A DNA stretch of 64,000 bases from an uncultured Spirochaetota bacterium (lineage in GTDB: Bacteria; Spirochaetota; UBA4802; UBA5550), in assembly GCA_963827275.1 (NCBI GenBank), contig CAWHAA010000005.1, positions 576,001 to 640,000 on the forward strand, read 5' to 3'. This document shows, in pieces, positions 1-64,000 of this stretch. Under the pieces are notes generated by a model. The model did no database searches. It was not told the origin of the DNA and saw nothing but the letters and a program-made list of their open reading frames with translations. The position numbers were made by a program, and so were the translations under genes. Numbering within the stretch: position 1 is the stretch's first letter; the number at the start of each line of letters is the position of its first letter.

Positions 1-1155
1 CCCAAGCCGGTCGAAAATGACCCGGAGCGGCGGCACGTGATAATGAACGACTGGCACTTCGGCAAGGTGTCGCGCATGCTGCACGAGCGCAACCTCTGCA
101 ATTACATTCCCATCACCTACCACCAGGGGCCGCGCATATGCCGCAAGTACCTCGACATCGACGTATCGATAATCACCGCCGCGCCGATGGACAAGAACGG
201 CTACTTCAACTTCGGGCTGGCGAATTCCGTCACCGGGTCGCACCTGTCGAAGTCGAAGACCATCATCGTTGAAACGAATGAGAGCGTCCCCTACTGCCTC
301 GGCGGGAACTACGAGTCGATCCATATCTCCGAGGTGGACCGGGTGGTGGAGGGCGGGAACAATCCCATGGTGGAGGTGCCGCCCGCCGAGCCGCGCGGCG
401 CCGACAGGGAGATTGCCGGCCATATCATGCGCGAGATCGAGGACGGGGCCACCCTCCAGCTCGGCATCGGGGGCCTTCCGAACACGATCGGCCGGCTGAT
501 CGCGGAGAGCGACCTCAAGGACCTGGGCATCCACACGGAGATGCTGGTGGATTCATGCGTCAACCTCTATGAATCGGGGCGCATCACCGGGCGGCACAAG
601 ATGGTGGACCGGTTCAAGATGACCTACACCTTCGCCCTGGGGACGCGCACGCTGTATGATTTCATGCACCTGAACCCGACCTGCGCGTCATACCCGGTCA
701 ATTACATCAACGACCCGCGGATCATCGCGTTCAACCCCAAGGTGGTCGCCATCAACAACGCCCTGGAGATCGACCTGTTCAGCCAGGTCTGCTCCGAATC
801 CGCCGGCACGCGGCAGATATCGGGCACGGGGGGCCAGCTCGATTTCATCTTCGGCGCGTTCCAGTCAAAGGGCGGGAAGGGGATCATATCGCTCAGCTCG
901 ACGCACACCGACAGCGCCGGCGTCGTCCATTCCCGTATCGTGCCGTTCCTGCGCCCGGGATCGATCGTCACCGTGCCGCGCTCCATCGTCCAGTATGTGG
1001 TCACCGAATACGGCATCGTGCAGCTCAAGGGATGTTCCACCTGGGAGCGGGCCGAAAAGCTGATAAGCATCGCCCACCCCGACTTCAGGGACGGGCTCGT
1101 CAGGCAGGCTGAGGAGATGAAGATATGGGTGAGGTCGAACAGGATCCGGGATTGA
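1..1155 (+). CDS. Acetyl-CoA hydrolase/transferase family (4-hydroxybutyrate/butyryl-CoA:acetate CoA-transferase-like), 5' truncated by window edge
   Basis: Motifs [33 protein letters not shown]; frame open from base 1. Confidence 0.9.
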
Positions 1156-1194
1156 CCGCCCGGCGCGAAGGCCGGGCGGGCGGAGCGGACGCCG

Positions 1195-2145
1195 CTACTT
1201 CTGGAGACGGTGACAGCGGTAGCACCCCTTCGGGCCGGAAGTTTGCCGGTGGCACCCCTGGCACTGCTGGTGATAGGCCGATTTCAGGTTGATCACGGCG
1301 TCCATGTCCTTCCTGGTGTGACAGGCAGAGCACTTTTTCATCGATCCCTTGTGGTGGCAATCGATACATTCGGTGTTGTACTCCTCGATGTGGGCCTTGT
1401 GATTGAACCGGATCTGCGGCAGGCGATGCCCGGTTTTATCGAGCAGAATGACAGCATTCCCTTCCTGGTACCCTGCGTTGACGCCGGCGTGGCACTCCCG
1501 GCATTTCACCGGTCCGCCCTTCTGCTTGTGGCACTCCTTGCAGAAATAATGAAGGATTTTCATCTTTGACTTGCCGACATGGCATTCCGAGCATTGTTTC
1601 GTCGGCGCCTCCTTCCCGGCGTCATGGTGACAGACATTGCATTGTATCTTCTGGTCGGCATGGATCCCGTGCTGTTTTTTATCGAAGGCGAAGGATTTCG
1701 CATACATTTTTTCAATATCTCTGTATTCCTGCTTTTCTGCCTTCTCCATATGGCACTCATTGCACCTTACCGGCCCGTCGTTTTTATTGCGATGGCACCC
1801 GATGCAGAATGTATGGAGATGCTGCGCGCCCTTCAGGCCCTTGTGGCAATACGAGCAGGTCTTGGTCCTTTCATCGTTAGACTTTTTATGATGACAGGTT
1901 ACGCAGGCGACTCCAGCTTTTTCATGCTGTTGGTGGGGCATTGTCACCCGGATGGTCGTCTCCAGGGTCTTTTTCATTCCCCGTGCGGCCTCTTCGCGGG
2001 AGACGAAAGCATTGACTTCTGTTATCGCAACCAGGTCAGTGCTGCTTGCGCTGTTCCTGCATGAACTGAAAACAGACAATGATAGAGACATAAAAAGGAG
2101 AAACAGCGCGGTGAGAATCGTTTTTTTCGGAGAAGCACATTCCAT
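1195..2145 (-). CDS. Multiheme (12 CxxCH) class III cytochrome c3-type protein, probable lipoprotein
   Basis: 12 CxxCH motifs in three groups of four, each group preceded by a His-rich segment (MPHQQH, QHGIH, FNHKAH); hydrophobic N-terminus ending VFSSC. Confidence 0.9.
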   Translation of the reverse strand: MECASPKKTILTALFLLFMSLSLSVFSSCRNSASSTDLVAITEVNAFVSREEAARGMKKTLETTIRVTMPHQQHEKAGVACVTCHHKKSNDERTKTCSYCHKGLKGAQHLHTFCIGCHRNKNDGPVRCNECHMEKAEKQEYRDIEKMYAKSFAFDKKQHGIHADQKIQCNVCHHDAGKEAPTKQCSECHVGKSKMKILHYFCKECHKQKGGPVKCRECHAGVNAGYQEGNAVILLDKTGHRLPQIRFNHKAHIEEYNTECIDCHHKGSMKKCSACHTRKDMDAVINLKSAYHQQCQGCHRQTSGPKGCYRCHRLQK

Positions 2146-2401
2146 GGAAGGCCTGCCAAATCTTTATAATATTTAAAACAAAGCTTCCCGCCCCGATCCC
2201 CTGACAATGATATATGTTATATAAAAAAGATGGGACGTCAATACATTTTTTTACGCCATCAGCGCGGGCAATGGACCGCACCCTGCTTTGCAGGGACAGC
2301 GCCGCGCGTTCCCATATTTAAAAAAACATTTGATTTATTGAAATGTTTATTATCGAAATACTCGAACGTCCCTGTATTCAGGGTCAAGATATAACAGTAC
2401 T

Positions 2402-3520
2402 ATGGCAGAAGCTTCCATACTAATCGCCGGTTATTTCATTCTCGGCTGCGCCGTTATCGCGGGATATAAAGCGATCGAGCAGGTGCTGGTCAGGCCGGCC
2501 GACACGCCGCATTACATGCTGGCGCTGCTCATGCTCTGCCTCTGTTATCTTCAGGCGGCGTTCGGCCTGTTTTTTACCGGTGCAACGGCCGCATTACCGG
2601 CCGGTCTGTTCATCACCGGGCTTATAGTTTTTTCCATCGCGTCCTACCTGGCCGCTCCCCTTGCCTACCTCTACTACCGGGCACTGGTCAACGCGCCGCG
2701 CGGCTACAGGGAATACCTGCATCTCGCACCGGCGGTCGCTGCGGCCCTGGTTGCCGTGCCCTACTGCCTTGCCCTCAGCCCGGCCCGGGCGGACATTATA
2801 CAGACAGACTTCTTTTACACAGACCATGATCCGCTGGTGCATGCCATCTTCACCGGCGCGGTACTGGTGGTCCTTTCATACCTGTTCGCCCTTATGAAAA
2901 TAGAATACTCCGTGCGCGGCAGCGCGTCAATCAGGCCCGTGGTGCGGTCGCTGTTCCTCATCACCGGCGGCCTGCTGGCTGTCCCCGCCGCCCTGTACGG
3001 GGGATTCCTCATTCACCAGATATGGTTAAGCGCGCTGGGCGCGGTGCTTTTCTGTGTAAACATACTCCTGTTCATATTCGCCCATGTCCGGTACCACGAT
3101 TTCTTCCGCTCGATGGGCAGGGAAATCAGGCTGGCACAGTACAGGAAGTCGCTCCTGAAGGGCCTTGACATGGACATCATACGCGAGCGGCTGAACCATC
3201 TGATGGAGCGGGAGCGATACTACCGCAACTTCGAGGTCAGCATGAAATCCGTCGCGGACGAGCTTTCCATCACACCCCACCAGCTGTCGATGTACCTGAA
3301 CAAAAAGCTGCGCATCGATTTCAGGAAATTCATAAACAGGTACCGTGTCGAAGAGGCCAAGGAGCTGCTTTCAGAAAACAACGGCCGGAACGTCCTCACG
3401 ATCGGCTTTCATGTCGGTTTTGGATCCAAGACCTCATTCAATGTCATCTTCAAGGAATTCACCGGCAAGACCCCGACCGAATACCGTGAAGAGCGGTTGA
3501 AACGCCCGCACGATGATTGA
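2402..3520 (+). CDS. AraC-family regulator with multi-TM N-terminal sensor
   Basis: About 7 hydrophobic segments, then AraC HTH (HQLSMYLN, FINRYRVEEAK, GFGSKTSFN, TPTEYR). Confidence 0.9.
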   Translation: MAEASILIAGYFILGCAVIAGYKAIEQVLVRPADTPHYMLALLMLCLCYLQAAFGLFFTGATAALPAGLFITGLIVFSIASYLAAPLAYLYYRALVNAPRGYREYLHLAPAVAAALVAVPYCLALSPARADIIQTDFFYTDHDPLVHAIFTGAVLVVLSYLFALMKIEYSVRGSASIRPVVRSLFLITGGLLAVPAALYGGFLIHQIWLSALGAVLFCVNILLFIFAHVRYHDFFRSMGREIRLAQYRKSLLKGLDMDIIRERLNHLMERERYYRNFEVSMKSVADELSITPHQLSMYLNKKLRIDFRKFINRYRVEEAKELLSENNGRNVLTIGFHVGFGSKTSFNVIFKEFTGKTPTEYREERLKRPHDD

Positions 3521-3708
3521 CCCGCCGCGACCGACCGGCATCCGCGTCAGACCCGGGGCACCCGCGGGCAGCATCCCGGGAGCTGAATTTTTATGGATCG
3601 CGGGTTTTTTTGGTTCGGAATTATAATCATGAACGACATCCCCCGAAAAAAATGGTACTCATTGCCTATTGCAGCACCGATTTCCATTTAAAAAGGAAGG
3701 AGAAAACA

Positions 3709-4272
3709 ATGAAAGAGATACCGGCCGACACCAGCGTCAGGGACCTGCTGCTGAAGCTAAGTCCCGAAATCGCCAGAGAAGCAATTGTATCCTCGGGAGC
3801 GGACAAAGAACTTGGAGGGACCGAGTTTTCCCTCGTCGTTGACGTTTCGGGTGACAAATACAGCTACCGGGTAAAGAACGGCACCGAGTTCGATATCAGG
3901 CAGGAGGACATCGACTCCCCGATGGTCCGCGTTAAGATCGACAGGGAATCCATCGAGAAGATGATCCAGACCAGCAGCCTGGACATGTTCCTCGGGATCC
4001 AGAGCGACCTCAACAGGAACAAGTACAACGTGCTGAAAAACATGAAGGGCAGTTTCGTCGCCGAGCTGACGAACGACGATGGAAGCATTCTCGCCATCGA
4101 AACCATATTCAACAACGCCACCGAGCCGAAAGCGGCTTTCAAGATGAGGACCGCGGACTCCATCGCCCTGACCAGGAAGGAGACGAACCCCGTTAATCTC
4201 TTCATGTCGGGGGCGATGAAAATAGAGGGGGACATGGCCTTCGCCATGTCGACGCAGCCGCTCTTCACATGA
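3709..4272 (+). CDS. SCP2 sterol/lipid-binding domain protein
   Basis: SD AAGGAG before ATG 3709; C-terminal NPVNLFMSGAMKIEGDM is SCP2-like. Confidence 0.7.
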   Translation: MKEIPADTSVRDLLLKLSPEIAREAIVSSGADKELGGTEFSLVVDVSGDKYSYRVKNGTEFDIRQEDIDSPMVRVKIDRESIEKMIQTSSLDMFLGIQSDLNRNKYNVLKNMKGSFVAELTNDDGSILAIETIFNNATEPKAAFKMRTADSIALTRKETNPVNLFMSGAMKIEGDMAFAMSTQPLFT

Positions 4273-4281
4273 TCAAGGGCC

Positions 4282-4508
4282 GGGGTCAGAGTAACCGGCC
4301 TGCCGATAACTATCGGTCATGTGCCTGCTCTGACCCCGGGGACTACCGATAACTATCAGTCGTATGCTTACTCTGACACCGGGGATTACCGATAACTATC
4401 GGGACCCCTCCTCAGGTGTCAGCGCAGCGATATGCCGATAATCGTTAAAAGTTGCTCTGACACCCGAATTTCACCGATAACTATCGGTCAGCCGGTTACT
4501 CTGACCCC
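4282..4508. repeat. Composite REP/MITE-like element: 18-bp perfect terminal inverted repeats, 6 motif-A and 5 motif-B copies
   Basis: GGGGTCAGAGTAACCGGC at 4282-4299 and its reverse complement at 4491-4508; CCGATAACTATCGG-type copies at 4303, 4346, 4389, 4435 (degenerate), 4474. Confidence 0.9.
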
Positions 4509-4529
4509 CCGGATTCACATGCGGCATGG

Positions 4530-4724
4530 TCACCCGATGATCTCCCTGACGCGCCCCACCCGCCCGTCCGCCAGCCGGACCTTGATCCCGCGCGGATGCA
4601 CGGCGGAATTGGTGAGCACGTCTTTCACAATCCCCTCGGTAAGGACGCCGGTGCGCTGATCCTGCTTCAGCACAATTTTTACTTTTAGCCCCGGCCTGAT
4701 GGCACCGCGCTGCGTTCCGTCCAT
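4530..4724 (-). CDS. YwbE family small protein (DUF2196)
   Basis: IVLKQDQRTG, TEGIVKDVLT, HPRGIKVRL, GRV signature. Confidence 0.85.
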   Translation of the reverse strand: MDGTQRGAIRPGLKVKIVLKQDQRTGVLTEGIVKDVLTNSAVHPRGIKVRLADGRVGRVREIIG

Positions 4725-4755
4725 GGCTTCTCCTGGCGAACGGGAAGTCGCCCGC

Positions 4756-6921
4756 TTATCTCACCTGCTTGATAACATCGCTCATCTGGCGGGACTTTTC
4801 CTTCACGACCGCCGTAAGCTCCAGGATGCTGCTGTTCGCGATCGATACTTCCCTGGCCATCTCTGCAAGCCGGCCAATGGTGACGATCGCCGAGCTGATG
4901 GTCCGGCTCTGCCTGTCCGTCGCGCTCTCGATATTCTTTGCAAGATCATCCATGAGCCCCGCCTGCGCGACGATCCGGTTGACCGCGCTGTCCTGGCCGA
5001 GCACGAGGTTCTTCACCTCCTCGGTGCGGTTGGTTATGGTAGTGATGATGCTGAATGACTGCTCGAGCTGTTTCTTGGTGTTGTTCATCAGATCCGTGCC
5101 CTCGGTGATATCACTGATAATCGAGGTAATCTGGCTCGATATCTGCTTTGAATTGTCGGAAGTGGCAAGGGCGAGCTTCCCGATTTCATCCGCGACCACC
5201 GCAAAGCCGCGGCCGTGCTCCCCGGCCCGCGCCGCCTCTATCGCGGCGTTGAGGGAGAGCAGGTTGATCCGGTCGGTTATATCATCGATAATATTCATGA
5301 ATTCATCTATCGATTTTCCTCCCCTGTTGATGAGGGTCATTTTATCGATCAGGTTTTTCAGCGTGACCTCGGTCTCGTTGTTGGATTTCGATATGAGCGA
5401 TATGCTCTCCGCGACCGCCTGGCTCGCCCTGGTGATCGACTCCTGCGACTTCTGGAGCCCGCCGGAAAGCTCGCGGGTCCTGCTCCCCTCGTCGCGCTGG
5501 TTGACAATCGATGACTGGAGGCGCTCGTATTCGCCCTTCAGCAGGTTGAATTCCGACGACATGTCGGCGCTGGTCTTTTCCTGCTCGCCGGACATCTGCG
5601 AAAATTTATCACTGATGGTTGCCAGCTCGCCGCTCACCGCGAGCATCTTGTCCGTCATGTCGCTGACCGTGTTCACCACCTGTTCGAGATCTATGGCCCG
5701 CTCCTTGGCCACCGATTCGCTCTTCTCGAGGTTCTTGTTAAGGGTGACGACCTTGTTGCGCATCACGTTTATGTTTTCCGCAAGCGCTCCGGAGAGAAGG
5801 ATCGCGGTCGCCGTCGACCCGATCTGTATGCTCCAGTTGGTCAGGAAGCTCGGGGGCAGCACGCCGAACGTCTTCAGCGTGTAGAATATAATGCCCGTCA
5901 GCATAAAAAGCCAGCTAAAAAGGAAGAGCCTGGCATCGCGGGAGCCGCGCGCCACGAGGACCGCCGCCATGACGATCATGGTTGTCGATCCGATCAGGGC
6001 AAATGCTGTCGCGCCCTTTATCCCGATCTGGTAGGGCGCAACCAGTGAAACGATGCTCAAAACAATGCCGGGGACAATCATGACACCAATCGCGATCTTG
6101 TCCGAAACAGGATATTTTCTTTTTGTCTGCATAAAGGTACGGACCATCATCCCGCACCCCGCGACGATAAGGGAGATAAAGAAAGGAAGGCACTTGTTTG
6201 CCCACCAGGTCAGCCCGGGCCAGAGGTGCTGAAACGCCAGGCCGTTCAGGGTAAACTGGAAAAGCATCCACGTGGCAATAAAAAATATATAATAGAAATA
6301 ATTCACGTTGCGCGTTAACAACAATATCATCAGGTTATAAACAAGCAGGGCGAACATGATGCCGTAATAAGCCCAGAAGACGGGGAGATCCTGCTTGATT
6401 TTTTCGATGTACGTATTGACCGACAAGGCCGTGAGGGAAAAGTTGATCGAGCTCGTTGTCTGAATGCGCAGGTAGTATATCCCCCGGTCCTCGGGCGGGT
6501 CAATCCTGAACATTATATTCCTGTCATTTACCTCGCGGCCTGAATGCGGCAGGAGGTCCCCGGATCTTTTTTTCGTGTATGAACCGGCCCCGTCGGGAGA
6601 AAAGAGATCCACATAATCGAGCATCGGGTAATCGAGCTCAATGAAAAGAGAGGGGTCTCTGTATCCCTCGTTCTCAATCGCGAAACGGAACCAGTATACG
6701 GATTTCGTGAAGCCGAAATTGACTGATTCAGTCGCCGTTCGCTTCCACGCGGCGGATCCTCGTGCCGCATTAAAAGACAGATCGCCGTTTTTATCTTCGA
6801 GATATTCCGCGTTTTTAAAAACCGGATAACGTTCAAAGTTTTTTATGATGCCGATCGGTTCAAGGCTAAAGACCCTCAAGGGGAGAAATAGAAATACGAG
6901 AGCACAGATGTAGTACCTCAT
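4756..6921 (-). CDS. Methyl-accepting chemotaxis protein with 7TMR-DISM extracellular and 7TM domains
   Basis: NFGFTKSVYWFRF DISMED2-like region, 7 [30 protein letters not shown]. Confidence 0.92.
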   Translation of the reverse strand: MRYYICALVFLFLPLRVFSLEPIGIIKNFERYPVFKNAEYLEDKNGDLSFNAARGSAAWKRTATESVNFGFTKSVYWFRFAIENEGYRDPSLFIELDYPMLDYVDLFSPDGAGSYTKKRSGDLLPHSGREVNDRNIMFRIDPPEDRGIYYLRIQTTSSINFSLTALSVNTYIEKIKQDLPVFWAYYGIMFALLVYNLMILLLTRNVNYFYYIFFIATWMLFQFTLNGLAFQHLWPGLTWWANKCLPFFISLIVAGCGMMVRTFMQTKRKYPVSDKIAIGVMIVPGIVLSIVSLVAPYQIGIKGATAFALIGSTTMIVMAAVLVARGSRDARLFLFSWLFMLTGIIFYTLKTFGVLPPSFLTNWSIQIGSTATAILLSGALAENINVMRNKVVTLNKNLEKSESVAKERAIDLEQVVNTVSDMTDKMLAVSGELATISDKFSQMSGEQEKTSADMSSEFNLLKGEYERLQSSIVNQRDEGSRTRELSGGLQKSQESITRASQAVAESISLISKSNNETEVTLKNLIDKMTLINRGGKSIDEFMNIIDDITDRINLLSLNAAIEAARAGEHGRGFAVVADEIGKLALATSDNSKQISSQITSIISDITEGTDLMNNTKKQLEQSFSIITTITNRTEEVKNLVLGQDSAVNRIVAQAGLMDDLAKNIESATDRQSRTISSAIVTIGRLAEMAREVSIANSSILELTAVVKEKSRQMSDVIKQVR

Positions 6922-7250
6922 CGGAGTAAACGCTTCCTTGTGATAGTGATTTGCTTATCAGTAGCCCATTAATATTGCATACGTCAAGCGAGTTTTTAAA
7001 AATCAGACAGATAAAGTATACACGTTGAACTTGACATGTGTAAATTATAAATTATTCTGTTATTGTACAGAAATTACGGGTCACGCAATGATATGAAAAT
7101 AAAATTACCCCGCGTGTCTCCTGCAGCAACGACCCCGGAGGTCAGACTGCTCGCAGAGCAGGCATTCTCCAGGGCAGCGTGCGCGGTTCGGCAGGAACTA
7201 TTTTTCATCCCGCCGCGATCATGACGCCGAACGCGCATACCGGCAACCAC

Positions 7251-7703
7251 TCACAGAAAATACTTGATGGCCCGCGCGGCAAAATATGCGCCGGCGATAA
7301 GAAAAAACGGGAGCGAGAGGAAAAACATAAGCAAATCGTAGAGACTGACCACGGAAGGATTGAGAACCTTTTTCCCGAAATAATTATAATGATAGTATTC
7401 GGGCAGCCCTGCCCGGTGTCGCACCCGCGCGAAGATCGAAATCTGGAGAAGGATGATGGCCGTCATCAGGGTCCCGGACATGAGCCAGATGAGCACCGAG
7501 CTGTCGATCTCGTCGATTTTCGCCGGTCTGAAGATACTGATAACGATGCATGTCCCGGCGATGATGACATTGATGACCGTGGTATCGAGGAACCTTCTCA
7601 GGAAGCGCTCCCTGTGCGTCCTGACATAGGCAATGAGGTAGTAGATATGCACCGTGAAAGTAACGGATAACAATAACAGAAGAATTATTATTACCATGCC
7701 CAT
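7251..7703 (-). CDS. Hypothetical membrane protein (about 4 TM)
   Basis: Four hydrophobic segments; start MGMVIII uncertain. Confidence 0.65.
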   Translation of the reverse strand: MGMVIIILLLLLSVTFTVHIYYLIAYVRTHRERFLRRFLDTTVINVIIAGTCIVISIFRPAKIDEIDSSVLIWLMSGTLMTAIILLQISIFARVRHRAGLPEYYHYNYFGKKVLNPSVVSLYDLLMFFLSLPFFLIAGAYFAARAIKYFL

Positions 7704-7828
7704 TCTCCCGCATTTCAGCCGCACCCACCGCACTGAAACGATGCACAAGGAAGCGCCGTTTCATCCCTTCTTACCATGTCCGCCGCCATCGTTTTTTGTC
7801 AAGGGTCTTTATTGAAAAAACACGCGCC

Positions 7829-9817
7829 TCATGGCAGCGAGAATTTACGCCGGATGTCCGCCAGCGCGATGAAGAAGCCGCTGTCCGGCGCGCCGGCAAC
7901 GCTGTAATCCGGGACCGGGACCCACCGGTGCCGCTGGTCATCAGGGATCATCACTCCCATGTCATCAACGATGGCATTGTACTCGATGGCCACCCCGCAG
8001 CGGCGGAGGTCTTTTACCGTGCCCGCCGCCCCGCGGGGCCAGTCGACATACTCGTACCGTTCCATGAAGGCGTCAGGCACCGCCTTCCATTCCTTCAGGG
8101 ACTCAAACACCTCCGCGGCCTCCTGCCTGGATAGCGACGTGTATATGAAAATCCTGCTGAAGTGCAGGAGGCAGAATTCGATAAACCCGTACAGGCCGGG
8201 ACGGGGGTGCCTGCCGCCGTAATCGGTCACGAGTGTCCCCTCGATGTCCAGGGTTATCGCCCGCCCCTCGACCGCCGTGATGCCCTCCAGGGCCTCCGCG
8301 GCCGTACGCGCAGAATCAAACCGCTCGGCAGGGTCTCCGGCGAGGCATCGCCTGAAGAAGCCGAGAAACTCGCGCGGGACGATGTTGCCATCGGCGATCT
8401 CCTCATAGGATTGCGCCGGCCGGCCGCAGAGCATCTGCGCGAACACCACGCCGAGTGAATAGATATCGCTCCGCGCCGACGCGGGGCCGCCCCGCAGCAG
8501 CTCCGGCGCGATGTAGCCGGCCGAGCCGACCCGCACGCCGCCGCGCGCCTCATCCCGGTCCCGGACAAAATCCCGTGAAATCCCGAAATCGATGATCCGT
8601 GGATTTCCTCCTGCGTCAAAAAGAATATTGTCCGGCTTGATATCGTTATGCGCGATCCCCTTCCCGTGGATATCATCAAGGATCCGGAGCAGGCTGACCG
8701 CCACCGCCCGTGCCTGGCCCGGCGGCAATACGCCGCGGTCCTCCATGACATCGCCGAGCGAACCCCCGCCGGCGAACTCCTCCTCGTAGACAAGGCCGAG
8801 CCCCTCCTGCGTGATTCGCACGGGCCGGACCACGCCGGGGTGCCCGATATCGCGCGCGTATCTCTCTTCATTGATAAAATGCCAGTAGTTTTCATCAAAG
8901 CCGCCGCCGCGGGACTCATAGGTCTTCAGCACGACGGGGACGCTCTTCCGGCGGTTCCATGCGAGATAGATGTCGGACATGCTCCCCTTCCATATCACGC
9001 CACCGACCGCGTAATCTCCGGCAGTGAAGCCGTCTGCATAGCGCACGCCGGGGTCCCTGATGCCGCCGAGCACCCTGTCTTCCTGCGCGAACGTCCCCGC
9101 GCGCGGCCGGCCTTCAAGGGGCATCTCCTCCGCCGGCGATCCAGGCACGCCGTCTTCCACGTATCGGCCGAGGGCGTTGCGGACAGAACGAAGCACCAGC
9201 AGGCCCCCCATCGGCTGGTCCGGCCTCCTCCGCCACACCATCAGGGGCCGGAGGGAAAGATAATCGCCGGTCATGATGTCCACGAGGAGCGGCGTGCCCT
9301 CAGCCGACCCTCCCACGGCGTCGTCCGACCAGATGAAATATTCCATGCGCGGGCCAAGCAGCACCCGCACGCCCTCGCGTTCAACACAGGCGATCCGGAA
9401 CCGGGTGAGGAACGCCACCGGCTCGAATGAAGCGAGGAGCGAGTCCCTGTCGCCGCGGTCCACGGCGCCGGGATACACGCCCGCATGCTGCAGGAGGCGG
9501 ACCGGGCTCGGCATGCCGGCCAAAGGGCCGAATGCGCCGGGCGCCAATTCAAGCCTGAGATCGCGGACCCCGGGAGGGCCCGGGAGTGCCGTCGGGTCGG
9601 CCGAAAGCCAGAGGGCCTGCCTGAGGGCGGCCACAAACCGCACCGCCGTGCCGGCGCACCATTCAATCTTGTTTCTGATCTCCTCGTCATTGCGGGCGTA
9701 GAGCGCGGATTCATAGGAGCGTGATATCGGTCTCGGCAGCCGGTACCGCGCAGCGAATTGCCGATCGAAAGCAGTTTCTTCAGGTCCCCTTTCCATCATG
9801 CAGATCTCCTGATTCAT
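7829..9817 (-). CDS. Ser/Thr protein kinase fused to C-terminal NIF/FCP1-like HAD phosphatase domain
   Basis: Kinase VVLK, HNDIKPDN, DFG, APE, SDIYSLG; C-terminal LDIEGTLV, RPGL, IYTS, KDL, IVDD. Confidence 0.8.
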   Translation of the reverse strand: MNQEICMMERGPEETAFDRQFAARYRLPRPISRSYESALYARNDEEIRNKIEWCAGTAVRFVAALRQALWLSADPTALPGPPGVRDLRLELAPGAFGPLAGMPSPVRLLQHAGVYPGAVDRGDRDSLLASFEPVAFLTRFRIACVEREGVRVLLGPRMEYFIWSDDAVGGSAEGTPLLVDIMTGDYLSLRPLMVWRRRPDQPMGGLLVLRSVRNALGRYVEDGVPGSPAEEMPLEGRPRAGTFAQEDRVLGGIRDPGVRYADGFTAGDYAVGGVIWKGSMSDIYLAWNRRKSVPVVLKTYESRGGGFDENYWHFINEERYARDIGHPGVVRPVRITQEGLGLVYEEEFAGGGSLGDVMEDRGVLPPGQARAVAVSLLRILDDIHGKGIAHNDIKPDNILFDAGGNPRIIDFGISRDFVRDRDEARGGVRVGSAGYIAPELLRGGPASARSDIYSLGVVFAQMLCGRPAQSYEEIADGNIVPREFLGFFRRCLAGDPAERFDSARTAAEALEGITAVEGRAITLDIEGTLVTDYGGRHPRPGLYGFIEFCLLHFSRIFIYTSLSRQEAAEVFESLKEWKAVPDAFMERYEYVDWPRGAAGTVKDLRRCGVAIEYNAIVDDMGVMIPDDQRHRWVPVPDYSVAGAPDSGFFIALADIRRKFSLP

Positions 9818-9847
9818 TAGGTCATTTGACGATACCCTGTCAATATA

Positions 9848-9890
9848 TTACTCTGACCCCCTCACTCATGCACTGATTTGCTCTGACCCC
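9848..9890 (-). repeat. Two motif-A copies 30 nt apart
   Basis: TTACTCTGACCCC 9848-9860 and TTGCTCTGACCCC 9878-9890. Confidence 0.85.
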
Positions 9891-10175
9891 GATTCTACCA
9901 TCATCCCCCTGAGATTTTCAAAAATAAATATACCAAAATGCATAAATTGTCATATTTTATACCTTGCTATGACAAAAAATTAACATAAATTAAAAAATGA
10001 ACTATCAAATTCAATGATAGGGTTGCATATATTATAATGTTTCCGGTTACTCAGATTTAATGATAAGCAGGGATAGCCGCTTTCTGTGATAATGAATTAT
10101 ATTATAATGAGAGTAAGTATGCATAGGGGCCATGACAATGATGAACAAAAATAAAAAACGATCAGGGAGACAGCT

Positions 10176-12002
10176 ATGATACAATTCACGAAAGAACAGA
10201 TAGACCAGCTTGATAAGTATTTTTACCCCCCCAGAAACCTGGTGGACCTTTTTGAAGGCACTGTCGCGAAATGGGGTGACCGGCCCTCGCTCGGCCAGAA
10301 AGACCCGAAAACCAAGCAGTTCGTATTCCTCACCTACCGTCAACTCGCGGAGCGTATCAATCAGATGCGCGGCGCTCTGAAGAAACTCGGCCTTCAGAAG
10401 GGCGAAACCGTGGGCGTCATACTGAGCAATTCAATAGAATGGTTCGTCCTGGAAAACGCGACGCACGGCCTCGGCGGCCGCTTCATCCCCATGTATGAGA
10501 AAGAGCTCCTCAAGAAATGGAGCTACATGATCAAGGACAGCGAGGTCAAGTTCCTGTTCGTAAGAAACCAGGAGATCCTTGACAAGGTAAAAGGCTTCGC
10601 CGCGGACTGCCCGAAGCTTAAAGAGATATTCCTCGTCTACGGCGAGGGGGAGAGGTCCATGCCGGCGCTTGAGAAGATGGGCGCCGCCAACCCGGTCCCC
10701 TCGTACAAGCCGCACTGGAGCGAGGTAGCGGTGATCATCTACACCTCCGGCACGACCGGCGACCCCAAGGGCGTGGTGCTCACCCACGGAAACCTGACCC
10801 ACTGCTCGCAGGCAGGGTACAAAGTATATCCCGATCTGAATGAGACCTCCGTGGGACTCTCCATACTCCCCTGGGCCCACTCGTATGCCATCAGCGGCGA
10901 GCTGCACAACTTCCTCCAGTTCGGCGGCTCGATCGGCATCATGGAATCCCTGGAAACGCTTTCACAAGACATACAAACGGTGCGTCCAACGCACCTGATC
11001 GCCGTGCCCCGGGTATGGAACAAGATCTACAACGGGATACAGATGGCCATGGAGGAGGCGGGAGGCATCAAGAAGAAGCTCTTCGACGCCGCCTGCGCGG
11101 AGGCAAAGAAGTGCCGCGGGAAGAAGAAGAGCCTGAAGCTCGCAATCCTCGACAAACTGGTGTTTGACAAGGTCCGCGCCCGTTTCGGCGGCCGGATCAT
11201 CGGATCGCTTACCGCCAGCGCGGTCATGAACCTCGACATCGCGCTCTTCTTCGATGACATCGGCGTAAAGATATACGACTGTTACGGCCTGTCCGAGACG
11301 TCGCCGGCCATTACCATGAACGCACCCGCGTGGGGGAACAGGATCGGCAGCGTGGGCAAGCCCCTCATGGACTGGCACATAACAATTGACAGGTCCCGCG
11401 TCAACGCCGATTCGCCCGACGGAGAAATACTCGTCTACGGGCCGCAGGTCATGATGGGCTATCTCAACAAGCCGGAAATGACCGCCGCCATCATGCTTCC
11501 CGACACGTGGAACGGATTTCCGGGGATCAGGACCGGCGACCTGGGCCACTTCGACGAGGAAGGGTTCCTCTATGTGACCGGACGCTTCAAGGACGAGTAC
11601 AAGCTTTCGAACGGCAAGTACGTCCACCCGGAATCCATCGAAATTGACATGAAGCTGGTGCCGCACGTGGCCAACGCCTTCGTGTACGGCAGCGGCAAGG
11701 AATACAACGTAGGGATCATCATCCCCGATTTCGAAACGATCAGGAAGGACAGCCGGACCGCCAAATGGGCGGACATGCCGGCTGCCGAACTCATCAAGGA
11801 CCAGGAATTCAAGGATTTTCTGACCAGGGAAATCAATGACCACCTCAAAAAATCATTTGCCGGCTACGAGATCCCGAGAAAGTACATTATAACCGACCAG
11901 GACTTCACCCTTGAGAACGGCATGCTGACCCAGACCCTCAAGGTCGTCCGGGGCGAAGTGGAAAAAAATTACGGGGAGGTCCTGAACCGGCTCTACGACT
12001 GA
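10176..12002 (+). CDS. Long-chain fatty acid-CoA ligase (AMP-forming)
   Basis: IIYTSGTTGDPKGV, YGLSET, RTGDLG, SNGKYVHP. Confidence 0.92.
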   Translation: MIQFTKEQIDQLDKYFYPPRNLVDLFEGTVAKWGDRPSLGQKDPKTKQFVFLTYRQLAERINQMRGALKKLGLQKGETVGVILSNSIEWFVLENATHGLGGRFIPMYEKELLKKWSYMIKDSEVKFLFVRNQEILDKVKGFAADCPKLKEIFLVYGEGERSMPALEKMGAANPVPSYKPHWSEVAVIIYTSGTTGDPKGVVLTHGNLTHCSQAGYKVYPDLNETSVGLSILPWAHSYAISGELHNFLQFGGSIGIMESLETLSQDIQTVRPTHLIAVPRVWNKIYNGIQMAMEEAGGIKKKLFDAACAEAKKCRGKKKSLKLAILDKLVFDKVRARFGGRIIGSLTASAVMNLDIALFFDDIGVKIYDCYGLSETSPAITMNAPAWGNRIGSVGKPLMDWHITIDRSRVNADSPDGEILVYGPQVMMGYLNKPEMTAAIMLPDTWNGFPGIRTGDLGHFDEEGFLYVTGRFKDEYKLSNGKYVHPESIEIDMKLVPHVANAFVYGSGKEYNVGIIIPDFETIRKDSRTAKWADMPAAELIKDQEFKDFLTREINDHLKKSFAGYEIPRKYIITDQDFTLENGMLTQTLKVVRGEVEKNYGEVLNRLYD

Positions 12003-12095
12003 TACAGCAGCTCCCCCGCGCACGGCATGCCGCGCCCTGCCCCCTGAAAGGTGACCTCTTTAATCTCAGCAGGCGCCGGCATGCCCTCTTGACGC

Positions 12096-12755
12096 TCAGT
12101 TGGATTTCGACCACTCGATCGCGTATTTCACGACGTCGGACACGCTTCTTAAATTAAACTTTTCCTTGATGTGGAACCGGTGGGTATCGATGGTTTTAAC
12201 GCTTACCTGCAATTTTTTCGCTATATCGGAGCCTTTATAGCCTTCGCCCATGAGCATGAATATCTCAAGCTCCCTGTCGCTCAGAATATCGAGCGGCCCC
12301 GTCTTGCCGGGCCGGTTATGCAATACATTCATCAATATCTTTGACTTCATGTTTTCGCTCAGGTAAATGCCGCCCGTCATGATTTGCCGGATTGCGGACA
12401 CGAGCGTTTTGGTCGCTTCTGACTTCATTACATAGCCCACCGCACCGGCCCTGATTGCCCGTTCGGAATAGATTTCCTCGTCGCTCTGGGACAGCACCAG
12501 GCACTTGATACCGGGATACCTGGCGTGTATCGCCCTTGTGAGCTCTATTCCGTTTATGCTTTTCCGCAATCCGATGTCGACAATGGCGACATCCGGCTCC
12601 AATTTCTCAAAGCTCGATATGGCTTCACTGGCATCCTCCGCCACACCGCAGACGGACATGTCCTCTTCGCGGTTCAGCAGGGACTCCAGGCCGTCGAGCA
12701 CAATCCTGTGATCGTCGACGATGAATATCTTAATCATTTTCTGCAAGCCAGACAT
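12096..12755 (-). CDS. NarL/LuxR-family response regulator
   Basis: VDDH, REC Asp in IVDIGL, LSDRELEIF-IAKKL-SVKTIDTHR HTH. Confidence 0.95.
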   Translation of the reverse strand: MSGLQKMIKIFIVDDHRIVLDGLESLLNREEDMSVCGVAEDASEAISSFEKLEPDVAIVDIGLRKSINGIELTRAIHARYPGIKCLVLSQSDEEIYSERAIRAGAVGYVMKSEATKTLVSAIRQIMTGGIYLSENMKSKILMNVLHNRPGKTGPLDILSDRELEIFMLMGEGYKGSDIAKKLQVSVKTIDTHRFHIKEKFNLRSVSDVVKYAIEWSKSN

Positions 12756-12795
12756 CCCGTGCCCCCGTCTTTTCAGTATAGTAACGCCCAGCGGC

Positions 12796-15027
12796 TCATG
12801 CAGGTATAACGCACAACACCTCAGTCCCGCCCTCGGACCCTCTCTGCACGCTGATCGATGACCCGATCATCCGCGCGCGGTATTTCATGATCTTCAGCCC
12901 TATGCCCCTGCCGCGGTCCGCCCCGTCCGGGATCCCCACCCCGTCATCCTTGATCAGCAGGTGGATATCATTTCCCGAACGGTGCACCCTGATACGCACG
13001 ATGTTGGCGCCCGAGTGCTTTACGGAATTAATCACGGCCTCCTGCATAATATAGAAAATCTGCGATGAATACTTCCTGTTAACCATGTCAATATCGCAGT
13101 CCACATCAATGCCGAGCGTAACGTTATATCTTCGCTCCATAAGGCTCTTCAATTCATTTAAAAGCGACGCGAATCCGCCGTCTATAAAATCTATCCGCGT
13201 AAGGCTCTTCGCGATATTTCGTATGTACGCGATCGCCTCATTGATCAGTCCCTCTATCTCAAGGGCGGCTTCTTTCTGCCCGCCATTGAGATCGCCCGCC
13301 AGGACGCTGCTCTTCAGCGCTATACCGAACAGCTTTTGCGCCAGGTTGTCATGCAGCTCTATGCCGATCTGGTTTCTTTCATTTTCGGCTATCTTGACCA
13401 GTTCCTGCTCGAACATGATCCGCTCGGTAATATCGATCGAATAGTACACCATGCCGACGCTCCTGCCCGAACCTGCTCCATAGGGATAGAGCGATGTAAT
13501 CATATATCTTCGGCCAATGAGCGGGAATTCCTGCCACTTTTCGAACACCACCCATTCGCCGGAAAGACACGCATCAAGATGCTCCTTTAATGACGCTTCG
13601 TATTCCTCATCGCCGATAATTTCTTTCACCGTCCGGCCGATAACACGTTCCCGTTTTTTGTCGTATGACAGCAGGAGGGCGTTATTGGCCTCTACGAACC
13701 TTCCTCCCGCGTCGATAAACGCCATGTGGTCCCGCGACTCCGATACTATGTACTTGTAAATATTCAGCTTGTCTATGGCGCGGTCTTTTTCATGATTGAT
13801 TTCCACGAGGCTGCTGTTCAGGTTTTCCAGGTCGTTGTGCACCTGCGCGAACCGCGAGGCGAGCACGCTTGCGAAGATGAAGGTCATTATGCAGAATCCC
13901 AGGATTAAAAACGGCACCGTCGTAAACAGGCTCAAAAAGATCGGTATGCTCAGCAGAAACGAGGTCGTGTATACCGACACGCCGAGGAGTATCCTTGTGG
14001 AATAAGGCTGCTTTTCTTTCACGGCCCGGATGCACAGGTACATGCAGAACAACACGACAATAACGACGATCGCCATAAAAAGGTTGTAGAGATATTTTTG
14101 ATAATAATAGATGTTTCCCCGCACCGCCATCTCCAGGACGATGGCCGGTATCAGCGCGAGGTGCATGACGGTCAAAGCATATGAGACGCTCCGTTCCTTT
14201 TGGGATATATTGAAAAAATGCGCGATAAAATTGATATATGACAGCGACGCCACTATCGAACCGACATAGGTCGAGATGACATACGACGTCTGGTTGTCGT
14301 GCAGGAAAAAGATTATACCGTCATACCCGACAATCCATAATCCAAGGGAAAGGGCAAGAAGGGAAAAATAGAAATAATATTTTTCATTCTTCCTGTTCAG
14401 GAAGATAATAAGGAAATATATAAACAGGAATATGTCTATTGACGCGAGGACGCTGTTCCTGATGATAAACAGGTTCCATTTAAGCTGTATCGACTCGAAA
14501 TGACCGAATAAAATCGGGTAGCAATACTCGCCGAAATTATTCAGCCACCCTGTTCTGAGCACCAGGCTGTTCTTCCCTTCCATGATCGATGCTTTCGGGA
14601 CCGGGACAAGCGCCGGCTTCCCCAGGATCTCCGGGGTGGCGCCGTTTTTATCAAACGGCCTGGTCTGGTATATCAATTCTCCATTAAAATAGACCTGCGT
14701 GCCCCTGCTCTGCCGCGGCAAAAGTATTGCGAAGTCGTTCGTAGCCCGCGGCATATAGATCGTCAGGCCATACCATGCGTTGCCCCGATACTCCTTATGA
14801 TCCGGATGATCCGGCCAGTTATCGTTGGGGGAGAACAATTTTCCGGCTTTTTCAATATTTCGTATATTTCTATTCTCAAGATTATCGCTGGTGCTGAAAC
14901 ACCATAGCCTGGGCAATTCATACGCGTCATGCTCGGATTGGATTTTAAAGCTGCAATCAGTCGCGAAAGCAGTGTTGAAGCAGAAAATACACGATATGAA
15001 AATAATGACGCTATAAGGTAAAATCAT
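12796..15027 (-). CDS. Sensor histidine kinase (extracellular beta-sandwich, 7TM, PAS, HisKA_3, HATPase)
   Basis: ERNQIGIELHD H-box, EAVINSVKH, DDGVG, GIGLKIM; 7 TM; PAS-like segment. Confidence 0.92.
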   Translation of the reverse strand: MILPYSVIIFISCIFCFNTAFATDCSFKIQSEHDAYELPRLWCFSTSDNLENRNIRNIEKAGKLFSPNDNWPDHPDHKEYRGNAWYGLTIYMPRATNDFAILLPRQSRGTQVYFNGELIYQTRPFDKNGATPEILGKPALVPVPKASIMEGKNSLVLRTGWLNNFGEYCYPILFGHFESIQLKWNLFIIRNSVLASIDIFLFIYFLIIFLNRKNEKYYFYFSLLALSLGLWIVGYDGIIFFLHDNQTSYVISTYVGSIVASLSYINFIAHFFNISQKERSVSYALTVMHLALIPAIVLEMAVRGNIYYYQKYLYNLFMAIVVIVVLFCMYLCIRAVKEKQPYSTRILLGVSVYTTSFLLSIPIFLSLFTTVPFLILGFCIMTFIFASVLASRFAQVHNDLENLNSSLVEINHEKDRAIDKLNIYKYIVSESRDHMAFIDAGGRFVEANNALLLSYDKKRERVIGRTVKEIIGDEEYEASLKEHLDACLSGEWVVFEKWQEFPLIGRRYMITSLYPYGAGSGRSVGMVYYSIDITERIMFEQELVKIAENERNQIGIELHDNLAQKLFGIALKSSVLAGDLNGGQKEAALEIEGLINEAIAYIRNIAKSLTRIDFIDGGFASLLNELKSLMERRYNVTLGIDVDCDIDMVNRKYSSQIFYIMQEAVINSVKHSGANIVRIRVHRSGNDIHLLIKDDGVGIPDGADRGRGIGLKIMKYRARMIGSSISVQRGSEGGTEVLCVIPA

Positions 15028-15181
15028 ATAATTGGCTAACGGGAATGGTTTTACTCATCATTATTGTATCTCGACATATCGGAGATGCCGCATAACAAAA
15101 TTATTACATCTCCCATAAACAATCCTCAACCATGCCCATGCGGGGGAATGAAGCAAAATATGAAGCGGTGTTACTGAAATT

Positions 15182-15231
15182 AAAAAATATGGTTATATAA
15201 TAATCACACGTGGATTATTATATAACCATAT
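15182..15231 (-). terminator. Intrinsic terminator-like hairpin after the small peptide gene
   Basis: Perfect 19-bp stem 15187-15205 / 15213-15231, 7-nt loop, T-run on the minus strand. Confidence 0.75.
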
Positions 15232-15248
15232 ACAGGTTATCATGAATA

Positions 15249-15458
15249 TTAATATCCGGCCATCAGCGTACTCGCGGAAAAGCCCGATTTAGTATTTTTC
15301 ATGATACTGCCGCACTCCGTGCTGCTCACTGAATATCCTTTACCGTGGAACCAGCTTGACAGTTCCGCCTCTGAAAATTGCTGCAGGCCCTGCTTGAACT
15401 CGTGCGCCAGCGCCTTGTTTTGTGACATGGATTCAATGAAATCAATATACGTAGACAT
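15249..15458 (-). CDS. Small 69-aa protein, Nif11-like leader appearance
   Basis: Strong SD AGGAGG 6 nt before ATG, own terminator; pattern DFIESMSQNKALAHEF...ELSSWFHGKGYSVS resembles Nif11 leaders. Confidence 0.65.
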   Translation of the reverse strand: MSTYIDFIESMSQNKALAHEFKQGLQQFSEAELSSWFHGKGYSVSSTECGSIMKNTKSGFSASTLMAGY

Positions 15459-15649
15459 ACAGGTCCTCCTGAATTAATGAATATATCTACATTATACACT
15501 ATAAAAGCAGGCGTGATAATAGGAGAATTCACCTATAGTGATCTAATACTTTTTGGAAGCAATACATCGGTGATTCCACTGCTGGTCACAGGGGAGCTAT
15601 CAGACGAAAGCCGAGGAGTATCTTTTTTTCTGCCCGGGCTGCTGTTGTA

Positions 15650-16705
15650 TCAATACCTGAGCGAAAACATGCCGCACTGGGTTCCCGATGCGGGAATAAC
15701 GCATATGGCCAGGTTCCCTTTCTTGAAATATCCCTTTTCCCTCGCCCGGCACATGGAAAGCGGCAGGCTGACCGATGCTACATTTCCGTATTCCGGATAA
15801 AAATTTGCTTCGGGATACTTGACGGTTATGGATGAATCCTCCAGTATTGACAGCATCAGGGTATGGGCCAGCTTTCCCACGTCATGGAAGAAAAGGTTAT
15901 CGTAGGCAGTAGCATGGGAATTCGCCTGCTTGAAATGATTTTTCACGCACTCCTTTGTCAGGCCGTACACCTCTTTAAAAAGACCCGGGGTATGCGTGAA
16001 AAGCTTATAGCGCTCACCCAGCGAATAATTGAGCCCGATGGTGCAGAGGTGATACCGGCCATCTGACAGCTGGTACGTAAATTTCATATGGCTCGCGTCC
16101 TCCAGGTACATCGCCTCATCGGTCGCCTCAAGCACTATCGCCCCCGCCCCGTCGCCGATGGTCAGCGAACCGAACTTCCACGCAAGCTCGTCCTTTGTTT
16201 TGCAGACCATGTCGGCCCAGTCGAAGGTCCGTTCTCCCGCAACGATCAACACGCGCCGGTAGCGCCCCGAGCCGATCAGGGCATGCGCGATCTCTATCGA
16301 TTTAATGAAGCTGGTGCAGGCGTCCTGGGTATCGATCACGTTCGCGTTCAGCGCCTGCAATTTATGGCGAATCACATGCGCCGTGGCGGGTTCGACGAAG
16401 GCCTTCGACATGCCGGTAAAAATAATCAGGTCGATATCCCCGGCCCGGATCCCCGCATCATCAAGCGCCGCCAGTGCCGCCCTGTACGCGATATCGGGGC
16501 AATACTCATCCTGTTCGCACCAGTACCTGGTGACATTCCCCGCCTTGGCCAGCTTCTCATTGGCGCTCTCCAGGATTTCATCAAGGTCGCTGCTGTTCAG
16601 ATACGGCTCGCTCTTCCGTTTCAGCATCTGCAGGACATCGTCATTAGAAATTTTTCGCTTGGGGATATAGACCCCGAATCCGGTAACTTTTGAACTGACT
16701 GACAT
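15650..16705 (-). CDS. OleA-like / KAS III-fold acyl-CoA condensing enzyme
   Basis: Cys (DACTSF), His (FHDVG), Asn (YGNVAS) triad; EPATA Glu and LTIGDGAGA are OleA-like. Confidence 0.8.
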   Translation of the reverse strand: MSVSSKVTGFGVYIPKRKISNDDVLQMLKRKSEPYLNSSDLDEILESANEKLAKAGNVTRYWCEQDEYCPDIAYRAALAALDDAGIRAGDIDLIIFTGMSKAFVEPATAHVIRHKLQALNANVIDTQDACTSFIKSIEIAHALIGSGRYRRVLIVAGERTFDWADMVCKTKDELAWKFGSLTIGDGAGAIVLEATDEAMYLEDASHMKFTYQLSDGRYHLCTIGLNYSLGERYKLFTHTPGLFKEVYGLTKECVKNHFKQANSHATAYDNLFFHDVGKLAHTLMLSILEDSSITVKYPEANFYPEYGNVASVSLPLSMCRAREKGYFKKGNLAICVIPASGTQCGMFSLRY

Positions 16706-16825
16706 GATACGTTACATCCTCTGTTATATTATTTTTACTGAGACATTACGATTCATTTTCCCGGCCTCTTCCATCACGCCATCACCGTTGAGAGCGTCAG
16801 GGGGCCGTGTTTTCTTGCGCGCATA

Positions 16826-19063
16826 TCAATTCATGTCGATATTAAAGTAATCAATCGCCTCTTTCAGTTTTTCCGCAAGGCTTGAAAGGTTGTTCGCGCT
16901 TGCCGACAGCTCTTCGGTCTCTGAAGCATTCGACTGTGACAGCACATTTATCGTCGTTATCGCCTTGACGATCTCCTCATTCGCGTTCTTTTGCTCCGCT
17001 GAGGCGGTCTTGATCTCCTCGGAGCGTTCCCTTATCTCATGTGCGGCGGAATTCACTTCCGTGTTGGTTTCATTCTGGTTGCTCATGAATTCAGCGATAG
17101 TATGCATCATTTTATCAATTGAATTAACGCCGCTGATGATTTCGCTTATGAGATTGATCGTGGTGGTGACATTGGCCATACCCACTTCCACGTCAGACTT
17201 GTTGTTTTTAATCAATCTATCTATATCCCCGATGCTTTTCGAGGTCATATCCGCCAGCTTCGATATTTCATCGGCGACAACGGCGAACCCCTTCCCGGCG
17301 TTACCCGCACGCGCCGCTTCTATGGCCGCATTCAGGGAGAGGAGGTTTATCTGGTCCGATATGCCGTTGATGATGCCCACCACATTGGTCATGAGATTCG
17401 AGCTGGCGATAATATTATTCATGGTGGCCCGCATGTTCAGGAGCGCCTTCTCTCCCCCCTCCGCGCGCCGGGTAATCTTCGATGTTTGATCCAGCGTCTC
17501 TTTCGCCGTTATATTCATATCATCGATTATACCCGAAAGCCGTTCCATTTTATGAATCAATTCATTCAGGTTCATGTGCTGGTATTGCGCGGCGTTTAAT
17601 ATGCTTTCAATGCCGGCGGCAACCTCTTCCACGGTCGCCGTGATCTCCTCTGAATTCGACGCCTGGTTCTGCGCGTTGCTGGAAAATACTGATGTTGAAT
17701 TCGACATCTCTTCCGAGGAGCTCGCAAGGTCCATGGAGGTGAGCTTGATGCTCCGTATGATGTCGCGCAGGATGATGAGCAGCTTGTCTATATTGTAAAC
17801 GATCTCACCGATTTCGTCATAGGTCGATAACACCAGGTTCCGGGAGATCTCCCCGCCGGCCAGTTTCGCGACCGCTTTCTTTACCTCTGACAGGGGGGCG
17901 ATCCTCTGCGCGATAATGAAGTAGGTCACGGCCCCCATCATGGCAATCCCGGCGAAAAGAAAGACGACCATGAAAATCGTGGTGGTGAAAATCTGCTCTT
18001 CAATTTCAGACTCATAGATGCTTGAAAAAACATACAGCTTGTTTTTCACCGATTTATGGACCGCCAGATACCTCCAGTTTTTCCCGTCATCAAATCGAAC
18101 GTGGTACTCGCTCCCGCTTTCGAGGATGTCCTTCCCGTATCTTTCAAAGAATGACGCGTCAAGGTGAAGCTTCACGCCATTCTGGCTGAGGACAGAGAGC
18201 GTCCCGTCAGCGACGGTAATGGTGCCGGTCCCGCCGACCTCGATATTCTTCAGCACCCGCGCATGGAAGAGGTCCGATTGTATCAGCGAACGCAAATCAA
18301 CGTCCTTCCGCTTGATCTCCTTCAATGATTCGCCGAGAAAATCATCCATCTCCTTAATTGCGATCCTGGTGATGAGATCCATTTTATGCAGGTACGACTC
18401 TTTCAATTGATAGTACGACAGGTTATACACGACCGCGACCATGATAATTCCGAGAAACACCATGATGCTGATAACCGAAACAGACAGGTATCTTCCCATC
18501 CTGCTTTTCGCGTCAAAGGTCCCGCTTGTTATCCTCGAAAAAACACCGTATTTCGCGATACGATTCAGCAGATACTCGGGGACAAGATAAAAAATAATAC
18601 CCGAGGCGATTGTATTGACAAACAAAAGGACAAACATGTTGAATCTATCCGTAAAGGACGGGTGGTATATAACGTTAAGCACCACAATGACAAGGCCCAC
18701 CGTTACAAGCCATCGCACGATCGTATCAATCGCATGCAGCTTCGGCAGCTTTTTATACTGGTCATATGCCGCGGCATATTCTTCATCGCTTATCTTTTCA
18801 TTATTAGCCAGTTTTTTGAAATAGTTCAGGATCGGCCTGGCCTTTTTCCTGGACGAGACCAGGGAAGTGACAAACGACAGCGCCATGACAACTGCCGCTA
18901 TAATGAAAAAAAGGGGAAGATCGTCCTGCTGGAGATTTATGACCAGGAGAACAACGATAATCGCGGCCGGAGTCAGCGCAAAAAACGCAATACCTTCCGT
19001 GAATAAATAATAATTTCTGAAAAAAGAGCGTAAATACCGGACCAGTTTTTCCCCATCATCCAT
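16826..19063 (-). CDS. Methyl-accepting chemotaxis protein (multi-TM, HAMP)
   Basis: [38 protein letters not shown]. Confidence 0.92.
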
Positions 19064-19440
19064 TCATATCACCTCTACGGGAAATAGATCAAGGCGACAG
19101 TCACGGCCTGATCGCCTGCCTTCAGCGTCCTTCCAGCCAGCGGTGTTCATCCTGCCGATGCCGCAGCAGATCATCTCGATCGCCATGCACAATGGTCATA
19201 CCTCGTCGCGGGACTGGCTGCTATGGGGTCATCTGCCGGAAAAATCATTTATCACATCCAGGAGCAAAGCCCGTAAAAGACGCTGCACGCAGTCTTCTTT
19301 AAAGCAGGGACGGCGCATCGCCCCGATTTGAACACCTGCTTTATGTTTTATTAATATCATCAAATAAACAAGGAATGTCAATAGGCACAATTACCTATCG
19401 CCCTATAGGAATTTTACTCATACAGACGGTTTTTTCATTT

Positions 19441-19518
19441 ATTATACTGCACGAGCACGCGACACCGCCTGTCCCTGTGTAAATCCCGATTGACAGGCAA
19501 CACGCCCGCGCATATATC
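19441..19518. promoter_or_regulatory. Divergent promoter region with GACA-N5-TGTC inverted repeat
   Basis: TATAAT on minus strand at 19441-19446; GCGACAccgccTGTCCC 19459-19475; TTGACA on plus strand at 19490. Confidence 0.45.
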
Positions 19519-19570
19519 CAGAGTGACGGCAGGTGAGCACCAGCCCCTGCCGCCCATGCGAGGTACCGAC

Positions 19571-20548
19571 ATGGCAAAATTCAAGCCCCAGTTCAGCAGG
19601 CTGCTCTTCATCGATAAAAAACTGAGGGCCGGCGGCTACCCCAACACCACGGCCCTTGCCGGCGAGTACGAGGTGAGCCCGCGTACAATACACCGCGACA
19701 TCGAATACATGCGCGACATGCTGGACGCCCCCATCGCGTACGACGCGGTGAAGCGGGGCTATCACTACACGGAGAAAAATTACGCGCTCCCGGGAATAGA
19801 AATAAGGGAGAGCGACCTGTTCGCGATCTGTATCGCGGAGAAGGCGCTCGAGCAGTACGCCAACACTCCGCTCTACGACAAGCTCTCCTCGGTGTTTGAA
19901 AAGATCCGGTCCTACCTGCCTGACAGCGTTACCGTGCGGCCGGGATGGATTGACAACCGCTTCACCTTCCTGCAAGAAAGCTTCACCGCGATCGACCCGG
20001 GGATATGGGAGACCCTGGCGGAAGGCCTCCGCACCGCCAGGCGGGTGGAGATAGCCCACCAGAAGGCGGGCGAAGAAACGGCCACGCGCCGCTCGGTGAG
20101 CCCCTACCACATGGTCAACTACCGCGGCGAGTGGTACCTCGTGGGGCATTGCAGCGTCAGGGACGCCGTGGTGCGCTTTGCGATGTCGCGCATCAGGAGC
20201 GCCCGCCTGACCGACGAGGCCTTTATCGTTCCCGCGGACTTCGATTTCCGGGAGTACCTGGGGTCCCATTTCGGCATCATGACGGAGGAGATGGATTACG
20301 CGGTAAGAATCAAGTTCTCCCGAAGCCAGGCGCCGTACGTCGAGGAACGCACCTGGCATACCGGCCAGACCCTGACACGGAACACCGACGGCTCGGTCAC
20401 GCTCTCCTTTACGACGAACTCGCTCTTCGAGGTGAAACGATGGGTCCTCTCATGGGGTGCGGACGCCAGGGTGATAGAGCCGGAACCGCTCGCACGGCAG
20501 GTCAGGGAGGAACTGGAGGCCGCGCTGGCACAGTACCATGAATGTTGA
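19571..20548 (+). CDS. HTH-WYL-WCX transcriptional regulator (PafB/C-like)
   Basis: EVSPRTIHRDIEYM HTH, PYHMV-GEWYLVG WYL, RWVLSWG; SD GAGG before ATG 19571. Confidence 0.92.
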   Translation: MAKFKPQFSRLLFIDKKLRAGGYPNTTALAGEYEVSPRTIHRDIEYMRDMLDAPIAYDAVKRGYHYTEKNYALPGIEIRESDLFAICIAEKALEQYANTPLYDKLSSVFEKIRSYLPDSVTVRPGWIDNRFTFLQESFTAIDPGIWETLAEGLRTARRVEIAHQKAGEETATRRSVSPYHMVNYRGEWYLVGHCSVRDAVVRFAMSRIRSARLTDEAFIVPADFDFREYLGSHFGIMTEEMDYAVRIKFSRSQAPYVEERTWHTGQTLTRNTDGSVTLSFTTNSLFEVKRWVLSWGADARVIEPEPLARQVREELEAALAQYHEC

Positions 20549-20708
20549 CGGCGGAATGCCGGCCCCGGAAAATTGATTTGACAGTCCCCGCTGACCGGGC
20601 AATCATACTTCATGACGAACGTCACTGATTTCATCCCCGGAGCGGCCGGCGCCATGGCCTTCCAGCGAGAGTCAGGCCCGTTCAATTCCGGCATGGGAGC
20701 GCCCTGTA

Positions 20709-22709
20709 ATGGGAATCGCTGAAGACATCATCATAATCCTTATCGCCGGCCTGATCGCCGCCCTGATCGCGCACAAACTGAAGCTCCCCCCGATGGTCGG
20801 CTACATTATCGCCGGCATCTTCATCGGGCCCTTCACCGGCGGCGTGACCGTGACCAATACCCACCAGATCGAGCTGCTGGCAGAAATCGGCGTGGCCCTG
20901 CTGCTCTTTTCCATCGGCCTGGACCTGTCATTCAAGGAGATTAAGGAGGTCAGGTCCGTCGCGCTGATCGGCACCGTCATTCAGCTCACCCTGTCGATCC
21001 TGTTCGGCTACGGCATCGGGGCTCTCTCCGGCCTGGACTGGGCGCCGTCCCTGCTCCTCGGCGGGATACTCTCCCTGTCAAGCACCATGATCGTGATAAA
21101 GACACTCATGAGCAGGGGGCTGATGGGGACCCTGTCAAGCAAGGTGATGATCGGCATGCTCATCGTCCAGGACCTCGCCGCGGTCCCCATGATGATCATG
21201 ATCCCCCGGATGAACGCGATGACTGAAAGCATGGCCGCGATAGGCCTCACCCTCCTCAAGGGGGCCATCGTCCTCGCGCTGATAATCATCATAGGGACGC
21301 GCCTGATCCCTTTCATATTAAAGCAGGTGTCGAAGCTCAACTCGAGCGAGCTGTTTTTACTGTCGGTGGCGGCCCTCGGGCTCGGCGTGGGGTATGCCAC
21401 CTACGTCGCCGGCCTCTCCTTCGCGCTGGGCGCGTTTGTCACCGGCATGGTCCTGAGCGAATCCGATTACAGCCACAAGGCGCTGAGCGATATAATACCA
21501 TTGCGTGATATTTTCGGTCTGCTGTTTTTCACCTCCATCGGCATGCTGATCGATCCCTCGTTTCTTATCAACAACCTGGCCACGGTGCTGGGACTCGCGG
21601 CCCTTATCATCATCGGAAAATTCACGATATTCGCGGCAGTCACCAGGGCATTCGGCTATATCAATGTCATCCCCCTGGCCGTCGGTCTCGGCCTGTCCCA
21701 GGTAGGAGAGTTTTCGTTTGTCCTCGCGCGCATCGGCGTCAGCCAGGGCATCATGACAAAGGAAACCTATTCCATTATCCTCACCGCCTCGGTCGCGACC
21801 ATGCTCCTGTCGCCGTTCCTGACCATGCTCACCACTCCGCTCTACTCGCTTAAAAACAGGTTTTTCCGGAATGAGAAGATCCAGACGATCAACTTCCCCG
21901 CGGAAGCGCTCCGCGGGCATGTGATCATCGCCGGCGGCGGGCGTGTCGGGCATATCACCGCCTCCATCCTGCATACCCTGGGGCACCCGTTTGTCATCAT
22001 CGAACAGGACTTCTATCAATTTGAAAAATCCAAACGGGACGGGTTCCCGATCATATACGGTGACGCGGTTCAGGAACCGGTCCTGACCGCGGCGCACCTT
22101 GCTACAGCACGTCTGCTGCTGATTACCATCCCTTCAATCATGGTGTCCCGGGAGATCATCGGCATCACCGCCAGGATGAATCCCACGATACGCGTCGTGG
22201 CAAGGGGAAATAATCTCGATGAAGTCAGGGAGCTGCACGCCATGAACGTGCACGAGGTCGTCCAGCCGGAATTCGAGGCCAGCCTCGAAATGATGCGGCA
22301 GGCCATGCTGCACCTTGACATTCCCGCGCCATCGATCCAGAAGTATACCGACGACATACGCCGCCTGAATTATTCGCCCCGGCCGGACGATTCCCGCCAG
22401 CTGCTCGATGACCTGAAACGGGCGCCCTACCTGCTCGAGATGGAATGGTTCAGCATCAAGCCGGACAGCCCCGCGGCGGGGAAATCGATCAGCGAGATGA
22501 AAATCCGGACCGCAACAGGCGCGACCGTCGTGGGCATCTACAGGAAAAACAAGCTGTATCCCAACCCCGATTTCAATTTTATCTTTCAGCCCCTTGACGT
22601 TGTGGGGATCATCGGACAATGCGAAAACAGGCAGCAATTCGAGGAGATGATAGATCCTGGCGCCCAGCATCACGCAAATACATGCGAACAACCCGGAGGT
22701 CCGGCATGA
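20709..22709 (+). CDS. CPA2 (Kef-type) cation:proton antiporter with TrkA-N and TrkA-C domains
   Basis: AEIGVALLLFSIGL, LSST, QD motif, GGGRVG RCK domain, C-terminal TrkA-C. Confidence 0.92.
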   Translation: MGIAEDIIIILIAGLIAALIAHKLKLPPMVGYIIAGIFIGPFTGGVTVTNTHQIELLAEIGVALLLFSIGLDLSFKEIKEVRSVALIGTVIQLTLSILFGYGIGALSGLDWAPSLLLGGILSLSSTMIVIKTLMSRGLMGTLSSKVMIGMLIVQDLAAVPMMIMIPRMNAMTESMAAIGLTLLKGAIVLALIIIIGTRLIPFILKQVSKLNSSELFLLSVAALGLGVGYATYVAGLSFALGAFVTGMVLSESDYSHKALSDIIPLRDIFGLLFFTSIGMLIDPSFLINNLATVLGLAALIIIGKFTIFAAVTRAFGYINVIPLAVGLGLSQVGEFSFVLARIGVSQGIMTKETYSIILTASVATMLLSPFLTMLTTPLYSLKNRFFRNEKIQTINFPAEALRGHVIIAGGGRVGHITASILHTLGHPFVIIEQDFYQFEKSKRDGFPIIYGDAVQEPVLTAAHLATARLLLITIPSIMVSREIIGITARMNPTIRVVARGNNLDEVRELHAMNVHEVVQPEFEASLEMMRQAMLHLDIPAPSIQKYTDDIRRLNYSPRPDDSRQLLDDLKRAPYLLEMEWFSIKPDSPAAGKSISEMKIRTATGATVVGIYRKNKLYPNPDFNFIFQPLDVVGIIGQCENRQQFEEMIDPGAQHHANTCEQPGGPA

Positions 22710-23182
22710 CACGGAGTAAAATGGGATTAATCATGGTTACGGTCATCGCTCTGCTGGCGAGTACCCACCAGAGCGCTTCATCGAAAAACAGGGTGGAGAT
22801 AGTACAGACGCTATACGTTCCGGTATATTCTTCCATCTATCACGGTGACAAGCAGCGCGAATTCAACCTCGCGGTAACGGTAAGCATCAGGAACACCGAC
22901 ATGAAGCGGCCTATCATCATAGACCGCGTGGACTATTACGACACTTCAGGGAAGATCATAAAACGCTACCTGGCCGCAAAACGCACGCTCGGCCCCCTTG
23001 AATCAGTACACTACGTGGTAAAAGAATCCGACGTGGCGGGCGGGATCGGAGCAAATTTTATTATCAGGTGGCGCTCGTCGGTACCGGTAAGCGAGCCGAT
23101 CATCGAATCAGTGATGATAGGCACCGGCGGGCAGCAGGGCATATCATTCACGTCTCGCGGGGTCATTATTAAGGAAAAATAG
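22706..23182 (+). CDS. DUF3124 family protein
   Basis: YVPVYSSIY, SIRNTD, YYDTSG, GGIGANFI, SFTSRG; ATGA overlap with the antiporter stop. Confidence 0.85.
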   Translation: MTRSKMGLIMVTVIALLASTHQSASSKNRVEIVQTLYVPVYSSIYHGDKQREFNLAVTVSIRNTDMKRPIIIDRVDYYDTSGKIIKRYLAAKRTLGPLESVHYVVKESDVAGGIGANFIIRWRSSVPVSEPIIESVMIGTGGQQGISFTSRGVIIKEK

Positions 23183-23211
23183 CGTGAGGACAACAGGCCA
23201 TCGCGCCGCCT

Positions 23212-23964
23212 TCACCTCCCGGCGCGCGCCGACGCCGCATCCCGCCCTTCAGCGTCAGACGGTCCGCCTTTTTTCTTATCCTTCCCTTTGTACATGATGA
23301 AAAGATAGTTGAACCCGCGCAGAAAAAAATTCTGCTCGATGGCCGCGGCGTGCCAGTTCCCCTTTTGCAATTTCGCATTATAACGCTTGACCGCGATGAT
23401 ATCGACCGGTTCGTAATATTCCTGCATGATCGAAAAAAGCCTGAATCCTATCGGGACGAAGGCCCTGCCCTTCTCGAACGAATCCGATACATACAGCGCC
23501 ATGTAACGCTCGGGTCTGAGGATCCGGTACGTTTCCCGTATCGCCTGCTTCATGGCGGTAAAATACTCTTCACCGCGGGCGGATAGCTCGCCGATGCATT
23601 CCGGCAGGCCGGAGTACCTGATATGGTCCGAATAGGGCGGATCGACGAACACAAAGTCAGCCTTCCCGTCCTCGAGGGGCAGTTTTCTCGCATCTGCCCG
23701 GAAGATGTCCTTTCGGACCGGCGCGAGGTCATAGCCGAGCGCGCGTCGTCCCAGCTCGCGGGCAACTTCCAGCGTGGTGCCGCTTCCGCACATGGGGTCC
23801 ACCACAAGGGCCTTCGGCTTTGTATACCGTTGCAGCAGGTTCCAGAGTATATAGGCCGGAGTGGCGCCCTGGTAGTCCTTGTGCGCCTCCATGGCCCTGC
23901 TGTACTGCTGGGAAGGGTAGTCCCAGAGTGTGGTCGTTTGCAATTTTAATGTTGGTTTTGTCAT
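23212..23964 (-). CDS. Orphan amino-methyltransferase (N6-A/N4-C DNA methylase-like)
   Basis: DPMCGSGTT SAM motif and DPPY catalytic motif; no adjacent endonuclease. Confidence 0.8.
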   Translation of the reverse strand: MTKPTLKLQTTTLWDYPSQQYSRAMEAHKDYQGATPAYILWNLLQRYTKPKALVVDPMCGSGTTLEVARELGRRALGYDLAPVRKDIFRADARKLPLEDGKADFVFVDPPYSDHIRYSGLPECIGELSARGEEYFTAMKQAIRETYRILRPERYMALYVSDSFEKGRAFVPIGFRLFSIMQEYYEPVDIIAVKRYNAKLQKGNWHAAAIEQNFFLRGFNYLFIMYKGKDKKKGGPSDAEGRDAASARAGR

Positions 23965-24033
23965 ACGGGGTGCCGCCTGTGGTTATCTGGAAAAAGTTAA
24001 GATCCAGCCGGGGTGGAAGTCAAGAAGAAAGCT

Positions 24034-24123
24034 GGTGTCAGAGTAAAAGGACGCATGATGTGTATAAATGAATCGTTATATTTAATAAATATATCAATAT
24101 TTTTTGGTTTGGGGTCAGAGTAA
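24034..24123 (+). repeat. Two motif-A copies
   Basis: GGTGTCAGAGTAA 24034-24046; GGGGTCAGAGTAA 24111-24123. Confidence 0.85.
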
Positions 24124-24156
24124 AATTAATCGAATAATATAATAATTCACCGTCTC

Positions 24157-24774
24157 CTAGTAGAAATAATTATGGATCGCATGCAAATGTCGGCAGTTCA
24201 CAACAATCTTTTCAACTTCTCGCTTGAATGACTCATCGTATTGTATAGCAATCTCAGGATTATCATGGGTTCGCATAAGATGACGAAGCAGATCCGGTTC
24301 ATGTATTAAAATACTGTAATAATACCAATCTCTTGAAAAAATTGCAGCATAAAGGATTTCATCATCATTAAGAATTTCCCGCGCCCCGCATGAAAACACC
24401 TTCCCCCGATAACTCAGAAAACATTCATGTCGAAAAACGTGGTGTGGGCCTTCCCGATTGAGGAGGCATCCAACAGAACGTCCTTCGTCAACAAAACCCA
24501 CAAAAGGGCATTGAGGACAATCATCGAACAGCGCCGGCAGTGTCAGAGTAAACCCAGCATCATCTTGAACATAATAGGAACCGGTCATATTACTTCGGGA
24601 TGCCACCATCTTTCTAATAAAGTATTTCTCATTATACTCATTTATGACACCAGAACGACGACCAAAAAGTGCTTTAATTTCTTTTAAACTGGCCTTATAA
24701 TTATGGCTGCCACAACACAGTGCACATGATGCGCCATAACCCGGCCTGCAGATGTTAATAATATTATCGTCCAT
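24157..24774 (-). CDS. Cys-rich hypothetical protein (possible metal/Fe-S binding)
   Basis: SCALCCG, CPQCPFVG, GCLL, FSC, DWYYY; AT-rich. Confidence 0.65.
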   Translation of the reverse strand: MDDNIINICRPGYGASCALCCGSHNYKASLKEIKALFGRRSGVINEYNEKYFIRKMVASRSNMTGSYYVQDDAGFTLTLPALFDDCPQCPFVGFVDEGRSVGCLLNREGPHHVFRHECFLSYRGKVFSCGAREILNDDEILYAAIFSRDWYYYSILIHEPDLLRHLMRTHDNPEIAIQYDESFKREVEKIVVNCRHLHAIHNYFY

Positions 24775-24788
24775 GTTTTTACATGTAT

Positions 24789-24801
24789 GGAGTCAGAGTA
24801 A
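24789..24801 (+). repeat. Motif-A copy downstream of RAYT
   Basis: GGAGTCAGAGTAA. Confidence 0.75.
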
Positions 24802-25011
24802 ACATTACAATAATAAAAAAGCCATCCATTATTGAATATCAATTTTTATTTAAAATGCACAGAACTGATTATTCAAAACAAGTAATAAACATTAGATACC
24901 ATAGCAGCAAAGTATTTAGGATGAGGATAAGAAGAAATGAAACGGCATATCCGCGAAATACAAGCAGTTTATGTATATATTGATCTCAGTATATAAACAG
25001 CTGTGAGTATT

Positions 25012-25611
25012 TCATAAAAATAGACTCTCTGGAAAAATTCGCTTCCTGTACATATTCTCCAAATCCAGCAAAACCCTTTTCCGTTCAGCAAAGATTTTTC
25101 CCAATTGAAGAAAACATTCATGCAAGGTAATTTTAACTGGAGAAATGTAATTATCACTCAAGTAACACAGGATACTACTATAAGGATAATTTCGAGGATC
25201 AACAACTATTTTACTTTTAACCGGATTATAGGCCAGATAAAAGAAAACCGCGAAAAAAGTTGCGACAGGATCATTTGCTAACTCAATTATATTATCTCTA
25301 AATCGTTCATTCCAGAACGGACCAATTCTGTTCATTATACGATTATATCGCCTGGCAAATTGCGCCTTGATATATTGCATAATCCTTGAAATAGTCTCCC
25401 CTTCATTGATTGTCCTGATAAGAAAATGAAAATGGTTATCCATTAACGTATAAAAAATAAGCTCAAATTTATATTTTTCAAGAGCCTTCCTTAATACTTG
25501 TAGCATTAAATCTTTCATTTCATCAGAGCTCATGAGATGTTTCCCCTCTATGCATCGAGACATTGTATGATAGGTTAATTCTGGCATACAAATTCTATTT
25601 TTCCGTGGCAT
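25012..25611 (-). mobile_element. REP-associated tyrosine transposase (RAYT / TnpA-REP, Y1 HUH)
   Basis: MPRKNR N-terminus, YHTMSRC, LMDNHFHFL (HUH), GPFWNERF, YLAYNPV (catalytic Tyr), YPYSS; SD AAGGAG. Confidence 0.9.
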
Positions 25612-25697
25612 GGCTTTGCCTTCTCCTTTACATAAATGGTGAATTCTTATAATCAATGTGTATACGAACGCTAACATTCTTATGTATAAGAAAAATT

Positions 25698-25937
25698 CGG
25701 GTCAGAGTAAAAAAAACAATCTTTGATCCATCTGTCAACATATGGGCCTGAGTAAATTATTCTAAGATAGTCACAATTATTACAAAATCATGCTAAATGT
25801 TAAGCACATGTAAAATAATCCCGAAATCAATCTCTATTAAATAAACCATATTGACAGTCGATTGGGTGATTACTATTTTAAATGATATTAATCATTTATA
25901 GAGTTTAATATCATTTAAAATATTGGGGTCAGAGTAA
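25698..25937 (+). repeat. Two motif-A copies in the RAYT/gatA divergent intergenic region
   Basis: CGGGTCAGAGTAA 25698-25710; GGGGTCAGAGTAA 25925-25937. Confidence 0.85.
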
Positions 25938-25952
25938 GATATTCATTGAGTT

Positions 25953-28844
25953 ATGATTGAATTAAACAGAAAAACATCCAAAGAAATCGTACAATTGGTC
26001 AACAAGCGAGCCATATCGTGTGAGGAATTGATCCGCCATTATCTATATATGATGGAAACGTATGATCCGCTCCTCGGTTGCTTTACATCGACACGCGACA
26101 CAGAGCAACTACTGATCCAGGCTCGTGAAAGCGACACCCGCAGAAGCCGGGGCGAGGAAAAAAGCCCGATTGATGGCATCCCCATAGCCATTAAGGACAA
26201 TATTCACTCGATGGGCATCCCTACTACCTGCGGATCGGCAATCCTTGAAGGATATCTTCCTCCTTACGATGCCACCACTGTGGCCAGATTGAAAGAACGA
26301 GGGGCTATAGTTATCGGTAAGACAAATCTTGACGAATTTGCCATGGGTTCAACATGCGAAAACTCCGCCATAAAAATAACCCGCAACCCCTGGGACACTG
26401 GCCGTGTACCGGGAGGCTCTTCAGGCGGATCAGCTGCCGCGGTATCGGCCGGTTTTGTGCCGTTTGCTCTGGGCAGTGACACCGGCGGCTCAATCCGCCA
26501 GCCAGCGGCATTTTGCGGCGTAACTGGCCTCAAGCCGACCTACGGTCTGGTCTCACGCTACGGGCTCGTCTCCTACGCATCGTCCCTGGACCAGATCGGG
26601 CCGTTGGCCCGCGACGCGTACGGCTGCGCCCTTCTCCTGAACGCAATAAGCGGGTTTGATCCCCATGACTCGACGTCGCTGCCAGGCCCCGCGGTCGACC
26701 ATTCAATGCACCTGTCAGCAGGCATTCAGGGGCTGCGGCTTGCGGTCATCCCGGAGCTTTTTACGGAAGGGATATCACCCCTGGTGCGCGAGCAATTCGA
26801 AGATTCGATACAACTGCTGGGCGGACTCGGGGCGATGATCGGGGAGGCCTCGATGCCGTCCCTTCATTATGCTATAGCAACATATTATTTTATCGCATGC
26901 GCCGAGGCAGCATCAAACCTTTCACGCTACGACGGCGTGAAATACGGATACCGGAGCGGGAGCCAGCGCGATTATCATGAGATGCTGTTCACCTCCCGCT
27001 CGCGCGGCCTTGGGCGCGAGGTTAAAAAGAGGATACTTCTCGGGAACTTCGTGCTTTCATCAGGCTATTACGACGAGTACTACTGTAAGGCGCTGAAGGT
27101 GCGTGCCTTTATACGGGAAGATATCATGAGGATTCTTGAGGCCTTCGATGCCATCGCCATTCCATCAACCCCTGACATCGCGTTTCCACTCGGCGAGAGC
27201 CAGAGCGACCCGATGAAAATTTACCTCTCGGACGTGACCACGGTTATCGCGAACCTTGCCGGGCTCCCCGCTCTTTCCGTGCCCGCGGGCATGGTTCATG
27301 GGATGCCGGTCGGGCTCCAGCTGATCGGGAGGCCCCTTGATGACGGCAGGCTCCTTGGTATCGCTGCGGCGTACGAGCGTGAGCGCACGACCTCGTTTTT
27401 TCCCCCGCTTGATGTGATGTCCGATACCCTGACCCGTACGGGCATGCTGGATACGCAAAAAAATAACGGCATTCCCGCGGAAAAGGCCGTATCGTCCTAC
27501 AGCCCGGAATTTATCGGCGGGATATCCCGTTCCTACATGGCCCGCTCAACAATGGCGCCGGTGCGCGTCCTCTGCAGCATGCTTGCACAGAGCATCAACC
27601 AGCGAGTCACCATCGCCGGATGGATCCACCGGAAAAAGAGCCTCGGCGGCATAGAATTCTACGAGCTCCGCGATAGGACCGGGTTTACCCAGCTCGTGCT
27701 CGAAGGCGGCAGGCTCGATGAAAGGATAAACCTGGAAACTGTAGTGGAAGTAACCGGGACCGCAACAAAGGAAGGCCGCAGTCCCTTTGATAACATCGAA
27801 ATAAAGGTGGAGTCAATTACTATCCTTGGGAGCGCTGATTCAAACCTGCCGTTGTCGCTAAACCGGCCCCTTACGAATGTGACCCTCCCGACAATACTGG
27901 ACAACCGCGTCATCTCGGTCCGGAACCCGGACATCCTCCGGGCCTTTCGCTTGCAGTCTGAGATCGTTCGGCTGTTTTCGGAATATCTCCGCGCGAATGA
28001 TTTTACCGAGATGAAGACCCCGAAGATCATAGCGTCCGGCACCGAGGGAGGCACCAACATCTTCAAGGTAAAATATTTCGGCCGCACCGCCTACCTCGCG
28101 CAGTCCCCGCAGTTCTACAAGCAGATAATGGTGGGAAGCGGCCTCGAGCGCGTATTTGAAGTCGGGCCGGTGTTCCGTGCCGAGCACCACGACACCGTGC
28201 GCCACCTGAACGAATACATCAGCATGGACTTCGAGATGGGGTTCATCACCGACGAGCAGGACATCATCGATATGCAGGAGGGGCTGCTCCGGCACATATT
28301 CGGCGGGCTGGCAGAGCTCCGGCCCGCATTCCTCGAGGCAGATGAGCCGCTGGCGTTCCCGGAGCGCATTCCCCGCGTCCATTACCTCGAGGCGCTCGAT
28401 ATCATCCGTTCCGCCGGCGGCCGCCTCGAGGAAGGCGATATCTCCCCCGAAGGGGAAAAAATACTGTGCAGCCATTTTGAAAGAACAGGCGGATCAGAGT
28501 TCGTATACGTGATCGGCTACCCGGTAAAAAAACGGCCAATGTACACCATGCCTGACGAGCGCGTGCCGGGTTACACGCGAAGCTTCGACCTGCTCTACCG
28601 CGGCATCGAGATAACTACCGGGGGCCAGAGGATCCATGACTACGACATGCTCAAAGACAATATGAAGATGCTCGGTTTCAATCCCGCGGAATTCCGCGAC
28701 TACCTGGAGACCTTCAGGTTCGGCATGCCGCCCCATGGCGGGCTCGGTATGGGGCTCGAACGCCTGACAATGAAGATTCTGAAACTGAAAAATATCCGTG
28801 AAGCTAGCCTATTCCCGAGGGATATCAACAGGATAACGCCGTAA
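25953..28844 (+). CDS. gatA: GatA amidase fused to archaeal-type non-discriminating aspartyl-tRNA synthetase (gatA::aspS)
   Basis: IKDNI, GGSSGGS, GSDTGGSIRQPA, SRYDG; then AGWIH, LRDRTG, LAQSPQFYKQ, FRAE, GGQRIH, GMPPHGGLGMGLERL in one 963-aa frame. Confidence 0.88.
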   Translation: MIELNRKTSKEIVQLVNKRAISCEELIRHYLYMMETYDPLLGCFTSTRDTEQLLIQARESDTRRSRGEEKSPIDGIPIAIKDNIHSMGIPTTCGSAILEGYLPPYDATTVARLKERGAIVIGKTNLDEFAMGSTCENSAIKITRNPWDTGRVPGGSSGGSAAAVSAGFVPFALGSDTGGSIRQPAAFCGVTGLKPTYGLVSRYGLVSYASSLDQIGPLARDAYGCALLLNAISGFDPHDSTSLPGPAVDHSMHLSAGIQGLRLAVIPELFTEGISPLVREQFEDSIQLLGGLGAMIGEASMPSLHYAIATYYFIACAEAASNLSRYDGVKYGYRSGSQRDYHEMLFTSRSRGLGREVKKRILLGNFVLSSGYYDEYYCKALKVRAFIREDIMRILEAFDAIAIPSTPDIAFPLGESQSDPMKIYLSDVTTVIANLAGLPALSVPAGMVHGMPVGLQLIGRPLDDGRLLGIAAAYERERTTSFFPPLDVMSDTLTRTGMLDTQKNNGIPAEKAVSSYSPEFIGGISRSYMARSTMAPVRVLCSMLAQSINQRVTIAGWIHRKKSLGGIEFYELRDRTGFTQLVLEGGRLDERINLETVVEVTGTATKEGRSPFDNIEIKVESITILGSADSNLPLSLNRPLTNVTLPTILDNRVISVRNPDILRAFRLQSEIVRLFSEYLRANDFTEMKTPKIIASGTEGGTNIFKVKYFGRTAYLAQSPQFYKQIMVGSGLERVFEVGPVFRAEHHDTVRHLNEYISMDFEMGFITDEQDIIDMQEGLLRHIFGGLAELRPAFLEADEPLAFPERIPRVHYLEALDIIRSAGGRLEEGDISPEGEKILCSHFERTGGSEFVYVIGYPVKKRPMYTMPDERVPGYTRSFDLLYRGIEITTGGQRIHDYDMLKDNMKMLGFNPAEFRDYLETFRFGMPPHGGLGMGLERLTMKILKLKNIREASLFPRDINRITP

Positions 28845-28856
28845 AATCAGATTGTT

Positions 28857-29074
28857 GGGGTCAGAGTAAAATCTATTTTTGGGTAATGGTGTCAGAGTAA
28901 CCGTGCTACCGATAACTATCGGTCATGTATGAAGGGGTCAGAGTAAAAGATAAAAAGATAAAGGGGTCAGAGTAAAAGATAATGATTAGAAAACAAATAA
29001 AGTCTACAAACATAAAAAATATGTCAGATATTTCCCGCTCCTGATATCTGGAGCCGGATAAGGGGTCAGAGTAA
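28857..29074 (+). repeat. Cluster of five motif-A and one motif-B copies between the gat genes
   Basis: A at 28857, 28888, 28934, 28963, 29062; B at 28909-28922. Confidence 0.92.
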
Positions 29075-29079
29075 CTACC

Positions 29080-30846
29080 ATGACTGATAAAGCCCGGATC
29101 AACATCGACAACCTGATAGAGCTCGGCTCATTTGAAGTGACCGTGGCAGAAAAGGAGCAGCTCCGGGGCGAGCTTGCCGAATTCCTGGAATACGCCCGGG
29201 TGATAAACGGCGCGCCCCAGCACCTGCCCCCGGCCAGCCATGCTGTTGATAAAGAACAACTGCTGCGAGACGACACGTCCGAGCCCCGGGGCGACCGTGC
29301 GCCGCTCCTCGGCAACGCGCCCGCCCTCCAGGGAGAAAGCTACCTGGTGCCGCCCCTCGCGGGAAGCGCCGCCACCGGTGAGGAAAAAAGCGTACCGTCT
29401 TCAGGCGCGGGTTCCGGAGTGTACGAGGTCGTGATCGGGCTCGAGGTGCACGCCCAGCTCAATACAAAGAGCAAGCTCTTCTGCTCCTGTCCGGTCGGGT
29501 TCGGGAGCGCGCCGAACGCCAATACCTGCCCCGTCTGTTCGGGCCAGCCCGGCGCCCTCCCGGTGCTGAACCGCGAGGCGGTCACCATGGCGATCATGGC
29601 GGGCCTGTCAATGGGATGCACCATCAACCGGCGATCACTCTTCGCGCGGAAAAACTATTTCTATCCTGACCTGCCCAAGGGCTACCAGATATCCCAGTTC
29701 GAGGAGCCTATCTGCAGCGGCGGCACCGTGGCTATCGAGCTTGATGGAATGATAAAAAATGTCCGCCTCAACAGGATCCACATGGAGGAGGACGCGGGCA
29801 AGCTCGTCCACGTGGGCGCACCGGGCATCTGGGGCTCCAAGGCGAGCGCGGTCGATTACAACCGGTCAAGCGTGCCCCTGGTCGAGATCGTCACCGAGCC
29901 TGATATCGGGTCGCCCGCCGAAGCGCGCGAGTACATGGTGATGCTCCGCTCCATCCTGGTGTCCCTCGGCATCTGTGACGGCAACATGGAAGAGGGAAAT
30001 CTCCGGTGCGACGCGAACGTGTCCCTGCGCGAGCGCGGCGACGAGGCCCTCGGCGTGAAGGTGGAGATCAAGAACATGAACTCCCTCAAGGCGATCGAGC
30101 GCGCCCTGTCCTACGAGATCGCGCGGCTCGGGACGATGAAAAAGAACAATATCCCCATACGCCAGGAGACCCGGCTCTGGGACGAAAGCGGCCAGAAGAC
30201 CTATTCGATGCGGAGCAAGGAGGAGTCGCACGACTACCGCTACTTCCCCGACCCCGACCTCCTGCCGCTCATGGTTGACGACGACTGGATCGAGCGCGCG
30301 CGGAAAGCGCTGCCGCCCATGCCGCTTGAGCGGAAGGCCCGCTACCAGCGCGAATTTTCCTTCAGCGAGCCTGAAGCGCGCCTCTTCATGATCAACCCCG
30401 CGTACGCGGACTTCTTTGAAAAGGCGCTCGGGTCCTATGACAACCCGCGCAACCTGGCGAACTGGCTCTTTTCCGAGCTGCTCTCCCACGAGGGCGACTT
30501 CGACCGCCTGCATATCACACCCGGGGATTTCGCCGCCTTTTTAAAAAGGGTCGACAGCGGCGAGATCAGCGGCAGGCTCGGCAAGGACATACTGCGCAAG
30601 GCCTTTGCCGGCAAAAAGGGCCTGGTCGAAATAATTGACGAAGAAGGCCTGAAACAGGTCACGGACCGCGGCGCCATAGAAGCCGCGGTGGACGAGGTGA
30701 TACGGGCCAATCCAGGCCAGGCCGCCGAATACCGAAGCGGCAAGACCAGGGTGCTCGGCTGGTTCGTGGGAGAGGTCATGAAGGCCACGAAGGGCAAGGC
30801 CAGCCCGGGGGTGGTGAATGAGGTGCTGAAGGAAAAATTGAAGTAA
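29080..30846 (+). CDS. gatB: GatC::GatB fusion, Asp/Glu-tRNA amidotransferase
   Basis: N-terminal about 93 aa GatC-like (LRDD...LLGNAP...YLVPP), G/S linker, then VIGLEVHAQL, KNYFYPDLPKGYQISQ, EEDAGK, DYRYFPDPDL. Confidence 0.9.
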   Translation: MTDKARINIDNLIELGSFEVTVAEKEQLRGELAEFLEYARVINGAPQHLPPASHAVDKEQLLRDDTSEPRGDRAPLLGNAPALQGESYLVPPLAGSAATGEEKSVPSSGAGSGVYEVVIGLEVHAQLNTKSKLFCSCPVGFGSAPNANTCPVCSGQPGALPVLNREAVTMAIMAGLSMGCTINRRSLFARKNYFYPDLPKGYQISQFEEPICSGGTVAIELDGMIKNVRLNRIHMEEDAGKLVHVGAPGIWGSKASAVDYNRSSVPLVEIVTEPDIGSPAEAREYMVMLRSILVSLGICDGNMEEGNLRCDANVSLRERGDEALGVKVEIKNMNSLKAIERALSYEIARLGTMKKNNIPIRQETRLWDESGQKTYSMRSKEESHDYRYFPDPDLLPLMVDDDWIERARKALPPMPLERKARYQREFSFSEPEARLFMINPAYADFFEKALGSYDNPRNLANWLFSELLSHEGDFDRLHITPGDFAAFLKRVDSGEISGRLGKDILRKAFAGKKGLVEIIDEEGLKQVTDRGAIEAAVDEVIRANPGQAAEYRSGKTRVLGWFVGEVMKATKGKASPGVVNEVLKEKLK

Positions 30847-30852
30847 GTGAGA

Positions 30853-32331
30853 CTACTTGAAGCGCCAGAGGGTCATTTGTGGATGATCTTCAAAAAAACA
30901 TGTGTCCACCAGTAAAATCTTACCATGATAATCCAGTATCATGGAGGCTCCAGCTATTGAATTATGAGTCATCTCATATGGAAGATACCCACCAAGCCCA
31001 AAAGAATAATCCAACATGCCATTTTCATAATAACGCCAAATGACAAAACCCTTGTTATAATAGCCTGATACTAGTAATCTATTCTTTGAATCTGAAACAA
31101 TTGTCATGCCCTTCTGAAATTCATAATAATCTTCAGAAATTCTATAACTTCTTACCATTCCGTTTAGTTCCAAAATTCTCATCAAGCTCACCATTTTCAT
31201 CAAAACACCAAACCGCCATCGTTAACAAAGATGTCATTTCGTTTTGACTAGTACCACTAACCAATATTCTATCCTGTGAGTCAATTATTACGCTCATTCC
31301 ATAATCGAGACAACTTGATTGAGCATTAAAAGAAGCATCATCTCCAACAAAAAGGCCACCAACACAAAAATTCAAATCTGGTGTACCATTTTCATGATAC
31401 CTCCATAACGACATACATTTATAACAAATTGGATAATCAAGAAACTCATCATCTTCATATGCAACACTACCACAGGCTACAATTTTATCTTCTTCATCAA
31501 TAATAAAATCATTACATAATGTTTGAATAGCTGGAGCCCGTTCACCTTCAGAAGCATCACTAATTATAACACCTGTCGAATTAAATCCTTCATCTAATAT
31601 TCCATCACAGTTATATCGCCATAGTGCCATATATATTTTAGTATCAGGTGATAACTATCCCTCCACATACAACAATTCTTCCTCTACTATCAATTTTTAT
31701 TTTTTTGCCAATAGTATCTCCACCAAAAGCCGGGTTGTACTCATGAGCGTCAAAAACCGCAAATATAGTAAGCTTGTTAATCTTGGCACGTTCATCATAT
31801 TTCCAGATGATCATATTATAATGACCAGATTTTTCAACAAAACCAGTAATGTAAATTATCCCACTTGAATCTATTGTCATTCCACTCGCCGAACTTAAAC
31901 TATATAACTCTCCTTTCACATCTGCAGTAGAACCTGTGATATAGCCATTCGTACCGAATCCCAAATCCGGTGATCCATCGGGATTAAAACGCCAGAGAGC
32001 CATATCAGACACTGTATCTTTTAAAATTTGACCCGCAACATATATTCTCCCAAACATGTCGACTACAACAGACATACCCGCTGAATCAGCATCCTGATCT
32101 CCTGGAATATGACCAGATGCAACACCATAATTGCCGAAGCTTATCATCAAGAACACCTGTTGCGTAATAGGGCTCGATAAATGCAGGAAGCGGAATACTT
32201 TTCAAAGGATCCATTGAATCAGTATAAAGATTTCCACAATGAAGTGACAGGATTGAGACGAAGAAAGCGAAGGTAATGAGTATTGCAAAGGATTTATTCT
32301 GCATTCTCACCACAAACTTGAACCAGGGCAC
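30853..32331 (-). pseudogene. Delta-60-type beta-propeller repeat protein (probable lipoprotein), split in four frames
   Basis: Recurrent MALWRY-xxG-LD-xFG and D-xGRI-V-G repeats across ORFs 32086-32331, 31644-32156, 31142-31630, 30853-31203; each junction a +1 shift, possibly sequencing error. Confidence 0.7.
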
Positions 32332-32447
32332 AACAATCCCCCGAACTGAAAATATTTTTGTTTAATTTTTAATAATGAATAGGATGTAATAATATTTTTA
32401 AAAAAATATAATGAATATTTATAATATGATTTAAATAGTTACTATTC

Positions 32448-32487
32448 AAATACAAAGGGGCACATATAAATGCGCCCCTTTGTATTT
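32448..32487. terminator. Intrinsic terminator hairpin
   Basis: AAATACAAAGGGGC / GCCCCTTTGTATTT inverted repeat downstream of the 32508 gene. Confidence 0.8.
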
Positions 32488-32507
32488 TTGTTTGCTAAAC
32501 TCTACCA

Positions 32508-34460
32508 TTATGGCATATATGTTCCAGGCAGCGTAATTTCCGTGCTGCCATTCTGCTTGATTTTATATGTTCCACCGCTCGCTTCTCCACCGGTTATGAT
32601 AAGGTCAAAAATAATATACCCATTGTAAAGTCCAGTCACATTTAACTGACCCTTTATAGTGCCATCTATATTATTATAATCTGATAGAACAGTTGTCTGA
32701 TCGCCATCAAGCGTTAGATAAATGTCTGAATAATTTGTAAAGGTCATGACCGCTTTCGCAGATAATATCGTAACATCATATAAACAGTTACCATTCCCAT
32801 CTTTGTCATAAACCTTTTTATCAGAGGTTCCCAGCTCTCCCAGCTTTTCAAACGCACTTTCTAGTTCATTGTACGCCTCGCTAAAGAACTCCTCGTTTGT
32901 AATTGCTCTGTACCCGGCATCAGGATCGCTGCTGCCACCTTCCCCGTTGGCATTGAAAGGCGCTACTTTATACGAAAAAATGCCCGGTGCAACTGCTGTA
33001 TCGGTATAGGTCGTATCTGCTATATTACCGCCCACCTGAACCTGGCCACTGCTGCTGATGCGGTACACCTTGTAATAAGTCGCGCTGGTTGCTGCTGCCC
33101 ATGTCACGGTCACGCCACCAGTTATACCATCCGAAGCTGAACAACTGGGAACCTTTGACGGGACACTGTCATTCGACTTGGTAAAGCCTTCTTCAACTGG
33201 ACTTTCGGTACTTTCGTTACCTTCTTCGTCAACGGCAGTGACTATATAGTAATAGTGGGAGCCCTGCGCGACATCTGAATCAACATAGTAATATAGCACA
33301 GTAGAACTCTCGCTTGTCCTGAATTTCCATGAATAATTAGCAGCGAGGTGGTTACCTGCCAGGTCCGTCACCGCCGTGGTTATAGTCGCGGTGTATTCCT
33401 TCCCTGCCATCAATTCGCTTGACGGGGTAAACACTCCGGTGTTGGATATCGTGCCTGCAACGCTGGCCCCATCCACGGTCAACTTGAAGCTCGACGAAGT
33501 CATGGTAGCAGGATTAATCGCCTCGCTAAAGGCAACTGATACTTTCGCATTAAGGGCGATATCAGTCGCACCGCTTGCGGGACTTACCTGTGACACAGTG
33601 GGAGCAGTTGTGTCGCTACAGGCGATCTGGACTGGCTGGACATTGATTTCAGTTGACCAGTCAGAGTTGAAATCAAGAAAATCTAGTGGAACCCAGAGGA
33701 AACGAACAATTTCATAAAAATTTATCATACGAATTGACTTACTGCTGACAATCTTAATATACCTTTTACCGTCAACTGTAACAGGATAGCAGGTACCATC
33801 ATTACCCAGATATTTATTAAATTCAGCGACTATCTTATCCTGGGTCCAATTGGTACCCAATGGGAACGCACCAACAAAATCAATCGTTCCTCTAAAATTC
33901 CCTCCAATAAATAGATCAATTGTATAGTGCTCAACAGTAGGATGGATGCCCCATGGAAGATATATACCATAGCCTATGTCCCGTTTGGACTGATACGTTG
34001 CTTGCATTACCGGGTTTTCACAGGTCCCACCGGTGGGGGGTGTTGTTACAACATCAGGTATTACTCCGGGATCAGTGGTGACCACGCTGGAATCGGAGTT
34101 AGAAAGATCAGATGCATAGATTGTAGCAATCTGGTCGGTGAATGGCCCGGCAACATTACTTGATCGGTATATTCGGTAGCTCTCAGCGTTGGAAATTGTG
34201 GCCCAGTTGATGCCAACCTTGTCGGTATATGTTCCATCTGTCGCCATAACAGCGGTAGGACCAAAGTAAGGTTCGATCGGATCTTCTGGTGTCTGACCAC
34301 AAAAATCCCCTATACATTCAACACCGCCAGAGCTAAAGGCAACCCCCGCCACGCCAAGAAGTGAGGCGATTGGGTTAGTCTTTTTCCCATCAGAATTACA
34401 TCCCGGCAGAAGCATCAGGGAGATGGCCGACAGCACTATTACCAGTGTGAGCTTTTTCAT
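32508..34460 (-). CDS. Surface lipoprotein with Ig-like (Big_5/SbsA) and fibronectin-III-like domains
   Basis: Lipobox LPGC; DTTAPTV-SP-GAT-FSE-YSWKFRT Ig-like; W-x5-YRIYRS and YKVAPFN FN3-like. Confidence 0.8.
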   Translation of the reverse strand: MKKLTLVIVLSAISLMLLPGCNSDGKKTNPIASLLGVAGVAFSSGGVECIGDFCGQTPEDPIEPYFGPTAVMATDGTYTDKVGINWATISNAESYRIYRSSNVAGPFTDQIATIYASDLSNSDSSVVTTDPGVIPDVVTTPPTGGTCENPVMQATYQSKRDIGYGIYLPWGIHPTVEHYTIDLFIGGNFRGTIDFVGAFPLGTNWTQDKIVAEFNKYLGNDGTCYPVTVDGKRYIKIVSSKSIRMINFYEIVRFLWVPLDFLDFNSDWSTEINVQPVQIACSDTTAPTVSQVSPASGATDIALNAKVSVAFSEAINPATMTSSSFKLTVDGASVAGTISNTGVFTPSSELMAGKEYTATITTAVTDLAGNHLAANYSWKFRTSESSTVLYYYVDSDVAQGSHYYYIVTAVDEEGNESTESPVEEGFTKSNDSVPSKVPSCSASDGITGGVTVTWAAATSATYYKVYRISSSGQVQVGGNIADTTYTDTAVAPGIFSYKVAPFNANGEGGSSDPDAGYRAITNEEFFSEAYNELESAFEKLGELGTSDKKVYDKDGNGNCLYDVTILSAKAVMTFTNYSDIYLTLDGDQTTVLSDYNNIDGTIKGQLNVTGLYNGYIIFDLIITGGEASGGTYKIKQNGSTEITLPGTYMP

Positions 34461-34799
34461 TGATCCACCTCAATAAATGATAAAAAACTTTCTCCCATAT
34501 CCCGTGAGCCAGAACATATGTTTTTTAAAGAATTGCGATACTATCATATAGTTATATTAATTGAATATTAATATCTGGCAATTATATGACATATCAAAAA
34601 ATGGCTGATTAATTTCCGCTATTTTTTGAACATTCATATCAATAATGTCTACAAAAAAGGACGAAATATGCTTTTTACAGAAAGTTTTTCAATCCGAATG
34701 GGATGTTTTTTTGCTGATATTTAGGTTGATTGTAATCGTGGCACATTGTTTGTCAATGAAATACCGGAGGACCGGACGGTAATTAATCGGACAGATTGA

Positions 34800-35516
34800 T
34801 CATTTCCGGCAGATATGGAGTGCCGCCACCCCGCCAAGGAGCGCGCGGTACTCAACGCTGCTGAACCCCGCCGTTTTCAGAAGGGCCGCGAGCTCATCAG
34901 GTGCGTAAAAATTCACCGCTGAATGCGCCAGGTAGCGGTACGCGCCGCGCTGGCCCGATATCAACCCGCCCACGAACGAGACCGCGACCTTCATGTACAG
35001 GTGGACCAGCGCCCTGAACAGGCGCGCGCGCGGCTGGCTCGATTCCACGATGACGAACGTACCGCCCGGAGCGAGCACCCTGAGGACCTCGGACAGGTAC
35101 CGGTCGCGGCCCGGGTTGCGGTAGGTGAGGTTGCGGAACGCGAAGGCGATGCCGATCACCCCGAACGAGCCGTCCCGGTAGGGGAGCTCCGCCGCGTCGC
35201 ACGCGGCGAACCGGACCGCGGCCCCCGCCCGCCCCGCCTTGCGGCGCGCCTCCTCAAGCATGGGAAGGCTGAAGTCCGCGCCGAATATGTCGCTGTGCGC
35301 GCCCGCGCCCGCGGCAAGCCTGACCGCGAGGTCGCCGGTGCCGGTGCAGAGGTCCAGCACGCGCGCCGCGCCGCGCCCCAGGCATTCCGCCGCCGCAGCG
35401 GCGCGCCACCGCTCGTCAAGCCCCCAGGTGAAGAGCCGGTTGATGAGGTCGTATCGCCGCGGCACGCCGGAGAACATCTTCTGCAGCGGCCGGGCCTTTG
35501 TAGTTTCTGGTGACAT
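34800..35516 (-). CDS. ubiE: Ubiquinone/menaquinone C-methyltransferase (UbiE/MenG)
   Basis: MFS-V-RYDLIN, LDLCTGTGD, DFS-PML, AFRN, AYRYL. Confidence 0.88.
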   Translation of the reverse strand: MSPETTKARPLQKMFSGVPRRYDLINRLFTWGLDERWRAAAAAECLGRGAARVLDLCTGTGDLAVRLAAGAGAHSDIFGADFSLPMLEEARRKAGRAGAAVRFAACDAAELPYRDGSFGVIGIAFAFRNLTYRNPGRDRYLSEVLRVLAPGGTFVIVESSQPRARLFRALVHLYMKVAVSFVGGLISGQRGAYRYLAHSAVNFYAPDELAALLKTAGFSSVEYRALLGGVAALHICRK

Positions 35517-35539
35517 CCTCGTTACCTGTTTGATCCGGA

Positions 35540-36022
35540 TTACAGCTGGAATATCTGCCGGTAAGGGTCGATATTGTCGCTCTTCAGGTGGAGCCACTCC
35601 GGAACGTCAAGCTCATGCCCGGGCAGCGGCTCGATGCGGAACATGCCGCTCTCGTGTATCGAGAGCCTTTTCGGCTCTGTCTGGAAGGTGACGTACGGGG
35701 CGCCCTCTCCATGCTGCTTTTTCACCGACGGCATCTCCTCGTAGCGGATGACATATTTGAGCTGGTGCCGCGAGCTCCTTCCCATGCCGCGCTGGGAAAG
35801 GAGGATGCGCTTGTTCGTCACCCGGACGAACACATGCTCGAGCGTTTCCACCCCTGACTGGAGCTGCGCCTCGATGGTGCAGTTATCGTCGTCGAAGAGC
35901 AGGCGCTCTCCGTAATGCAGCCGGAGGTCTTCCATGCTCGGTTTTCTGAATATCCGTAAAAGGATAAGCGCGGCAACGATGAAAAGCGCCGCCGCCATCA
36001 CCACTACTGTTACCAGGTCCAT
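35540..36022 (-). CDS. Hypothetical protein with N-terminal TM anchor
   Basis: SD GGAGG before MDLVTVVV; hydrophobic N-terminus. Confidence 0.6.
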   Translation of the reverse strand: MDLVTVVVMAAALFIVAALILLRIFRKPSMEDLRLHYGERLLFDDDNCTIEAQLQSGVETLEHVFVRVTNKRILLSQRGMGRSSRHQLKYVIRYEEMPSVKKQHGEGAPYVTFQTEPKRLSIHESGMFRIEPLPGHELDVPEWLHLKSDNIDPYRQIFQL

Positions 36023-36265
36023 AGTGCCAGTCCTCCCGATGTCCGATGTATACCGGCAGGCCGCTCGTGCCGCCGGTACAATGCGCATGATGCCTGATGG
36101 CCGAAGAAAGAGTCTATGCCGTGAACGCAATCAAAGCGTAAACAAACAAGAATATTTTGTCAAGAAAATATGCCTGCCCCGGGCCGGTCAATCGCCGCCG
36201 GCGGCAAAAAAATCCTTGTCCTTACGCCGCGCGGGGCCGTACAGTGGCCCGGGTATGTATCTATT

Positions 36266-37540
36266 ATGAAAATAAAAATATCATCCCTGGGGTGCCGTCT
36301 CAACCAGTCCGAAATCCAGTCGGTCGCCACCGTCCTGCTGGACATGGGCCACGTGATGACCCGGGATGACGACGCCGACCTGTACATCATAAACTCCTGC
36401 GCGGTCACCCTCCGGAGCGAGGGGAAGACCAGGCGCCTGGCGCACCGCGCCGCGGAAGCCGCCGCTGCAAGGCCGGGCGCGCGGGTCATCGTTACCGGGT
36501 GCATCGCGGACCGGCCGTCGATGGAGGGAAACATCTGCTATCTCCCCAATGACTACAAGTTCATGATACCGGACCTTGTCGCCGACTGGGGGATCTTCGA
36601 ACGTCTCGAGCCCCCGCCCGACGCGCGGTTCAGGTTCGCGCCGCCGCTCCGGTCGTCCACCAGCCGCGTAAACCTTAAGATACAGGACGGGTGCGACAAC
36701 TTCTGCTCCTACTGCATCGTCCCGCTGGTGCGGGGCGGCCCGGTGAGCAAGCCCCCGTCGCAGGTGCTCGATGAGTTCAGGCTGCTCCTCGATGCCGGGT
36801 ACCGGGAGATCATCCTCACCGGGGTGATGATCGGCAGGTATGAGAGCGGCGGCGACCGCCTGGAAGACCTTGTCGAACGGGTCCTTGAGACCGGCGGCAG
36901 GTTCCGCGTCCATCTCACCTCCATCTCCCCGGTCTATGTCACGCCCCGCCTCATCGCGCTCATGGGGCACGGGAACATGGTGAAGCACCTGCACCTTTCG
37001 CTCCAGAGCGGGAGCGACCGGGTGCTCCGGAGCATGAACCGCCCGTACACGCGGGAAGAGTACCGCGCGCTGACGGAGCGCATCAGGGAAAAGATCCCGG
37101 ACTTCAACTTCACCACGGACGTGATCGTCGGCTTCCCCGGGGAGACCGGGGAGGATTTCGCCGACACCCTTGACCTGGTGGACGCCGTGGGATTCTCCCA
37201 CGTGCACACCTTCCGCTACTCGCCCCGGCCCGGCACCGCCGCGGCCGCGCTGCCCGACTCCGTCCCTGAAAAGGTCAAATCCGAACGGAGCCGTGCGGTG
37301 ATCGAGCTGAACGCACGGCAGAAGACCGCGTACTACGCGCGCTTCAACGGCAGGGAGACGCTGTTCCTGAGCGAACGCTGCCGCGGCGGGGTCACGACCG
37401 GCTTCAATGAATATTATGCGCCGGTGGAAATAGCGGGAACACTGCCGCGCAACAGGTTTATCACGGTGATCACGAAGCTTGGGCCGGGAAAGAGCGTACT
37501 CGAGGGGACCCCCCGCGGCGGAACGGACGGCGTGTCATAG
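36266..37540 (+). CDS. mtaB: tRNA t6A methylthiotransferase MtaB (radical SAM)
   Basis: LGCRLNQSE, INSCAVT, KIQDGCDNFCSYC, HLSLQSG, DVIVGFPGE. Confidence 0.88.
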   Translation: MKIKISSLGCRLNQSEIQSVATVLLDMGHVMTRDDDADLYIINSCAVTLRSEGKTRRLAHRAAEAAAARPGARVIVTGCIADRPSMEGNICYLPNDYKFMIPDLVADWGIFERLEPPPDARFRFAPPLRSSTSRVNLKIQDGCDNFCSYCIVPLVRGGPVSKPPSQVLDEFRLLLDAGYREIILTGVMIGRYESGGDRLEDLVERVLETGGRFRVHLTSISPVYVTPRLIALMGHGNMVKHLHLSLQSGSDRVLRSMNRPYTREEYRALTERIREKIPDFNFTTDVIVGFPGETGEDFADTLDLVDAVGFSHVHTFRYSPRPGTAAAALPDSVPEKVKSERSRAVIELNARQKTAYYARFNGRETLFLSERCRGGVTTGFNEYYAPVEIAGTLPRNRFITVITKLGPGKSVLEGTPRGGTDGVS

Positions 37541-37575
37541 GCGGTCTGCCGCGCACGGCGCGGCCCCATCGCGCC

Positions 37576-39604
37576 TCAGACGCGTATGGGGAGGATGACG
37601 ATCGGGATGCCCCGGTGGTAAAAACGCCGTTGAATGGCAAAGGCGGAATAGTTGTGCAGCCAGCGGGTGAAGAAGGTGTCCTCGGGGAACACGAGCTGGC
37701 CGGCGAAAAATATCGCGTTCGGAAACCGCTCAAGTATGCCGGGCGCCACGCGCACCGTTTCGTCGATGACATCAACGGCTATGGAGGTAATGCTCTCCGC
37801 GTAATATCCGTGCGCCCGCATGTATGAAACGTATTTGTCGCTCTCTTTCTGTATATGGGCCTTCAGGCTTTCCAGTTCCTCCACGCCCTTGAATACGCCC
37901 GAATCAACCATCCCTATCTGCACGAACACGAAATTCTTGTACATGCCCTGGAAAAGCCTGATGATATTGAAAAGCGTGTGGAGCCCGGTGCCGGAAAACC
38001 CGTTCACGAAGAGCACGGCCGTCTTCTCTTTGGGGTTGCACTGCGGTTCCGCAGCACGTCGCTCTCCCGCGCTCACCTTCCGGTCGATGTTGTCCATTTC
38101 ACTGTCAGCGACCTCCACGAGGCCGTTCAGCCTTCCGAGGAGACGGCGCGTCTTCCCGTAGTGGCGGCGGATGACGACCGCGAGGGCGATCAGGGACCCG
38201 GTGATGAATATGGTGATCCAGCCGCCCTCGTCGAATTTCAGCACCGCCACCGAGATGAGGATGAACAGGGTCAGCACCAGGCCGATGCCGTTGACGAAAA
38301 GCTTTTTCTTCCAGTGGCCCTCCTTTTTCCGCGACAGCCACCAGTGGCGGACCATCCCGAGCTGCGAGAGGGAGAAGGTGATGAAGACGTTTATGCTGTA
38401 CAGGATCACCAGGAACTTCACGGAGCCGCCGGAATATATCATGAGTATGATGGCCCCGATCCCCATGATGAGGATGCCGTTATGGGTCACCAGCCTGTCG
38501 TTCAGCGAGGCGAACCTCGTGGGCGCCCACCGGTCCAGGGCCATGTTCGAGAGCACGCCCGGCCCGCCGAGGAAGCCGGTCTGCGCCGCCACGAACAGGA
38601 GGACCGCCTCGGAAACAAGCGTCACCAGGACAAAGACCGTCCCCGCCGCGCCCCATCCGCTCGTCATCGATTCGAACAGCACCGCGTTCAGAGTCTTGCC
38701 GGGGACATGCCGTCACGCCGAGGAGGAGGTAGGCGACCATGAGCCCTGCCACGATCAACGCAAGCGAGGTGGCCATGTAGTTCATGGTGCGCTTCGCGGT
38801 CAGCACCTTCGGATCGCGCAGGATCGGCATCCCGTTGGACACGGCCTCAATTCCGGTGAAGGTCCCCGCCCCCATGCTGTAGGCGCGCAGTACCAGGAAT
38901 ATCATGCCGAGAGTCCCCAGCTCCGCGCTGGTGGCGCGGATGTCCTGGCCGGTCGTCCTGACAAGCTCTGGTATATTCATCGCGTTGGCCGACGTGGCAT
39001 AGATTATGGCGAACGCGTGGGTGACGATGAACAGTATGAAGATCGGCACCAGCGGGAGCACCGACTCCTTGACGCCCCGCAGGTTAAGGACGATGAGCAG
39101 GCACACGCCCGCCACCGCCACGGGAAGCTTGAACTGCAGCATCGGTTCCGGGAGAAAGCTGAACAGCGCATCGGCGCCGCTTGCCACCGAAAGCGTGATC
39201 GTCAGGAGGTAGTCGATGAGGAGGGCGCACCCGGAAATCATGCCGACCGGCGGCGAGATGAGCTTGCTCGCCACCAGGTATCCGCCGCCGCCCGTCGGGA
39301 AGAGCTCCACAATCTGGCGGTAGCTCGCGGTGATGACAAAGATCGTGACCACGGTGCCCAGCGCGACAAAAACACTCAGGCTCGAGTGCTTGCCGAGCGC
39401 AAGGAAGGCCTCCTCCGGACCGTAGCAGGATGATGAAAGCCCGTCGGCCCCGAGCCCCACCCAGGCGAAGAAAGCGACGAGAGAAAGCTTGTGAAATATC
39501 CCCGGATCGGAGATACTCCGCGCATTCCCCATCACCAGGTTTTTAAACCGCTTGAACACCGACATTCTCTTTTGACCGTCAATCACTTGAATTCTCCATC
39601 GCAA
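37576..39604 (-). CDS. APC-superfamily KimA/YdaO-like transporter, frameshifted near 38710
   Basis: DGLSSSCYGPEE, GGGGYLVA, LLIDYLLT, TGIEAVSNG; removing one base restores VTHVPGKTLNAVLFE across the two ORFs; start uncertain. Confidence 0.8.
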
Positions 39605-39824
39605 TCCACATGACTTTAAAGACCATTATCAGTGCCGGTATTCCACGCATACGCCAGAAAATGATAGCGCCTTTTTGTGTATATTTAAAATGAAAGCAAA
39701 TTATAGATGTGAAATCTTTTTGTCAATCATTTCGATGAAAGAGGCATAGCACATGCCGAGGTAATAGATAATGAATATTTATATAAACTTTATATATTTT
39801 AATTATAATAAATGAACGGCAAGG

Positions 39825-39882
39825 GGGGTCAGAGTAACCGATAACTATCTATAAATCCGGGGTCAATCAGGGGTCAGAGCAA
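39825..39882 (+). repeat. Motif A directly abutting motif B, plus a second motif A
   Basis: GGGGTCAGAGTAA-CCGATAACTATC 39825-39849; GGGGTCAGAGCAA 39870-39882. Confidence 0.88.
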
Positions 39883-40016
39883 ACTTTTCATATAAATTTA
39901 ATCCAGGACAAAGAGAAACAGATCGAACAGATGCCGGAGCGTTTTCACTCGGTCCATTGAACCGGGCTTGATGAATTTCAAAATCGTCCCCCGCCGGGAA
40001 GGCGGGGGTGTAATAG

Positions 40017-40466
40017 TTACTTTTTGCCGCACCAGTTGTGAAATTTTTCCATCTTCTCCGCGACCTTTATCCTCTGTTCAGGCGTGAGCAGGGCATGGAA
40101 TTCAACAATTTTATCCACGAAAAAAGGCTTCAGGGCCTTGAATTTTTCCTCGCGCCCGGACAAAAACCTGCCCACCGTGTTCCTGTCAAGCGTAGCGCTC
40201 GTCACGAGGGCTTTCACCTGGCCGTGTACCGCTTCCCGTTCGTCCCTGATAGATTTTGTCTTTGCCAGGATCTCGTCCTTGATGCGGTTCACCTTTTCAA
40301 CCTGTTCTTTGGTCAGGTCGAGGTCCGAAGTCATCTTTTTAACAATCATTGCCGCTCGGTCCTCCGGAGTTGCGCAGAAAAACCGCCTGGGTCCGCAGCC
40401 CGCCAGCACGATTCCTGAAATCACCAGGAAGAGAAGGGCCGTGAATGCTATACTCCTTTTTGACAT
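40017..40466 (-). CDS. Spy/CpxP-family (LTxxQ) lipoprotein
   Basis: LAGC lipobox, LDLTKEQ and LTPEQR motifs. Confidence 0.85.
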   Translation of the reverse strand: MSKRSIAFTALLFLVISGIVLAGCGPRRFFCATPEDRAAMIVKKMTSDLDLTKEQVEKVNRIKDEILAKTKSIRDEREAVHGQVKALVTSATLDRNTVGRFLSGREEKFKALKPFFVDKIVEFHALLTPEQRIKVAEKMEKFHNWCGKK

Positions 40467-40636
40467 AGTGTTCTCCTTTATTTCTTGATATCCTGGCATA
40501 CTGAAACTACATGGCCATTACCCGATTACACGGTCTGAATTCAGTAACTTTTCAGCATGCCCGATTGTATAATAGTATACATGATTGTGAAGCATTTGTT
40601 ACACATGCATGCAATTTTATGACAGGAGACACACGG

Positions 40637-41020
40637 ATGAACCACTTCAAAACTCTGGCGCTCACGGTCATTTTGATCATACTAGCGGCCGGATGCTCGA
40701 GAACACGGTATGAACGCCTGATAATCGGCACATGGGAATTGACCGGCGGCCTCTGTGACACGGAAGGAAAGTGCAAGAAGGAGATCATCACCGATGAAGG
40801 CGGGAGGGAGACGTTTACCGCTGACGGCCTCTATCTTTCAGGGCGCATGAGGACCGGCTACGCGGTGAAAGGCGACAGGATCTGGTTGTCATCAGGACGC
40901 GGCTCGTTTGACGCTCCCCATGCTGACATCGTTTCCCTTGAAAGCGGGGTCATGCTGCTGCGCGGTGAAGATGGCATCAGGCGGTACGGGCGGGTCGAGA
41001 AAGAAAAGAAGCCGCGCTGA
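40637..41020 (+). CDS. Hypothetical lipoprotein (lipocalin-like)
   Basis: AAGC lipobox, IIGTW motif, SD AGGAG. Confidence 0.65.
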   Translation: MNHFKTLALTVILIILAAGCSRTRYERLIIGTWELTGGLCDTEGKCKKEIITDEGGRETFTADGLYLSGRMRTGYAVKGDRIWLSSGRGSFDAPHADIVSLESGVMLLRGEDGIRRYGRVEKEKKPR

Positions 41021-41022
41021 TT

Positions 41023-42303
41023 TCAGGACGGGGAAGCGCCGTTGATCCTCTTGACCAGGGTCACCCGGTTCCCGGTTTCATTGTAGTTCATCTCATCAAA
41101 AATCTTTTTCGCCATGATCATTCCCCGGCCATGGGGGGTGTACTCCTGGTTGATTTCGGCCATGTCCCGCTCAAAGAAATTCCGGTAATCAAACCCCTTG
41201 CCGGAATCGGTTATCACGTAACGGGCGGTGTCCTGGTTGATCTCAAATTCGACTTCCACCTGGCGGCCCCGGTAATTCGGGTCGGCCTGCCGGAAGCTCA
41301 TGAAATCGAAATAATTCCCCTGCTCTAACGCCGCCGACTTGTTCTCATATGATATTTCAAGATTGCCGTGCTCTATCGCGTTTATGATAATTTCAACCAG
41401 CGCGAGCCGGACCAGCTCCACGGTATCCGAATCGAGATACCGGTGCAGGTTCCTGGTCATCCGGTCGGTGACGTCCCCCACGAGAAAGAGCTGCGAGCCC
41501 ATTGAAAAGCTCTGCTTCTCCGAGATAAAAAATTTCAGCAGCTCGTCCTCCACCACGCGGTATGCGCGGCCGATAATGAGGTCCCCCCCGCTGATATTGA
41601 TATACTCGAGCCGCACGTTCATGTCGATCGGATCGAGGTTGAAGCGCGAGTTGAAGGCGGTTTTAAAGCTGATCGGGCGGCGGGTCTTCTGAAACATCTC
41701 AAGCTTTTCCCTGACAAAATCAGCCTCTTTGAAGTTCCTGTCGGACGAGGCGTACAGCAGTTCGAAAAACTGTCTCGAGATCACCTCTTCCGGCCGCAGG
41801 TTCAGGTGATTGATCACCGACAGGTTCACCGTCTGCACCCGGAAGGAGTCATCGAGGGTAAATATAATATCGTTGGAGCCCTCGAACAGGCTCTTGTATT
41901 TTCGCTCGCTCTCCTCGAGCTTCTGCTCGTACTCGAAGCGGGTGAAGGCCGTTTCAATCGCCACGAGGAGGTCTTTTTCGCGGTACGGCTTGATGACAAA
42001 GCCAAAGGGGAAGGACTTCTGCACCTCCTCGACGATGTCACGGTCTGAATAAGCGGTCGTGTAAATCACCGGGACATTCAATTTTTTTCGTATTTCCTTC
42101 GACGCCTCGATCCCGTTCATATCTCCGGGCAGCTTGACGTCCATCAGGATAAGCTCCGGGGCCGCCGCAACGCACATATTGATCGCTTCCTCTCCGGTCC
42201 CCGCGATTCCCACCACGGCATACCCCATGTTCTGCAGGATATTCTTGAGGTCAAGCGCCACGATCTGGGCGTCCTCTACGATGAAAATTCTTTTTTGTTT
42301 CAT
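41023..42303 (-). CDS. Receiver-PAS-HATPase_c_2 (RsbW-like anti-sigma kinase) protein
   Basis: VEDA/MDVKL REC; EIIINAIEHGN, DSGKGFD, HGRGM, NETGN. Confidence 0.85.
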   Translation of the reverse strand: MKQKRIFIVEDAQIVALDLKNILQNMGYAVVGIAGTGEEAINMCVAAAPELILMDVKLPGDMNGIEASKEIRKKLNVPVIYTTAYSDRDIVEEVQKSFPFGFVIKPYREKDLLVAIETAFTRFEYEQKLEESERKYKSLFEGSNDIIFTLDDSFRVQTVNLSVINHLNLRPEEVISRQFFELLYASSDRNFKEADFVREKLEMFQKTRRPISFKTAFNSRFNLDPIDMNVRLEYINISGGDLIIGRAYRVVEDELLKFFISEKQSFSMGSQLFLVGDVTDRMTRNLHRYLDSDTVELVRLALVEIIINAIEHGNLEISYENKSAALEQGNYFDFMSFRQADPNYRGRQVEVEFEINQDTARYVITDSGKGFDYRNFFERDMAEINQEYTPHGRGMIMAKKIFDEMNYNETGNRVTLVKRINGASPS

Positions 42304-42612
42304 ACTTTCTGATACTGACTGATACTGACATGCATTATCGGCAACAGGCCGTTAGAGGCGGGACAAGCCGCCCTGTTGCCGGAACAGATTGTTTTACATA
42401 CTATATACATAAATATCTTTCTGTCAATGTTTTAATGTTTATTTTTCATGACCCGGCCGCCGCTTTTCCTGTAACAGATCCAGCGCGCACCATGTCTTAT
42501 GCCGGAGATCATGACACAACATCGGCAACTGCCCGGCGCTTATACAAAACTATCCGGGGCCGGATACAGGCCCGGAGCGGCACAGCAGCGCAAACCAGGC
42601 AATTTCTGAAAA

Positions 42613-43182
42613 ATGGCTTGTGTTAAAACAGTTTTGGTTATATTGAGTGCACCGAGGAGATCATTTTTGCGGATCCGGAAAAAAACAACCACCCGCCCCG
42701 TCACCGCAGCGATTGCATGCGCCGCGGCACTTTTCGTTTTCGCGGCCTTCCTGGGGGCCGATGACACGACGGACCTGAGGGCCCGCATCATCGATACGGC
42801 GAAAAAATATCTCGGGGCGCGCTATAATTACGGTGGCATGGGCGCCAACGGGTTCGATTGCTCGGGGTTCGTCCAGCACGTATTCCGCGAAAACGGCATC
42901 ACGCTCCCCCGTTCAACGCCGGACCAGTTCGAGGGCGGGAAAAAAATAGACCTGGAGGAAGCCAGGCCGGGCGATCTCCTGTTCTTCAGGATCTATAACG
43001 GCCGCATCTCACATGTGGGCATCTTTATGGAAAAATCGGTCTTCATCCACGCCCCCTCCTACGGCAAGCGCGTCTCGTTTGCGGACATGAACCTCGGATA
43101 CTGGAAAAATAAATTTGCCGGTGCGGTTACCTATATCGGCGTGAAAGGCGATGTGCCGAAAGACCGGACATCGGGTCGTTGA
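42613..43182 (+). CDS. NlpC/P60 peptidoglycan peptidase
   Basis: GFDCSGF, LPR, PGDLLFF, SHVGI, FIHA; start uncertain. Confidence 0.9.
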   Translation: MACVKTVLVILSAPRRSFLRIRKKTTTRPVTAAIACAAALFVFAAFLGADDTTDLRARIIDTAKKYLGARYNYGGMGANGFDCSGFVQHVFRENGITLPRSTPDQFEGGKKIDLEEARPGDLLFFRIYNGRISHVGIFMEKSVFIHAPSYGKRVSFADMNLGYWKNKFAGAVTYIGVKGDVPKDRTSGR

Positions 43183-43800
43183 TCACCCCATCTCGAGGGT
43201 GTTGGACACGAGCCTGAACAGCTCCTCCTGCAACGCGCCCCGTTCCATCTCTTTCAGCTTCTTCTTATGTAACACAAAAAAATAATAACTCAATCGAAGC
43301 ACGGCGCCAAGCACGGCATTGCCCGCGACTTCCAGGTTGAAATCTTTCGGAATGTGCCCCCACCGCTGGCCCAGCTCGATATCGTTCAGTATGACCTTCA
43401 GCACCTTGTCCTCGAAGATCCGTACCGCGGTTTCAAAATTTTTATTCACCCCCACCGCGATCCTGAGTATGATGTTCGTCCGGTCCTGGTTATCCCTGAA
43501 AAAATCCGATGTTTTTTTCAGCCGGTGCCGCAGATATTCCTGCGCGTAATAGATCCCCGGCCTGTCACCGCCGAAGTCTTGCAGGCTCAACGATATGGCC
43601 TCTTCCCAGTCGCGAACATAATGCGAAAGGAGCAGCTTGAATATGGCCTCTTTGTTCCTGAAATACTGATAGATGGTCCCTTTCGCCACTCCCGCCATCT
43701 CGACAATATCGGATACCTGCGTCTCATAGTAGCCCTTTCTTGAAAATGCCTTTTCGGCGCAATCAAGGAGATGTTCTTTTGTTTTATCGCTTTTTTTCAT
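43183..43800 (-). CDS. TetR/AcrR-family regulator
   Basis: F-RKGYYET-VSDI-AGVAKGTIYQYFRNKE. Confidence 0.92.
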   Translation of the reverse strand: MKKSDKTKEHLLDCAEKAFSRKGYYETQVSDIVEMAGVAKGTIYQYFRNKEAIFKLLLSHYVRDWEEAISLSLQDFGGDRPGIYYAQEYLRHRLKKTSDFFRDNQDRTNIILRIAVGVNKNFETAVRIFEDKVLKVILNDIELGQRWGHIPKDFNLEVAGNAVLGAVLRLSYYFFVLHKKKLKEMERGALQEELFRLVSNTLEMG

Positions 43801-43875
43801 GGTTGTATCCTCCCGCCGATATTCTGTCGTCTTGCGAGCCCCATCTGTTGATGAGCACCTGTTATACAGGTATCG

Positions 43876-43891
43876 AACTGAAGTGTCAGTT
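43876..43891. promoter_or_regulatory. Candidate TetR operator
   Basis: Perfect inverted repeat AACTGA-agtg-TCAGTT just upstream of the TetR gene. Confidence 0.5.
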
Positions 43892-44227
43892 TTTAATAAT
43901 TGACAAAATTTTATATGATACTAAATTGTTGCTATATGAGTTTTTAATTATGGTGCAATAGTATTATAATTCTTTAGAATTTAATTATCAACAATTATTC
44001 TGATTTACTCATATACTTACATCTTTTACTGGAATAAATATTTTTATAAATATATATTGAAAAAAAATACGTTTACGGGTAGATTGTTATTTAATAATAA
44101 AATATCTTCTTGCCATATATTAAAAACATGCAAGAGTATTTTTTTTCCATTATTCACAAAATTTTATCATTAATAGTTTGAGGTTTAAAAGATCATCTGG
44201 TCGATTTTTGCAAATTACATGATAAAG

Positions 44228-44241
44228 ACCGTCTGGACGGT
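44228..44241. promoter_or_regulatory. Candidate operator upstream of the fadL-like gene
   Basis: ACCGTC-tg-GACGGT palindrome embedded in very AT-rich intergenic DNA. Confidence 0.45.
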
Positions 44242-44480
44242 TATATATTTTTTAAGTCAACATAAGTTATATTTTTATATATTTTAATATTTCTATTTTA
44301 TTTTAAATTATTAAAAGGTTTAATTCCAAACCATTACATATGCGACCCAGGGATAGTTAATGAATCATGCACTGACTATCCTGAACAGCTATAGCAGTAC
44401 GGTGAGGGTATAATACTTGACAGTTGTTAAAAAAGTATTATATGATCACACAATTTTATAAGGAGATAATGGGTGCGGCA

Positions 44481-46013
44481 ATGAAATTAAAAAATTTATC
44501 AATCCTGCTTACGATTTTCGTTTTCATCGGAGTATCATCGAACCTGTTCGCGAACCACTTTGGTGAAACTTTCGGGTTCTCCGCCGAAGGTATGGCGCGC
44601 GGAAACGCAATGACGGCCGTTGTTAATGACTGGTCTTCTGTTTTCTATAACGTGGGGGGCCTGGGAAAATCCCTCAACATAAAGGGAGCGGGTGCCGGCA
44701 GCCAGGGCGGGGAAATGACCCTGAAACTCAGGAAGAACGATGCCGGAGGAGATTCGGGAGAGAAAGAATTCTACCCGAACCAATTCGCATTGGGAGTAAT
44801 GTATGTATTCCCGCAGCTCAAGCTGAACATCCAGCGCTTCGGGACAACCAGCACCGGTTCATTCATCCCTGTTACCACCGAAGCTTCCAACAAGCAGGAC
44901 CCGTACGGTTTTATCACGGTCGGCGGCGTCCTCGACCTCAATAACGTCGTGAAGCTGCCTGACCTTATCTCGACGGCCCGCCTGGGCGTCGGCCTGGGGC
45001 TGAACGCAGACCTGACCGTTGCGAAGGTCAACGACATCGACCCGCGGACCCACAACTTCCTCCGCTACGGCAAGGAAATCTCCCGCCTGGCCCTCATGGT
45101 GGGCGCGGGCATGGGGTTCCTGAATGACGCCTTCGGCGGCGGCATCGGATTTCACGGCAACTTTAACGGGAAAGGAAAGATGTTCATGGAAGCCCAGCTT
45201 ACCGCGAACCCGCAGATCCCCATCGCGCAGACAAACATGGACCTCGGCCTTGCACCCGGCGCCATCGCCGGCGTATACATCAGCCCGGGCAGAATCTTCA
45301 GCGCAATTGAAGGCCTCGAGCTCGGCGCGTCGTACCGGATGGAAAACAAGATGAAGGTCGAGCCCTTTGACGCGGCGGCCTCAATACTGGGCGGCGTCAT
45401 CAACATGAACCTGATGCTCGAGATCTTTGACTACTATTCACCCCACATCATTACGGGCGGCATCGCGTACAGCCGCTGGGGACTCACGTTGTCGGCTGAC
45501 CTCAACTACGAGATGTGGTCGCGCATGATGGTGGGCAAATCGACGAAATACCATTACTATTCACTGCCGAAGTTTAACGACACGCTTTCATACAAGGTCG
45601 GTCTCAAGTACAACACCCCGGTCTCCTGGCTGGCGGTCATGGTCGGCTATTCATACGTGCCCAGCATCCTGGACAAAAAGACCGGCACCATGTACGCCTT
45701 CCGGCTGGGAACGGTGCAAAACCTGCTGCAGACCGGCATGTATAACATGATGGACAACAACAAGCACCTCGCATCGCTGGGATTCACCTTCACAATCCCG
45801 AAGATGTGGAAGCTCGGCGGCATGGTCGTCATCACCGCATCCTACCAGTTCCAGTACCTGGAAACGGTAAGTGTTTCGAGAAACGGCCTGAGCATCGATC
45901 TTGCGACCGGGGCCCAGGACCCCGCGATGATCAACGCATACCTGCTGAACCCGAGCTATTCATACGGCGGGATGAACCACAGCATATTCTTCGAAGTCGG
46001 CATGAAGATATAA
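44481..46013 (+). CDS. OmpP1/FadL-family outer-membrane lipid transporter
   Basis: Signal peptide; G-SAEGMARGNA-TA-D-SSVFYN-GL hatch motif; beta-strand pattern; start could be 44469. Confidence 0.75.
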   Translation: MKLKNLSILLTIFVFIGVSSNLFANHFGETFGFSAEGMARGNAMTAVVNDWSSVFYNVGGLGKSLNIKGAGAGSQGGEMTLKLRKNDAGGDSGEKEFYPNQFALGVMYVFPQLKLNIQRFGTTSTGSFIPVTTEASNKQDPYGFITVGGVLDLNNVVKLPDLISTARLGVGLGLNADLTVAKVNDIDPRTHNFLRYGKEISRLALMVGAGMGFLNDAFGGGIGFHGNFNGKGKMFMEAQLTANPQIPIAQTNMDLGLAPGAIAGVYISPGRIFSAIEGLELGASYRMENKMKVEPFDAAASILGGVINMNLMLEIFDYYSPHIITGGIAYSRWGLTLSADLNYEMWSRMMVGKSTKYHYYSLPKFNDTLSYKVGLKYNTPVSWLAVMVGYSYVPSILDKKTGTMYAFRLGTVQNLLQTGMYNMMDNNKHLASLGFTFTIPKMWKLGGMVVITASYQFQYLETVSVSRNGLSIDLATGAQDPAMINAYLLNPSYSYGGMNHSIFFEVGMKI

Positions 46014-46036
46014 CGCGCCATCTGCATGACAACCCG

Positions 46037-46064
46037 AAGCCGGGCCCTCGGGCCCGGCTTTTTT
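46037..46064 (+). terminator. Intrinsic terminator
   Basis: AAGCCGGGCC-ctcg-GGCCCGGCTT followed by T-run. Confidence 0.88.
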
Positions 46065-46080
46065 ATCGGCGGAGCAAACA

Positions 46081-47244
46081 ATGCCCGATCACCCGGCAAC
46101 CATCCTGCAGCCGGCCCGCTATTTCAATGGACGCGGGCCCGTACGCTCTTTCTTCGCACCGGGGAGGATCAATATCATCGGCGAACACCTCGACTATAAC
46201 GGCGGATACGTGTTCCCGGCCGCGATATCCCTGGGCATAACGGGATGGGTCCAGGACAGGGAGGACCGCCTCATCAGGATCGCCTCTGAACAGGCGCCCG
46301 GCGAGGTCATTGCCGACCTCGACCGTCTCCCCGGCGATACTGCCACGGGGACGTGGGGCGATTATCCGCTGGGAGCGGTCCGCTACCTGTTGAAAAGCGG
46401 CCATGCGATCGAACGGGGGAAAAACCTCCTCTACGCAAGCACCCTCCCCCAGGGGGCCGGGCTTTCTTCCTCGGCTGCGCTGGAGGTCCTGACCGCGTTC
46501 ATGCTCACCGCGGACTCATGCAAAACACCGGAGGACCGTGTCCGCATGGCGCGTCTCATGAGCGCCATGGAAAATGAATGGATCGGCGTCCGCTGCGGCA
46601 TCATGGACCAGTTTGCCGTGGCGCTCGGCAGGAAGGGGCACGCGATCCTGCTCGATTCGGGGAGCCTTGAATATGACTATGTGCCCCTGCCCGCCGGCGG
46701 CCCCGCCCTTGTCATCATGAACAGCAACCGCCCCAGGGAGCTTGCGGACTCGAAATACAATGAGCGGCGCGCCCAGTGCGAGGAGGCCCTCTCCCGTATC
46801 AGGGAAAAGAGGGGCGGCACCGGCGCCCTCGCCCGCGCCGACGCCGCGGACCTCGAGCTCATCAGTGACGACACCCTCCGCAGGCGCGCCCGTCATGTCA
46901 TATCAGAACAGCGCCGGGTGATCGAGTCAACCGCGGCCCTCAACCGGGGCGACCATGAACTGTTCGGCAGGCTCCTCTCCGGGTCCCACCGGTCTTTGAG
47001 GGACGACTACGAGGTCACCGGTCAGGAGCTTGACGCGCTGGTTGCGGCGGCGGAACGCTCGCCCGGGTGCATGGGCGCGCGCATGACCGGCGCCGGCTTC
47101 GGCGGCTGTGCCATCGCCCTGGTCAGCGGGCCTGAAATCAGCCGGTTCCGGAAACGCGCAGGAGATGAATATCATGCGGCAACCGGGCTGTCCGCGGATT
47201 TTTACGAGTTTACTCCGGAAAACGGCGTCCACGAGATAAAATAA
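46081..47244 (+). CDS. galK: Galactokinase
   Basis: APGRINIIGEHLDYNGG, GAGLSSSAALE, CGIMDQ, GARMTGAGFGG. Confidence 0.95.
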   Translation: MPDHPATILQPARYFNGRGPVRSFFAPGRINIIGEHLDYNGGYVFPAAISLGITGWVQDREDRLIRIASEQAPGEVIADLDRLPGDTATGTWGDYPLGAVRYLLKSGHAIERGKNLLYASTLPQGAGLSSSAALEVLTAFMLTADSCKTPEDRVRMARLMSAMENEWIGVRCGIMDQFAVALGRKGHAILLDSGSLEYDYVPLPAGGPALVIMNSNRPRELADSKYNERRAQCEEALSRIREKRGGTGALARADAADLELISDDTLRRRARHVISEQRRVIESTAALNRGDHELFGRLLSGSHRSLRDDYEVTGQELDALVAAAERSPGCMGARMTGAGFGGCAIALVSGPEISRFRKRAGDEYHAATGLSADFYEFTPENGVHEIK

Positions 47245-47505
47245 CAGCCGCCGATCATTTCCGGACCATGGTCAGGCCGACTGGACGGGTCCGTAGCTCA
47301 CGATGGATTTTTATAACCGGTAAAAAAAATTATTATACAATAAACGCTCCATAGGTCATTATGGCATTGTAGTCCATGCTGCTCCGCCCTGTCATGAAAG
47401 CGGGCAGGCAGCATGAAGCATTGCAATCGCATAGAGAACGAGGGGAATGAATAAAAAAAATCCCGCCTCAAAAGTGACGATACATATTACCGTTGAGGTC
47501 ATATC

Positions 47506-49515
47506 ATGAACTTGAAACGGGGAACAATACGATACCAGTTCGGCAAGCGTGAATACACGCTTTCATTCACTCCCGGAATTCCCGCCTCGTCCCGGGGAAT
47601 GGAAGTTCTCTCGGAAATGATACACCTCGACCAGGGCTGGCGGGTGAAGATCGCACTTGTGCCTGAAGCCCCTGTCACGATCAAAGAAGCGTTTCTGGAA
47701 ATCAACTACCGCTTTACCGGCGATGACCGGATCTACTGCAACGGGTTCCAGTCGTGGACCGAAAGCCGCGAATATTATCCGAATGAAAAAATGAAAAAAC
47801 TCTCCCTTTCGTCGCGGAAGTTCAAGATACACCGCATCGGGGACTACCACTTCTATCCCTACTCCGGCGGCACGGGACAGCTTCACAGCCACATGTACTG
47901 CTATATCAAGCAAAAGACCGGCGACCTGAGCTTTCTCGGGTCGCTCGGCGAAGATACCGGCTATACCATTTTCGCCTGCGATACCAAAAAAAACTTCATT
48001 AAAATAATCAAGGACGTCGAAGGCCTGGAAATAGCGGTACGCCACGACCTCATGGACATCATGCTCACGCAGGGGCCCGAACGGGACATTCTGCCGGCCT
48101 ATTTCGACGGGCTCTGCCCCGGGCTCGAAACGCGGTGGCCGGCCACCGGATGGACAAGCTGGTACAAGCACTACACGAACATATCCGAGGATATCATCCT
48201 CGACAACCTGTCGTCCTTCACGAAGAACAACATCCCCATCGATATTTTCCAGGTCGATGACGGCTACCAGGCCGCCGTGGGCGACTGGCTCGACGTAAAG
48301 CCTTCCTTCCCGAACGGGATGAAGCATATCGCCGATACGATCAGGGCTGCGGGCCGGGTGCCCGGCATATGGCTCGCCCCGTTCATCTGCGAGGAAGGAT
48401 CGAAGATAATGAAGGACCATCCCGACTGGCTCCTCATGTCCGGCGGCAAGCCGGTGACGGCCGGATGGAACCCGAACTGGAGCGGGACCTTTTACGCCCT
48501 CGACGCGAATAACGACGAGTTTCTCTACCATGTCCGCGAGGTATTCGATACCGTGCTCAACCAGTGGGGGTTCGACCTGGTGAAGCTCGATTTTCTCTAC
48601 GCGGCGGCGATGGTCCCGCGCGCGGGCAAGACGCGCGGCACCATCATGGCCGAAGCCATGAAATTCCTGCGCCGGTGCGCGGGCGACAGGCTGGTCCTGG
48701 CCTGCGGGGTGCCGCTGGGCGCGGCGTTCGGCATGACGGACTTCTGCCGCGTGGGGAGCGATGTGGCCCCGAAATGGGAAGACCACCTCCTCTCGGCGCT
48801 ACATTACCGCGAGCGCGTCTCGACCGCGAACTCCCTGGCCAGCACGGTCGGGAGGGCGCACCTGAACGGCCGCGTCTTTGTAAACGACCCGGACGCCGTC
48901 ATCCTCCGGAATGAAAACAATTCAATGAGCCGCGAAGAACGCTTCACGCTGTTCCTGCTGAACAATATCCTGGGCGGCCTTCTCTTCACGTCCGACGACA
49001 TCGCCGCGTACCCTCCGGACATCATGCGCACGTACCTGTCGCTCTTCCCCTTCAAAAAAAAGGAAGGTGTCCAGATTACAATCACCGACCTCGTCCGGAT
49101 ATCCTTCCGGATCGGGGCCAACCAATACGTGGCCTACGCCAACCTCTCATCCCGCCGCGCGAAAGCGGTGCTTGGAGAGGGCGTCTTTTTCTGCGCCGGC
49201 CTGGACGAAGAAGACCGGTTTACTCCCGGCGGCACCGAGATAACACTCAGGCCGCATGAGTCGCGATGCTACCTCGCGCTCAGGGAAGAATTTTTCAGCG
49301 TTGCCGGCACAACGGCGCACCTTTTTCCCGGCAGCGAAATAGTCTCGTGCGAGCAGAAGGGAGAAGCGATCACCATCACCCAGCACAAGCAGGTGAGAAA
49401 CGGCAACACGGTATACCTGAGGGCCCCCAATATCGGGCAGTATATCATCAACGGAACACCGGTCACCGCCCGGAAGATATGGGAAAAGCTGTTCATTCTG
49501 CAAATCGATATATAA
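47506..49515 (+). CDS. Alpha-galactosidase (GH36/melibiase family)
   Basis: GWTSWY, QVDDGYQ, PGIWLAPF, KLDFLY, NDPD. Confidence 0.85.
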   Translation: MNLKRGTIRYQFGKREYTLSFTPGIPASSRGMEVLSEMIHLDQGWRVKIALVPEAPVTIKEAFLEINYRFTGDDRIYCNGFQSWTESREYYPNEKMKKLSLSSRKFKIHRIGDYHFYPYSGGTGQLHSHMYCYIKQKTGDLSFLGSLGEDTGYTIFACDTKKNFIKIIKDVEGLEIAVRHDLMDIMLTQGPERDILPAYFDGLCPGLETRWPATGWTSWYKHYTNISEDIILDNLSSFTKNNIPIDIFQVDDGYQAAVGDWLDVKPSFPNGMKHIADTIRAAGRVPGIWLAPFICEEGSKIMKDHPDWLLMSGGKPVTAGWNPNWSGTFYALDANNDEFLYHVREVFDTVLNQWGFDLVKLDFLYAAAMVPRAGKTRGTIMAEAMKFLRRCAGDRLVLACGVPLGAAFGMTDFCRVGSDVAPKWEDHLLSALHYRERVSTANSLASTVGRAHLNGRVFVNDPDAVILRNENNSMSREERFTLFLLNNILGGLLFTSDDIAAYPPDIMRTYLSLFPFKKKEGVQITITDLVRISFRIGANQYVAYANLSSRRAKAVLGEGVFFCAGLDEEDRFTPGGTEITLRPHESRCYLALREEFFSVAGTTAHLFPGSEIVSCEQKGEAITITQHKQVRNGNTVYLRAPNIGQYIINGTPVTARKIWEKLFILQIDI

Positions 49516-49570
49516 CCGGGGCCAGGAAATCCGTCTGTTCCGGTTCCGCACCCCACACAAGGAGGACGAC

Positions 49571-50878
49571 ATGGTACCGTACCTCTTGCCTGAAAATTTT
49601 TACCTCGGAACTGCGACCGCGGCCCTGCAGATAGAGGGGGGTGATATCAACAACACGTGGCTCCGCTGGTGCCGGCAGGCTGGCCGGATCAAGGACGGGA
49701 GCGACTGCCGCGTGGCCGATGACCACTGGAACAGGGTCAGGGAGGACATCGGCATCATGAAGAAGCTGAACGTGACGGCCTACCGCATGGGCCTGGAGTG
49801 GAGCCGCATCCAGCCTGACGAAGACAGCTTCGACCGCGACGCGCTCGAGCATTACCGCGACGAGATCAGCCAGCTGAAAAAAGCGGGCATTCAACCGCTG
49901 ATTACCCTGCACCATTTTTCGAACCCCATCTGGATGGAGGACTCGGGCGGGTGGACAGACGAATCATCGGTCCACCGCTTCGAGCGTTACGCCGAGGTCG
50001 CCGCCCGCTATTTCGGCGACATTGCAAGCGACTGGGTAACCATCAACGAGCCGAACGTCTATCTCCTTTTCGGCTATGTCGCCGGCACATGGCCGCCGGG
50101 CGGGCACAGCATCATCAAATACATGCAGGGCGCGCGGAACATGATCCGGGCGCACATCGCCGCGTACCGGAAAATCCACGAGGTGCGGAAGGCCATGGGG
50201 CACGGCGACACGAAGGTCGGCGTGGCGCACCATCTCCGCGTATTCGAGCCGAAGCGGGGTACCGCGGGAGAGCGCCTCGCGGCCTTTCTGCAAAACCGGC
50301 TCTTTCACGAGATATTCATCACCGGCATGTCCGAGGGGCGATACATCCTGCCGATCGGCGCCGGGTACCCCATGGGCAGGGGAAACTACCAGGACTTCCT
50401 CGGCATCAACTACTACACACGGGAGATGGTCTCGTTCGACATTACGAAGCCGGGGCAGATGTTCGGCGACATCAGCACCCGGGAGGGCGCCCCGGTGAAC
50501 GACCTGGGGTGGGAGCTCTACCCCGAAGGCCTGTACCGGTTCTGCGAAAAATATTACCGCCGCTTCAGGGTCCCCATCTATATCACTGAAAACGGCACCG
50601 CCGACGCCGCAGACCGCTTCAGGACAAAATACATCTACGACCACCTCTTGCAGGTGTCACGCCTGATAGCGGCGGGCGTCGATGTGCAGCGCTACTATCA
50701 CTGGAGCTTCATGGACAACTTCGAATGGGCCGAGGGGCTGGAGCCGCGGTTCGGCCTGGTGGCCGTGGACTATACAACGCAGAAGCGGACGATACGGGAA
50801 AGCGGGAAATTCTACGCCGAGCTGTGCAAACACCGTGGCGTCACGGAAGGGATGATACGAAAGTATCTCAAGAGCTGA
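49571..50878 (+). CDS. GH1 beta-glycosidase
   Basis: QIEGG, EWSRI, TINEP acid/base, ITENG nucleophile, DNFEW. Confidence 0.95.
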   Translation: MVPYLLPENFYLGTATAALQIEGGDINNTWLRWCRQAGRIKDGSDCRVADDHWNRVREDIGIMKKLNVTAYRMGLEWSRIQPDEDSFDRDALEHYRDEISQLKKAGIQPLITLHHFSNPIWMEDSGGWTDESSVHRFERYAEVAARYFGDIASDWVTINEPNVYLLFGYVAGTWPPGGHSIIKYMQGARNMIRAHIAAYRKIHEVRKAMGHGDTKVGVAHHLRVFEPKRGTAGERLAAFLQNRLFHEIFITGMSEGRYILPIGAGYPMGRGNYQDFLGINYYTREMVSFDITKPGQMFGDISTREGAPVNDLGWELYPEGLYRFCEKYYRRFRVPIYITENGTADAADRFRTKYIYDHLLQVSRLIAAGVDVQRYYHWSFMDNFEWAEGLEPRFGLVAVDYTTQKRTIRESGKFYAELCKHRGVTEGMIRKYLKS

Positions 50879-50916
50879 TCCGGGGCCGCTGACGGCGCGG
50901 CCCCGGCCGGCAGCCG

Positions 50917-51430
50917 CTATTTCTGTAAATTTACCAGCACTTCACCCGCAAGGGCATTCATGCTGTTGTACACCCTCGCACCGAAGCCCCACCAGGGGCT
51001 GTACGAGAATTCGTGGGTCACGACGGTGGCGCGCTTGACCACTTTACCGCTTGCCGCGTCAACATACTCGATGCCGCACTTGACCGTGTAGTTCGACTCG
51101 CTCAGCGAGGCATTGCTGAACTTTACCAGCAACTGTTTCCGCGTCGCGCGGAGCGGCCGCTCCCTTCGTGGCGACGCCGGTCACCGTCCAGCCCTTGAAA
51201 TAGCCCTTTACAAACTTCTGAAGATTTTCATTCTGCGCCTTTATCTCCTGCGCCCATTCGGCCTGTTTCGGATAGCCGTACTTTTTCCAGTTCTGCTCTC
51301 CAAGGTCGAGCCATCCCACATGGACCTTTTTGTATTTCTGGAATTCCGCTTTTACCTGGGCACTGCCGCAGCCTGACGCAAGAATGGCGGCGCACGCAAC
51401 GAGACAGGCCAGCATTGTTAATTTTTTCAT
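50917..51430 (-). CDS. Hypothetical lipoprotein, frameshifted near 51133
   Basis: ASGC lipobox, SD GGAGG; ORFs 51059-51430 and 50917-51132 join on removing one base. Confidence 0.65.
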
Positions 51431-51591
51431 GTAATCCTCCTAAAATTTGTATTTGTATGTTATATAAAAAAGCAATTCTGCTTTTTTCCGGGGAATAAGA
51501 CGGCTTTTAAAACTCCACGGGAAGCCGGTAGATAAACAGTGTCTGCATGAAGGCGCCCGTCAAGCAAATATTTGATGCGGGTGATGTGAGG

Positions 51592-52500
51592 CTACCGCCG
51601 CTCCAGCGCCCTGAAGACGCAAGCATATTCGCCCTTCGCGTTCCAGGCGACCCACCCGCGCGCGCCGGTCGATTCCGCCCCGTCGATCTGGAGCGCAACG
51701 TAGCGCTCGAGGCCCACGCGGGCCCACCCTATGTTGTAGCCGAAGGCCTGGATGAAGGGCTGGACCGTGGCGCGGGTCCCTTTCACCCTCTCGAGCCCTC
51801 TGGCCGTCCCGTCCCGAACGGTCTCGCCGGGATTGGCCAGCCGGTCCCTGTCTCCGGTGAAATGGCTCGGGTAGAGCATGGGATAGATGACATCGGCATG
51901 TTTCGCGAAGTTTTCTATCTTCTGGCCGATGATGTCGTCGCGGTTGTACACGACCCTGCCGAAAAGGTCCGCGGAGAGCACGACCCCGCGCGCGTCTGCG
52001 ATCCCGCGCGCGCGTTTCAGGAGCCGGTCCACGAAATCGTACTTCGCTGAAAGGGCATAGAACGGGGCGCCGTCGGGGAAGCGGATATAATCGAGCTGGA
52101 CCTCGTCGAACCCGGCGGCCGCGGCCTCCTCGATCGTCGCGAAGAGGCGGTCCATCTGCTCCTCCGGCACCGGTAGCGATTTCAGCCCGTCCTGGAAGCA
52201 GACGACCCGCGCGGCGAGGTAGATCCCCTCGCGTTTCAGGTACCCGATCACGTCGCGGTTCATCCTCGTGCGGGCTGACATGAAGGGCTGGACGTCCATG
52301 ACAAGCATGTTGATGCCAAGGGGCTTCCCATCTTTCACCACCGCCCTGGCATAGTCCGGGCTGCAGGCCTGGCGGTTCGGCACGTACAGGCCGCGGAGCA
52401 GTCCCCGTCCCCCGCGCGGCGACATCCCCGCGGTCGAGCACGAGAGGCAGCCCATGGCGGCCGGGACAAGCAGGAGTATGATGACGCGCAGCCGGAGCAT
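51592..52500 (-). CDS. Putative glycoside hydrolase (DUF4015-like)
   Basis: ARVVCFQD, GFDEVQLDYIRFP, SADLFG, PMLYPSH, PFIQAF. Confidence 0.78.
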   Translation of the reverse strand: MLRLRVIILLLVPAAMGCLSCSTAGMSPRGGRGLLRGLYVPNRQACSPDYARAVVKDGKPLGINMLVMDVQPFMSARTRMNRDVIGYLKREGIYLAARVVCFQDGLKSLPVPEEQMDRLFATIEEAAAAGFDEVQLDYIRFPDGAPFYALSAKYDFVDRLLKRARGIADARGVVLSADLFGRVVYNRDDIIGQKIENFAKHADVIYPMLYPSHFTGDRDRLANPGETVRDGTARGLERVKGTRATVQPFIQAFGYNIGWARVGLERYVALQIDGAESTGARGWVAWNAKGEYACVFRALERR

Positions 52501-52501
52501 A

Positions 52502-53833
52502 TCAGGACATCGACTTCGCCCGCGCCGCGAGCTTTTCACGGAGCGCTGCCTCGTCTTTCGGAAAAGACCAGAGCATGACAAGAAGGAATATGCCGCATAC
52601 CACCCAGAAGAGGTTCGCTATATTAAAGGCGGTGAGCCTTCCGAACCTGACGATAAAAAAGCTGATGATGACCGGGCCGAAGCCCTTGCCCAGGTTGTCC
52701 GTAAGGTTAAAAAGGGCGAAGATGGAGCCGCGCGTCTCCGGCGTGTTCACGTTCAGGAGCATGGCTTTGACGTTCGGCCCGGTGATGGATATCAGGAAGC
52801 CGGTCACGAATCCGAGGGCCAGCGGTACCGCGACGTTCTGGTCGGCCGCGCCCGCGCTGCCCGGGTAATTGAGGAGGAGCGCCATGGGAATGATCCCTGC
52901 AAGGGTCGAGGCGCCGCACAGGAGCGGCAGGTATTTCGCCCCGATGTTGTACACCTTGTTCCCGAGCAGGCCGCCGATGAAGGCCCCCAGGATCGCGGCT
53001 CCGCCGATCACCATCACGATCAGGGTCGCCGCCTCCACCGAGAAGCCCTTGTCCTGGGAATAAAAATCATTCAGGTAGATAAAGAAGACGCCCCAGGGCA
53101 CGGTGCCCGGGATGCCCTGGAGAAAGGCGAGGATATTGCTTTTGACCCTGAAAAGCTCCCGGTACTGTTTCCAGTTGATCCTGCCCGTATATGCCATCCC
53201 CTTCTCGATAAGGTCCCGGAGGCTCTCTTCCGTGATCCCGCGCGGCGGCTCCTTCACGCTGAACAGCATGAGGGCGCAGAGGAAAAAATTCGGTATGGCG
53301 ACGATGATGAACGGGAGGCGCCATCCCATTGCAGGCCCGATGAAGCCGGCCAGGAGCTGTCCCCCGGCGATGCCGAGTCCCTCGGCAAGGGCGATCCAGG
53401 CCGTCGCCGTGGCGCGGTTGCCGTGGGAAAAATAATCCCCGATCATCGAGTAGGTAAGCGGGATGGCGCCGCCGATGCCGATGCCCGTCAGCGCGCGGAG
53501 CCAGAAGAGCTGTTCGTAATTCTGCGCGAAGCCGGTCAGAAGGCAGGGGATCTCCCCGATGATAATGACTGCGATAAAGAGTTTTTTTCTCGGAACGAGG
53601 TCGGTCAGGTAACCGATGCCCAGCGTTATCAGGCTGCCGAGCACCCAGAACACCGCCGATATGTTTCCCCCGAGCATGACGTCACGCTGAACGTCATCGA
53701 GCCCCAGGTCGCGCGCGATCTGGGTCAGGTTGGGCGCCATGAGGTTCTGGTCGGCAAACAGGAACAGGTTCATGAGGGCCAGCAACATCACGGCATAGAG
53801 CTCTCTGCCGACAAACCGGGCCTTCTTGTCCAT
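52502..53833 (-). CDS. MFS transporter (spinster-like)
   Basis: About 12 TM; FADQNLMAP, RALTGIG, WRLPF, EPPRG. Confidence 0.88.
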   Translation of the reverse strand: MDKKARFVGRELYAVMLLALMNLFLFADQNLMAPNLTQIARDLGLDDVQRDVMLGGNISAVFWVLGSLITLGIGYLTDLVPRKKLFIAVIIIGEIPCLLTGFAQNYEQLFWLRALTGIGIGGAIPLTYSMIGDYFSHGNRATATAWIALAEGLGIAGGQLLAGFIGPAMGWRLPFIIVAIPNFFLCALMLFSVKEPPRGITEESLRDLIEKGMAYTGRINWKQYRELFRVKSNILAFLQGIPGTVPWGVFFIYLNDFYSQDKGFSVEAATLIVMVIGGAAILGAFIGGLLGNKVYNIGAKYLPLLCGASTLAGIIPMALLLNYPGSAGAADQNVAVPLALGFVTGFLISITGPNVKAMLLNVNTPETRGSIFALFNLTDNLGKGFGPVIISFFIVRFGRLTAFNIANLFWVVCGIFLLVMLWSFPKDEAALREKLAARAKSMS

Positions 53834-53921
53834 CGGAACACCTCCGCGTGCGTTTTCCGGATCATGGCACGGCGTCGGCCCTCTGTCAATTCTTTAACCG
53901 GGCCTCCTGCCCTGCGCGACG

Positions 53922-55535
53922 TTATTCTTCCAGTATCAGCGCTTCATACGGTTCGATTTCAATCACGCTGCCCGGGTCCCCGCTCCTCCCGGCGGCGCTT
54001 GAGAGCACCACGCCCCCCGGCCGGAACCCATCAATGCGGAGCACCCTCTTTCTGCAGGAAAAATTCAGCGCCACGAGCAGGCACTCTCCGTCCCCTTCCC
54101 TGAAGAATGTCAGCACCTCCGGGTCCCCGCCGACAAACCGGAGGGAGCCGCGCTGGAGCGCCGGCCGCTTCTTTCGAAGCGCGATCAGCTCACGGTAGAA
54201 GCAGAGGAGGGAGCCCGGTTCGCCCATCTGCGCCGCGACATTCGCTTCCCGATAGTTATCGGTGACCGGGAGCCATGGATCAGAAAGGGAAAAGCCGGCA
54301 TTGGGCCCCGCCGACCACTGCATCGGCGTGCGCTCCGGGTCGCGCCCTCTATAGAAAGGCCAGTACTTCTTCCCGACCGGGTCCTGTATCCTGCGGCGTG
54401 GCACGCGCCCGTTCTTCATGCCGATCTCCTCGCCGTAGTAGAGAAATGGCGTGCCGCGCGCCGTGAAGAGCAGGGCCGCAAGCACCTTCGCTTTTTTCAC
54501 CCCGTACCTGTCGCGGCACCACCGGGTCATGCTGCGCGGCTGGTCGTGGTTATTGAGCACAAGGCTCGGCCATCCCCCGGCCGGGATCGCGGCGTACCAG
54601 CGCAGGAGACACTCGCGGAAGCGGGCCGCGCCGTACTTCGAAAAGAGGAGTGAAAAGTCAAACGCGAGGTGCAGCTCATCCGTGCCGCTGCCAAGGTACG
54701 ACGCGGCTGTCTTCACGCCGCCCGGCGACGCTTCGTAGGTCTCTCCAACCATCATGCGATTATCATACTCGTCCAGAACCTTCCGCAGCTCCCGCAGCAC
54801 GCCGTGGGTCTCCGGCCTGTTCTGGTCATACACGTGCTTCTGTAAATCGTAGGGCCGGGGTGCGTTGGGGCCCCAGCCGAACGGGTTGCTGCGGAACCGG
54901 TCGTCCTTGACGAGCCAGACGACCGCGTCGAGGCGGAAGCCGTCAACGCCCCGGTCGAGCCAGTAGCGTATCTCGCCGAACACCGCGTCGCGGAGCGCCG
55001 GGGTGCGCCAGTTCAGGTCAGGCTGCTCCTTCAAGAATGAATGAAGATAATACTGCCGGGTCGTATCGTCCCATTCCCACGCCCTGCCGCCGAAGGCCGC
55101 CATCCAGTTGTTGGGCGGCCTCCCCCTTTTCCCGTCATGCCAGATGTACCAGTCCCGCCTGGGATTGTCCCGCGAAGCACGGGACTCGACAAACCAGGGG
55201 TGCAGGTGCGACGTGTGGTTGATCACCAGGTCCATGACGATCTTTATCCCGCGCCGGTGCCCTTCGCGTATCAGGCGGTCAAAATCCTCATCGGTCCCGA
55301 ACACCGGGTCGATGCCGCGGTAATCGGAGATGTCGTATCCGAAGTCGAACATGGGAGAGGTGTTGATCGGCGAAAGCCAGATCGCGTCGATCCCGAGCCA
55401 TGACAGGTAATCGAGCTTTTCAATAATACCGGGGAGATCGCCCACACCGTCGCCGCTGGCGTCATAAAAGCTCCTCGGATAGATCTGGTAGATGGTGCCG
55501 TGCTTCCACCAGGTGAATTCGCCTGAATGCCGCAT
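53922..55535 (-). CDS. GH13 alpha-glucosidase (oligo-1,6-glucosidase-like)
   Basis: YQIYPRSF, DLVINHTS, GFRLDA, NHDQPR, YYGEEIGM, RTPMQW. Confidence 0.93.
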   Translation of the reverse strand: MRHSGEFTWWKHGTIYQIYPRSFYDASGDGVGDLPGIIEKLDYLSWLGIDAIWLSPINTSPMFDFGYDISDYRGIDPVFGTDEDFDRLIREGHRRGIKIVMDLVINHTSHLHPWFVESRASRDNPRRDWYIWHDGKRGRPPNNWMAAFGGRAWEWDDTTRQYYLHSFLKEQPDLNWRTPALRDAVFGEIRYWLDRGVDGFRLDAVVWLVKDDRFRSNPFGWGPNAPRPYDLQKHVYDQNRPETHGVLRELRKVLDEYDNRMMVGETYEASPGGVKTAASYLGSGTDELHLAFDFSLLFSKYGAARFRECLLRWYAAIPAGGWPSLVLNNHDQPRSMTRWCRDRYGVKKAKVLAALLFTARGTPFLYYGEEIGMKNGRVPRRRIQDPVGKKYWPFYRGRDPERTPMQWSAGPNAGFSLSDPWLPVTDNYREANVAAQMGEPGSLLCFYRELIALRKKRPALQRGSLRFVGGDPEVLTFFREGDGECLLVALNFSCRKRVLRIDGFRPGGVVLSSAAGRSGDPGSVIEIEPYEALILEE

Positions 55536-55777
55536 ACTCTGACCCCCGGACATGTTTGGTGTACCATACGTTGAATCTCTTCCCTTCATCTATAACCATG
55601 CATCACATCGGCTCACCGGGTATATATTTCATGTGTGATAGCATGGAAAACGGGCAAATGCAATACTAATTTGCCTGAAAAATCATCAAAATCTCTTAAA
55701 AAAACCCTGTATATCCCGTGTAAAAAAATTATCACCCGCACGGAAAAGATTTACCAGAATTATACCCTAACCCTAAG

Positions 55778-55938
55778 GGGGTCAGAGTAACCATGCCACC
55801 GATAACTATCGCCCCAACAGGGATCAGAGCAGCCATTCCACCGATAACTATCGCCCCAACAGGGATCAGCGCAACCATGCCACCGATAACTATCGGCCCA
55901 ACAGAGGCCAGAGCAGCCATGCCACCGATAACTATCGG
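55778..55938 (+). repeat. 42-bp tandem array (about 4 units) built from motif A - 8 nt - motif B
   Basis: CCGATAACTATCG at 55799, 55841, 55883, 55925, each preceded by a GGG(G/A)TCAG-type motif. Confidence 0.95.
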
Positions 55939-56041
55939 GCTGAAGCATGATCACTGCCAGCAATGTCAGAAAATTTTTTATCATCCGCCTCCCCTGTTCG
56001 TATACACAATAGCACCAAACCAGAAGCCAGAGGCTATTCCA

Positions 56042-56537
56042 ATGAATGAAATTATACCGGCCGAGACGATTATGCAAAAAATTTATATTATCAGGGGCAA
56101 GAAGGTGATGATAGACAGGGACCTTGCCGGGTTGTATGATATTGAGACAAAGCGGCTCAAAGAGCAGGTTAAACGAAACATCAACAGGTTCCCGGAAGAC
56201 TTCATGTTTGAACTGAGTTATAATGAGTTTGAGCACTTGAGGTCGCATATTGCGACCTCAAGATGGGGCGGCACGCGATATGCTCCCATGGCCTTTACTG
56301 AACAGGGGGTCGCCATGCTTTCGAGCGTTTTGAATAGTCCGCGCGCCATTCAGGTTAACATTCAGATTATCAGGGCTTTCGTGCATCTCCGCCGGATGAT
56401 CTCCTCCAGCGACGATCTACGAAAGAAAATCGAAGAAATGGAAAAGAGATACGACAAACAGTTCAAGATTGTTTTTGATGCGCTGCGGGAATTGCTCAGG
56501 GATGAACCAAATCCAAAAAAAGAAGATCGGGTTTTAG
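56042..56537 (+). CDS. ORF6N (KilA-N-like) DNA-binding protein
   Basis: IRGKKVMIDRDLA-LY, VKRNI-RFPEDFMFEL, AFTEQGVAMLSSVLNS; the typical KKIGF stop is restored by removing one A from the A7 run at about 56515-56521. Confidence 0.9.
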
Positions 56538-56544
56538 CGAGCGG

Positions 56545-57669
56545 CTACAGCGCATGCTTGCGTGCGAAGGCGATCCTCTTTTTTATCGAGGGGTGACTGT
56601 AGAACATGAACTCGGTCACCGGGTTCGGGTCACGGTCCGCGAGGTTCATCTCGGCCAGCTTTTCCATGGTCGAGATAAAGGCGTCCCGGTCGCGCGTGGC
56701 ATCGAGCGCGTAGCGGTCCGCTTCCCGCTCGTACCTGCGCGACAGGGCGTTCGAGAGGGGCATGGTGACCAGGCTGAAAAGGGTCAGGTAGAAAAGCAGC
56801 ACGGGGATGGCGGCGACATCATACACGTGCGTGTAGCCGAGGTACCCGAGGGTGTAGCGGTAGAGCTCGCCGCACAGGAAAAAAGAGAGGAAGATGCTGG
56901 CGCTCCCCAGCACGATAGACTTCACGATGTGCCGCTTCCGGTAGTGCCCCATCTCGTGGGCAAAGACCACGGCGATCTCATCCGGCGTGAAGCGCTCGAT
57001 CAGGGTGTCGCTCAGTATGATCCGCTTGCTCCTGCCGATGCCCGTGAATCCCGCGTTGGCCTTTTTCGTGTCCTTGCTCAGGTTGAACGAGTAGATCCCG
57101 CTGATGCTGATGCCCTGGCCCTCGAGCAGGCGCTCGATCCGGTCCCGTATCCCGTCCGATTCGAGGGGGCGGAACTTGTAGAAGATGGGGAATATGACCA
57201 CCGGGGCGATCCGGGCCATGAACACGGAGATGAAGAAAATGAACACGCTGAACCAGAGCCACCAGAGCCAGCCGGTCATCTTTAAGAATACATAAAATAC
57301 CACCGCGACCGGCAGACCAATGACTACGCTTATCGCCGCCCCCTTGATCTTCTCGATGAGCCAGGCGGCCACGGTCTGGTTCGAGAGTCCGAACCGGTGC
57401 TCCACGATGTAACCGCCGTAAAAATCGAAAGGGAAATCGATGAGTGAATAGAGGGCGCCGGTAACCGCGACGAAGCCGAGGAAGACCAGGTAATCATTGG
57501 CGACAACCCCGGACACGGCCCCGGCGATCAGGGGGGAGATCCCGCTGAAGGCCAGGAGCGCTATGATGACGATATTGAGCAGTATCCCGGCTATGGAAAG
57601 GCGCAGCTTGATTGTATTATACGCTTTTTCGCGGGGATGTTTTATTGTTTCTTCGGAGGGTTCAACCAT
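56545..57669 (-). CDS. M48 (Ste24-like) membrane zinc peptidase
   Basis: ANAGFTG, RIILSDTL, HEMGH, EREAD, SHP; start uncertain. Confidence 0.9.
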   Translation of the reverse strand: MVEPSEETIKHPREKAYNTIKLRLSIAGILLNIVIIALLAFSGISPLIAGAVSGVVANDYLVFLGFVAVTGALYSLIDFPFDFYGGYIVEHRFGLSNQTVAAWLIEKIKGAAISVVIGLPVAVVFYVFLKMTGWLWWLWFSVFIFFISVFMARIAPVVIFPIFYKFRPLESDGIRDRIERLLEGQGISISGIYSFNLSKDTKKANAGFTGIGRSKRIILSDTLIERFTPDEIAVVFAHEMGHYRKRHIVKSIVLGSASIFLSFFLCGELYRYTLGYLGYTHVYDVAAIPVLLFYLTLFSLVTMPLSNALSRRYEREADRYALDATRDRDAFISTMEKLAEMNLADRDPNPVTEFMFYSHPSIKKRIAFARKHAL

Positions 57670-57688
57670 TAAAGGGCTCCAGATATTC

Positions 57689-57720
57689 ATAAAGGCGGGG
57701 TCACGTGACCCCGCCTTTAT
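57689..57720. terminator. Perfect 32-bp palindrome after iorB
   Basis: ATAAAGGCGGGGTCAC-GTGACCCCGCCTTTAT. Confidence 0.7.
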
Positions 57721-57721
57721 A

Positions 57722-58301
57722 TTACGCCGTTGCCTTATACTCCCTGCCCATGCTGAAGGCCTTGAGGTTCATGTCGAGGAACTTCTCCTTGACCAGGGAC
57801 CTGATGGCCGCCTCCCACTGCTCCTCGGTAAACTCGAGGTCTTTCGAAAGGATGCCGAGCATGACGATGTTCAGCGCCTTTTTGGTGCCGATCTCTTTCA
57901 AAATCGGCCCGGTGTCGACAAAGACGGCCTTCTTCACGTTCTTCCCGACCCACTCCTCAATGTCGGACGGATATTTCATCGTCCCGGTCTCGCACCGGCG
58001 CCGGATTGACCTGCTCGCGGTTGACGATCAGCTTTCCGTCGGGGGCGAGGTAGTCGAGCTTCCTCAGCACTTCCAGGGTCTCCAGGCTCACGATGAAATC
58101 GGCCTCCTCCCTCGGGATGAGCGGGGAATAGACCTTCTCCCCGTACCGGACGTTGCAGTCAACGCTGCCGCCCCGCTGCGCCATGCCGTGCACCTCTGAT
58201 TCCTTCACGTCGTACCCGGCGTTCATGGCCACTTCCATCAGTATCTTGCTGGCCAGGATGACGCCCTGGCCGCCGACCCCGGCGAATATCACGTTCTTCA
58301 T
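57722..58301 (-). CDS. iorB: Indolepyruvate:ferredoxin oxidoreductase beta subunit, frameshifted near 57992
   Basis: AGVGGQGVIL, SEVHGMAQRGGSV, NIVMLG, NLKAF; two ORFs join on removing one base. Confidence 0.9.
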
Positions 58302-58311
58302 GCCCTGCTCC

Positions 58312-59874
58312 TTACTTCATCAGAATGCATTTTCTCTTCGATATGATGACCGACGGCTCGGGCGCGGCCACCTCTTCGCGTACGATGCGCTCGAACTCGT
58401 CCATGTCCTTCGGGTCGGTCACCACGACCCGCTTCACGCCGCAGGCCCTGACCAGCATTTCGAGGTCGAGCGCGTGGGTCTCTTCTCCCATCAGGGTCTT
58501 TCCCGTGGCAGGGTGGTCCTGGTGGCCGGTCATCGCCGTCCCCCGGTTGTCCAGGATGATGACCGTGCCGGTCCCCCGGTTATAGACCAGGTCGATGAGG
58601 GGGGTGATGCCGGAATGGACGAAGGTTGAATCGCCGATGACGGCCACGCTTCTGCGCGCCATTTCCGGGCCGTGCGCCTTCTCCATGCCGAGGTGCATGC
58701 CGATGCCGGCGCCCATGCACCCCTGGGTGTGCATCGCCGAATAGGGCGGGAGGGCCGCCAGGGTATAACAGCCGATGTCGCCGTTCACGTGCAGGTCGAG
58801 CTTCCCGAGCACCGTGAACACGAAGCCGTGCGGGCACCCCTTGCAGAGCGCCGGCGGCCGCGGCGGGATCGGCTCGGACTCGTATTTCGCGTATTTACCC
58901 GGGTGCGCCCTGCCGTTCAGCGCCTGGTCAACGATCTCCGGCGAGAGCTCGAAGCATATCGGGATGATCTCCTTGCCGGTGCAGGGGATACCGAGGGCCT
59001 TGACATAGTCCTCGATGAACGGGTCAAGCTCCTCCACCACGTACAGCTCCTTGACGCCTGCCGCGAACTCGCGGATCAGCTCGTCGGGCATCGGCCACAC
59101 CATGCCGATCTTGAGCACGGAGTCGTCCGGGCAGGTCTCCTTCACGTACTGGTAGGCCACGCCGTCGGTGATGATGCCCCGCTTCCTGCTCTTGCCCCAC
59201 TCGATGCGGTTGAGCCCGCTCGTGTTGGAATACTCCTTCAGCTTCTTCTGCTGTTCCTCGATGAACACGTGGCGCGGCCGCGCATGCACCGGCAGCATTA
59301 CGTATTTCTTGAAATTGCGTTCAAAGGGCTTCACCGGCACGTTTTGTTTCGGTTCGATCTCCACGATTCCCTGCGAGTGGGCGATCCGCGTGGTGATCCG
59401 GACGATCACCGGCCTGTCGAATTTCTCCGAAATATCGAACGCGAGCTTCGTGAAGTCCTTGCACTCCTGGGGGCTCGACGGCTCGACCATGGGCACTTTC
59501 GCGGCGCGCGCAATGTGCCGGTTGTCCTGTTCGTTCTGCGAGCTCCACGCGCTCGGGTCGTCGGCGTTGATGATGACGAAGCCGCCGTTCACGCCGGTGT
59601 AGGAAAAGGTAAAGAGCGGGTCCGCCGCAACGTTCAGTCCGACGTGCTTCATGGCCGCCAGCGCCCTCGCCCCGGCGACCGAGGCGCCCGCCGCCACCTC
59701 GAGGGCCACCTTCTCGTTGGGCGACCACTGCGACTTGATGTCGCGGTACTCCCGCGCGATGGTTTCCAGGATCTCGGTGCTCGGCGTTCCGGGATACGCG
59801 GTGGCAACATGGCACCCGGCCTCGTACGCTCCCCGCGCGATGGCCTCGTTGCCCAGCAGAACCTTCTTTTCCAT
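58312..59874 (-). CDS. iorA: Indolepyruvate:ferredoxin oxidoreductase alpha subunit (no C-terminal ferredoxin domain)
   Basis: LLGNEAIARG, YPGTPSTE, MKHVGLNVA, RPPALCKGCPH, GDIGCY, GDSTFVHSG. Confidence 0.93.
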   Translation of the reverse strand: MEKKVLLGNEAIARGAYEAGCHVATAYPGTPSTEILETIAREYRDIKSQWSPNEKVALEVAAGASVAGARALAAMKHVGLNVAADPLFTFSYTGVNGGFVIINADDPSAWSSQNEQDNRHIARAAKVPMVEPSSPQECKDFTKLAFDISEKFDRPVIVRITTRIAHSQGIVEIEPKQNVPVKPFERNFKKYVMLPVHARPRHVFIEEQQKKLKEYSNTSGLNRIEWGKSRKRGIITDGVAYQYVKETCPDDSVLKIGMVWPMPDELIREFAAGVKELYVVEELDPFIEDYVKALGIPCTGKEIIPICFELSPEIVDQALNGRAHPGKYAKYESEPIPPRPPALCKGCPHGFVFTVLGKLDLHVNGDIGCYTLAALPPYSAMHTQGCMGAGIGMHLGMEKAHGPEMARRSVAVIGDSTFVHSGITPLIDLVYNRGTGTVIILDNRGTAMTGHQDHPATGKTLMGEETHALDLEMLVRACGVKRVVVTDPKDMDEFERIVREEVAAPEPSVIISKRKCILMK

Positions 59875-59875
59875 G

Positions 59876-60307
59876 TTATTCCCCTATAATATCTATCTTC
59901 TTAACGATCTGGTACCCTTCCTGCATCAGGGCCTTTTTTGCCGCCTCGATGTCATCGAAGCGGAAAATCATGACCGCCCTGTCGCCGCGCTTCTCCGTGA
60001 AGGCATACATGTACTCTATGTTGAGCCCCTTCTTGGAGAAGGCCTCGATGGCGCGGAGGAGCGAGCCCGGGGTATCGTCGATCTCTACGGCGAGGACCTC
60101 CGTGGTGGAGCAGGTGAAGTGCGATTCGTTCAGCGCCTTTTTCGCCTTGTCCGCGTCGTTCACGATCATCCGGAGTATGCCGAAATCAGAGGTCTCGGCA
60201 ATGGTCAGGGTAATGATATTGATATTCGCATCGGCAAGTTTTTTCAATACGCCCTGCAGATGCCCCGGTTTGTTTTCCATGAATACTGAGAGTTGTGTTA
60301 CGTTCAT
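59876..60307 (-). CDS. Tandem ACT-domain amino acid-binding protein
   Basis: QLSVFMENKPG, FGILRMIV, NIEYMYAF. Confidence 0.9.
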   Translation of the reverse strand: MNVTQLSVFMENKPGHLQGVLKKLADANINIITLTIAETSDFGILRMIVNDADKAKKALNESHFTCSTTEVLAVEIDDTPGSLLRAIEAFSKKGLNIEYMYAFTEKRGDRAVMIFRFDDIEAAKKALMQEGYQIVKKIDIIGE

Positions 60308-60319
60308 TGTATGCCTCCG

Positions 60320-61624
60320 TTATATCTTTCTTCTATCGACAACCCGCACCGCTTTCCCCTCGCTCCGTGCGATGGTCATGGGCTCCACCAGCGTGATCTT
60401 CGCCGAAATGCCCAGGACGCTCCGGAAGCGGTCGCTGATCTTCTTCCTCAGATTATCGAGCACCTTCACCTCGTCGGAGAAGAGCTTTTCGCTGACTTCG
60501 ACCATGACCTCGACGTCGTCCATGGCCGCCTTGCGGTCCAGGATGATCTGGTAGTGCGGCTCGGTCCCCTCGACCTCCATGAGCACGTTCTCGATCTGGG
60601 ACGGGAACACGTTGACGCCGCGGATGATGAGCATGTCGTCGGACCTGCCGGTGACCTTCTCCATCTTGACCAGCGTCCTTCCGCACTTGCAGCTGTCGCG
60701 GTAGAGGCGGGTGATGTCGCGCGACCGGTACCGGATGCCGGGAAAGGCCTCCTTGGTAATCGTCGTGTAAACGATCTCGCCCTTCTCTCCCTCGGGGAGG
60801 ATGTCGCCGGTCTCGGGGTCGATGACCTCCACGTAGAAGTGGTCCTCATGCACGTGGAGGCCCGACTTCTCCTGGCACTCGCCCGATACGCCCGGGCCCA
60901 TGACTTCGGAAAGTCCGTAGATGTCGTAGGCCTGGATGCCGAGACGCGTCTCGATCTCCTTCCGCATCGCTTCCGACCATGGCTCGGCGCCGAGTATGCC
61001 GGCCCTGAGTTTTGTCTTGCGCATGTCGTAATCGGGCCGTTTCTTTTCGATGTAATCGGCTATGTTAAGCAGGTACGAGGGCGTGCACGCGATCATGGTC
61101 GTACCGAAGTCCTTGATCAGCATGAGCTGGCGCTCGGTGTTGCCGCCGGAGATCGGCACGGTCAGCGCGCCGAGCTTCTCAGATCCGTAGTGGAGCCCGA
61201 GGCCCCCGGTGAAGAGCCCGTACCCGTACGCGACCTGGATCACGTCCTTCTCCGTGGCGCCGTAGCCGACCAGGCACCGCGCCACGACCTCGGCAAACAC
61301 CTCCACGTCATTTTTGGTCAACCCCACTACCGTGGCGTTGCCGGTGGTGCCGGAGGACGAATGGACGCGGACGACCTTGTCCATCGGCACCGCGAACAGC
61401 CCGAAGGGGTAGTTGTTCCGCATGTCCTGCTTCGTGAGGAAGGGGACGCGCTTCATGTCGTCAAGCGATTTGAACTGGTCCGGGTGGAAGCCGGCATCGT
61501 CGAATTTCTTATGGTAGAACGCGTTGTTCTTGTACGCGTGGCCGATAGACCACTTGAGCCGCTCGAGCTGGAGCTCGCGCATCTTCTTTAATGGCATTGT
61601 TTCAATTTCTTTGTTAAAATACAT
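60320..61624 (-). CDS. paaK: Phenylacetate-CoA ligase
   Basis: HSSSGTTG, GYGLFTGGLG, DIYGLSEVMGPG, GRSDDMLIIRGVNVFPSQIE. Confidence 0.93.
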   Translation of the reverse strand: MYFNKEIETMPLKKMRELQLERLKWSIGHAYKNNAFYHKKFDDAGFHPDQFKSLDDMKRVPFLTKQDMRNNYPFGLFAVPMDKVVRVHSSSGTTGNATVVGLTKNDVEVFAEVVARCLVGYGATEKDVIQVAYGYGLFTGGLGLHYGSEKLGALTVPISGGNTERQLMLIKDFGTTMIACTPSYLLNIADYIEKKRPDYDMRKTKLRAGILGAEPWSEAMRKEIETRLGIQAYDIYGLSEVMGPGVSGECQEKSGLHVHEDHFYVEVIDPETGDILPEGEKGEIVYTTITKEAFPGIRYRSRDITRLYRDSCKCGRTLVKMEKVTGRSDDMLIIRGVNVFPSQIENVLMEVEGTEPHYQIILDRKAAMDDVEVMVEVSEKLFSDEVKVLDNLRKKISDRFRSVLGISAKITLVEPMTIARSEGKAVRVVDRRKI

Positions 61625-61918
61625 CGATACCCCCTCGAAGTTCTGCGTTATGTCTCACTGCCGCTATTTTTTATGACTTTTGGGCACCATTCCCTGCCCG
61701 CGGCACAGATCAACCTTATGGAGGGGCATGCTTTTTTCAAGGAAAAAATTTGTATATATGCGACCGCACGGCATAATACGGAAAAATCAGCTTGCTATTT
61801 TTTCTGACGCTGGCACGATACAAACTCGTACCCTTCCACTTCCATCTGTCATATTGAACTCTCAAGGCCCGGAACCTGTTTGTATCCGGAGCCACCTATG
61901 TATTGAAGGAGGCATTCC

Positions 61919-63118
61919 ATGAGCCAGGTATTTGAGAATTCTTCAATCGGGCCAATCAAGATGAAAAACAGGATCCTCAGGTCCGCCACGCATGAAGGCC
62001 TATCCGATGAAATGGGGGGCCCCCTTCCCGATCTTGCCGCGATGTATGAAGGCCTTGCCCGCGGCGGGGCCGGTGCGATAATTACCGGCTATTTCGGGGT
62101 GCAGGCAAACGGAAGAACAATGAAGAACATGAAGATGATCGACCGCGACGATTTCAACGAATCGTACAAGAACATCAATGCCATGGCCGGAAAGCACGGG
62201 GTCCCCATCATAGCCCAGATCGCCCATGGCGGCGGGCAGGTAAGCAAAGACGTCAACCGCAAAGAAGCCGTTGCACCCTCCGCGATCAAGTATCCGCTTT
62301 TCGGCAGGACCGCCCGTGAATTGACCGAGCCGGAGATTGATGAAATTATCCAGAGCTTCGTGGCTGCCACGGTGCGCGCCCAAAAGGCCGGCTTTGCTGG
62401 CGTCCAGATCCATGCCGCAAGCGGATGGCTTCTATCATCGTTCCTGTCACCGGCAATGAACCGGCGTACGGACCGATGGGGCGGCACCACTGAAAACAGG
62501 TTCAGGATCATGGCGGAAATTATCGACCGCGCCAGGGACAGCGTCGGGAGCTATCCTATTCTCGTGAAATTCAGCGCCTATGACTTCGACAAGGGCGGCA
62601 TACGGATTGAGGAAGGCATACGAATCGCTGAACTTCTTCAAAAATCGGGATATGATGCCATAGAAACGACCTGCGGGGGAAGTGCTGACGGCATGACCGG
62701 CGTGAGGGCCGCACATTTGCCGATAGAGGCATACCTCAACCTTATCCCCTGGTTTAAAGCCATGCCGCCGGTAAAAAAAATCATGTTCCGCCTGATGGCC
62801 CCCTTCGTCATAAAACAGCATGCGCCCCTTTTCAATTACAACGTGGACGCCGCTGCCGAAATAAGGAAGCGTGTCGATGTGCCGGTGATTGCCGTGGGAG
62901 GAATACACAGGTTGAAGGATATCGAGTCGATCATCAGTGAAAAAAAGGCTGACTATGTTGCCCTGAGCCGCCCTTTCATCATTGAACCCGATATCGTGAA
63001 TAAATTCAGAAGCGGCGCGCAGGCGGAATCACGGTGCATCAACTGCGGGTTCTGCCTTATCGGTTCGGTTTCCAAACCGGTCCGCTGTTACCACGGCACA
63101 ATTCCGAAACAATCATGA
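61919..63118 (+). CDS. NADH:flavin oxidoreductase (Old Yellow Enzyme family)
   Basis: KNRILRSATHE, QIAHGG, GVQIHAA, NRRTDRWGG, RPFIIEPD, CINCGFC. Confidence 0.9.
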   Translation: MSQVFENSSIGPIKMKNRILRSATHEGLSDEMGGPLPDLAAMYEGLARGGAGAIITGYFGVQANGRTMKNMKMIDRDDFNESYKNINAMAGKHGVPIIAQIAHGGGQVSKDVNRKEAVAPSAIKYPLFGRTARELTEPEIDEIIQSFVAATVRAQKAGFAGVQIHAASGWLLSSFLSPAMNRRTDRWGGTTENRFRIMAEIIDRARDSVGSYPILVKFSAYDFDKGGIRIEEGIRIAELLQKSGYDAIETTCGGSADGMTGVRAAHLPIEAYLNLIPWFKAMPPVKKIMFRLMAPFVIKQHAPLFNYNVDAAAEIRKRVDVPVIAVGGIHRLKDIESIISEKKADYVALSRPFIIEPDIVNKFRSGAQAESRCINCGFCLIGSVSKPVRCYHGTIPKQS

Positions 63119-63166
63119 GCGGAACGGCCGGAGACGGACACTACCGCCTCCGGGTTACCCGAGGGC

Positions 63167-64000
63167 CTAATAGTAGAAGACCAGCGCGGCCGCCTGTACC
63201 CCGGCCGCCGGGCAGGTATATACCGACAGGTTGCCGCGCGTGAGGCGCCCGTCTTTCCGTGCCCGGTCCATGCCCAGGGGCAGGCTGGCGGACGCGACAT
63301 TGCCGATCTCGGAGTAGAAGGACTTATATGAGTCGGGTATGCAGACATTGGACTTGCGAAGCATGGGCAGCACCATTTCATCGATCATGTTCCCGATATC
63401 ATGGATGAAGAGGCAATCATACCGGATATCTTTCCATTCATCGCCCTTCAGGACCCCGGTCACCAGGTCCATCATCTGCTTCAGGCCGCTGCGTATCAGC
63501 CGCGATGAATGCGAATGGAGGCGGTAGCGCTCGCCGATGCGGTAGTTCAGCCCGATATGGCAGGTGGCAAATTCACCGTCCGCCAGGCTGTAGAACGCGC
63601 GCATGTGCCGCGGGTCGGTCGCATACGGGGCCTCTCCGGTCCCCTGGAGGATCATGGCCCCGGCGCCGTCACCGATGGTGAGCGAGCCGAATTTCCAGGC
63701 AAGCTCTTCCACCGTCTTGCACGTATAATCGGCCCAGTCGAAGGTGCGCTCCCCCGCGACGACCATGACGGTGCGGTACTTGTCGGTCTTTATCAGCGCA
63801 TCGGCGATCTCCATGGACTTGACAAAGCTCGTGCACGCGTCCTGCGTATCGATCACATTGGCGCGCGTCGCACCGATCTCGAACTTCAGAACATGGCCGG
63901 TGGCCGGCTCGATGAAGGCCTTGGACATGCCGGTATAGATGATCAGGTCGATATCGGTCGCCGGTATACCCGCATCGTCCAGCGCGCGTTGTGCGGCGAC
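63167..64000 (-). CDS. OleA-like / KAS III-fold condensing enzyme, paralog of 15650-16705, 5' truncated by window edge
   Basis: TGMSKAFIEPAT, DTQDACTSF, AGERTFDWAD, ELAWKFGSLTIGDGAGA, IHDIG, GNVAS. Confidence 0.8.
   Translation of the reverse strand, partial: VAAQRALDDAGIPATDIDLIIYTGMSKAFIEPATGHVLKFEIGATRANVIDTQDACTSFVKSMEIADALIKTDKYRTVMVVAGERTFDWADYTCKTVEELAWKFGSLTIGDGAGAMILQGTGEAPYATDPRHMRAFYSLADGEFATCHIGLNYRIGERYRLHSHSSRLIRSGLKQMMDLVTGVLKGDEWKDIRYDCLFIHDIGNMIDEMVLPMLRKSNVCIPDSYKSFYSEIGNVASASLPLGMDRARKDGRLTRGNLSVYTCPAAGVQAAALVFYY

Follow-up and report, generated by a model that had tools for sequence, protein, structure and literature searches.

Interleaved arrays of a transposase-linked motif and a palindromic word in an uncultured spirochaete: likely a REP-type mosaic rather than one two-part element

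Arrays in which two short words alternate at a nearly constant distance beside a RAYT-type transposase gene raise the question of whether the words form a single bipartite substrate of that enzyme or belong to separate repeat families. The question arises in a window of 64,000 nt, the whole stretch of DNA analysed here, and was followed through the whole 4.13-Mb genome, which was searched with a default tolerance of at most one mismatch. Motif A (GGGGTCAGAGTAA) is a 13-nt non-palindromic word with the 5' letters GGGGTCAG and a reverse complement that starts with TTAC, and motif B (CCGATAACTATCGG) forms, at its full extent, a 16-nt palindrome, aCCGATA-AC-TATCGGt. A text search of a literature library found neither B nor its complement, and its matches to A were unrelated primers.

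The repeats themselves are real, with both words far above chance in the window and genome-wide. The window holds 19 A sites, where 0.01 are expected from 100 shuffles, and 10 B sites, where 0.00 are expected; the genome-wide totals are 163 for A and 209 for B, 145 of the B copies (~70%) being exact. These sites fall into 149 loci (51 mixed, 45 with a single B, 35 with a single A, 13 multi-copy with A only, and 5 multi-copy with B only). The original prediction, made from this DNA alone, had listed about 26 A positions, of which 11 are exact, 8 carry one mismatch and 3 carry two, while the remaining four (4415, 55820, 55862 and 55904) have 3-4 mismatches and are degenerate array members. Of its roughly 12 B copies, 10 are found within one mismatch, plus one with two mismatches, an extra B at 39838 that abuts A directly. 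Along the chromosome the deserts of A and B, on contigs C2, C6 and C11 and in the first 400 kb of C4, coincide, which hints at one shared process. The features of the window are as follows.

4282..4508, no strand assigned: mixed array, A+ 8 B 8 A- 8 B 8 A- 8 B, a degenerate part, then A- 9 B 8 A-
9848..9890, minus strand: two A copies (TTACTCTGACCCC, TTGCTCTGACCCC) with 17 nt between them, without B
24034..24123, plus strand: two A copies at a GC-rich/AT-rich boundary, 3' of a 205-aa ORF
24789..24801, plus strand: A with one mismatch, at the downstream edge of the RAYT unit
25015..25611, minus strand: RAYT-type Y1 HUH transposase gene, 199 aa, Pfam Y1_Tnp
25698..25710, plus strand: A with one mismatch, at the upstream edge of the RAYT unit
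25925..25937, plus strand: A, 15 nt 5' of the gatA::aspS start codon
28857..29074, plus strand: five A plus a single B (A 8 B), which fill the aspS-gatC junction
39825..39882, plus strand: A abutting a B-like word (two mismatches), then the A variant GGGGTCAGAGCAA
54249..54262, no strand assigned: single exact B within a GH13 glycosidase gene, coding T-D-N-Y-R
55534..55546, minus strand: A with one mismatch, close to the start of the GH13 gene
55778..55938, plus strand: direct tandem array of four units of A 8 B 7-8, period 42 nt

The first array is sited between convergent genes, and its A+/A- pair folds at -16.1 kcal/mol; the last lies upstream of an ORF6N-domain gene, and a general association of arrays with ORF6N was rejected, the genome having just two ORF6N matches. 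The 205-aa ORF beside the RAYT gene matches no Pfam or NCBIfam family and was rejected as part of a mobile unit, being a syntenic native gene in seven other species. Readings as a CRISPR, an integron attC site or an RNA element were ruled out by anatomy (period, spacer identity and lack of a fold); CRISPRs have repeats of 23-50 nt and unique spacers of similar length, whereas here the period is 42-43 nt and the 8-nt spacers are near-identical.

In the transposase, Pfam finds Y1_Tnp (E = 3.4e-12) and no other domain, HTH included. The HUH motif is H60-F-H62 and the tyrosine motif Y125-x3-N129-P130; across 39 homologues, H60-F-H62 and N129 never vary, and at least 90% keep Y125. The protein scores 77 bits against the cut-off of 80 for the NCBIfam model NF047646 (REP_Tyr_transpos) and 25.9 bits against the cut-off of 55 for NF033573 (IS200), some source annotations name homologues RayT, and a sequence search of the PDB returns weak ISDra2 matches alone (E = 0.007). 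The AF2 model (pLDDT 95) has a helical C-terminal extension of ~55 aa, and its best fold match in the PDB is 4ER8_A, a TnpA-REP (E = 1.8e-7, TM-target 0.75, 171 aligned columns), compared with ~112 aligned columns for IS200/IS605 TnpA structures; the modelled fold resembles TnpA-REP rather than IS200 TnpA. The genome carries six Y1_Tnp genes, five of which belong to one 199-aa family.

Several observations connect motif A with this gene. The eleven A copies predicted to lie near the intact RAYT are all within 3.4 kb of 25015-25611, and the copy at 25698..25710 stands 87 nt 5' of the start codon, with a T-run before it on the gene strand. In each of the 13 genus RAYT loci examined, A flanks the gene on both sides in the same direction: the upstream copy is TTACTCTGACCCC, 75-95 nt from the gene and 3' of a T-run, and the downstream copy lies 160-270 nt past the stop codon. 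Two RAYT copies on separate contigs share a block of 855-868 bp with three mismatches, which begins at the T-run/A and is closed by a second A. The insertion at the window site is found only in this genome (G000) and in the relative G009; in six other species the site is A-free, the intergenic site of 24789..24801 lacking A and no A standing at the place equivalent to 25925..25937. Across the order, an exact GGGGWSAS, always with the core GGGGTCAGAG, occurs beside 26 of 36 RAYT homologue loci. In a comparison of 61 genomes, with RAYT presence called at E <= 1e-10, the 11 genomes without this RAYT hold 0-4 A copies each, and enrichment in A is seen in every one of the 16 genus relatives, so that A is not equally common in relatives lacking the enzyme. 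The abundance of A tracks RAYT across relatives, and that of B does not. At 58 of 92 loci the G-rich strand carries the TTAC form of A (p = 0.016), a modest bias for which gene orientation could account, and B shows none (50 vs 47). Judged by sequence, A is likely a recognition or joining site of this RAYT/TIRYT-type Y1 HUH transposase.

Motif B behaves differently, and its proposed role as the REP hairpin of this RAYT was not supported: B is plentiful in relatives without RAYT, absent from RAYT flanks, weakly folding and present inside genes. Two relatives lacking an intact enzyme are rich in B, namely G021 (89% complete, with 113 B but neither A nor any Y1_Tnp match) and G045 (52 B, 2 A and, as its only Y1_Tnp, a fragment with a stop). 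G017 (95 B, 2 A) and G028 (150 B, 8 A) are likewise B-rich and A-poor, and 30 B copies displayed from these four genomes are isolated words with unrelated flanks. Neither B nor a hairpin stands next to the flanking A at any of the 13 genus RAYT loci, and no B, even at two mismatches, is found closer than 850 nt to the Y1 domain match at any of the six loci of this genome. By itself B folds at -3.7 kcal/mol with a 5-bp stem. Single copies lie within housekeeping genes such as ligA and those for a murein ligase and EPSP synthase, and of 16 ORFs running across a single B, 12 are genes confirmed by Pfam. The B word of ligA takes the place of the CCGATCAACATCGG-type codons of other genera by substitutions alone, without insertion, and the GH13 gene with B at 54249..54262 shows no insertion relative to its orthologues. 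Among peptides in long ORFs, PIVIG is coded by B in 7 of 8 cases, PITIG in 4 of 6, DNYR in 6 of 14 and DSYR in 11 of 24, where codon usage predicts 0.02-0.46 B-coded. Four B-only arrays have as neighbours unrelated genes of metabolism or transport, none of them a DNA-binding candidate. REPs may outlast their RAYT, as exemplified in E. coli (Di Nocera 2013, PMC3733652), and a past link between B and RAYT may therefore have existed despite the B-rich genomes without RAYT. B is an older palindromic word, likely kept by a DNA-binding protein or by sequence drive rather than by the RAYT.

What ties the two words together is their spacing. The 8-nt A-B spacer initially described holds in all six cases listed, and a peak at about 8 nt is present genome-wide: 33 of the 51 mixed loci have a gap of 7-9 nt, against 3/61 under a uniform gap of 0-60 nt (binomial p = 8e-31), and the first A-B gap is exactly 8 nt in 17 of the 51. 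Among all adjacent A-B pairs, 164 of 201 lie at 7-9 nt, a count inflated by tandem copies. In this genome the offset is present on either side of B, and A is found in both orientations relative to B. Fixed spacing recurs, with unrelated spacers, in 11 other species of the genus; in the 16 genus relatives, gaps of 7-9 nt account for 51 of 102 A-to-B junctions and for 42 of the 84 B-to-A junctions (the latter counted from coordinates), where a uniform spread would give ~10%, and in family f6 all four A-to-B junctions are at 6-7 nt. Gaps measure 7-8 nt in A-A arrays and 8 nt in B-B arrays, giving a common register of ~21 nt, and the module-to-module distance is ~20-22 bp for A-B, B-B and A-A. The B-rich genomes are those of the genus together with G017, G021, G028, G045 and G047. 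Of 17 genus genomes, 10 have B-8-B arrays, as against none of 44 others, five of which have at least 50 B; this restriction to a single clade counts as one event only. A search for such arrays in the four B-rich, A-poor genomes found none. Inside one array the 8-nt spacers are near-identical and the period is 42-43 nt. Across loci the spacers bear a weak resemblance (e.g., of the CC..GC.A type 3' of A) and are saturated, with the modules still exact. The arrays are mostly direct, with inverted A pairs in ~4 of 69 multi-copy loci, and the folding of direct arrays is no better than that of shuffles. That A and B are separable modules, as first proposed, is borne out by 80 single-module loci and by their different phyletic distributions. 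A footprint on B alone does not explain the ~21-nt register common to A-A and B-B arrays.

The arrays are missing from orthologous sites in relatives and variable among strains. The orthologue of 4282..4508 in G009 is a 77-nt intergenic region without A or B, and in three relatives (L051, L055 and L061) the end of aspS meets the gatC start codon directly. At the aspS-gatC junction, a 29-nt unit of A plus 16 nt is missing in three of four metagenome runs and is an indel among strains. Segments between A copies have been swapped wholesale at orthologous sites between this genome and G009. Contig-level back-joints at ~28891-28928 and 39861-39882 may be cross-mapping from other array loci and were left out of the evidence.

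Among known systems, the closest precedent for A is in print, as suggested at the outset: TIRYTs combine a RAYT-like Y1 transposase gene with non-REP flanking repeats that share GGGGWSAS (Di Nocera 2013, PMC3733652), a pattern that A fits. They have been tentatively equated with TnpA-Y1 subclass 2.1 in a paper whose main text contains no occurrence of spirochaetes (Quentin 2018, PMC6006769). The likeness to TIRYTs and TIRtrons, as there described, extends from GGGGWSAS in the flanking repeats (A opens with GGGGTCAG) to a flanking repeat that forms a moderately abundant family in dimers or clusters, and an inverted (TIR) layout is seen in order-level relatives of other genera (L097-L099). In the genus itself, however, the flanking A copies are direct rather than inverted at 13 of 13 loci, the short protein (199 aa) has no detected HTH domain, and the 13-nt non-palindromic repeat is interleaved with a second, unrelated palindrome. 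Subclass 2.1 comprises long proteins with a C-terminal HTH or DnaA-like domain; the present protein has 199 aa, Y1_Tnp as its only Pfam match, and a helical C-terminal extension of ~55 aa.

REP and BIME systems are resembled in the predicted RAYT-class fold with E. coli TnpA-REP (4ER8) as its best match, in a family of short repeats that exceeds 100 copies, in composite, regularly spaced intergenic mosaic arrays (cf. Nunvar 2010, PMC2817692), and in a REPIN-like inverted pair at 4282-4337. In contrast to REPs, A is non-palindromic and without a GTAG or CGTC tag; B, at 14-16 nt and -3.7 kcal/mol with at least 12 copies inside Pfam-confirmed genes, is not an extragenic imperfect palindrome of 20-40 nt with a stable hairpin, and this palindromic module is not linked to RAYT. 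REPtrons carry inverted palindromic REPs with GTAG, whereas the flanks here are direct non-palindromic 13-mers without a hairpin (13/13). The arrays share the regular spacing of BIMEs but not their alternating REP orientation, being mostly direct.

IS200/IS605 enzymes use a hairpin and a nearby tetranucleotide, and TTAC is the cleavage word of IS608. The system resembles IS608 and ISDra2 in its Y1 HUH enzyme, in unit ends marked by same-strand, non-inverted signals, in the TTAC that opens the reverse complement of A, in strand bias, and in the occurrence of two near-identical units on different contigs. It differs in the subthreshold IS200 score (25.9 bits vs 55), in that subterminal hairpins were not seen at the RAYT unit ends of the 13 genus loci, and in the dispersal of the end motif A, ~160 times, by itself. 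Highly iterated words kept by drive or protein binding include cyanobacterial HIP1, uptake signal sequences, and Noc, SlmA and ParB sites. B is similarly exact, short and over-represented in coding and non-coding DNA, is written in non-preferred codons, and is common to several families of the order without flanking insertion scars. However, B numbers only 100-230 copies, is palindromic over 14-16 nt and, in one genus, is also built into tandem arrays together with a transposase motif unrelated to it; no uptake, methylation or binding system is known for it.

Since A marks RAYT ends and B is older, occurring in ordinary genes and in RAYT-less relatives, the two are likely not one two-part element, and the repeats likely represent a new, BIME-like form of REP-type mosaic repeats. 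We hold it somewhat more probable than its negation that A and B are two separate repeat families, interleaved at 7-9 nt and amplified into tandem arrays, with A as the RAYT/TIRYT end motif and B kept otherwise. The RAYT would act at A by cutting and rejoining single-stranded DNA, probably that of the lagging-strand template, whereby A-bounded segments would be inserted, lost or duplicated. These events may fall at a set distance from B because B would be occupied by a symmetric protein or folded as a small hairpin, and slippage or A-to-A exchange could then multiply units of 20-22 nt and 42-43 nt.

A fixed, two-sided offset of 7-9 nt with unrelated spacers, in many species and a second family, is also what a true functional composite would show. 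It is conceivable, if rather doubtful, that this RAYT docks on the B hairpin, a pre-existing word that was co-opted, and cuts or joins the A tag 8 nt away. The recurrence of the offset on both sides of B in this genome, in 11 other species and in f6 is consistent with such a substrate, as are the finding of arrays only where A and B occur together with this RAYT clade, the TTAC at the start of A's reverse complement, A's strand bias, and the top structural match to a TnpA-REP bound to its REP hairpin (4ER8). Yet the RAYT ends carry A alone at 13 of 13 loci, no B lies within 850 nt of the Y1 domain at the six loci of this genome, 35 single A loci and 13 A-only arrays lack B, B is plentiful without A or any Y1 transposase, its hairpin is weak, and A takes either orientation relative to it.

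It is unlikely that the arrays are selected protein-binding sites, operator-like or nucleoid-organising, in which a register of 21-22 bp (two helical turns) serves cooperative binding on one helix face and the RAYT shares A merely by history. Such selection would fit the shared distance of ~20-22 bp, a 16-bp palindrome of the dimer-site type written into genes against codon preference, the common deserts of A and B, and one array just 5' of an ORF6N DNA-binding gene. It sits poorly with the unrelated neighbours, which include convergent as well as promoter regions, with the variability among strains and the absence from orthologous sites of sister species, with only two ORF6N genes in the genome, with a proportion of exact B copies (145/209) unusual for regulator sites, and with the lack of a candidate protein among the neighbours of four B-only arrays. 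Equally unlikely, in our estimation, is a more far-reaching variant in which B is a genome-wide landmark word that the cell actively writes into its chromosome, essential genes included and against codon preference, and that is read by a domesticated RAYT which deposits or recombines A-ended units exactly 8 nt off, so that a host word and an HUH enzyme together would yield helically phased, strain-variable arrays. Least probable is the spread of a single ancestral A-8-B-8 repeat of 43 nt without separable modules, whose spacers drifted in sequence but kept their length, indels being rarer than substitutions: near-identical spacers within arrays and their weak likeness across loci (CC..GC.A after A) agree with it, but the differing phyletic distributions of A and B, the 80 single-module loci, the difference of B in ligA from the relatives' codons by substitutions alone, the lack of an insertion at the GH13 copy, the saturated spacers beside exact modules, and the wholesale replacement of inter-A segments between this genome and G009 do not.

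Hairpin REPs are the presumed substrates of RAYTs; under the favoured reading of two interleaved families, the pairing of a RAYT-fold enzyme with a 13-nt non-palindromic direct-repeat word would widen the expected substrates of domesticated HUH transposases. B, a 14-nt palindrome present in situ in housekeeping genes and, without any transposase, common to several families of one spirochaete order, may belong to an undescribed binding-site or sequence-drive system. If the RAYT sets the 8-nt register between A and B, the arrays would provide a direct readout of HUH-enzyme target choice.

Motifs A and B are both strongly over-represented in the window (G000:C5:576001-640000, where G000 is the source genome of 4.13 Mb in 11 contigs). 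At no more than one mismatch, the window contains 19 sites of motif A (GGGGTCAGAGTAA) and 10 of motif B (CCGATAACTATCGG), the chance expectations being 0.01 and 0.00, respectively. The 26 A positions of the original prediction comprise 11 exact copies, eight with one mismatch, three with two, and four with three or four, the latter being degenerate array members; the six spacers that it named are all 8 nt long. Across G000, the same threshold yields 163 A and 209 B copies, which form 149 loci once weaker copies in register are added.

Composition of the A and B loci of G000
Mixed A/B loci: 51 of 149
Single B loci: 45 of 149
Single A loci: 35 of 149
A-only multi-copy loci: 13 of 149
B-only multi-copy loci: 5 of 149

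The proposed 8-nt spacing extends genome-wide: among the 51 mixed loci, 33 have a first A-B gap of 7-9 nt, including 17 at exactly 8 nt (p = 8e-31 for 7-9 nt, under a null of uniform gaps of 0-60 nt). B-B gaps peak at 8 nt and A-A gaps at 7-8 nt, giving periods of 42-43, 22 and 20-21 nt, and spacers are near-identical inside one array and unrelated from array to array. Sequence logos define A as a 13-mer and B as a 16-nt palindrome (aCCGATA-AC-TATCGGt). Direct, spacer-free abutment of A and B (GGGGTCAGAGTAA followed at once by CCGATAACTATC) is present in two species (window 39825-39851, G000:C5:332532-332558 and G014:C30:109776-109802).

The RAYT of the window lies among the following features:

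24157-24774, minus strand: Cys-rich 205-aa ORF without a Pfam or NCBIfam match, a conserved neighbour of a DNA methylase gene in at least seven other species of the genus
25015-25611, minus strand: RAYT gene
25953-28844: fused transamidosome genes, one ORF with Amidase (GatA), OB fold and class II aaRS (AspRS/AsnRS type)
29080-30846: adjoining ORF, a GatC and GatB fusion
30876-34045: low-GC stretch (0.34-0.38) with almost no contig cover in metagenome runs X1 and X2 and full cover in X3, which may be a strain-variable island adjoining gatCB

G000 encodes six Y1_Tnp genes, five of them members of a single 199-aa family that has HUH (NHFHF) and Y-x3-NP motifs. The window copy matches Pfam Y1_Tnp (E = 3.4e-12) and scores 77 bits against the NCBIfam REP-associated tyrosine transposase model (cut-off 80) and 25.9 bits against the IS200 family model (cut-off 55). 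Its AlphaFold model, built from 39 homologues (pLDDT 95), has as its top PDB match 4ER8, the E. coli TnpA-REP with bound REP hairpin, and the IS608 and ISDra2 transposases rank lower. The homologues come from Spirochaetota, are about 196-200 aa long and carry the name transposase or RayT in their sources.

Direct copies of motif A bound the RAYT unit on both sides, and the phylogenetic distribution of A tracks that of the RAYT; neither holds for B. On the gene strand, all 13 RAYT loci examined in the genus share one layout: a T-run, TTACTCTGACCCC 75-95 nt ahead of the start codon, the gene, and a second same-direction A copy 160-270 nt past the stop. An 855-868-bp block, running from the T-run and A to the end of the second A, is common to two RAYT copies on different contigs and differs between them by three mismatches. 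At none of these 13 loci was B or a hairpin seen at the unit ends, and B is abundant in genomes with background A, which argues against the suggestion that B is the hairpin of this RAYT's REP. The proposed link to GGGGWSAS-type repeats was borne out, since 26 of the 36 RAYT homologue loci inspected across the order have an exact match in their flanks, in each case including the core GGGGTCAGAG; the final three bases vary, and the flanks are inverted, not direct, in some other genera. Among 61 genomes, the 11 without this RAYT (presence cut-off E <= 1e-10) hold 0-4 A copies, the level of the reversed-pattern control, and all 16 genus relatives hold 7-146. Only G000 and G009, the closest relative sampled, have the RAYT unit between the 205-aa ORF and gatA, the same site being A-free in six other species. 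In 58 of 92 loci, the G-rich strand carries the TTAC-form of A (p = 0.016). This bias is modest, and gene orientation could also account for it. Single A copies often sit at a switch from GC-rich to AT-rich sequence. Five RAYT loci (L010-L014, from G004, G016, G012, G001 and G015) carry an additional inverted A 45-65 nt upstream of the left-end A, creating a potential stem-loop ahead of the unit.

The arrays are of recent origin. Where G000 has the 227-nt array at 4282-4508, G009 has a 77-nt spacer free of A and B. At the aspS-gatC junction, the aspS end directly adjoins the gatC start codon in three relatives; G000 has five A and one B there, G009 has three A with different inter-A segments, and other species carry unrelated inserts. 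Of four metagenome runs, each from a different study, three yield contigs that lack a 29-nt [A + 16 nt] unit at 28932. At the same junction in G001, G006 and G015 (L052, L057 and L064), a different insert of 130-150 nt, bounded by GC-rich inverted repeats (cccccgcagggggcg ... ccccctcagggggacag), resembles a further family of miniature elements in the genus. A and B also share large deserts in G000, namely contigs C2, C6 and C11 and the first 400 kb of C4, for which a chromosomal domain, a second replicon or a binning effect are candidate explanations; these stretches (C4:1-400000 included) have zero A and almost no B, compared with 3-12 loci per 100 kb on other contigs, and C2 also contains a GC-skew sign change.

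Motif B is found independently of A in several genomes of the order.

Copies of B and A in B-rich, A-poor genomes
G017: B 95, A 2
G021: B 113, A 0
G028: B 150, A 8
G045: B 52, A 2

The single RAYT-linked system originally predicted is not supported for B, which is abundant in relatives lacking this RAYT: G021 (89% complete) lacks any Y1_Tnp match, and the sole Y1_Tnp-type remnant of G045 is a fragment with a stop codon. Conversely, G032 holds 34 A and no B, and G029 holds 23 A and one B. In the four B-rich, A-poor genomes, the 30 B copies shown are isolated words with unrelated flanks, and a search for B-8-B arrays found none. Within G000, 26 of 45 single B copies lie inside open frames of at least 200 aa, and 12 of 16 B-spanning frames tested are Pfam-confirmed genes, including those for NAD-dependent DNA ligase, ketol-acid reductoisomerase, EPSP synthase, a Mur ligase, HrpB helicase and a radical-SAM enzyme. 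B encodes P-I-V/T-I-G or x-D-N/S-Y-R according to the frame and strand in which it is read.

Peptides in long ORFs coded by the B word (codon-usage prediction 0.02-0.46; some frames may be read-through arrays)
PIVIG: 7 of 8
PITIG: 4 of 6
DNYR: 6 of 14
DSYR: 11 of 24

In the GH13 gene of the window, B encodes T-D-N-Y-R with no insertion relative to orthologues, of which (n = 12) three have the exact word and three more are one base off. The ligA gene of G000 has the exact word (P-I-T-I-G), and CCGATCAACATCGG-type codons occupy that position in five other genera, of which three are B-rich. Only substitutions separate B in ligA from the codons of the relatives, and no insertion is present in either ligA or GH13. 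B alone folds at -3.7 kcal/mol and the rare inverted A+...A- pair at -16.1 kcal/mol, the only arrangement with a good fold, direct arrays folding no better than shuffles. No strand bias of B was seen, and the exact word and its complement had zero occurrences in the literature searched as a string.

The coupling of A and B recurs in the 16 genus relatives, where 51 of 102 A-to-B junctions (within 0-30 nt) and 42 of 84 B-to-A junctions (counted from listed coordinates) fall at 7-9 nt, compared with about 10% under a uniform spread; spacers are unrelated, and many junctions stand alone outside arrays. In f6, another family of the order, all four A-to-B junctions are at 6-7 nt and B-to-A gaps are scattered. 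B-8-B arrays occur in 10 of 17 genus genomes versus none of 44 others, five of which hold at least 50 B copies; being confined to one clade, this pattern counts as one event. Fragments of the A core (GCTCTG, GTCAGAG) turn up in some spacers of B-B arrays (G010:C8:280385-280722 and G000:C4:402139-402172), so deletion from A-B arrays may have given rise to at least some of the B-only ones. Another class of A-to-B junction, with 21-26-nt spacers, occurs in G016, G007, G001, G011 and G008; many of these spacers have their own small AT-rich palindrome and may represent a third module.

On the A side, the system fits the description of TIRYT/TIRtron elements, which have a GGGGWSAS motif and moderately abundant clustered repeat families (Di Nocera 2013, PMC3733652). 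It differs from that description in that the flanks are direct, not inverted, the protein is short with no HTH domain detected, and the repeat is interleaved with a second word. TIRYT has been tentatively equated with subclass 2.1, near whose genes no REP-like structures were found (Quentin 2018, PMC6006769); the main text of that study does not mention spirochaetes. The arrays resemble BIMEs in their regular spacing (Nunvar 2010) but lack alternating orientation.

By analogy with the Y1 HUH enzymes IS608 and TnpA-REP, the RAYT may nick and rejoin single-stranded DNA at A, and exchange between two same-strand A copies could insert, delete or duplicate A-bounded segments. Such exchange would account for the direct repeats, the replacement of entire inter-A segments and the unit-sized indels. 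For the 7-9-nt offset, we favour a landmark effect, in which B, held by a symmetric protein or folded as a small hairpin, would set where A-ended DNA joins, although this does not explain the identical register of A-A and B-B arrays. Rival explanations of the offset are that the RAYT substrate is truly bipartite, that selection maintains phased binding arrays, or that the repeats descend from a single composite unit. What is seen directly is that A and B occur interleaved at a constant register, in arrays that arise and change quickly.

Follow-up and report, generated by a model that had tools for sequence, protein, structure and literature searches.

The gene at positions 25953-28844 (forward strand) of the 64,000-nucleotide stretch of DNA analyzed here (the window) is a genuine and conserved fusion of GatA with an archaeal-type AspRS, and the next gene, at 29080-30846, encodes GatC and GatB in one frame. 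Together, these two genes probably specify a single amidotransferase-synthetase that places aspartate on tRNA(Asn) and then amidates it to asparagine, taking the nitrogen from glutamine. This enzyme likely works for asparagine only. The initial annotation had called the first gene half of a covalent transamidosome. We agree that GatA::AspRS looks like part of an Asn-transamidosome, but the other half is present too, as GatC::GatB.

The first gene is a single open frame of 963 amino acids, and profile matches and translation bear out the architecture originally described: GatA, a linker of about 50 amino acids and an archaeal-type AspRS with His in GWIH and Pro in RSPF. The same three domains were sought in independent genomes and found. 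Across Spirochaetota, 35 of 401 genomes have the fusion, spread over 5 families and 15 genera, and all three Pfam domains lie on one protein in 73 among 120 matches listed. Stop-free, full-length fusions occur in 18 of 40 relatives, namely 15 of 16 genomes of the same genus and 3 others. Databases mostly label the protein simply GatA, so surveys of synthetase content count its genomes wrongly.

The GatA part matches TIGR00132 with 565 bits (cut-off 481) over residues 14-477. Its predicted structure superposes on the GatA chains of 2df4, 3h0l, 4wj3 and 3kfu (VIA Z 55-59, rmsd 1.4-1.6 A), in an overlay that extends to residue 486-487. K81, S156 and S180, which we take to be the Lys/cis-Ser/Ser catalytic triad, are intact and are kept in 65 of 66 aligned members; the triad is lost in a single member (P0071, genome G121).

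The AspRS part (residues 541-963) exceeds the cut-offs of PRK05159 (530 vs 353 bits) and TIGR00458 (418 vs 368 bits) and falls below that of the bacterial model TIGR00459 (191 vs 374 bits). It consists of an OB domain and a class IIb core of about 430 amino acids without the bacterial GAD insertion, is colinear with 1n9w, and has Thermus thermophilus AspRS2 as its best PDB match (1n9w/3kfu, E 6.3e-103). Its motif residues are invariant among aligned members. His559 (GWIH) and Pro611 (RSPF) align with the His and Pro of 1n9w and with Trp26 and Lys85 of 3nel. His and Pro at these positions (H28/P77 of Deinococcus AspRS2) are presumably determinants of a non-discriminating AspRS; our literature search found no passage stating this. 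His is present in 58 of 66 members and Pro in 58 of 66; both occur in 50, one is replaced in 16, and no member has neither. These sequence features suggest that the domain is non-discriminating and would charge tRNA(Asn). The profile label "non-discriminating" is weak: among four free housekeeping AspRSs from these genomes, three score above the TIGR00458 cut-off as well. The tRNA(Asn) of the source genome (C6:307876-307949) begins with U1-A72, a pair whose role in the Asn-transamidosome is treated in a passage of PMC9976931. Carriers retain a separate AspRS beside the fusion. In the bacterial AspRS, the His position gave no contrast between carriers and non-carriers (His in 0 of 31). Elsewhere in this assembly, the bacterial aspS is frameshifted near its start by an indel-type break.

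In the second gene, the part assigned to GatC, a subunit of about 95 amino acids that girds the junction of GatA and GatB, passes PF02686 (25.9 bits, cut-off 23), and its TIGR00135 score of 24 bits is under the cut-off of 47.1. The GatB part scores above the TIGR00133 cut-off (533 vs 315 bits) with its YqeY-like tail present, and E122, H124, E236 and E269, presumably metal ligands, are invariant in 21 members. A model of the GatA/GatC::GatB complex scored 0.93 versus 0.09 for the best control. The mark was attained by 116 of 157 solved pairs and by 2 of 215 mismatched ones. The runs of the model share at least 87% of contacts with partner pLDDT of at least 84, and GatC residues 6-94 contact and wrap GatA, results that this textbook pair may owe to likeness. 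GatC::GatB is thus predicted to dock on the GatA domain in the manner of a standard GatCAB. It accompanies GatA::AspRS in carriers, so that four proteins are carried on two chains, and this fused gene pair also occurs in the complete genome of Ca. Uabimicrobium amorphum, a cultured organism.

Table 1. Features of the two fusion genes and their upstream region (window positions)
Feature	Position	Strand	Evidence
Upstream box: a pair of similar hexamers (11 bp apart) lying 53-54 bp ahead of the -35	25798..25816	+	11/33 fusion loci
Putative sigma-70-like promoter, TTGACA-17-TATTTT, ahead of fusion gene	25851..25879	+	Sequence match alone; 10/12 consensus
GatA glutaminase domain, aa 1-486	25953..27410	+	TIGR00132; triad Lys81/Ser156/Ser180
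Linker, aa 487-537 (51 aa): variable stretch, then conserved helix	27411..27563	+	Predicted structure and alignment
Linker motif Y516-x4-I521-x3-S525-x2-Y528	27498..27545	+	Conservation, 66 members
Archaeal-type AspRS, aa 538-963, with His559 and Pro611 in anticodon-binding domain	27564..28844	+	PRK05159, TIGR00458
GatC part of GatC::GatB, aa 1-94 of 588	29080..29361	+	PF02686, complex model
Linker of ~20 aa and GatB (aa 115-588) with GatB/YqeY C-terminal domain	29362..30846	+	TIGR00133, PF02934, PF02637

We propose that GatA::AspRS and GatC::GatB assemble into one enzyme, whose AspRS domain would load aspartate onto tRNA(Asn) and whose GatCAB part would convert it to asparagine with nitrogen from glutamine. 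Class II AspRS is a homodimer, which suggests a particle of composition (GatA-AspRS)2(GatC-GatB)2, and this particle would be pre-assembled without tRNA. The tether would stop the escape of Asp-tRNA(Asn), and the fusion may thereby channel this intermediate. It would also bar the fused GatCAB from Glu-tRNA(Gln). A stronger version of this proposal is doubtful: a permanently assembled two-chain transamidosome in which the linker helix replaces the tRNA scaffold and locks the enzyme to asparagine, switched against a divergent ammonia-dependent synthetase according to nitrogen source.

The distribution of GlnRS bears on specificity. Of the 37 carriers, 27 combine GlnRS with the fused GatB as their only GatB, 9 have a second, free GatB and no GlnRS, one has neither, and none has both. 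The nine GlnRS-less genomes fall into two families, and six are less than 90% complete. A second GatB found only where GlnRS is missing points to an Asn-only machine, and the fused amidotransferase likely serves asparagine alone. In the source genome, a search for a second gatCAB, as the initial annotation had suggested, came out negative, since the fused GatB is the sole GatB match.

The linker measures 42-56 amino acids in 66 aligned members. In the structure model, pLDDT is below 50 at residues 492-514, and a helix follows at 518-527. In its motif, I521 is conserved in 62 of 66 members, S525 in 64 and Y528 in 64. No docking partner for this motif appeared among the confident GatA/GatCB contacts of the complex model. 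The helix was also considered as a counterpart of the tRNA-binding N-terminal motif of eukaryotic class IIb synthetases, and this idea was dropped, as its conserved positions hold Tyr, Ile, Ser and Tyr instead of lysines.

The fusions might set only co-expression and 1:1 stoichiometry of an ordinary, tRNA-assembled transamidosome, with a tether that confers neither channeling nor specificity. The variable, low-confidence part of the linker would suit this arrangement, as would the low pTM of the fusion-protein model (0.56), which does not fix the mutual placement of the GatA and AspRS domains, and the fact that the two fusion genes are unlinked in several distant genomes (L218, L220, L229). 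However, linker length varies only from 42 to 56 amino acids and the helix motif is strongly conserved among members that share 45-83% identity, and co-expression alone is insufficient to explain a second GatB exactly where GlnRS is absent. We therefore consider this explanation rather unlikely. There is a slim chance that the single frame yields separate GatA and AspRS through an internal start or cleavage of the predicted disordered linker, which contains Met489, Met498, Met529 and Met534; but 31 of 66 members have no Met at 487-544 (considering ATG starts, not GTG or TTG), no evident Shine-Dalgarno-like purine run precedes the linker ATGs, and no full-length match listed has a stop between the domains.

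It is highly improbable that the amidotransferase serves both Asp and Glu, or that the system supplies Asp- or Asn-tRNA for use outside translation. Such dual use would fit the U1-A72 start shared by both tRNA(Gln) genes of the source genome, and genome G011, with no GlnRS match and the fused GatB alone. Against it, a free GatB is present as a second copy in 9 of 10 carriers lacking a GlnRS match, G011 is 92% complete, and a scan of 38 neighboring proteins from 14 loci showed no recurrent transferase gene. Finally, the initial annotation correctly located a homopolymer at the junction (T6 at 27396-27401, C5 at 27402-27406) and a TGA at 27415-27417 overlapping an in-frame ATG at 27417 (Met489), but its concern that one extra base had joined separate gatA and aspS genes, to which the frameshifted aspS elsewhere might lend weight, is refuted by the 18 fused relatives, whose junction DNA differs, and by contigs of runs X1 (26113-27635), X2 (26125-27800) and X3 (27018-27650), from three independent studies, that bridge the junction with 0 gaps and no base fewer (a fourth run, X12, gave no piece across it).

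The two-chain enzyme would not be the only source of Asn-tRNA. The initial annotation had proposed checking for the absence of asnS; AsnRS is instead present above cut-off in the source genome and in 33 of 37 carriers. The source genome also has a putative AsnB-class gene above the TIGR01536 cut-off and a putative archaeal-type AsnA-like gene, whose product has 411 amino acids. The AsnA-like gene is missed by the E. coli-type AsnA model (no match in 41 genomes and 5 further ones) and was found through gene neighborhoods, and we therefore rejected the fusion as sole asparagine route in this genome. Near carriers have the AsnA-like gene in 15 of 19 cases and AsnB-class genes in 11 of 19; the three synthetase queries had no match in G005, G081 and G092. 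The idea that AsnB is merely a polysaccharide enzyme is unsupported, as 2 of 7 loci lie beside glutamate synthase genes and 1 in a sugar cluster, the others having no clear context. Given AsnRS and these synthetase genes, the fused route appears redundant here, a glutamine-dependent path that would operate beside AsnRS and, in most carriers, an AsnA-like ammonia-dependent route. We infer that cells likely turn to it when they run low on free asparagine or ammonia.

Gene neighborhoods touch on the same pathway. The fusion is directly preceded by asnS in relative G081 and is divergent from an AsnA-like gene in G028, G034, G039, G306 and G372. The sigma-70-like pattern occurs upstream in 10 of 16 own-genus loci, and no sigma-54 site was found in 33 loci. 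All 11 loci with the upstream box, among 33 checked, are of the same genus, and the box may belong to the divergent gene. None of 29 matching plasmid records covers 80% of the query.

In trees (quick or FastTree runs with midpoint roots), the fused versions of GatA, AspRS and GatB cluster in a single group per protein, separate from the free copies, with support of 99, 100 and 100, so that each has a single origin in these trees. Our guess is that the arrangement arose from an aspS-gatC-gatA-gatB operon in which gatA moved ahead of aspS; among the loci fetched, none had the unfused order gatA-aspS-gatC-gatB. Neither a four-way fusion nor a second, more distant fusion family appeared among 120 listed proteins (529-1686 amino acids) or the best 150 matches. 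Two candidates for such a family were set aside: P0195 is a plant-like duplicated AspRS, and P0162 is a GatA with a low-complexity tail.

The transamidosomes known so far lack covalent ties and are often short-lived; for one structure, a link had to be engineered (PMC3241645). A natural two-chain version in a cultured organism would make the effects of tethering on channeling, fidelity and specificity directly testable, and, judging by the GlnRS pattern, fusion may be one means of making a bacterial GatCAB single-purpose. Co-occurrence with AsnRS and AsnA-like genes bears on the open question of why indirect routes are retained, raised in a section of PMC2330236, where it was also stated in 2008 that genomes with AsnA make Asn-tRNA without GatCAB.

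Our literature search found no description of the GatA::AspRS/GatC::GatB pair. Firmicute aspS2-gatC-gatA-gatB operons (L084-L086, L096, L104) contain the same four genes in one operon, but these are unfused, differently ordered and branch separately in each of the three trees. The 64-kb source window has no Rfam match, whether to a T-box or to another RNA leader. The database family NF009460/PRK12820 (bifunctional AspRS/GatC, 723 positions), on which our search found no paper, records another case in which an AspRS is naturally joined to a subunit of GatCAB. Its AspRS is presumably of bacterial type, from Desulfovibrio relatives. PRK12820 ties AspRS to GatC rather than GatA and implies no GatC::GatB partner, whereas here the GatC match is on the GatB gene. 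The Thermotoga maritima GluRS-GatC link (PDB 3AL0) and the Mycobacterium smegmatis laboratory GatC-GatA fusion are artificial or selected mutants, unlike the natural fusions here. Portions of PMC3241645 and PMC7541841 indicate that covalent ties within a transamidosome can function; the latter also reports increased mistranslation with GatC-GatA and locates the C-terminus of GatC on GatB, in keeping with the order of the natural GatC::GatB fusion.

A close counterpart is the Asn-transamidosome of T. thermophilus and Deinococcus radiodurans (PDB 3KFU, 1N9W), which has the same four components, an archaeal-type AspRS and a tRNA(Asn) with U1-A72. In those organisms, the ND-AspRS2 route coexists with AsnRS, GlnRS and a second AspRS (PMC4206432), and the source genome likewise keeps AsnRS, GlnRS and a separate AspRS beside its transamidosome genes. 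The Thermus-type route is the sole Asn source in the account excerpted from PMC2330236; here, AsnA-like and AsnB-class genes are also present. The Thermus-type proteins are separate and assembled by tRNA "without any protein-protein interactions", in the words of one passage of PMC3241645, whereas the system predicted here has two fused chains in place of four.

We found that the GatA and archaeal-type AspRS domains of the 963-codon open frame are genuinely fused. Residues 14-477 score 565 bits with the GatA model (cut-off, 481), and residues 541-963 score 530 and 418 bits with two archaeal-type AspRS models (cut-offs, 353 and 368). The initial annotation had cautioned that one extra base in a T6C5 run might falsely join gatA and aspS, and the run, the TGA, and the in-frame ATG do lie where it placed them. 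This caution was fair, because the same assembly holds a frameshifted bacterial aspS that is intact in relatives and is likely a sequencing indel; also, no tRNA(Asp) was called in this assembly. However, the suspected artefact was not borne out, because the fusion is stop-free in relatives and contigs cross the site without a gap. Among 40 relatives, 15 of the 16 same-genus genomes have a full-length, stop-free match, as do three genomes of another family, and junction DNA differs between fused relatives (at least 14 loci compared). In a phylum sample, 35 of 401 genomes match at E <=1e-190, representing five families and 15 genera and including two matches cut by contig ends, both of which cross the junction. 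All three Pfam domains are present in 73 among the 120 database proteins listed as matches. Contigs from three of four runs (three studies) span the homopolymer with no gap, and the fourth run gave no bridging piece.

Features in the window and in related genomes (C, contig of the genome named; L, locus)
Feature	Position	Strand	Remarks
GatA::AspRS fusion	25953-28844	+	963 aa
T6C5 run	27396-27406		within the fusion gene
TGA; in-frame ATG	27415; 27417		
GatC::GatB fusion	29080-30846	+	GatC, link of about 20 residues, full GatB
Box with 11-bp periodicity	25798-25816		
IS200-like (Y1_Tnp) gene	25012-25677	-	
Cys-rich protein	24157-24774	-	205 aa, divergent from fusion gene
13-base repeats	4285, 24037, 24114, 24542, 24792, 25701, 25928, 28860-29065, 39828, 55781		
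AsnA-like protein	source genome, C6:217044-218276	-	411 aa; class II synthetase-like, no anticodon domain; directly upstream of asnS
Further AsnA-like copies	L224:10569-11801; L231:3634-4965		
Bacterial aspS	source genome, C6:295433-297184	-	frameshifted near start
Frameshifted fusion gene	L273:4962-7663		within AspRS part, at contig end; error or decay
Fusion without GatA triad	genome G121, C30:131424-134195 (L223; protein P0071)		
Own-genus bacterial AspRS	L164, L166, L169-L172, L175, L178, L181		anticodon-domain GWVESNRNLGG or similar; GWVxxKRDLGG in other genera

With Z of 55-59 and an rmsd of 1.4-1.6 A, the predicted structure superposes on solved GatA chains as far as residue 486-487, and we therefore place the linker at residues 487-537. 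Linkers are 42-56 aa long and contain, besides a variable stretch, a helix that is conserved (I521, S525, and Y528 in 62, 64, and 64 of 66 members), for which no docking partner was found; Met is absent from the linker in 31 of 66 members. In a single-chain model, the GatA and AspRS domains have no fixed mutual placement (pTM 0.56). The GatA triad K81/S156/S180 is retained in 65 of 66 full-length members, and class II motif residues of the fused AspRS are invariant in the aligned members. The exception to the triad is P0071, whose genome (87% complete) retains GatC::GatB and a free GatB, with no match for AsnRS or GlnRS; this fusion could use free ammonia or borrow another GatA.

In alignments, H559 and P611 of the fused AspRS correspond to His and Pro in T. 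thermophilus AspRS2 and to Trp26 and Lys85 in the solved structure 3nel. Both equivalents occur in 50 of 66 members, and at least one in all 66. We take these positions to decide non-discrimination, a statement not found in the full-text literature searched. Free archaeal-type AspRSs in five distant carriers (that is, genomes with the fusion) have Gln in place of the fused His. A "non-discriminating" HMM is also passed by three of the four free archaeal-type AspRSs scanned in distant carriers, and its label therefore proves nothing.

The GatA::AspRS gene had been described as half of a covalent transamidosome. The fused GatA::AspRS is real, but the other half is also fused, as the adjacent GatC::GatB, whose GatC part is above the PF02686 cut-off and below that of TIGR00135. 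Among the 19 near carriers (those among the 40 relatives and the source genome), this protein matches end to end in 17; in one of the others it is split over two contigs, and in the other the GatC stretch lies within a run of N. The fused GatB is the sole GatB in all 19, so a second gatCAB, for which a check had been proposed, was not found in the source genome or in any near carrier. At distant loci, GatC::GatB is next to the fusion gene in most cases and unlinked in some. Ca. Uabimicrobium amorphum, whose genome is complete, carries both fusion genes, AsnRS, and GlnRS, with no further GatB. A modelled complex of GatC::GatB (residues 1-420) with GatA and linker (1-545) scored 0.93, versus 0.09 for the best control; the mark for this score is attained by 116 of 157 solved pairs, compared with 2 of 215 mismatched ones. 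Agreement between runs covered at least 87% of contacts, and partner pLDDT was at least 84. Because this is a textbook pair, the score may arise through likeness. The order of GatC before GatB is suited to fusion, because the C-terminus of GatC is placed on GatB in PMC7541841.

We examined 37 carriers for glutamine routes, namely the 19 near carriers and 18 more from the phylum sample. GlnRS accompanies the fused GatB alone in 27, a second, free GatB occurs without a GlnRS match in nine, and one (G011, 92% complete) has neither; none of the 37 has both GlnRS and a second GatB. The nine belong to two families and thus are kin rather than independent cases, and six are under 90% complete; both families also include a carrier with GlnRS and one GatB. 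Given the second GatB in these nine and the lack of carriers with both, our reading is that the fused enzyme probably does not do the Gln job. PMC3241645 argues that GatCABs of dual role form only loose complexes and that stable complexes have one activity; a PSTK-SelB fusion has been proposed, in PMC8762117 and PMC9499178, to protect against cross-talk. Of the 19 near carriers, 18 retain a separate AspRS, and distant carriers have free archaeal-type copies; therefore, the fused AspRS is not needed for tRNA(Asp). The source genome's tRNA(Asn) has U1-A72, the amidation determinant according to PMC9976931. Separately, own-genus bacterial AspRSs differ from those of other genera in an anticodon-domain motif, which may reflect altered tRNA specificity.

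The chemistry of GatCAB is established. We consider it fairly probable that the two chains work as one transamidosome. An AspRS dimer would bear two tethered GatA domains, each binding one GatC::GatB chain; the fused AspRS would aspartylate tRNA(Asn), whose end would then shift to GatB, and GatA-derived ammonia would complete Asn-tRNA. Such an enzyme would, on our reading, assemble without tRNA, channel its intermediate, serve Asn only, and be under nitrogen control.

In trees of the three proteins, a single branch sets the fused copies apart: GatA with SH-aLRT 99 (22 rows, quick tree), AspRS with support 100 (15 rows, FastTree), and GatB with support 100 (12 rows, FastTree). Each tree covers a subset of carriers, and one truncated free AspRS was left out. 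Fused copies are separate from same-order free GatA and GatB and from Firmicute operons, and fusion-less genera of the near sample carry free GatA and free GatB instead. These sequence trees fit a single origin.

The 13-base repeat surrounds the Y1_Tnp gene and occurs five times between the two fusion genes. Genome-wide it has 78 exact copies, which cluster on 5 of the 11 contigs; the arrangement looks like REP/RAYT. The periodic box, kept in 11 own-genus loci with constant spacing to a promoter match, is a possible regulator site. The Cys-rich protein keeps its position across the genus, has two paralogues in the genome, and has no Pfam match.

The absence of asnS, which had been raised as a possibility, does not hold for the source genome. 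AsnRS is above cut-off in 33 of the 37 carriers, partial in two, and without a match in two. E. coli-type AsnA was found in none of the 41 and 5 genomes searched. The conserved 411-aa AsnA-like protein best matches archaeal asparagine synthetase A (1nnh, E 4.5e-13; 3p8t, E 1.1e-11), is under the PRK06462 (NCBIfam) cut-offs, is missed by PF03590, and exceeds the solved archaeal enzyme in length by about 120 aa. This putative gene occurs in 18 of 41 genomes, comprising 15 of the 19 near carriers and three of the 22 non-carriers; two of those three non-carriers lack a GatB match. Three of 10 further carriers also have it. It usually lies immediately upstream of asnS, and in five genomes it and the fusion gene are divergent. 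In the carrier G081, asnS itself is directly upstream of the fusion gene, and genes for glutamate synthase, glutamine synthetase III, or GlnE lie beside the pair in 3 of 14 loci. Eleven of the 19 near carriers have AsnB-class genes, as do four of the 22 non-carriers and one of five distant carriers; in G005, G081, and G092, no candidate asparagine route other than the indirect one was found. AS-A is described as ammonia-dependent in PMC9437257, which suggests a split of the indirect and AsnA-like routes by nitrogen source.

Databases label the fusion protein GatA and, once among the matches listed, "Multifunctional fusion protein". No description of either fusion was found in the full-text literature searched, PMC7373986 and PMC8406222 included; subscription papers were mostly outside this body, and supplementary domain-architecture tables could hold a description. 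A natural AspRS-GatC fusion family (PRK12820) is on record by name, so this pathway has a precedent for covalent links. Thermus and Deinococcus use the indirect route alone, according to PMC4206432 and PMC2330236, whereas in the source genome it is not the sole candidate, because AsnA-like and AsnB-class genes offer further candidate routes.
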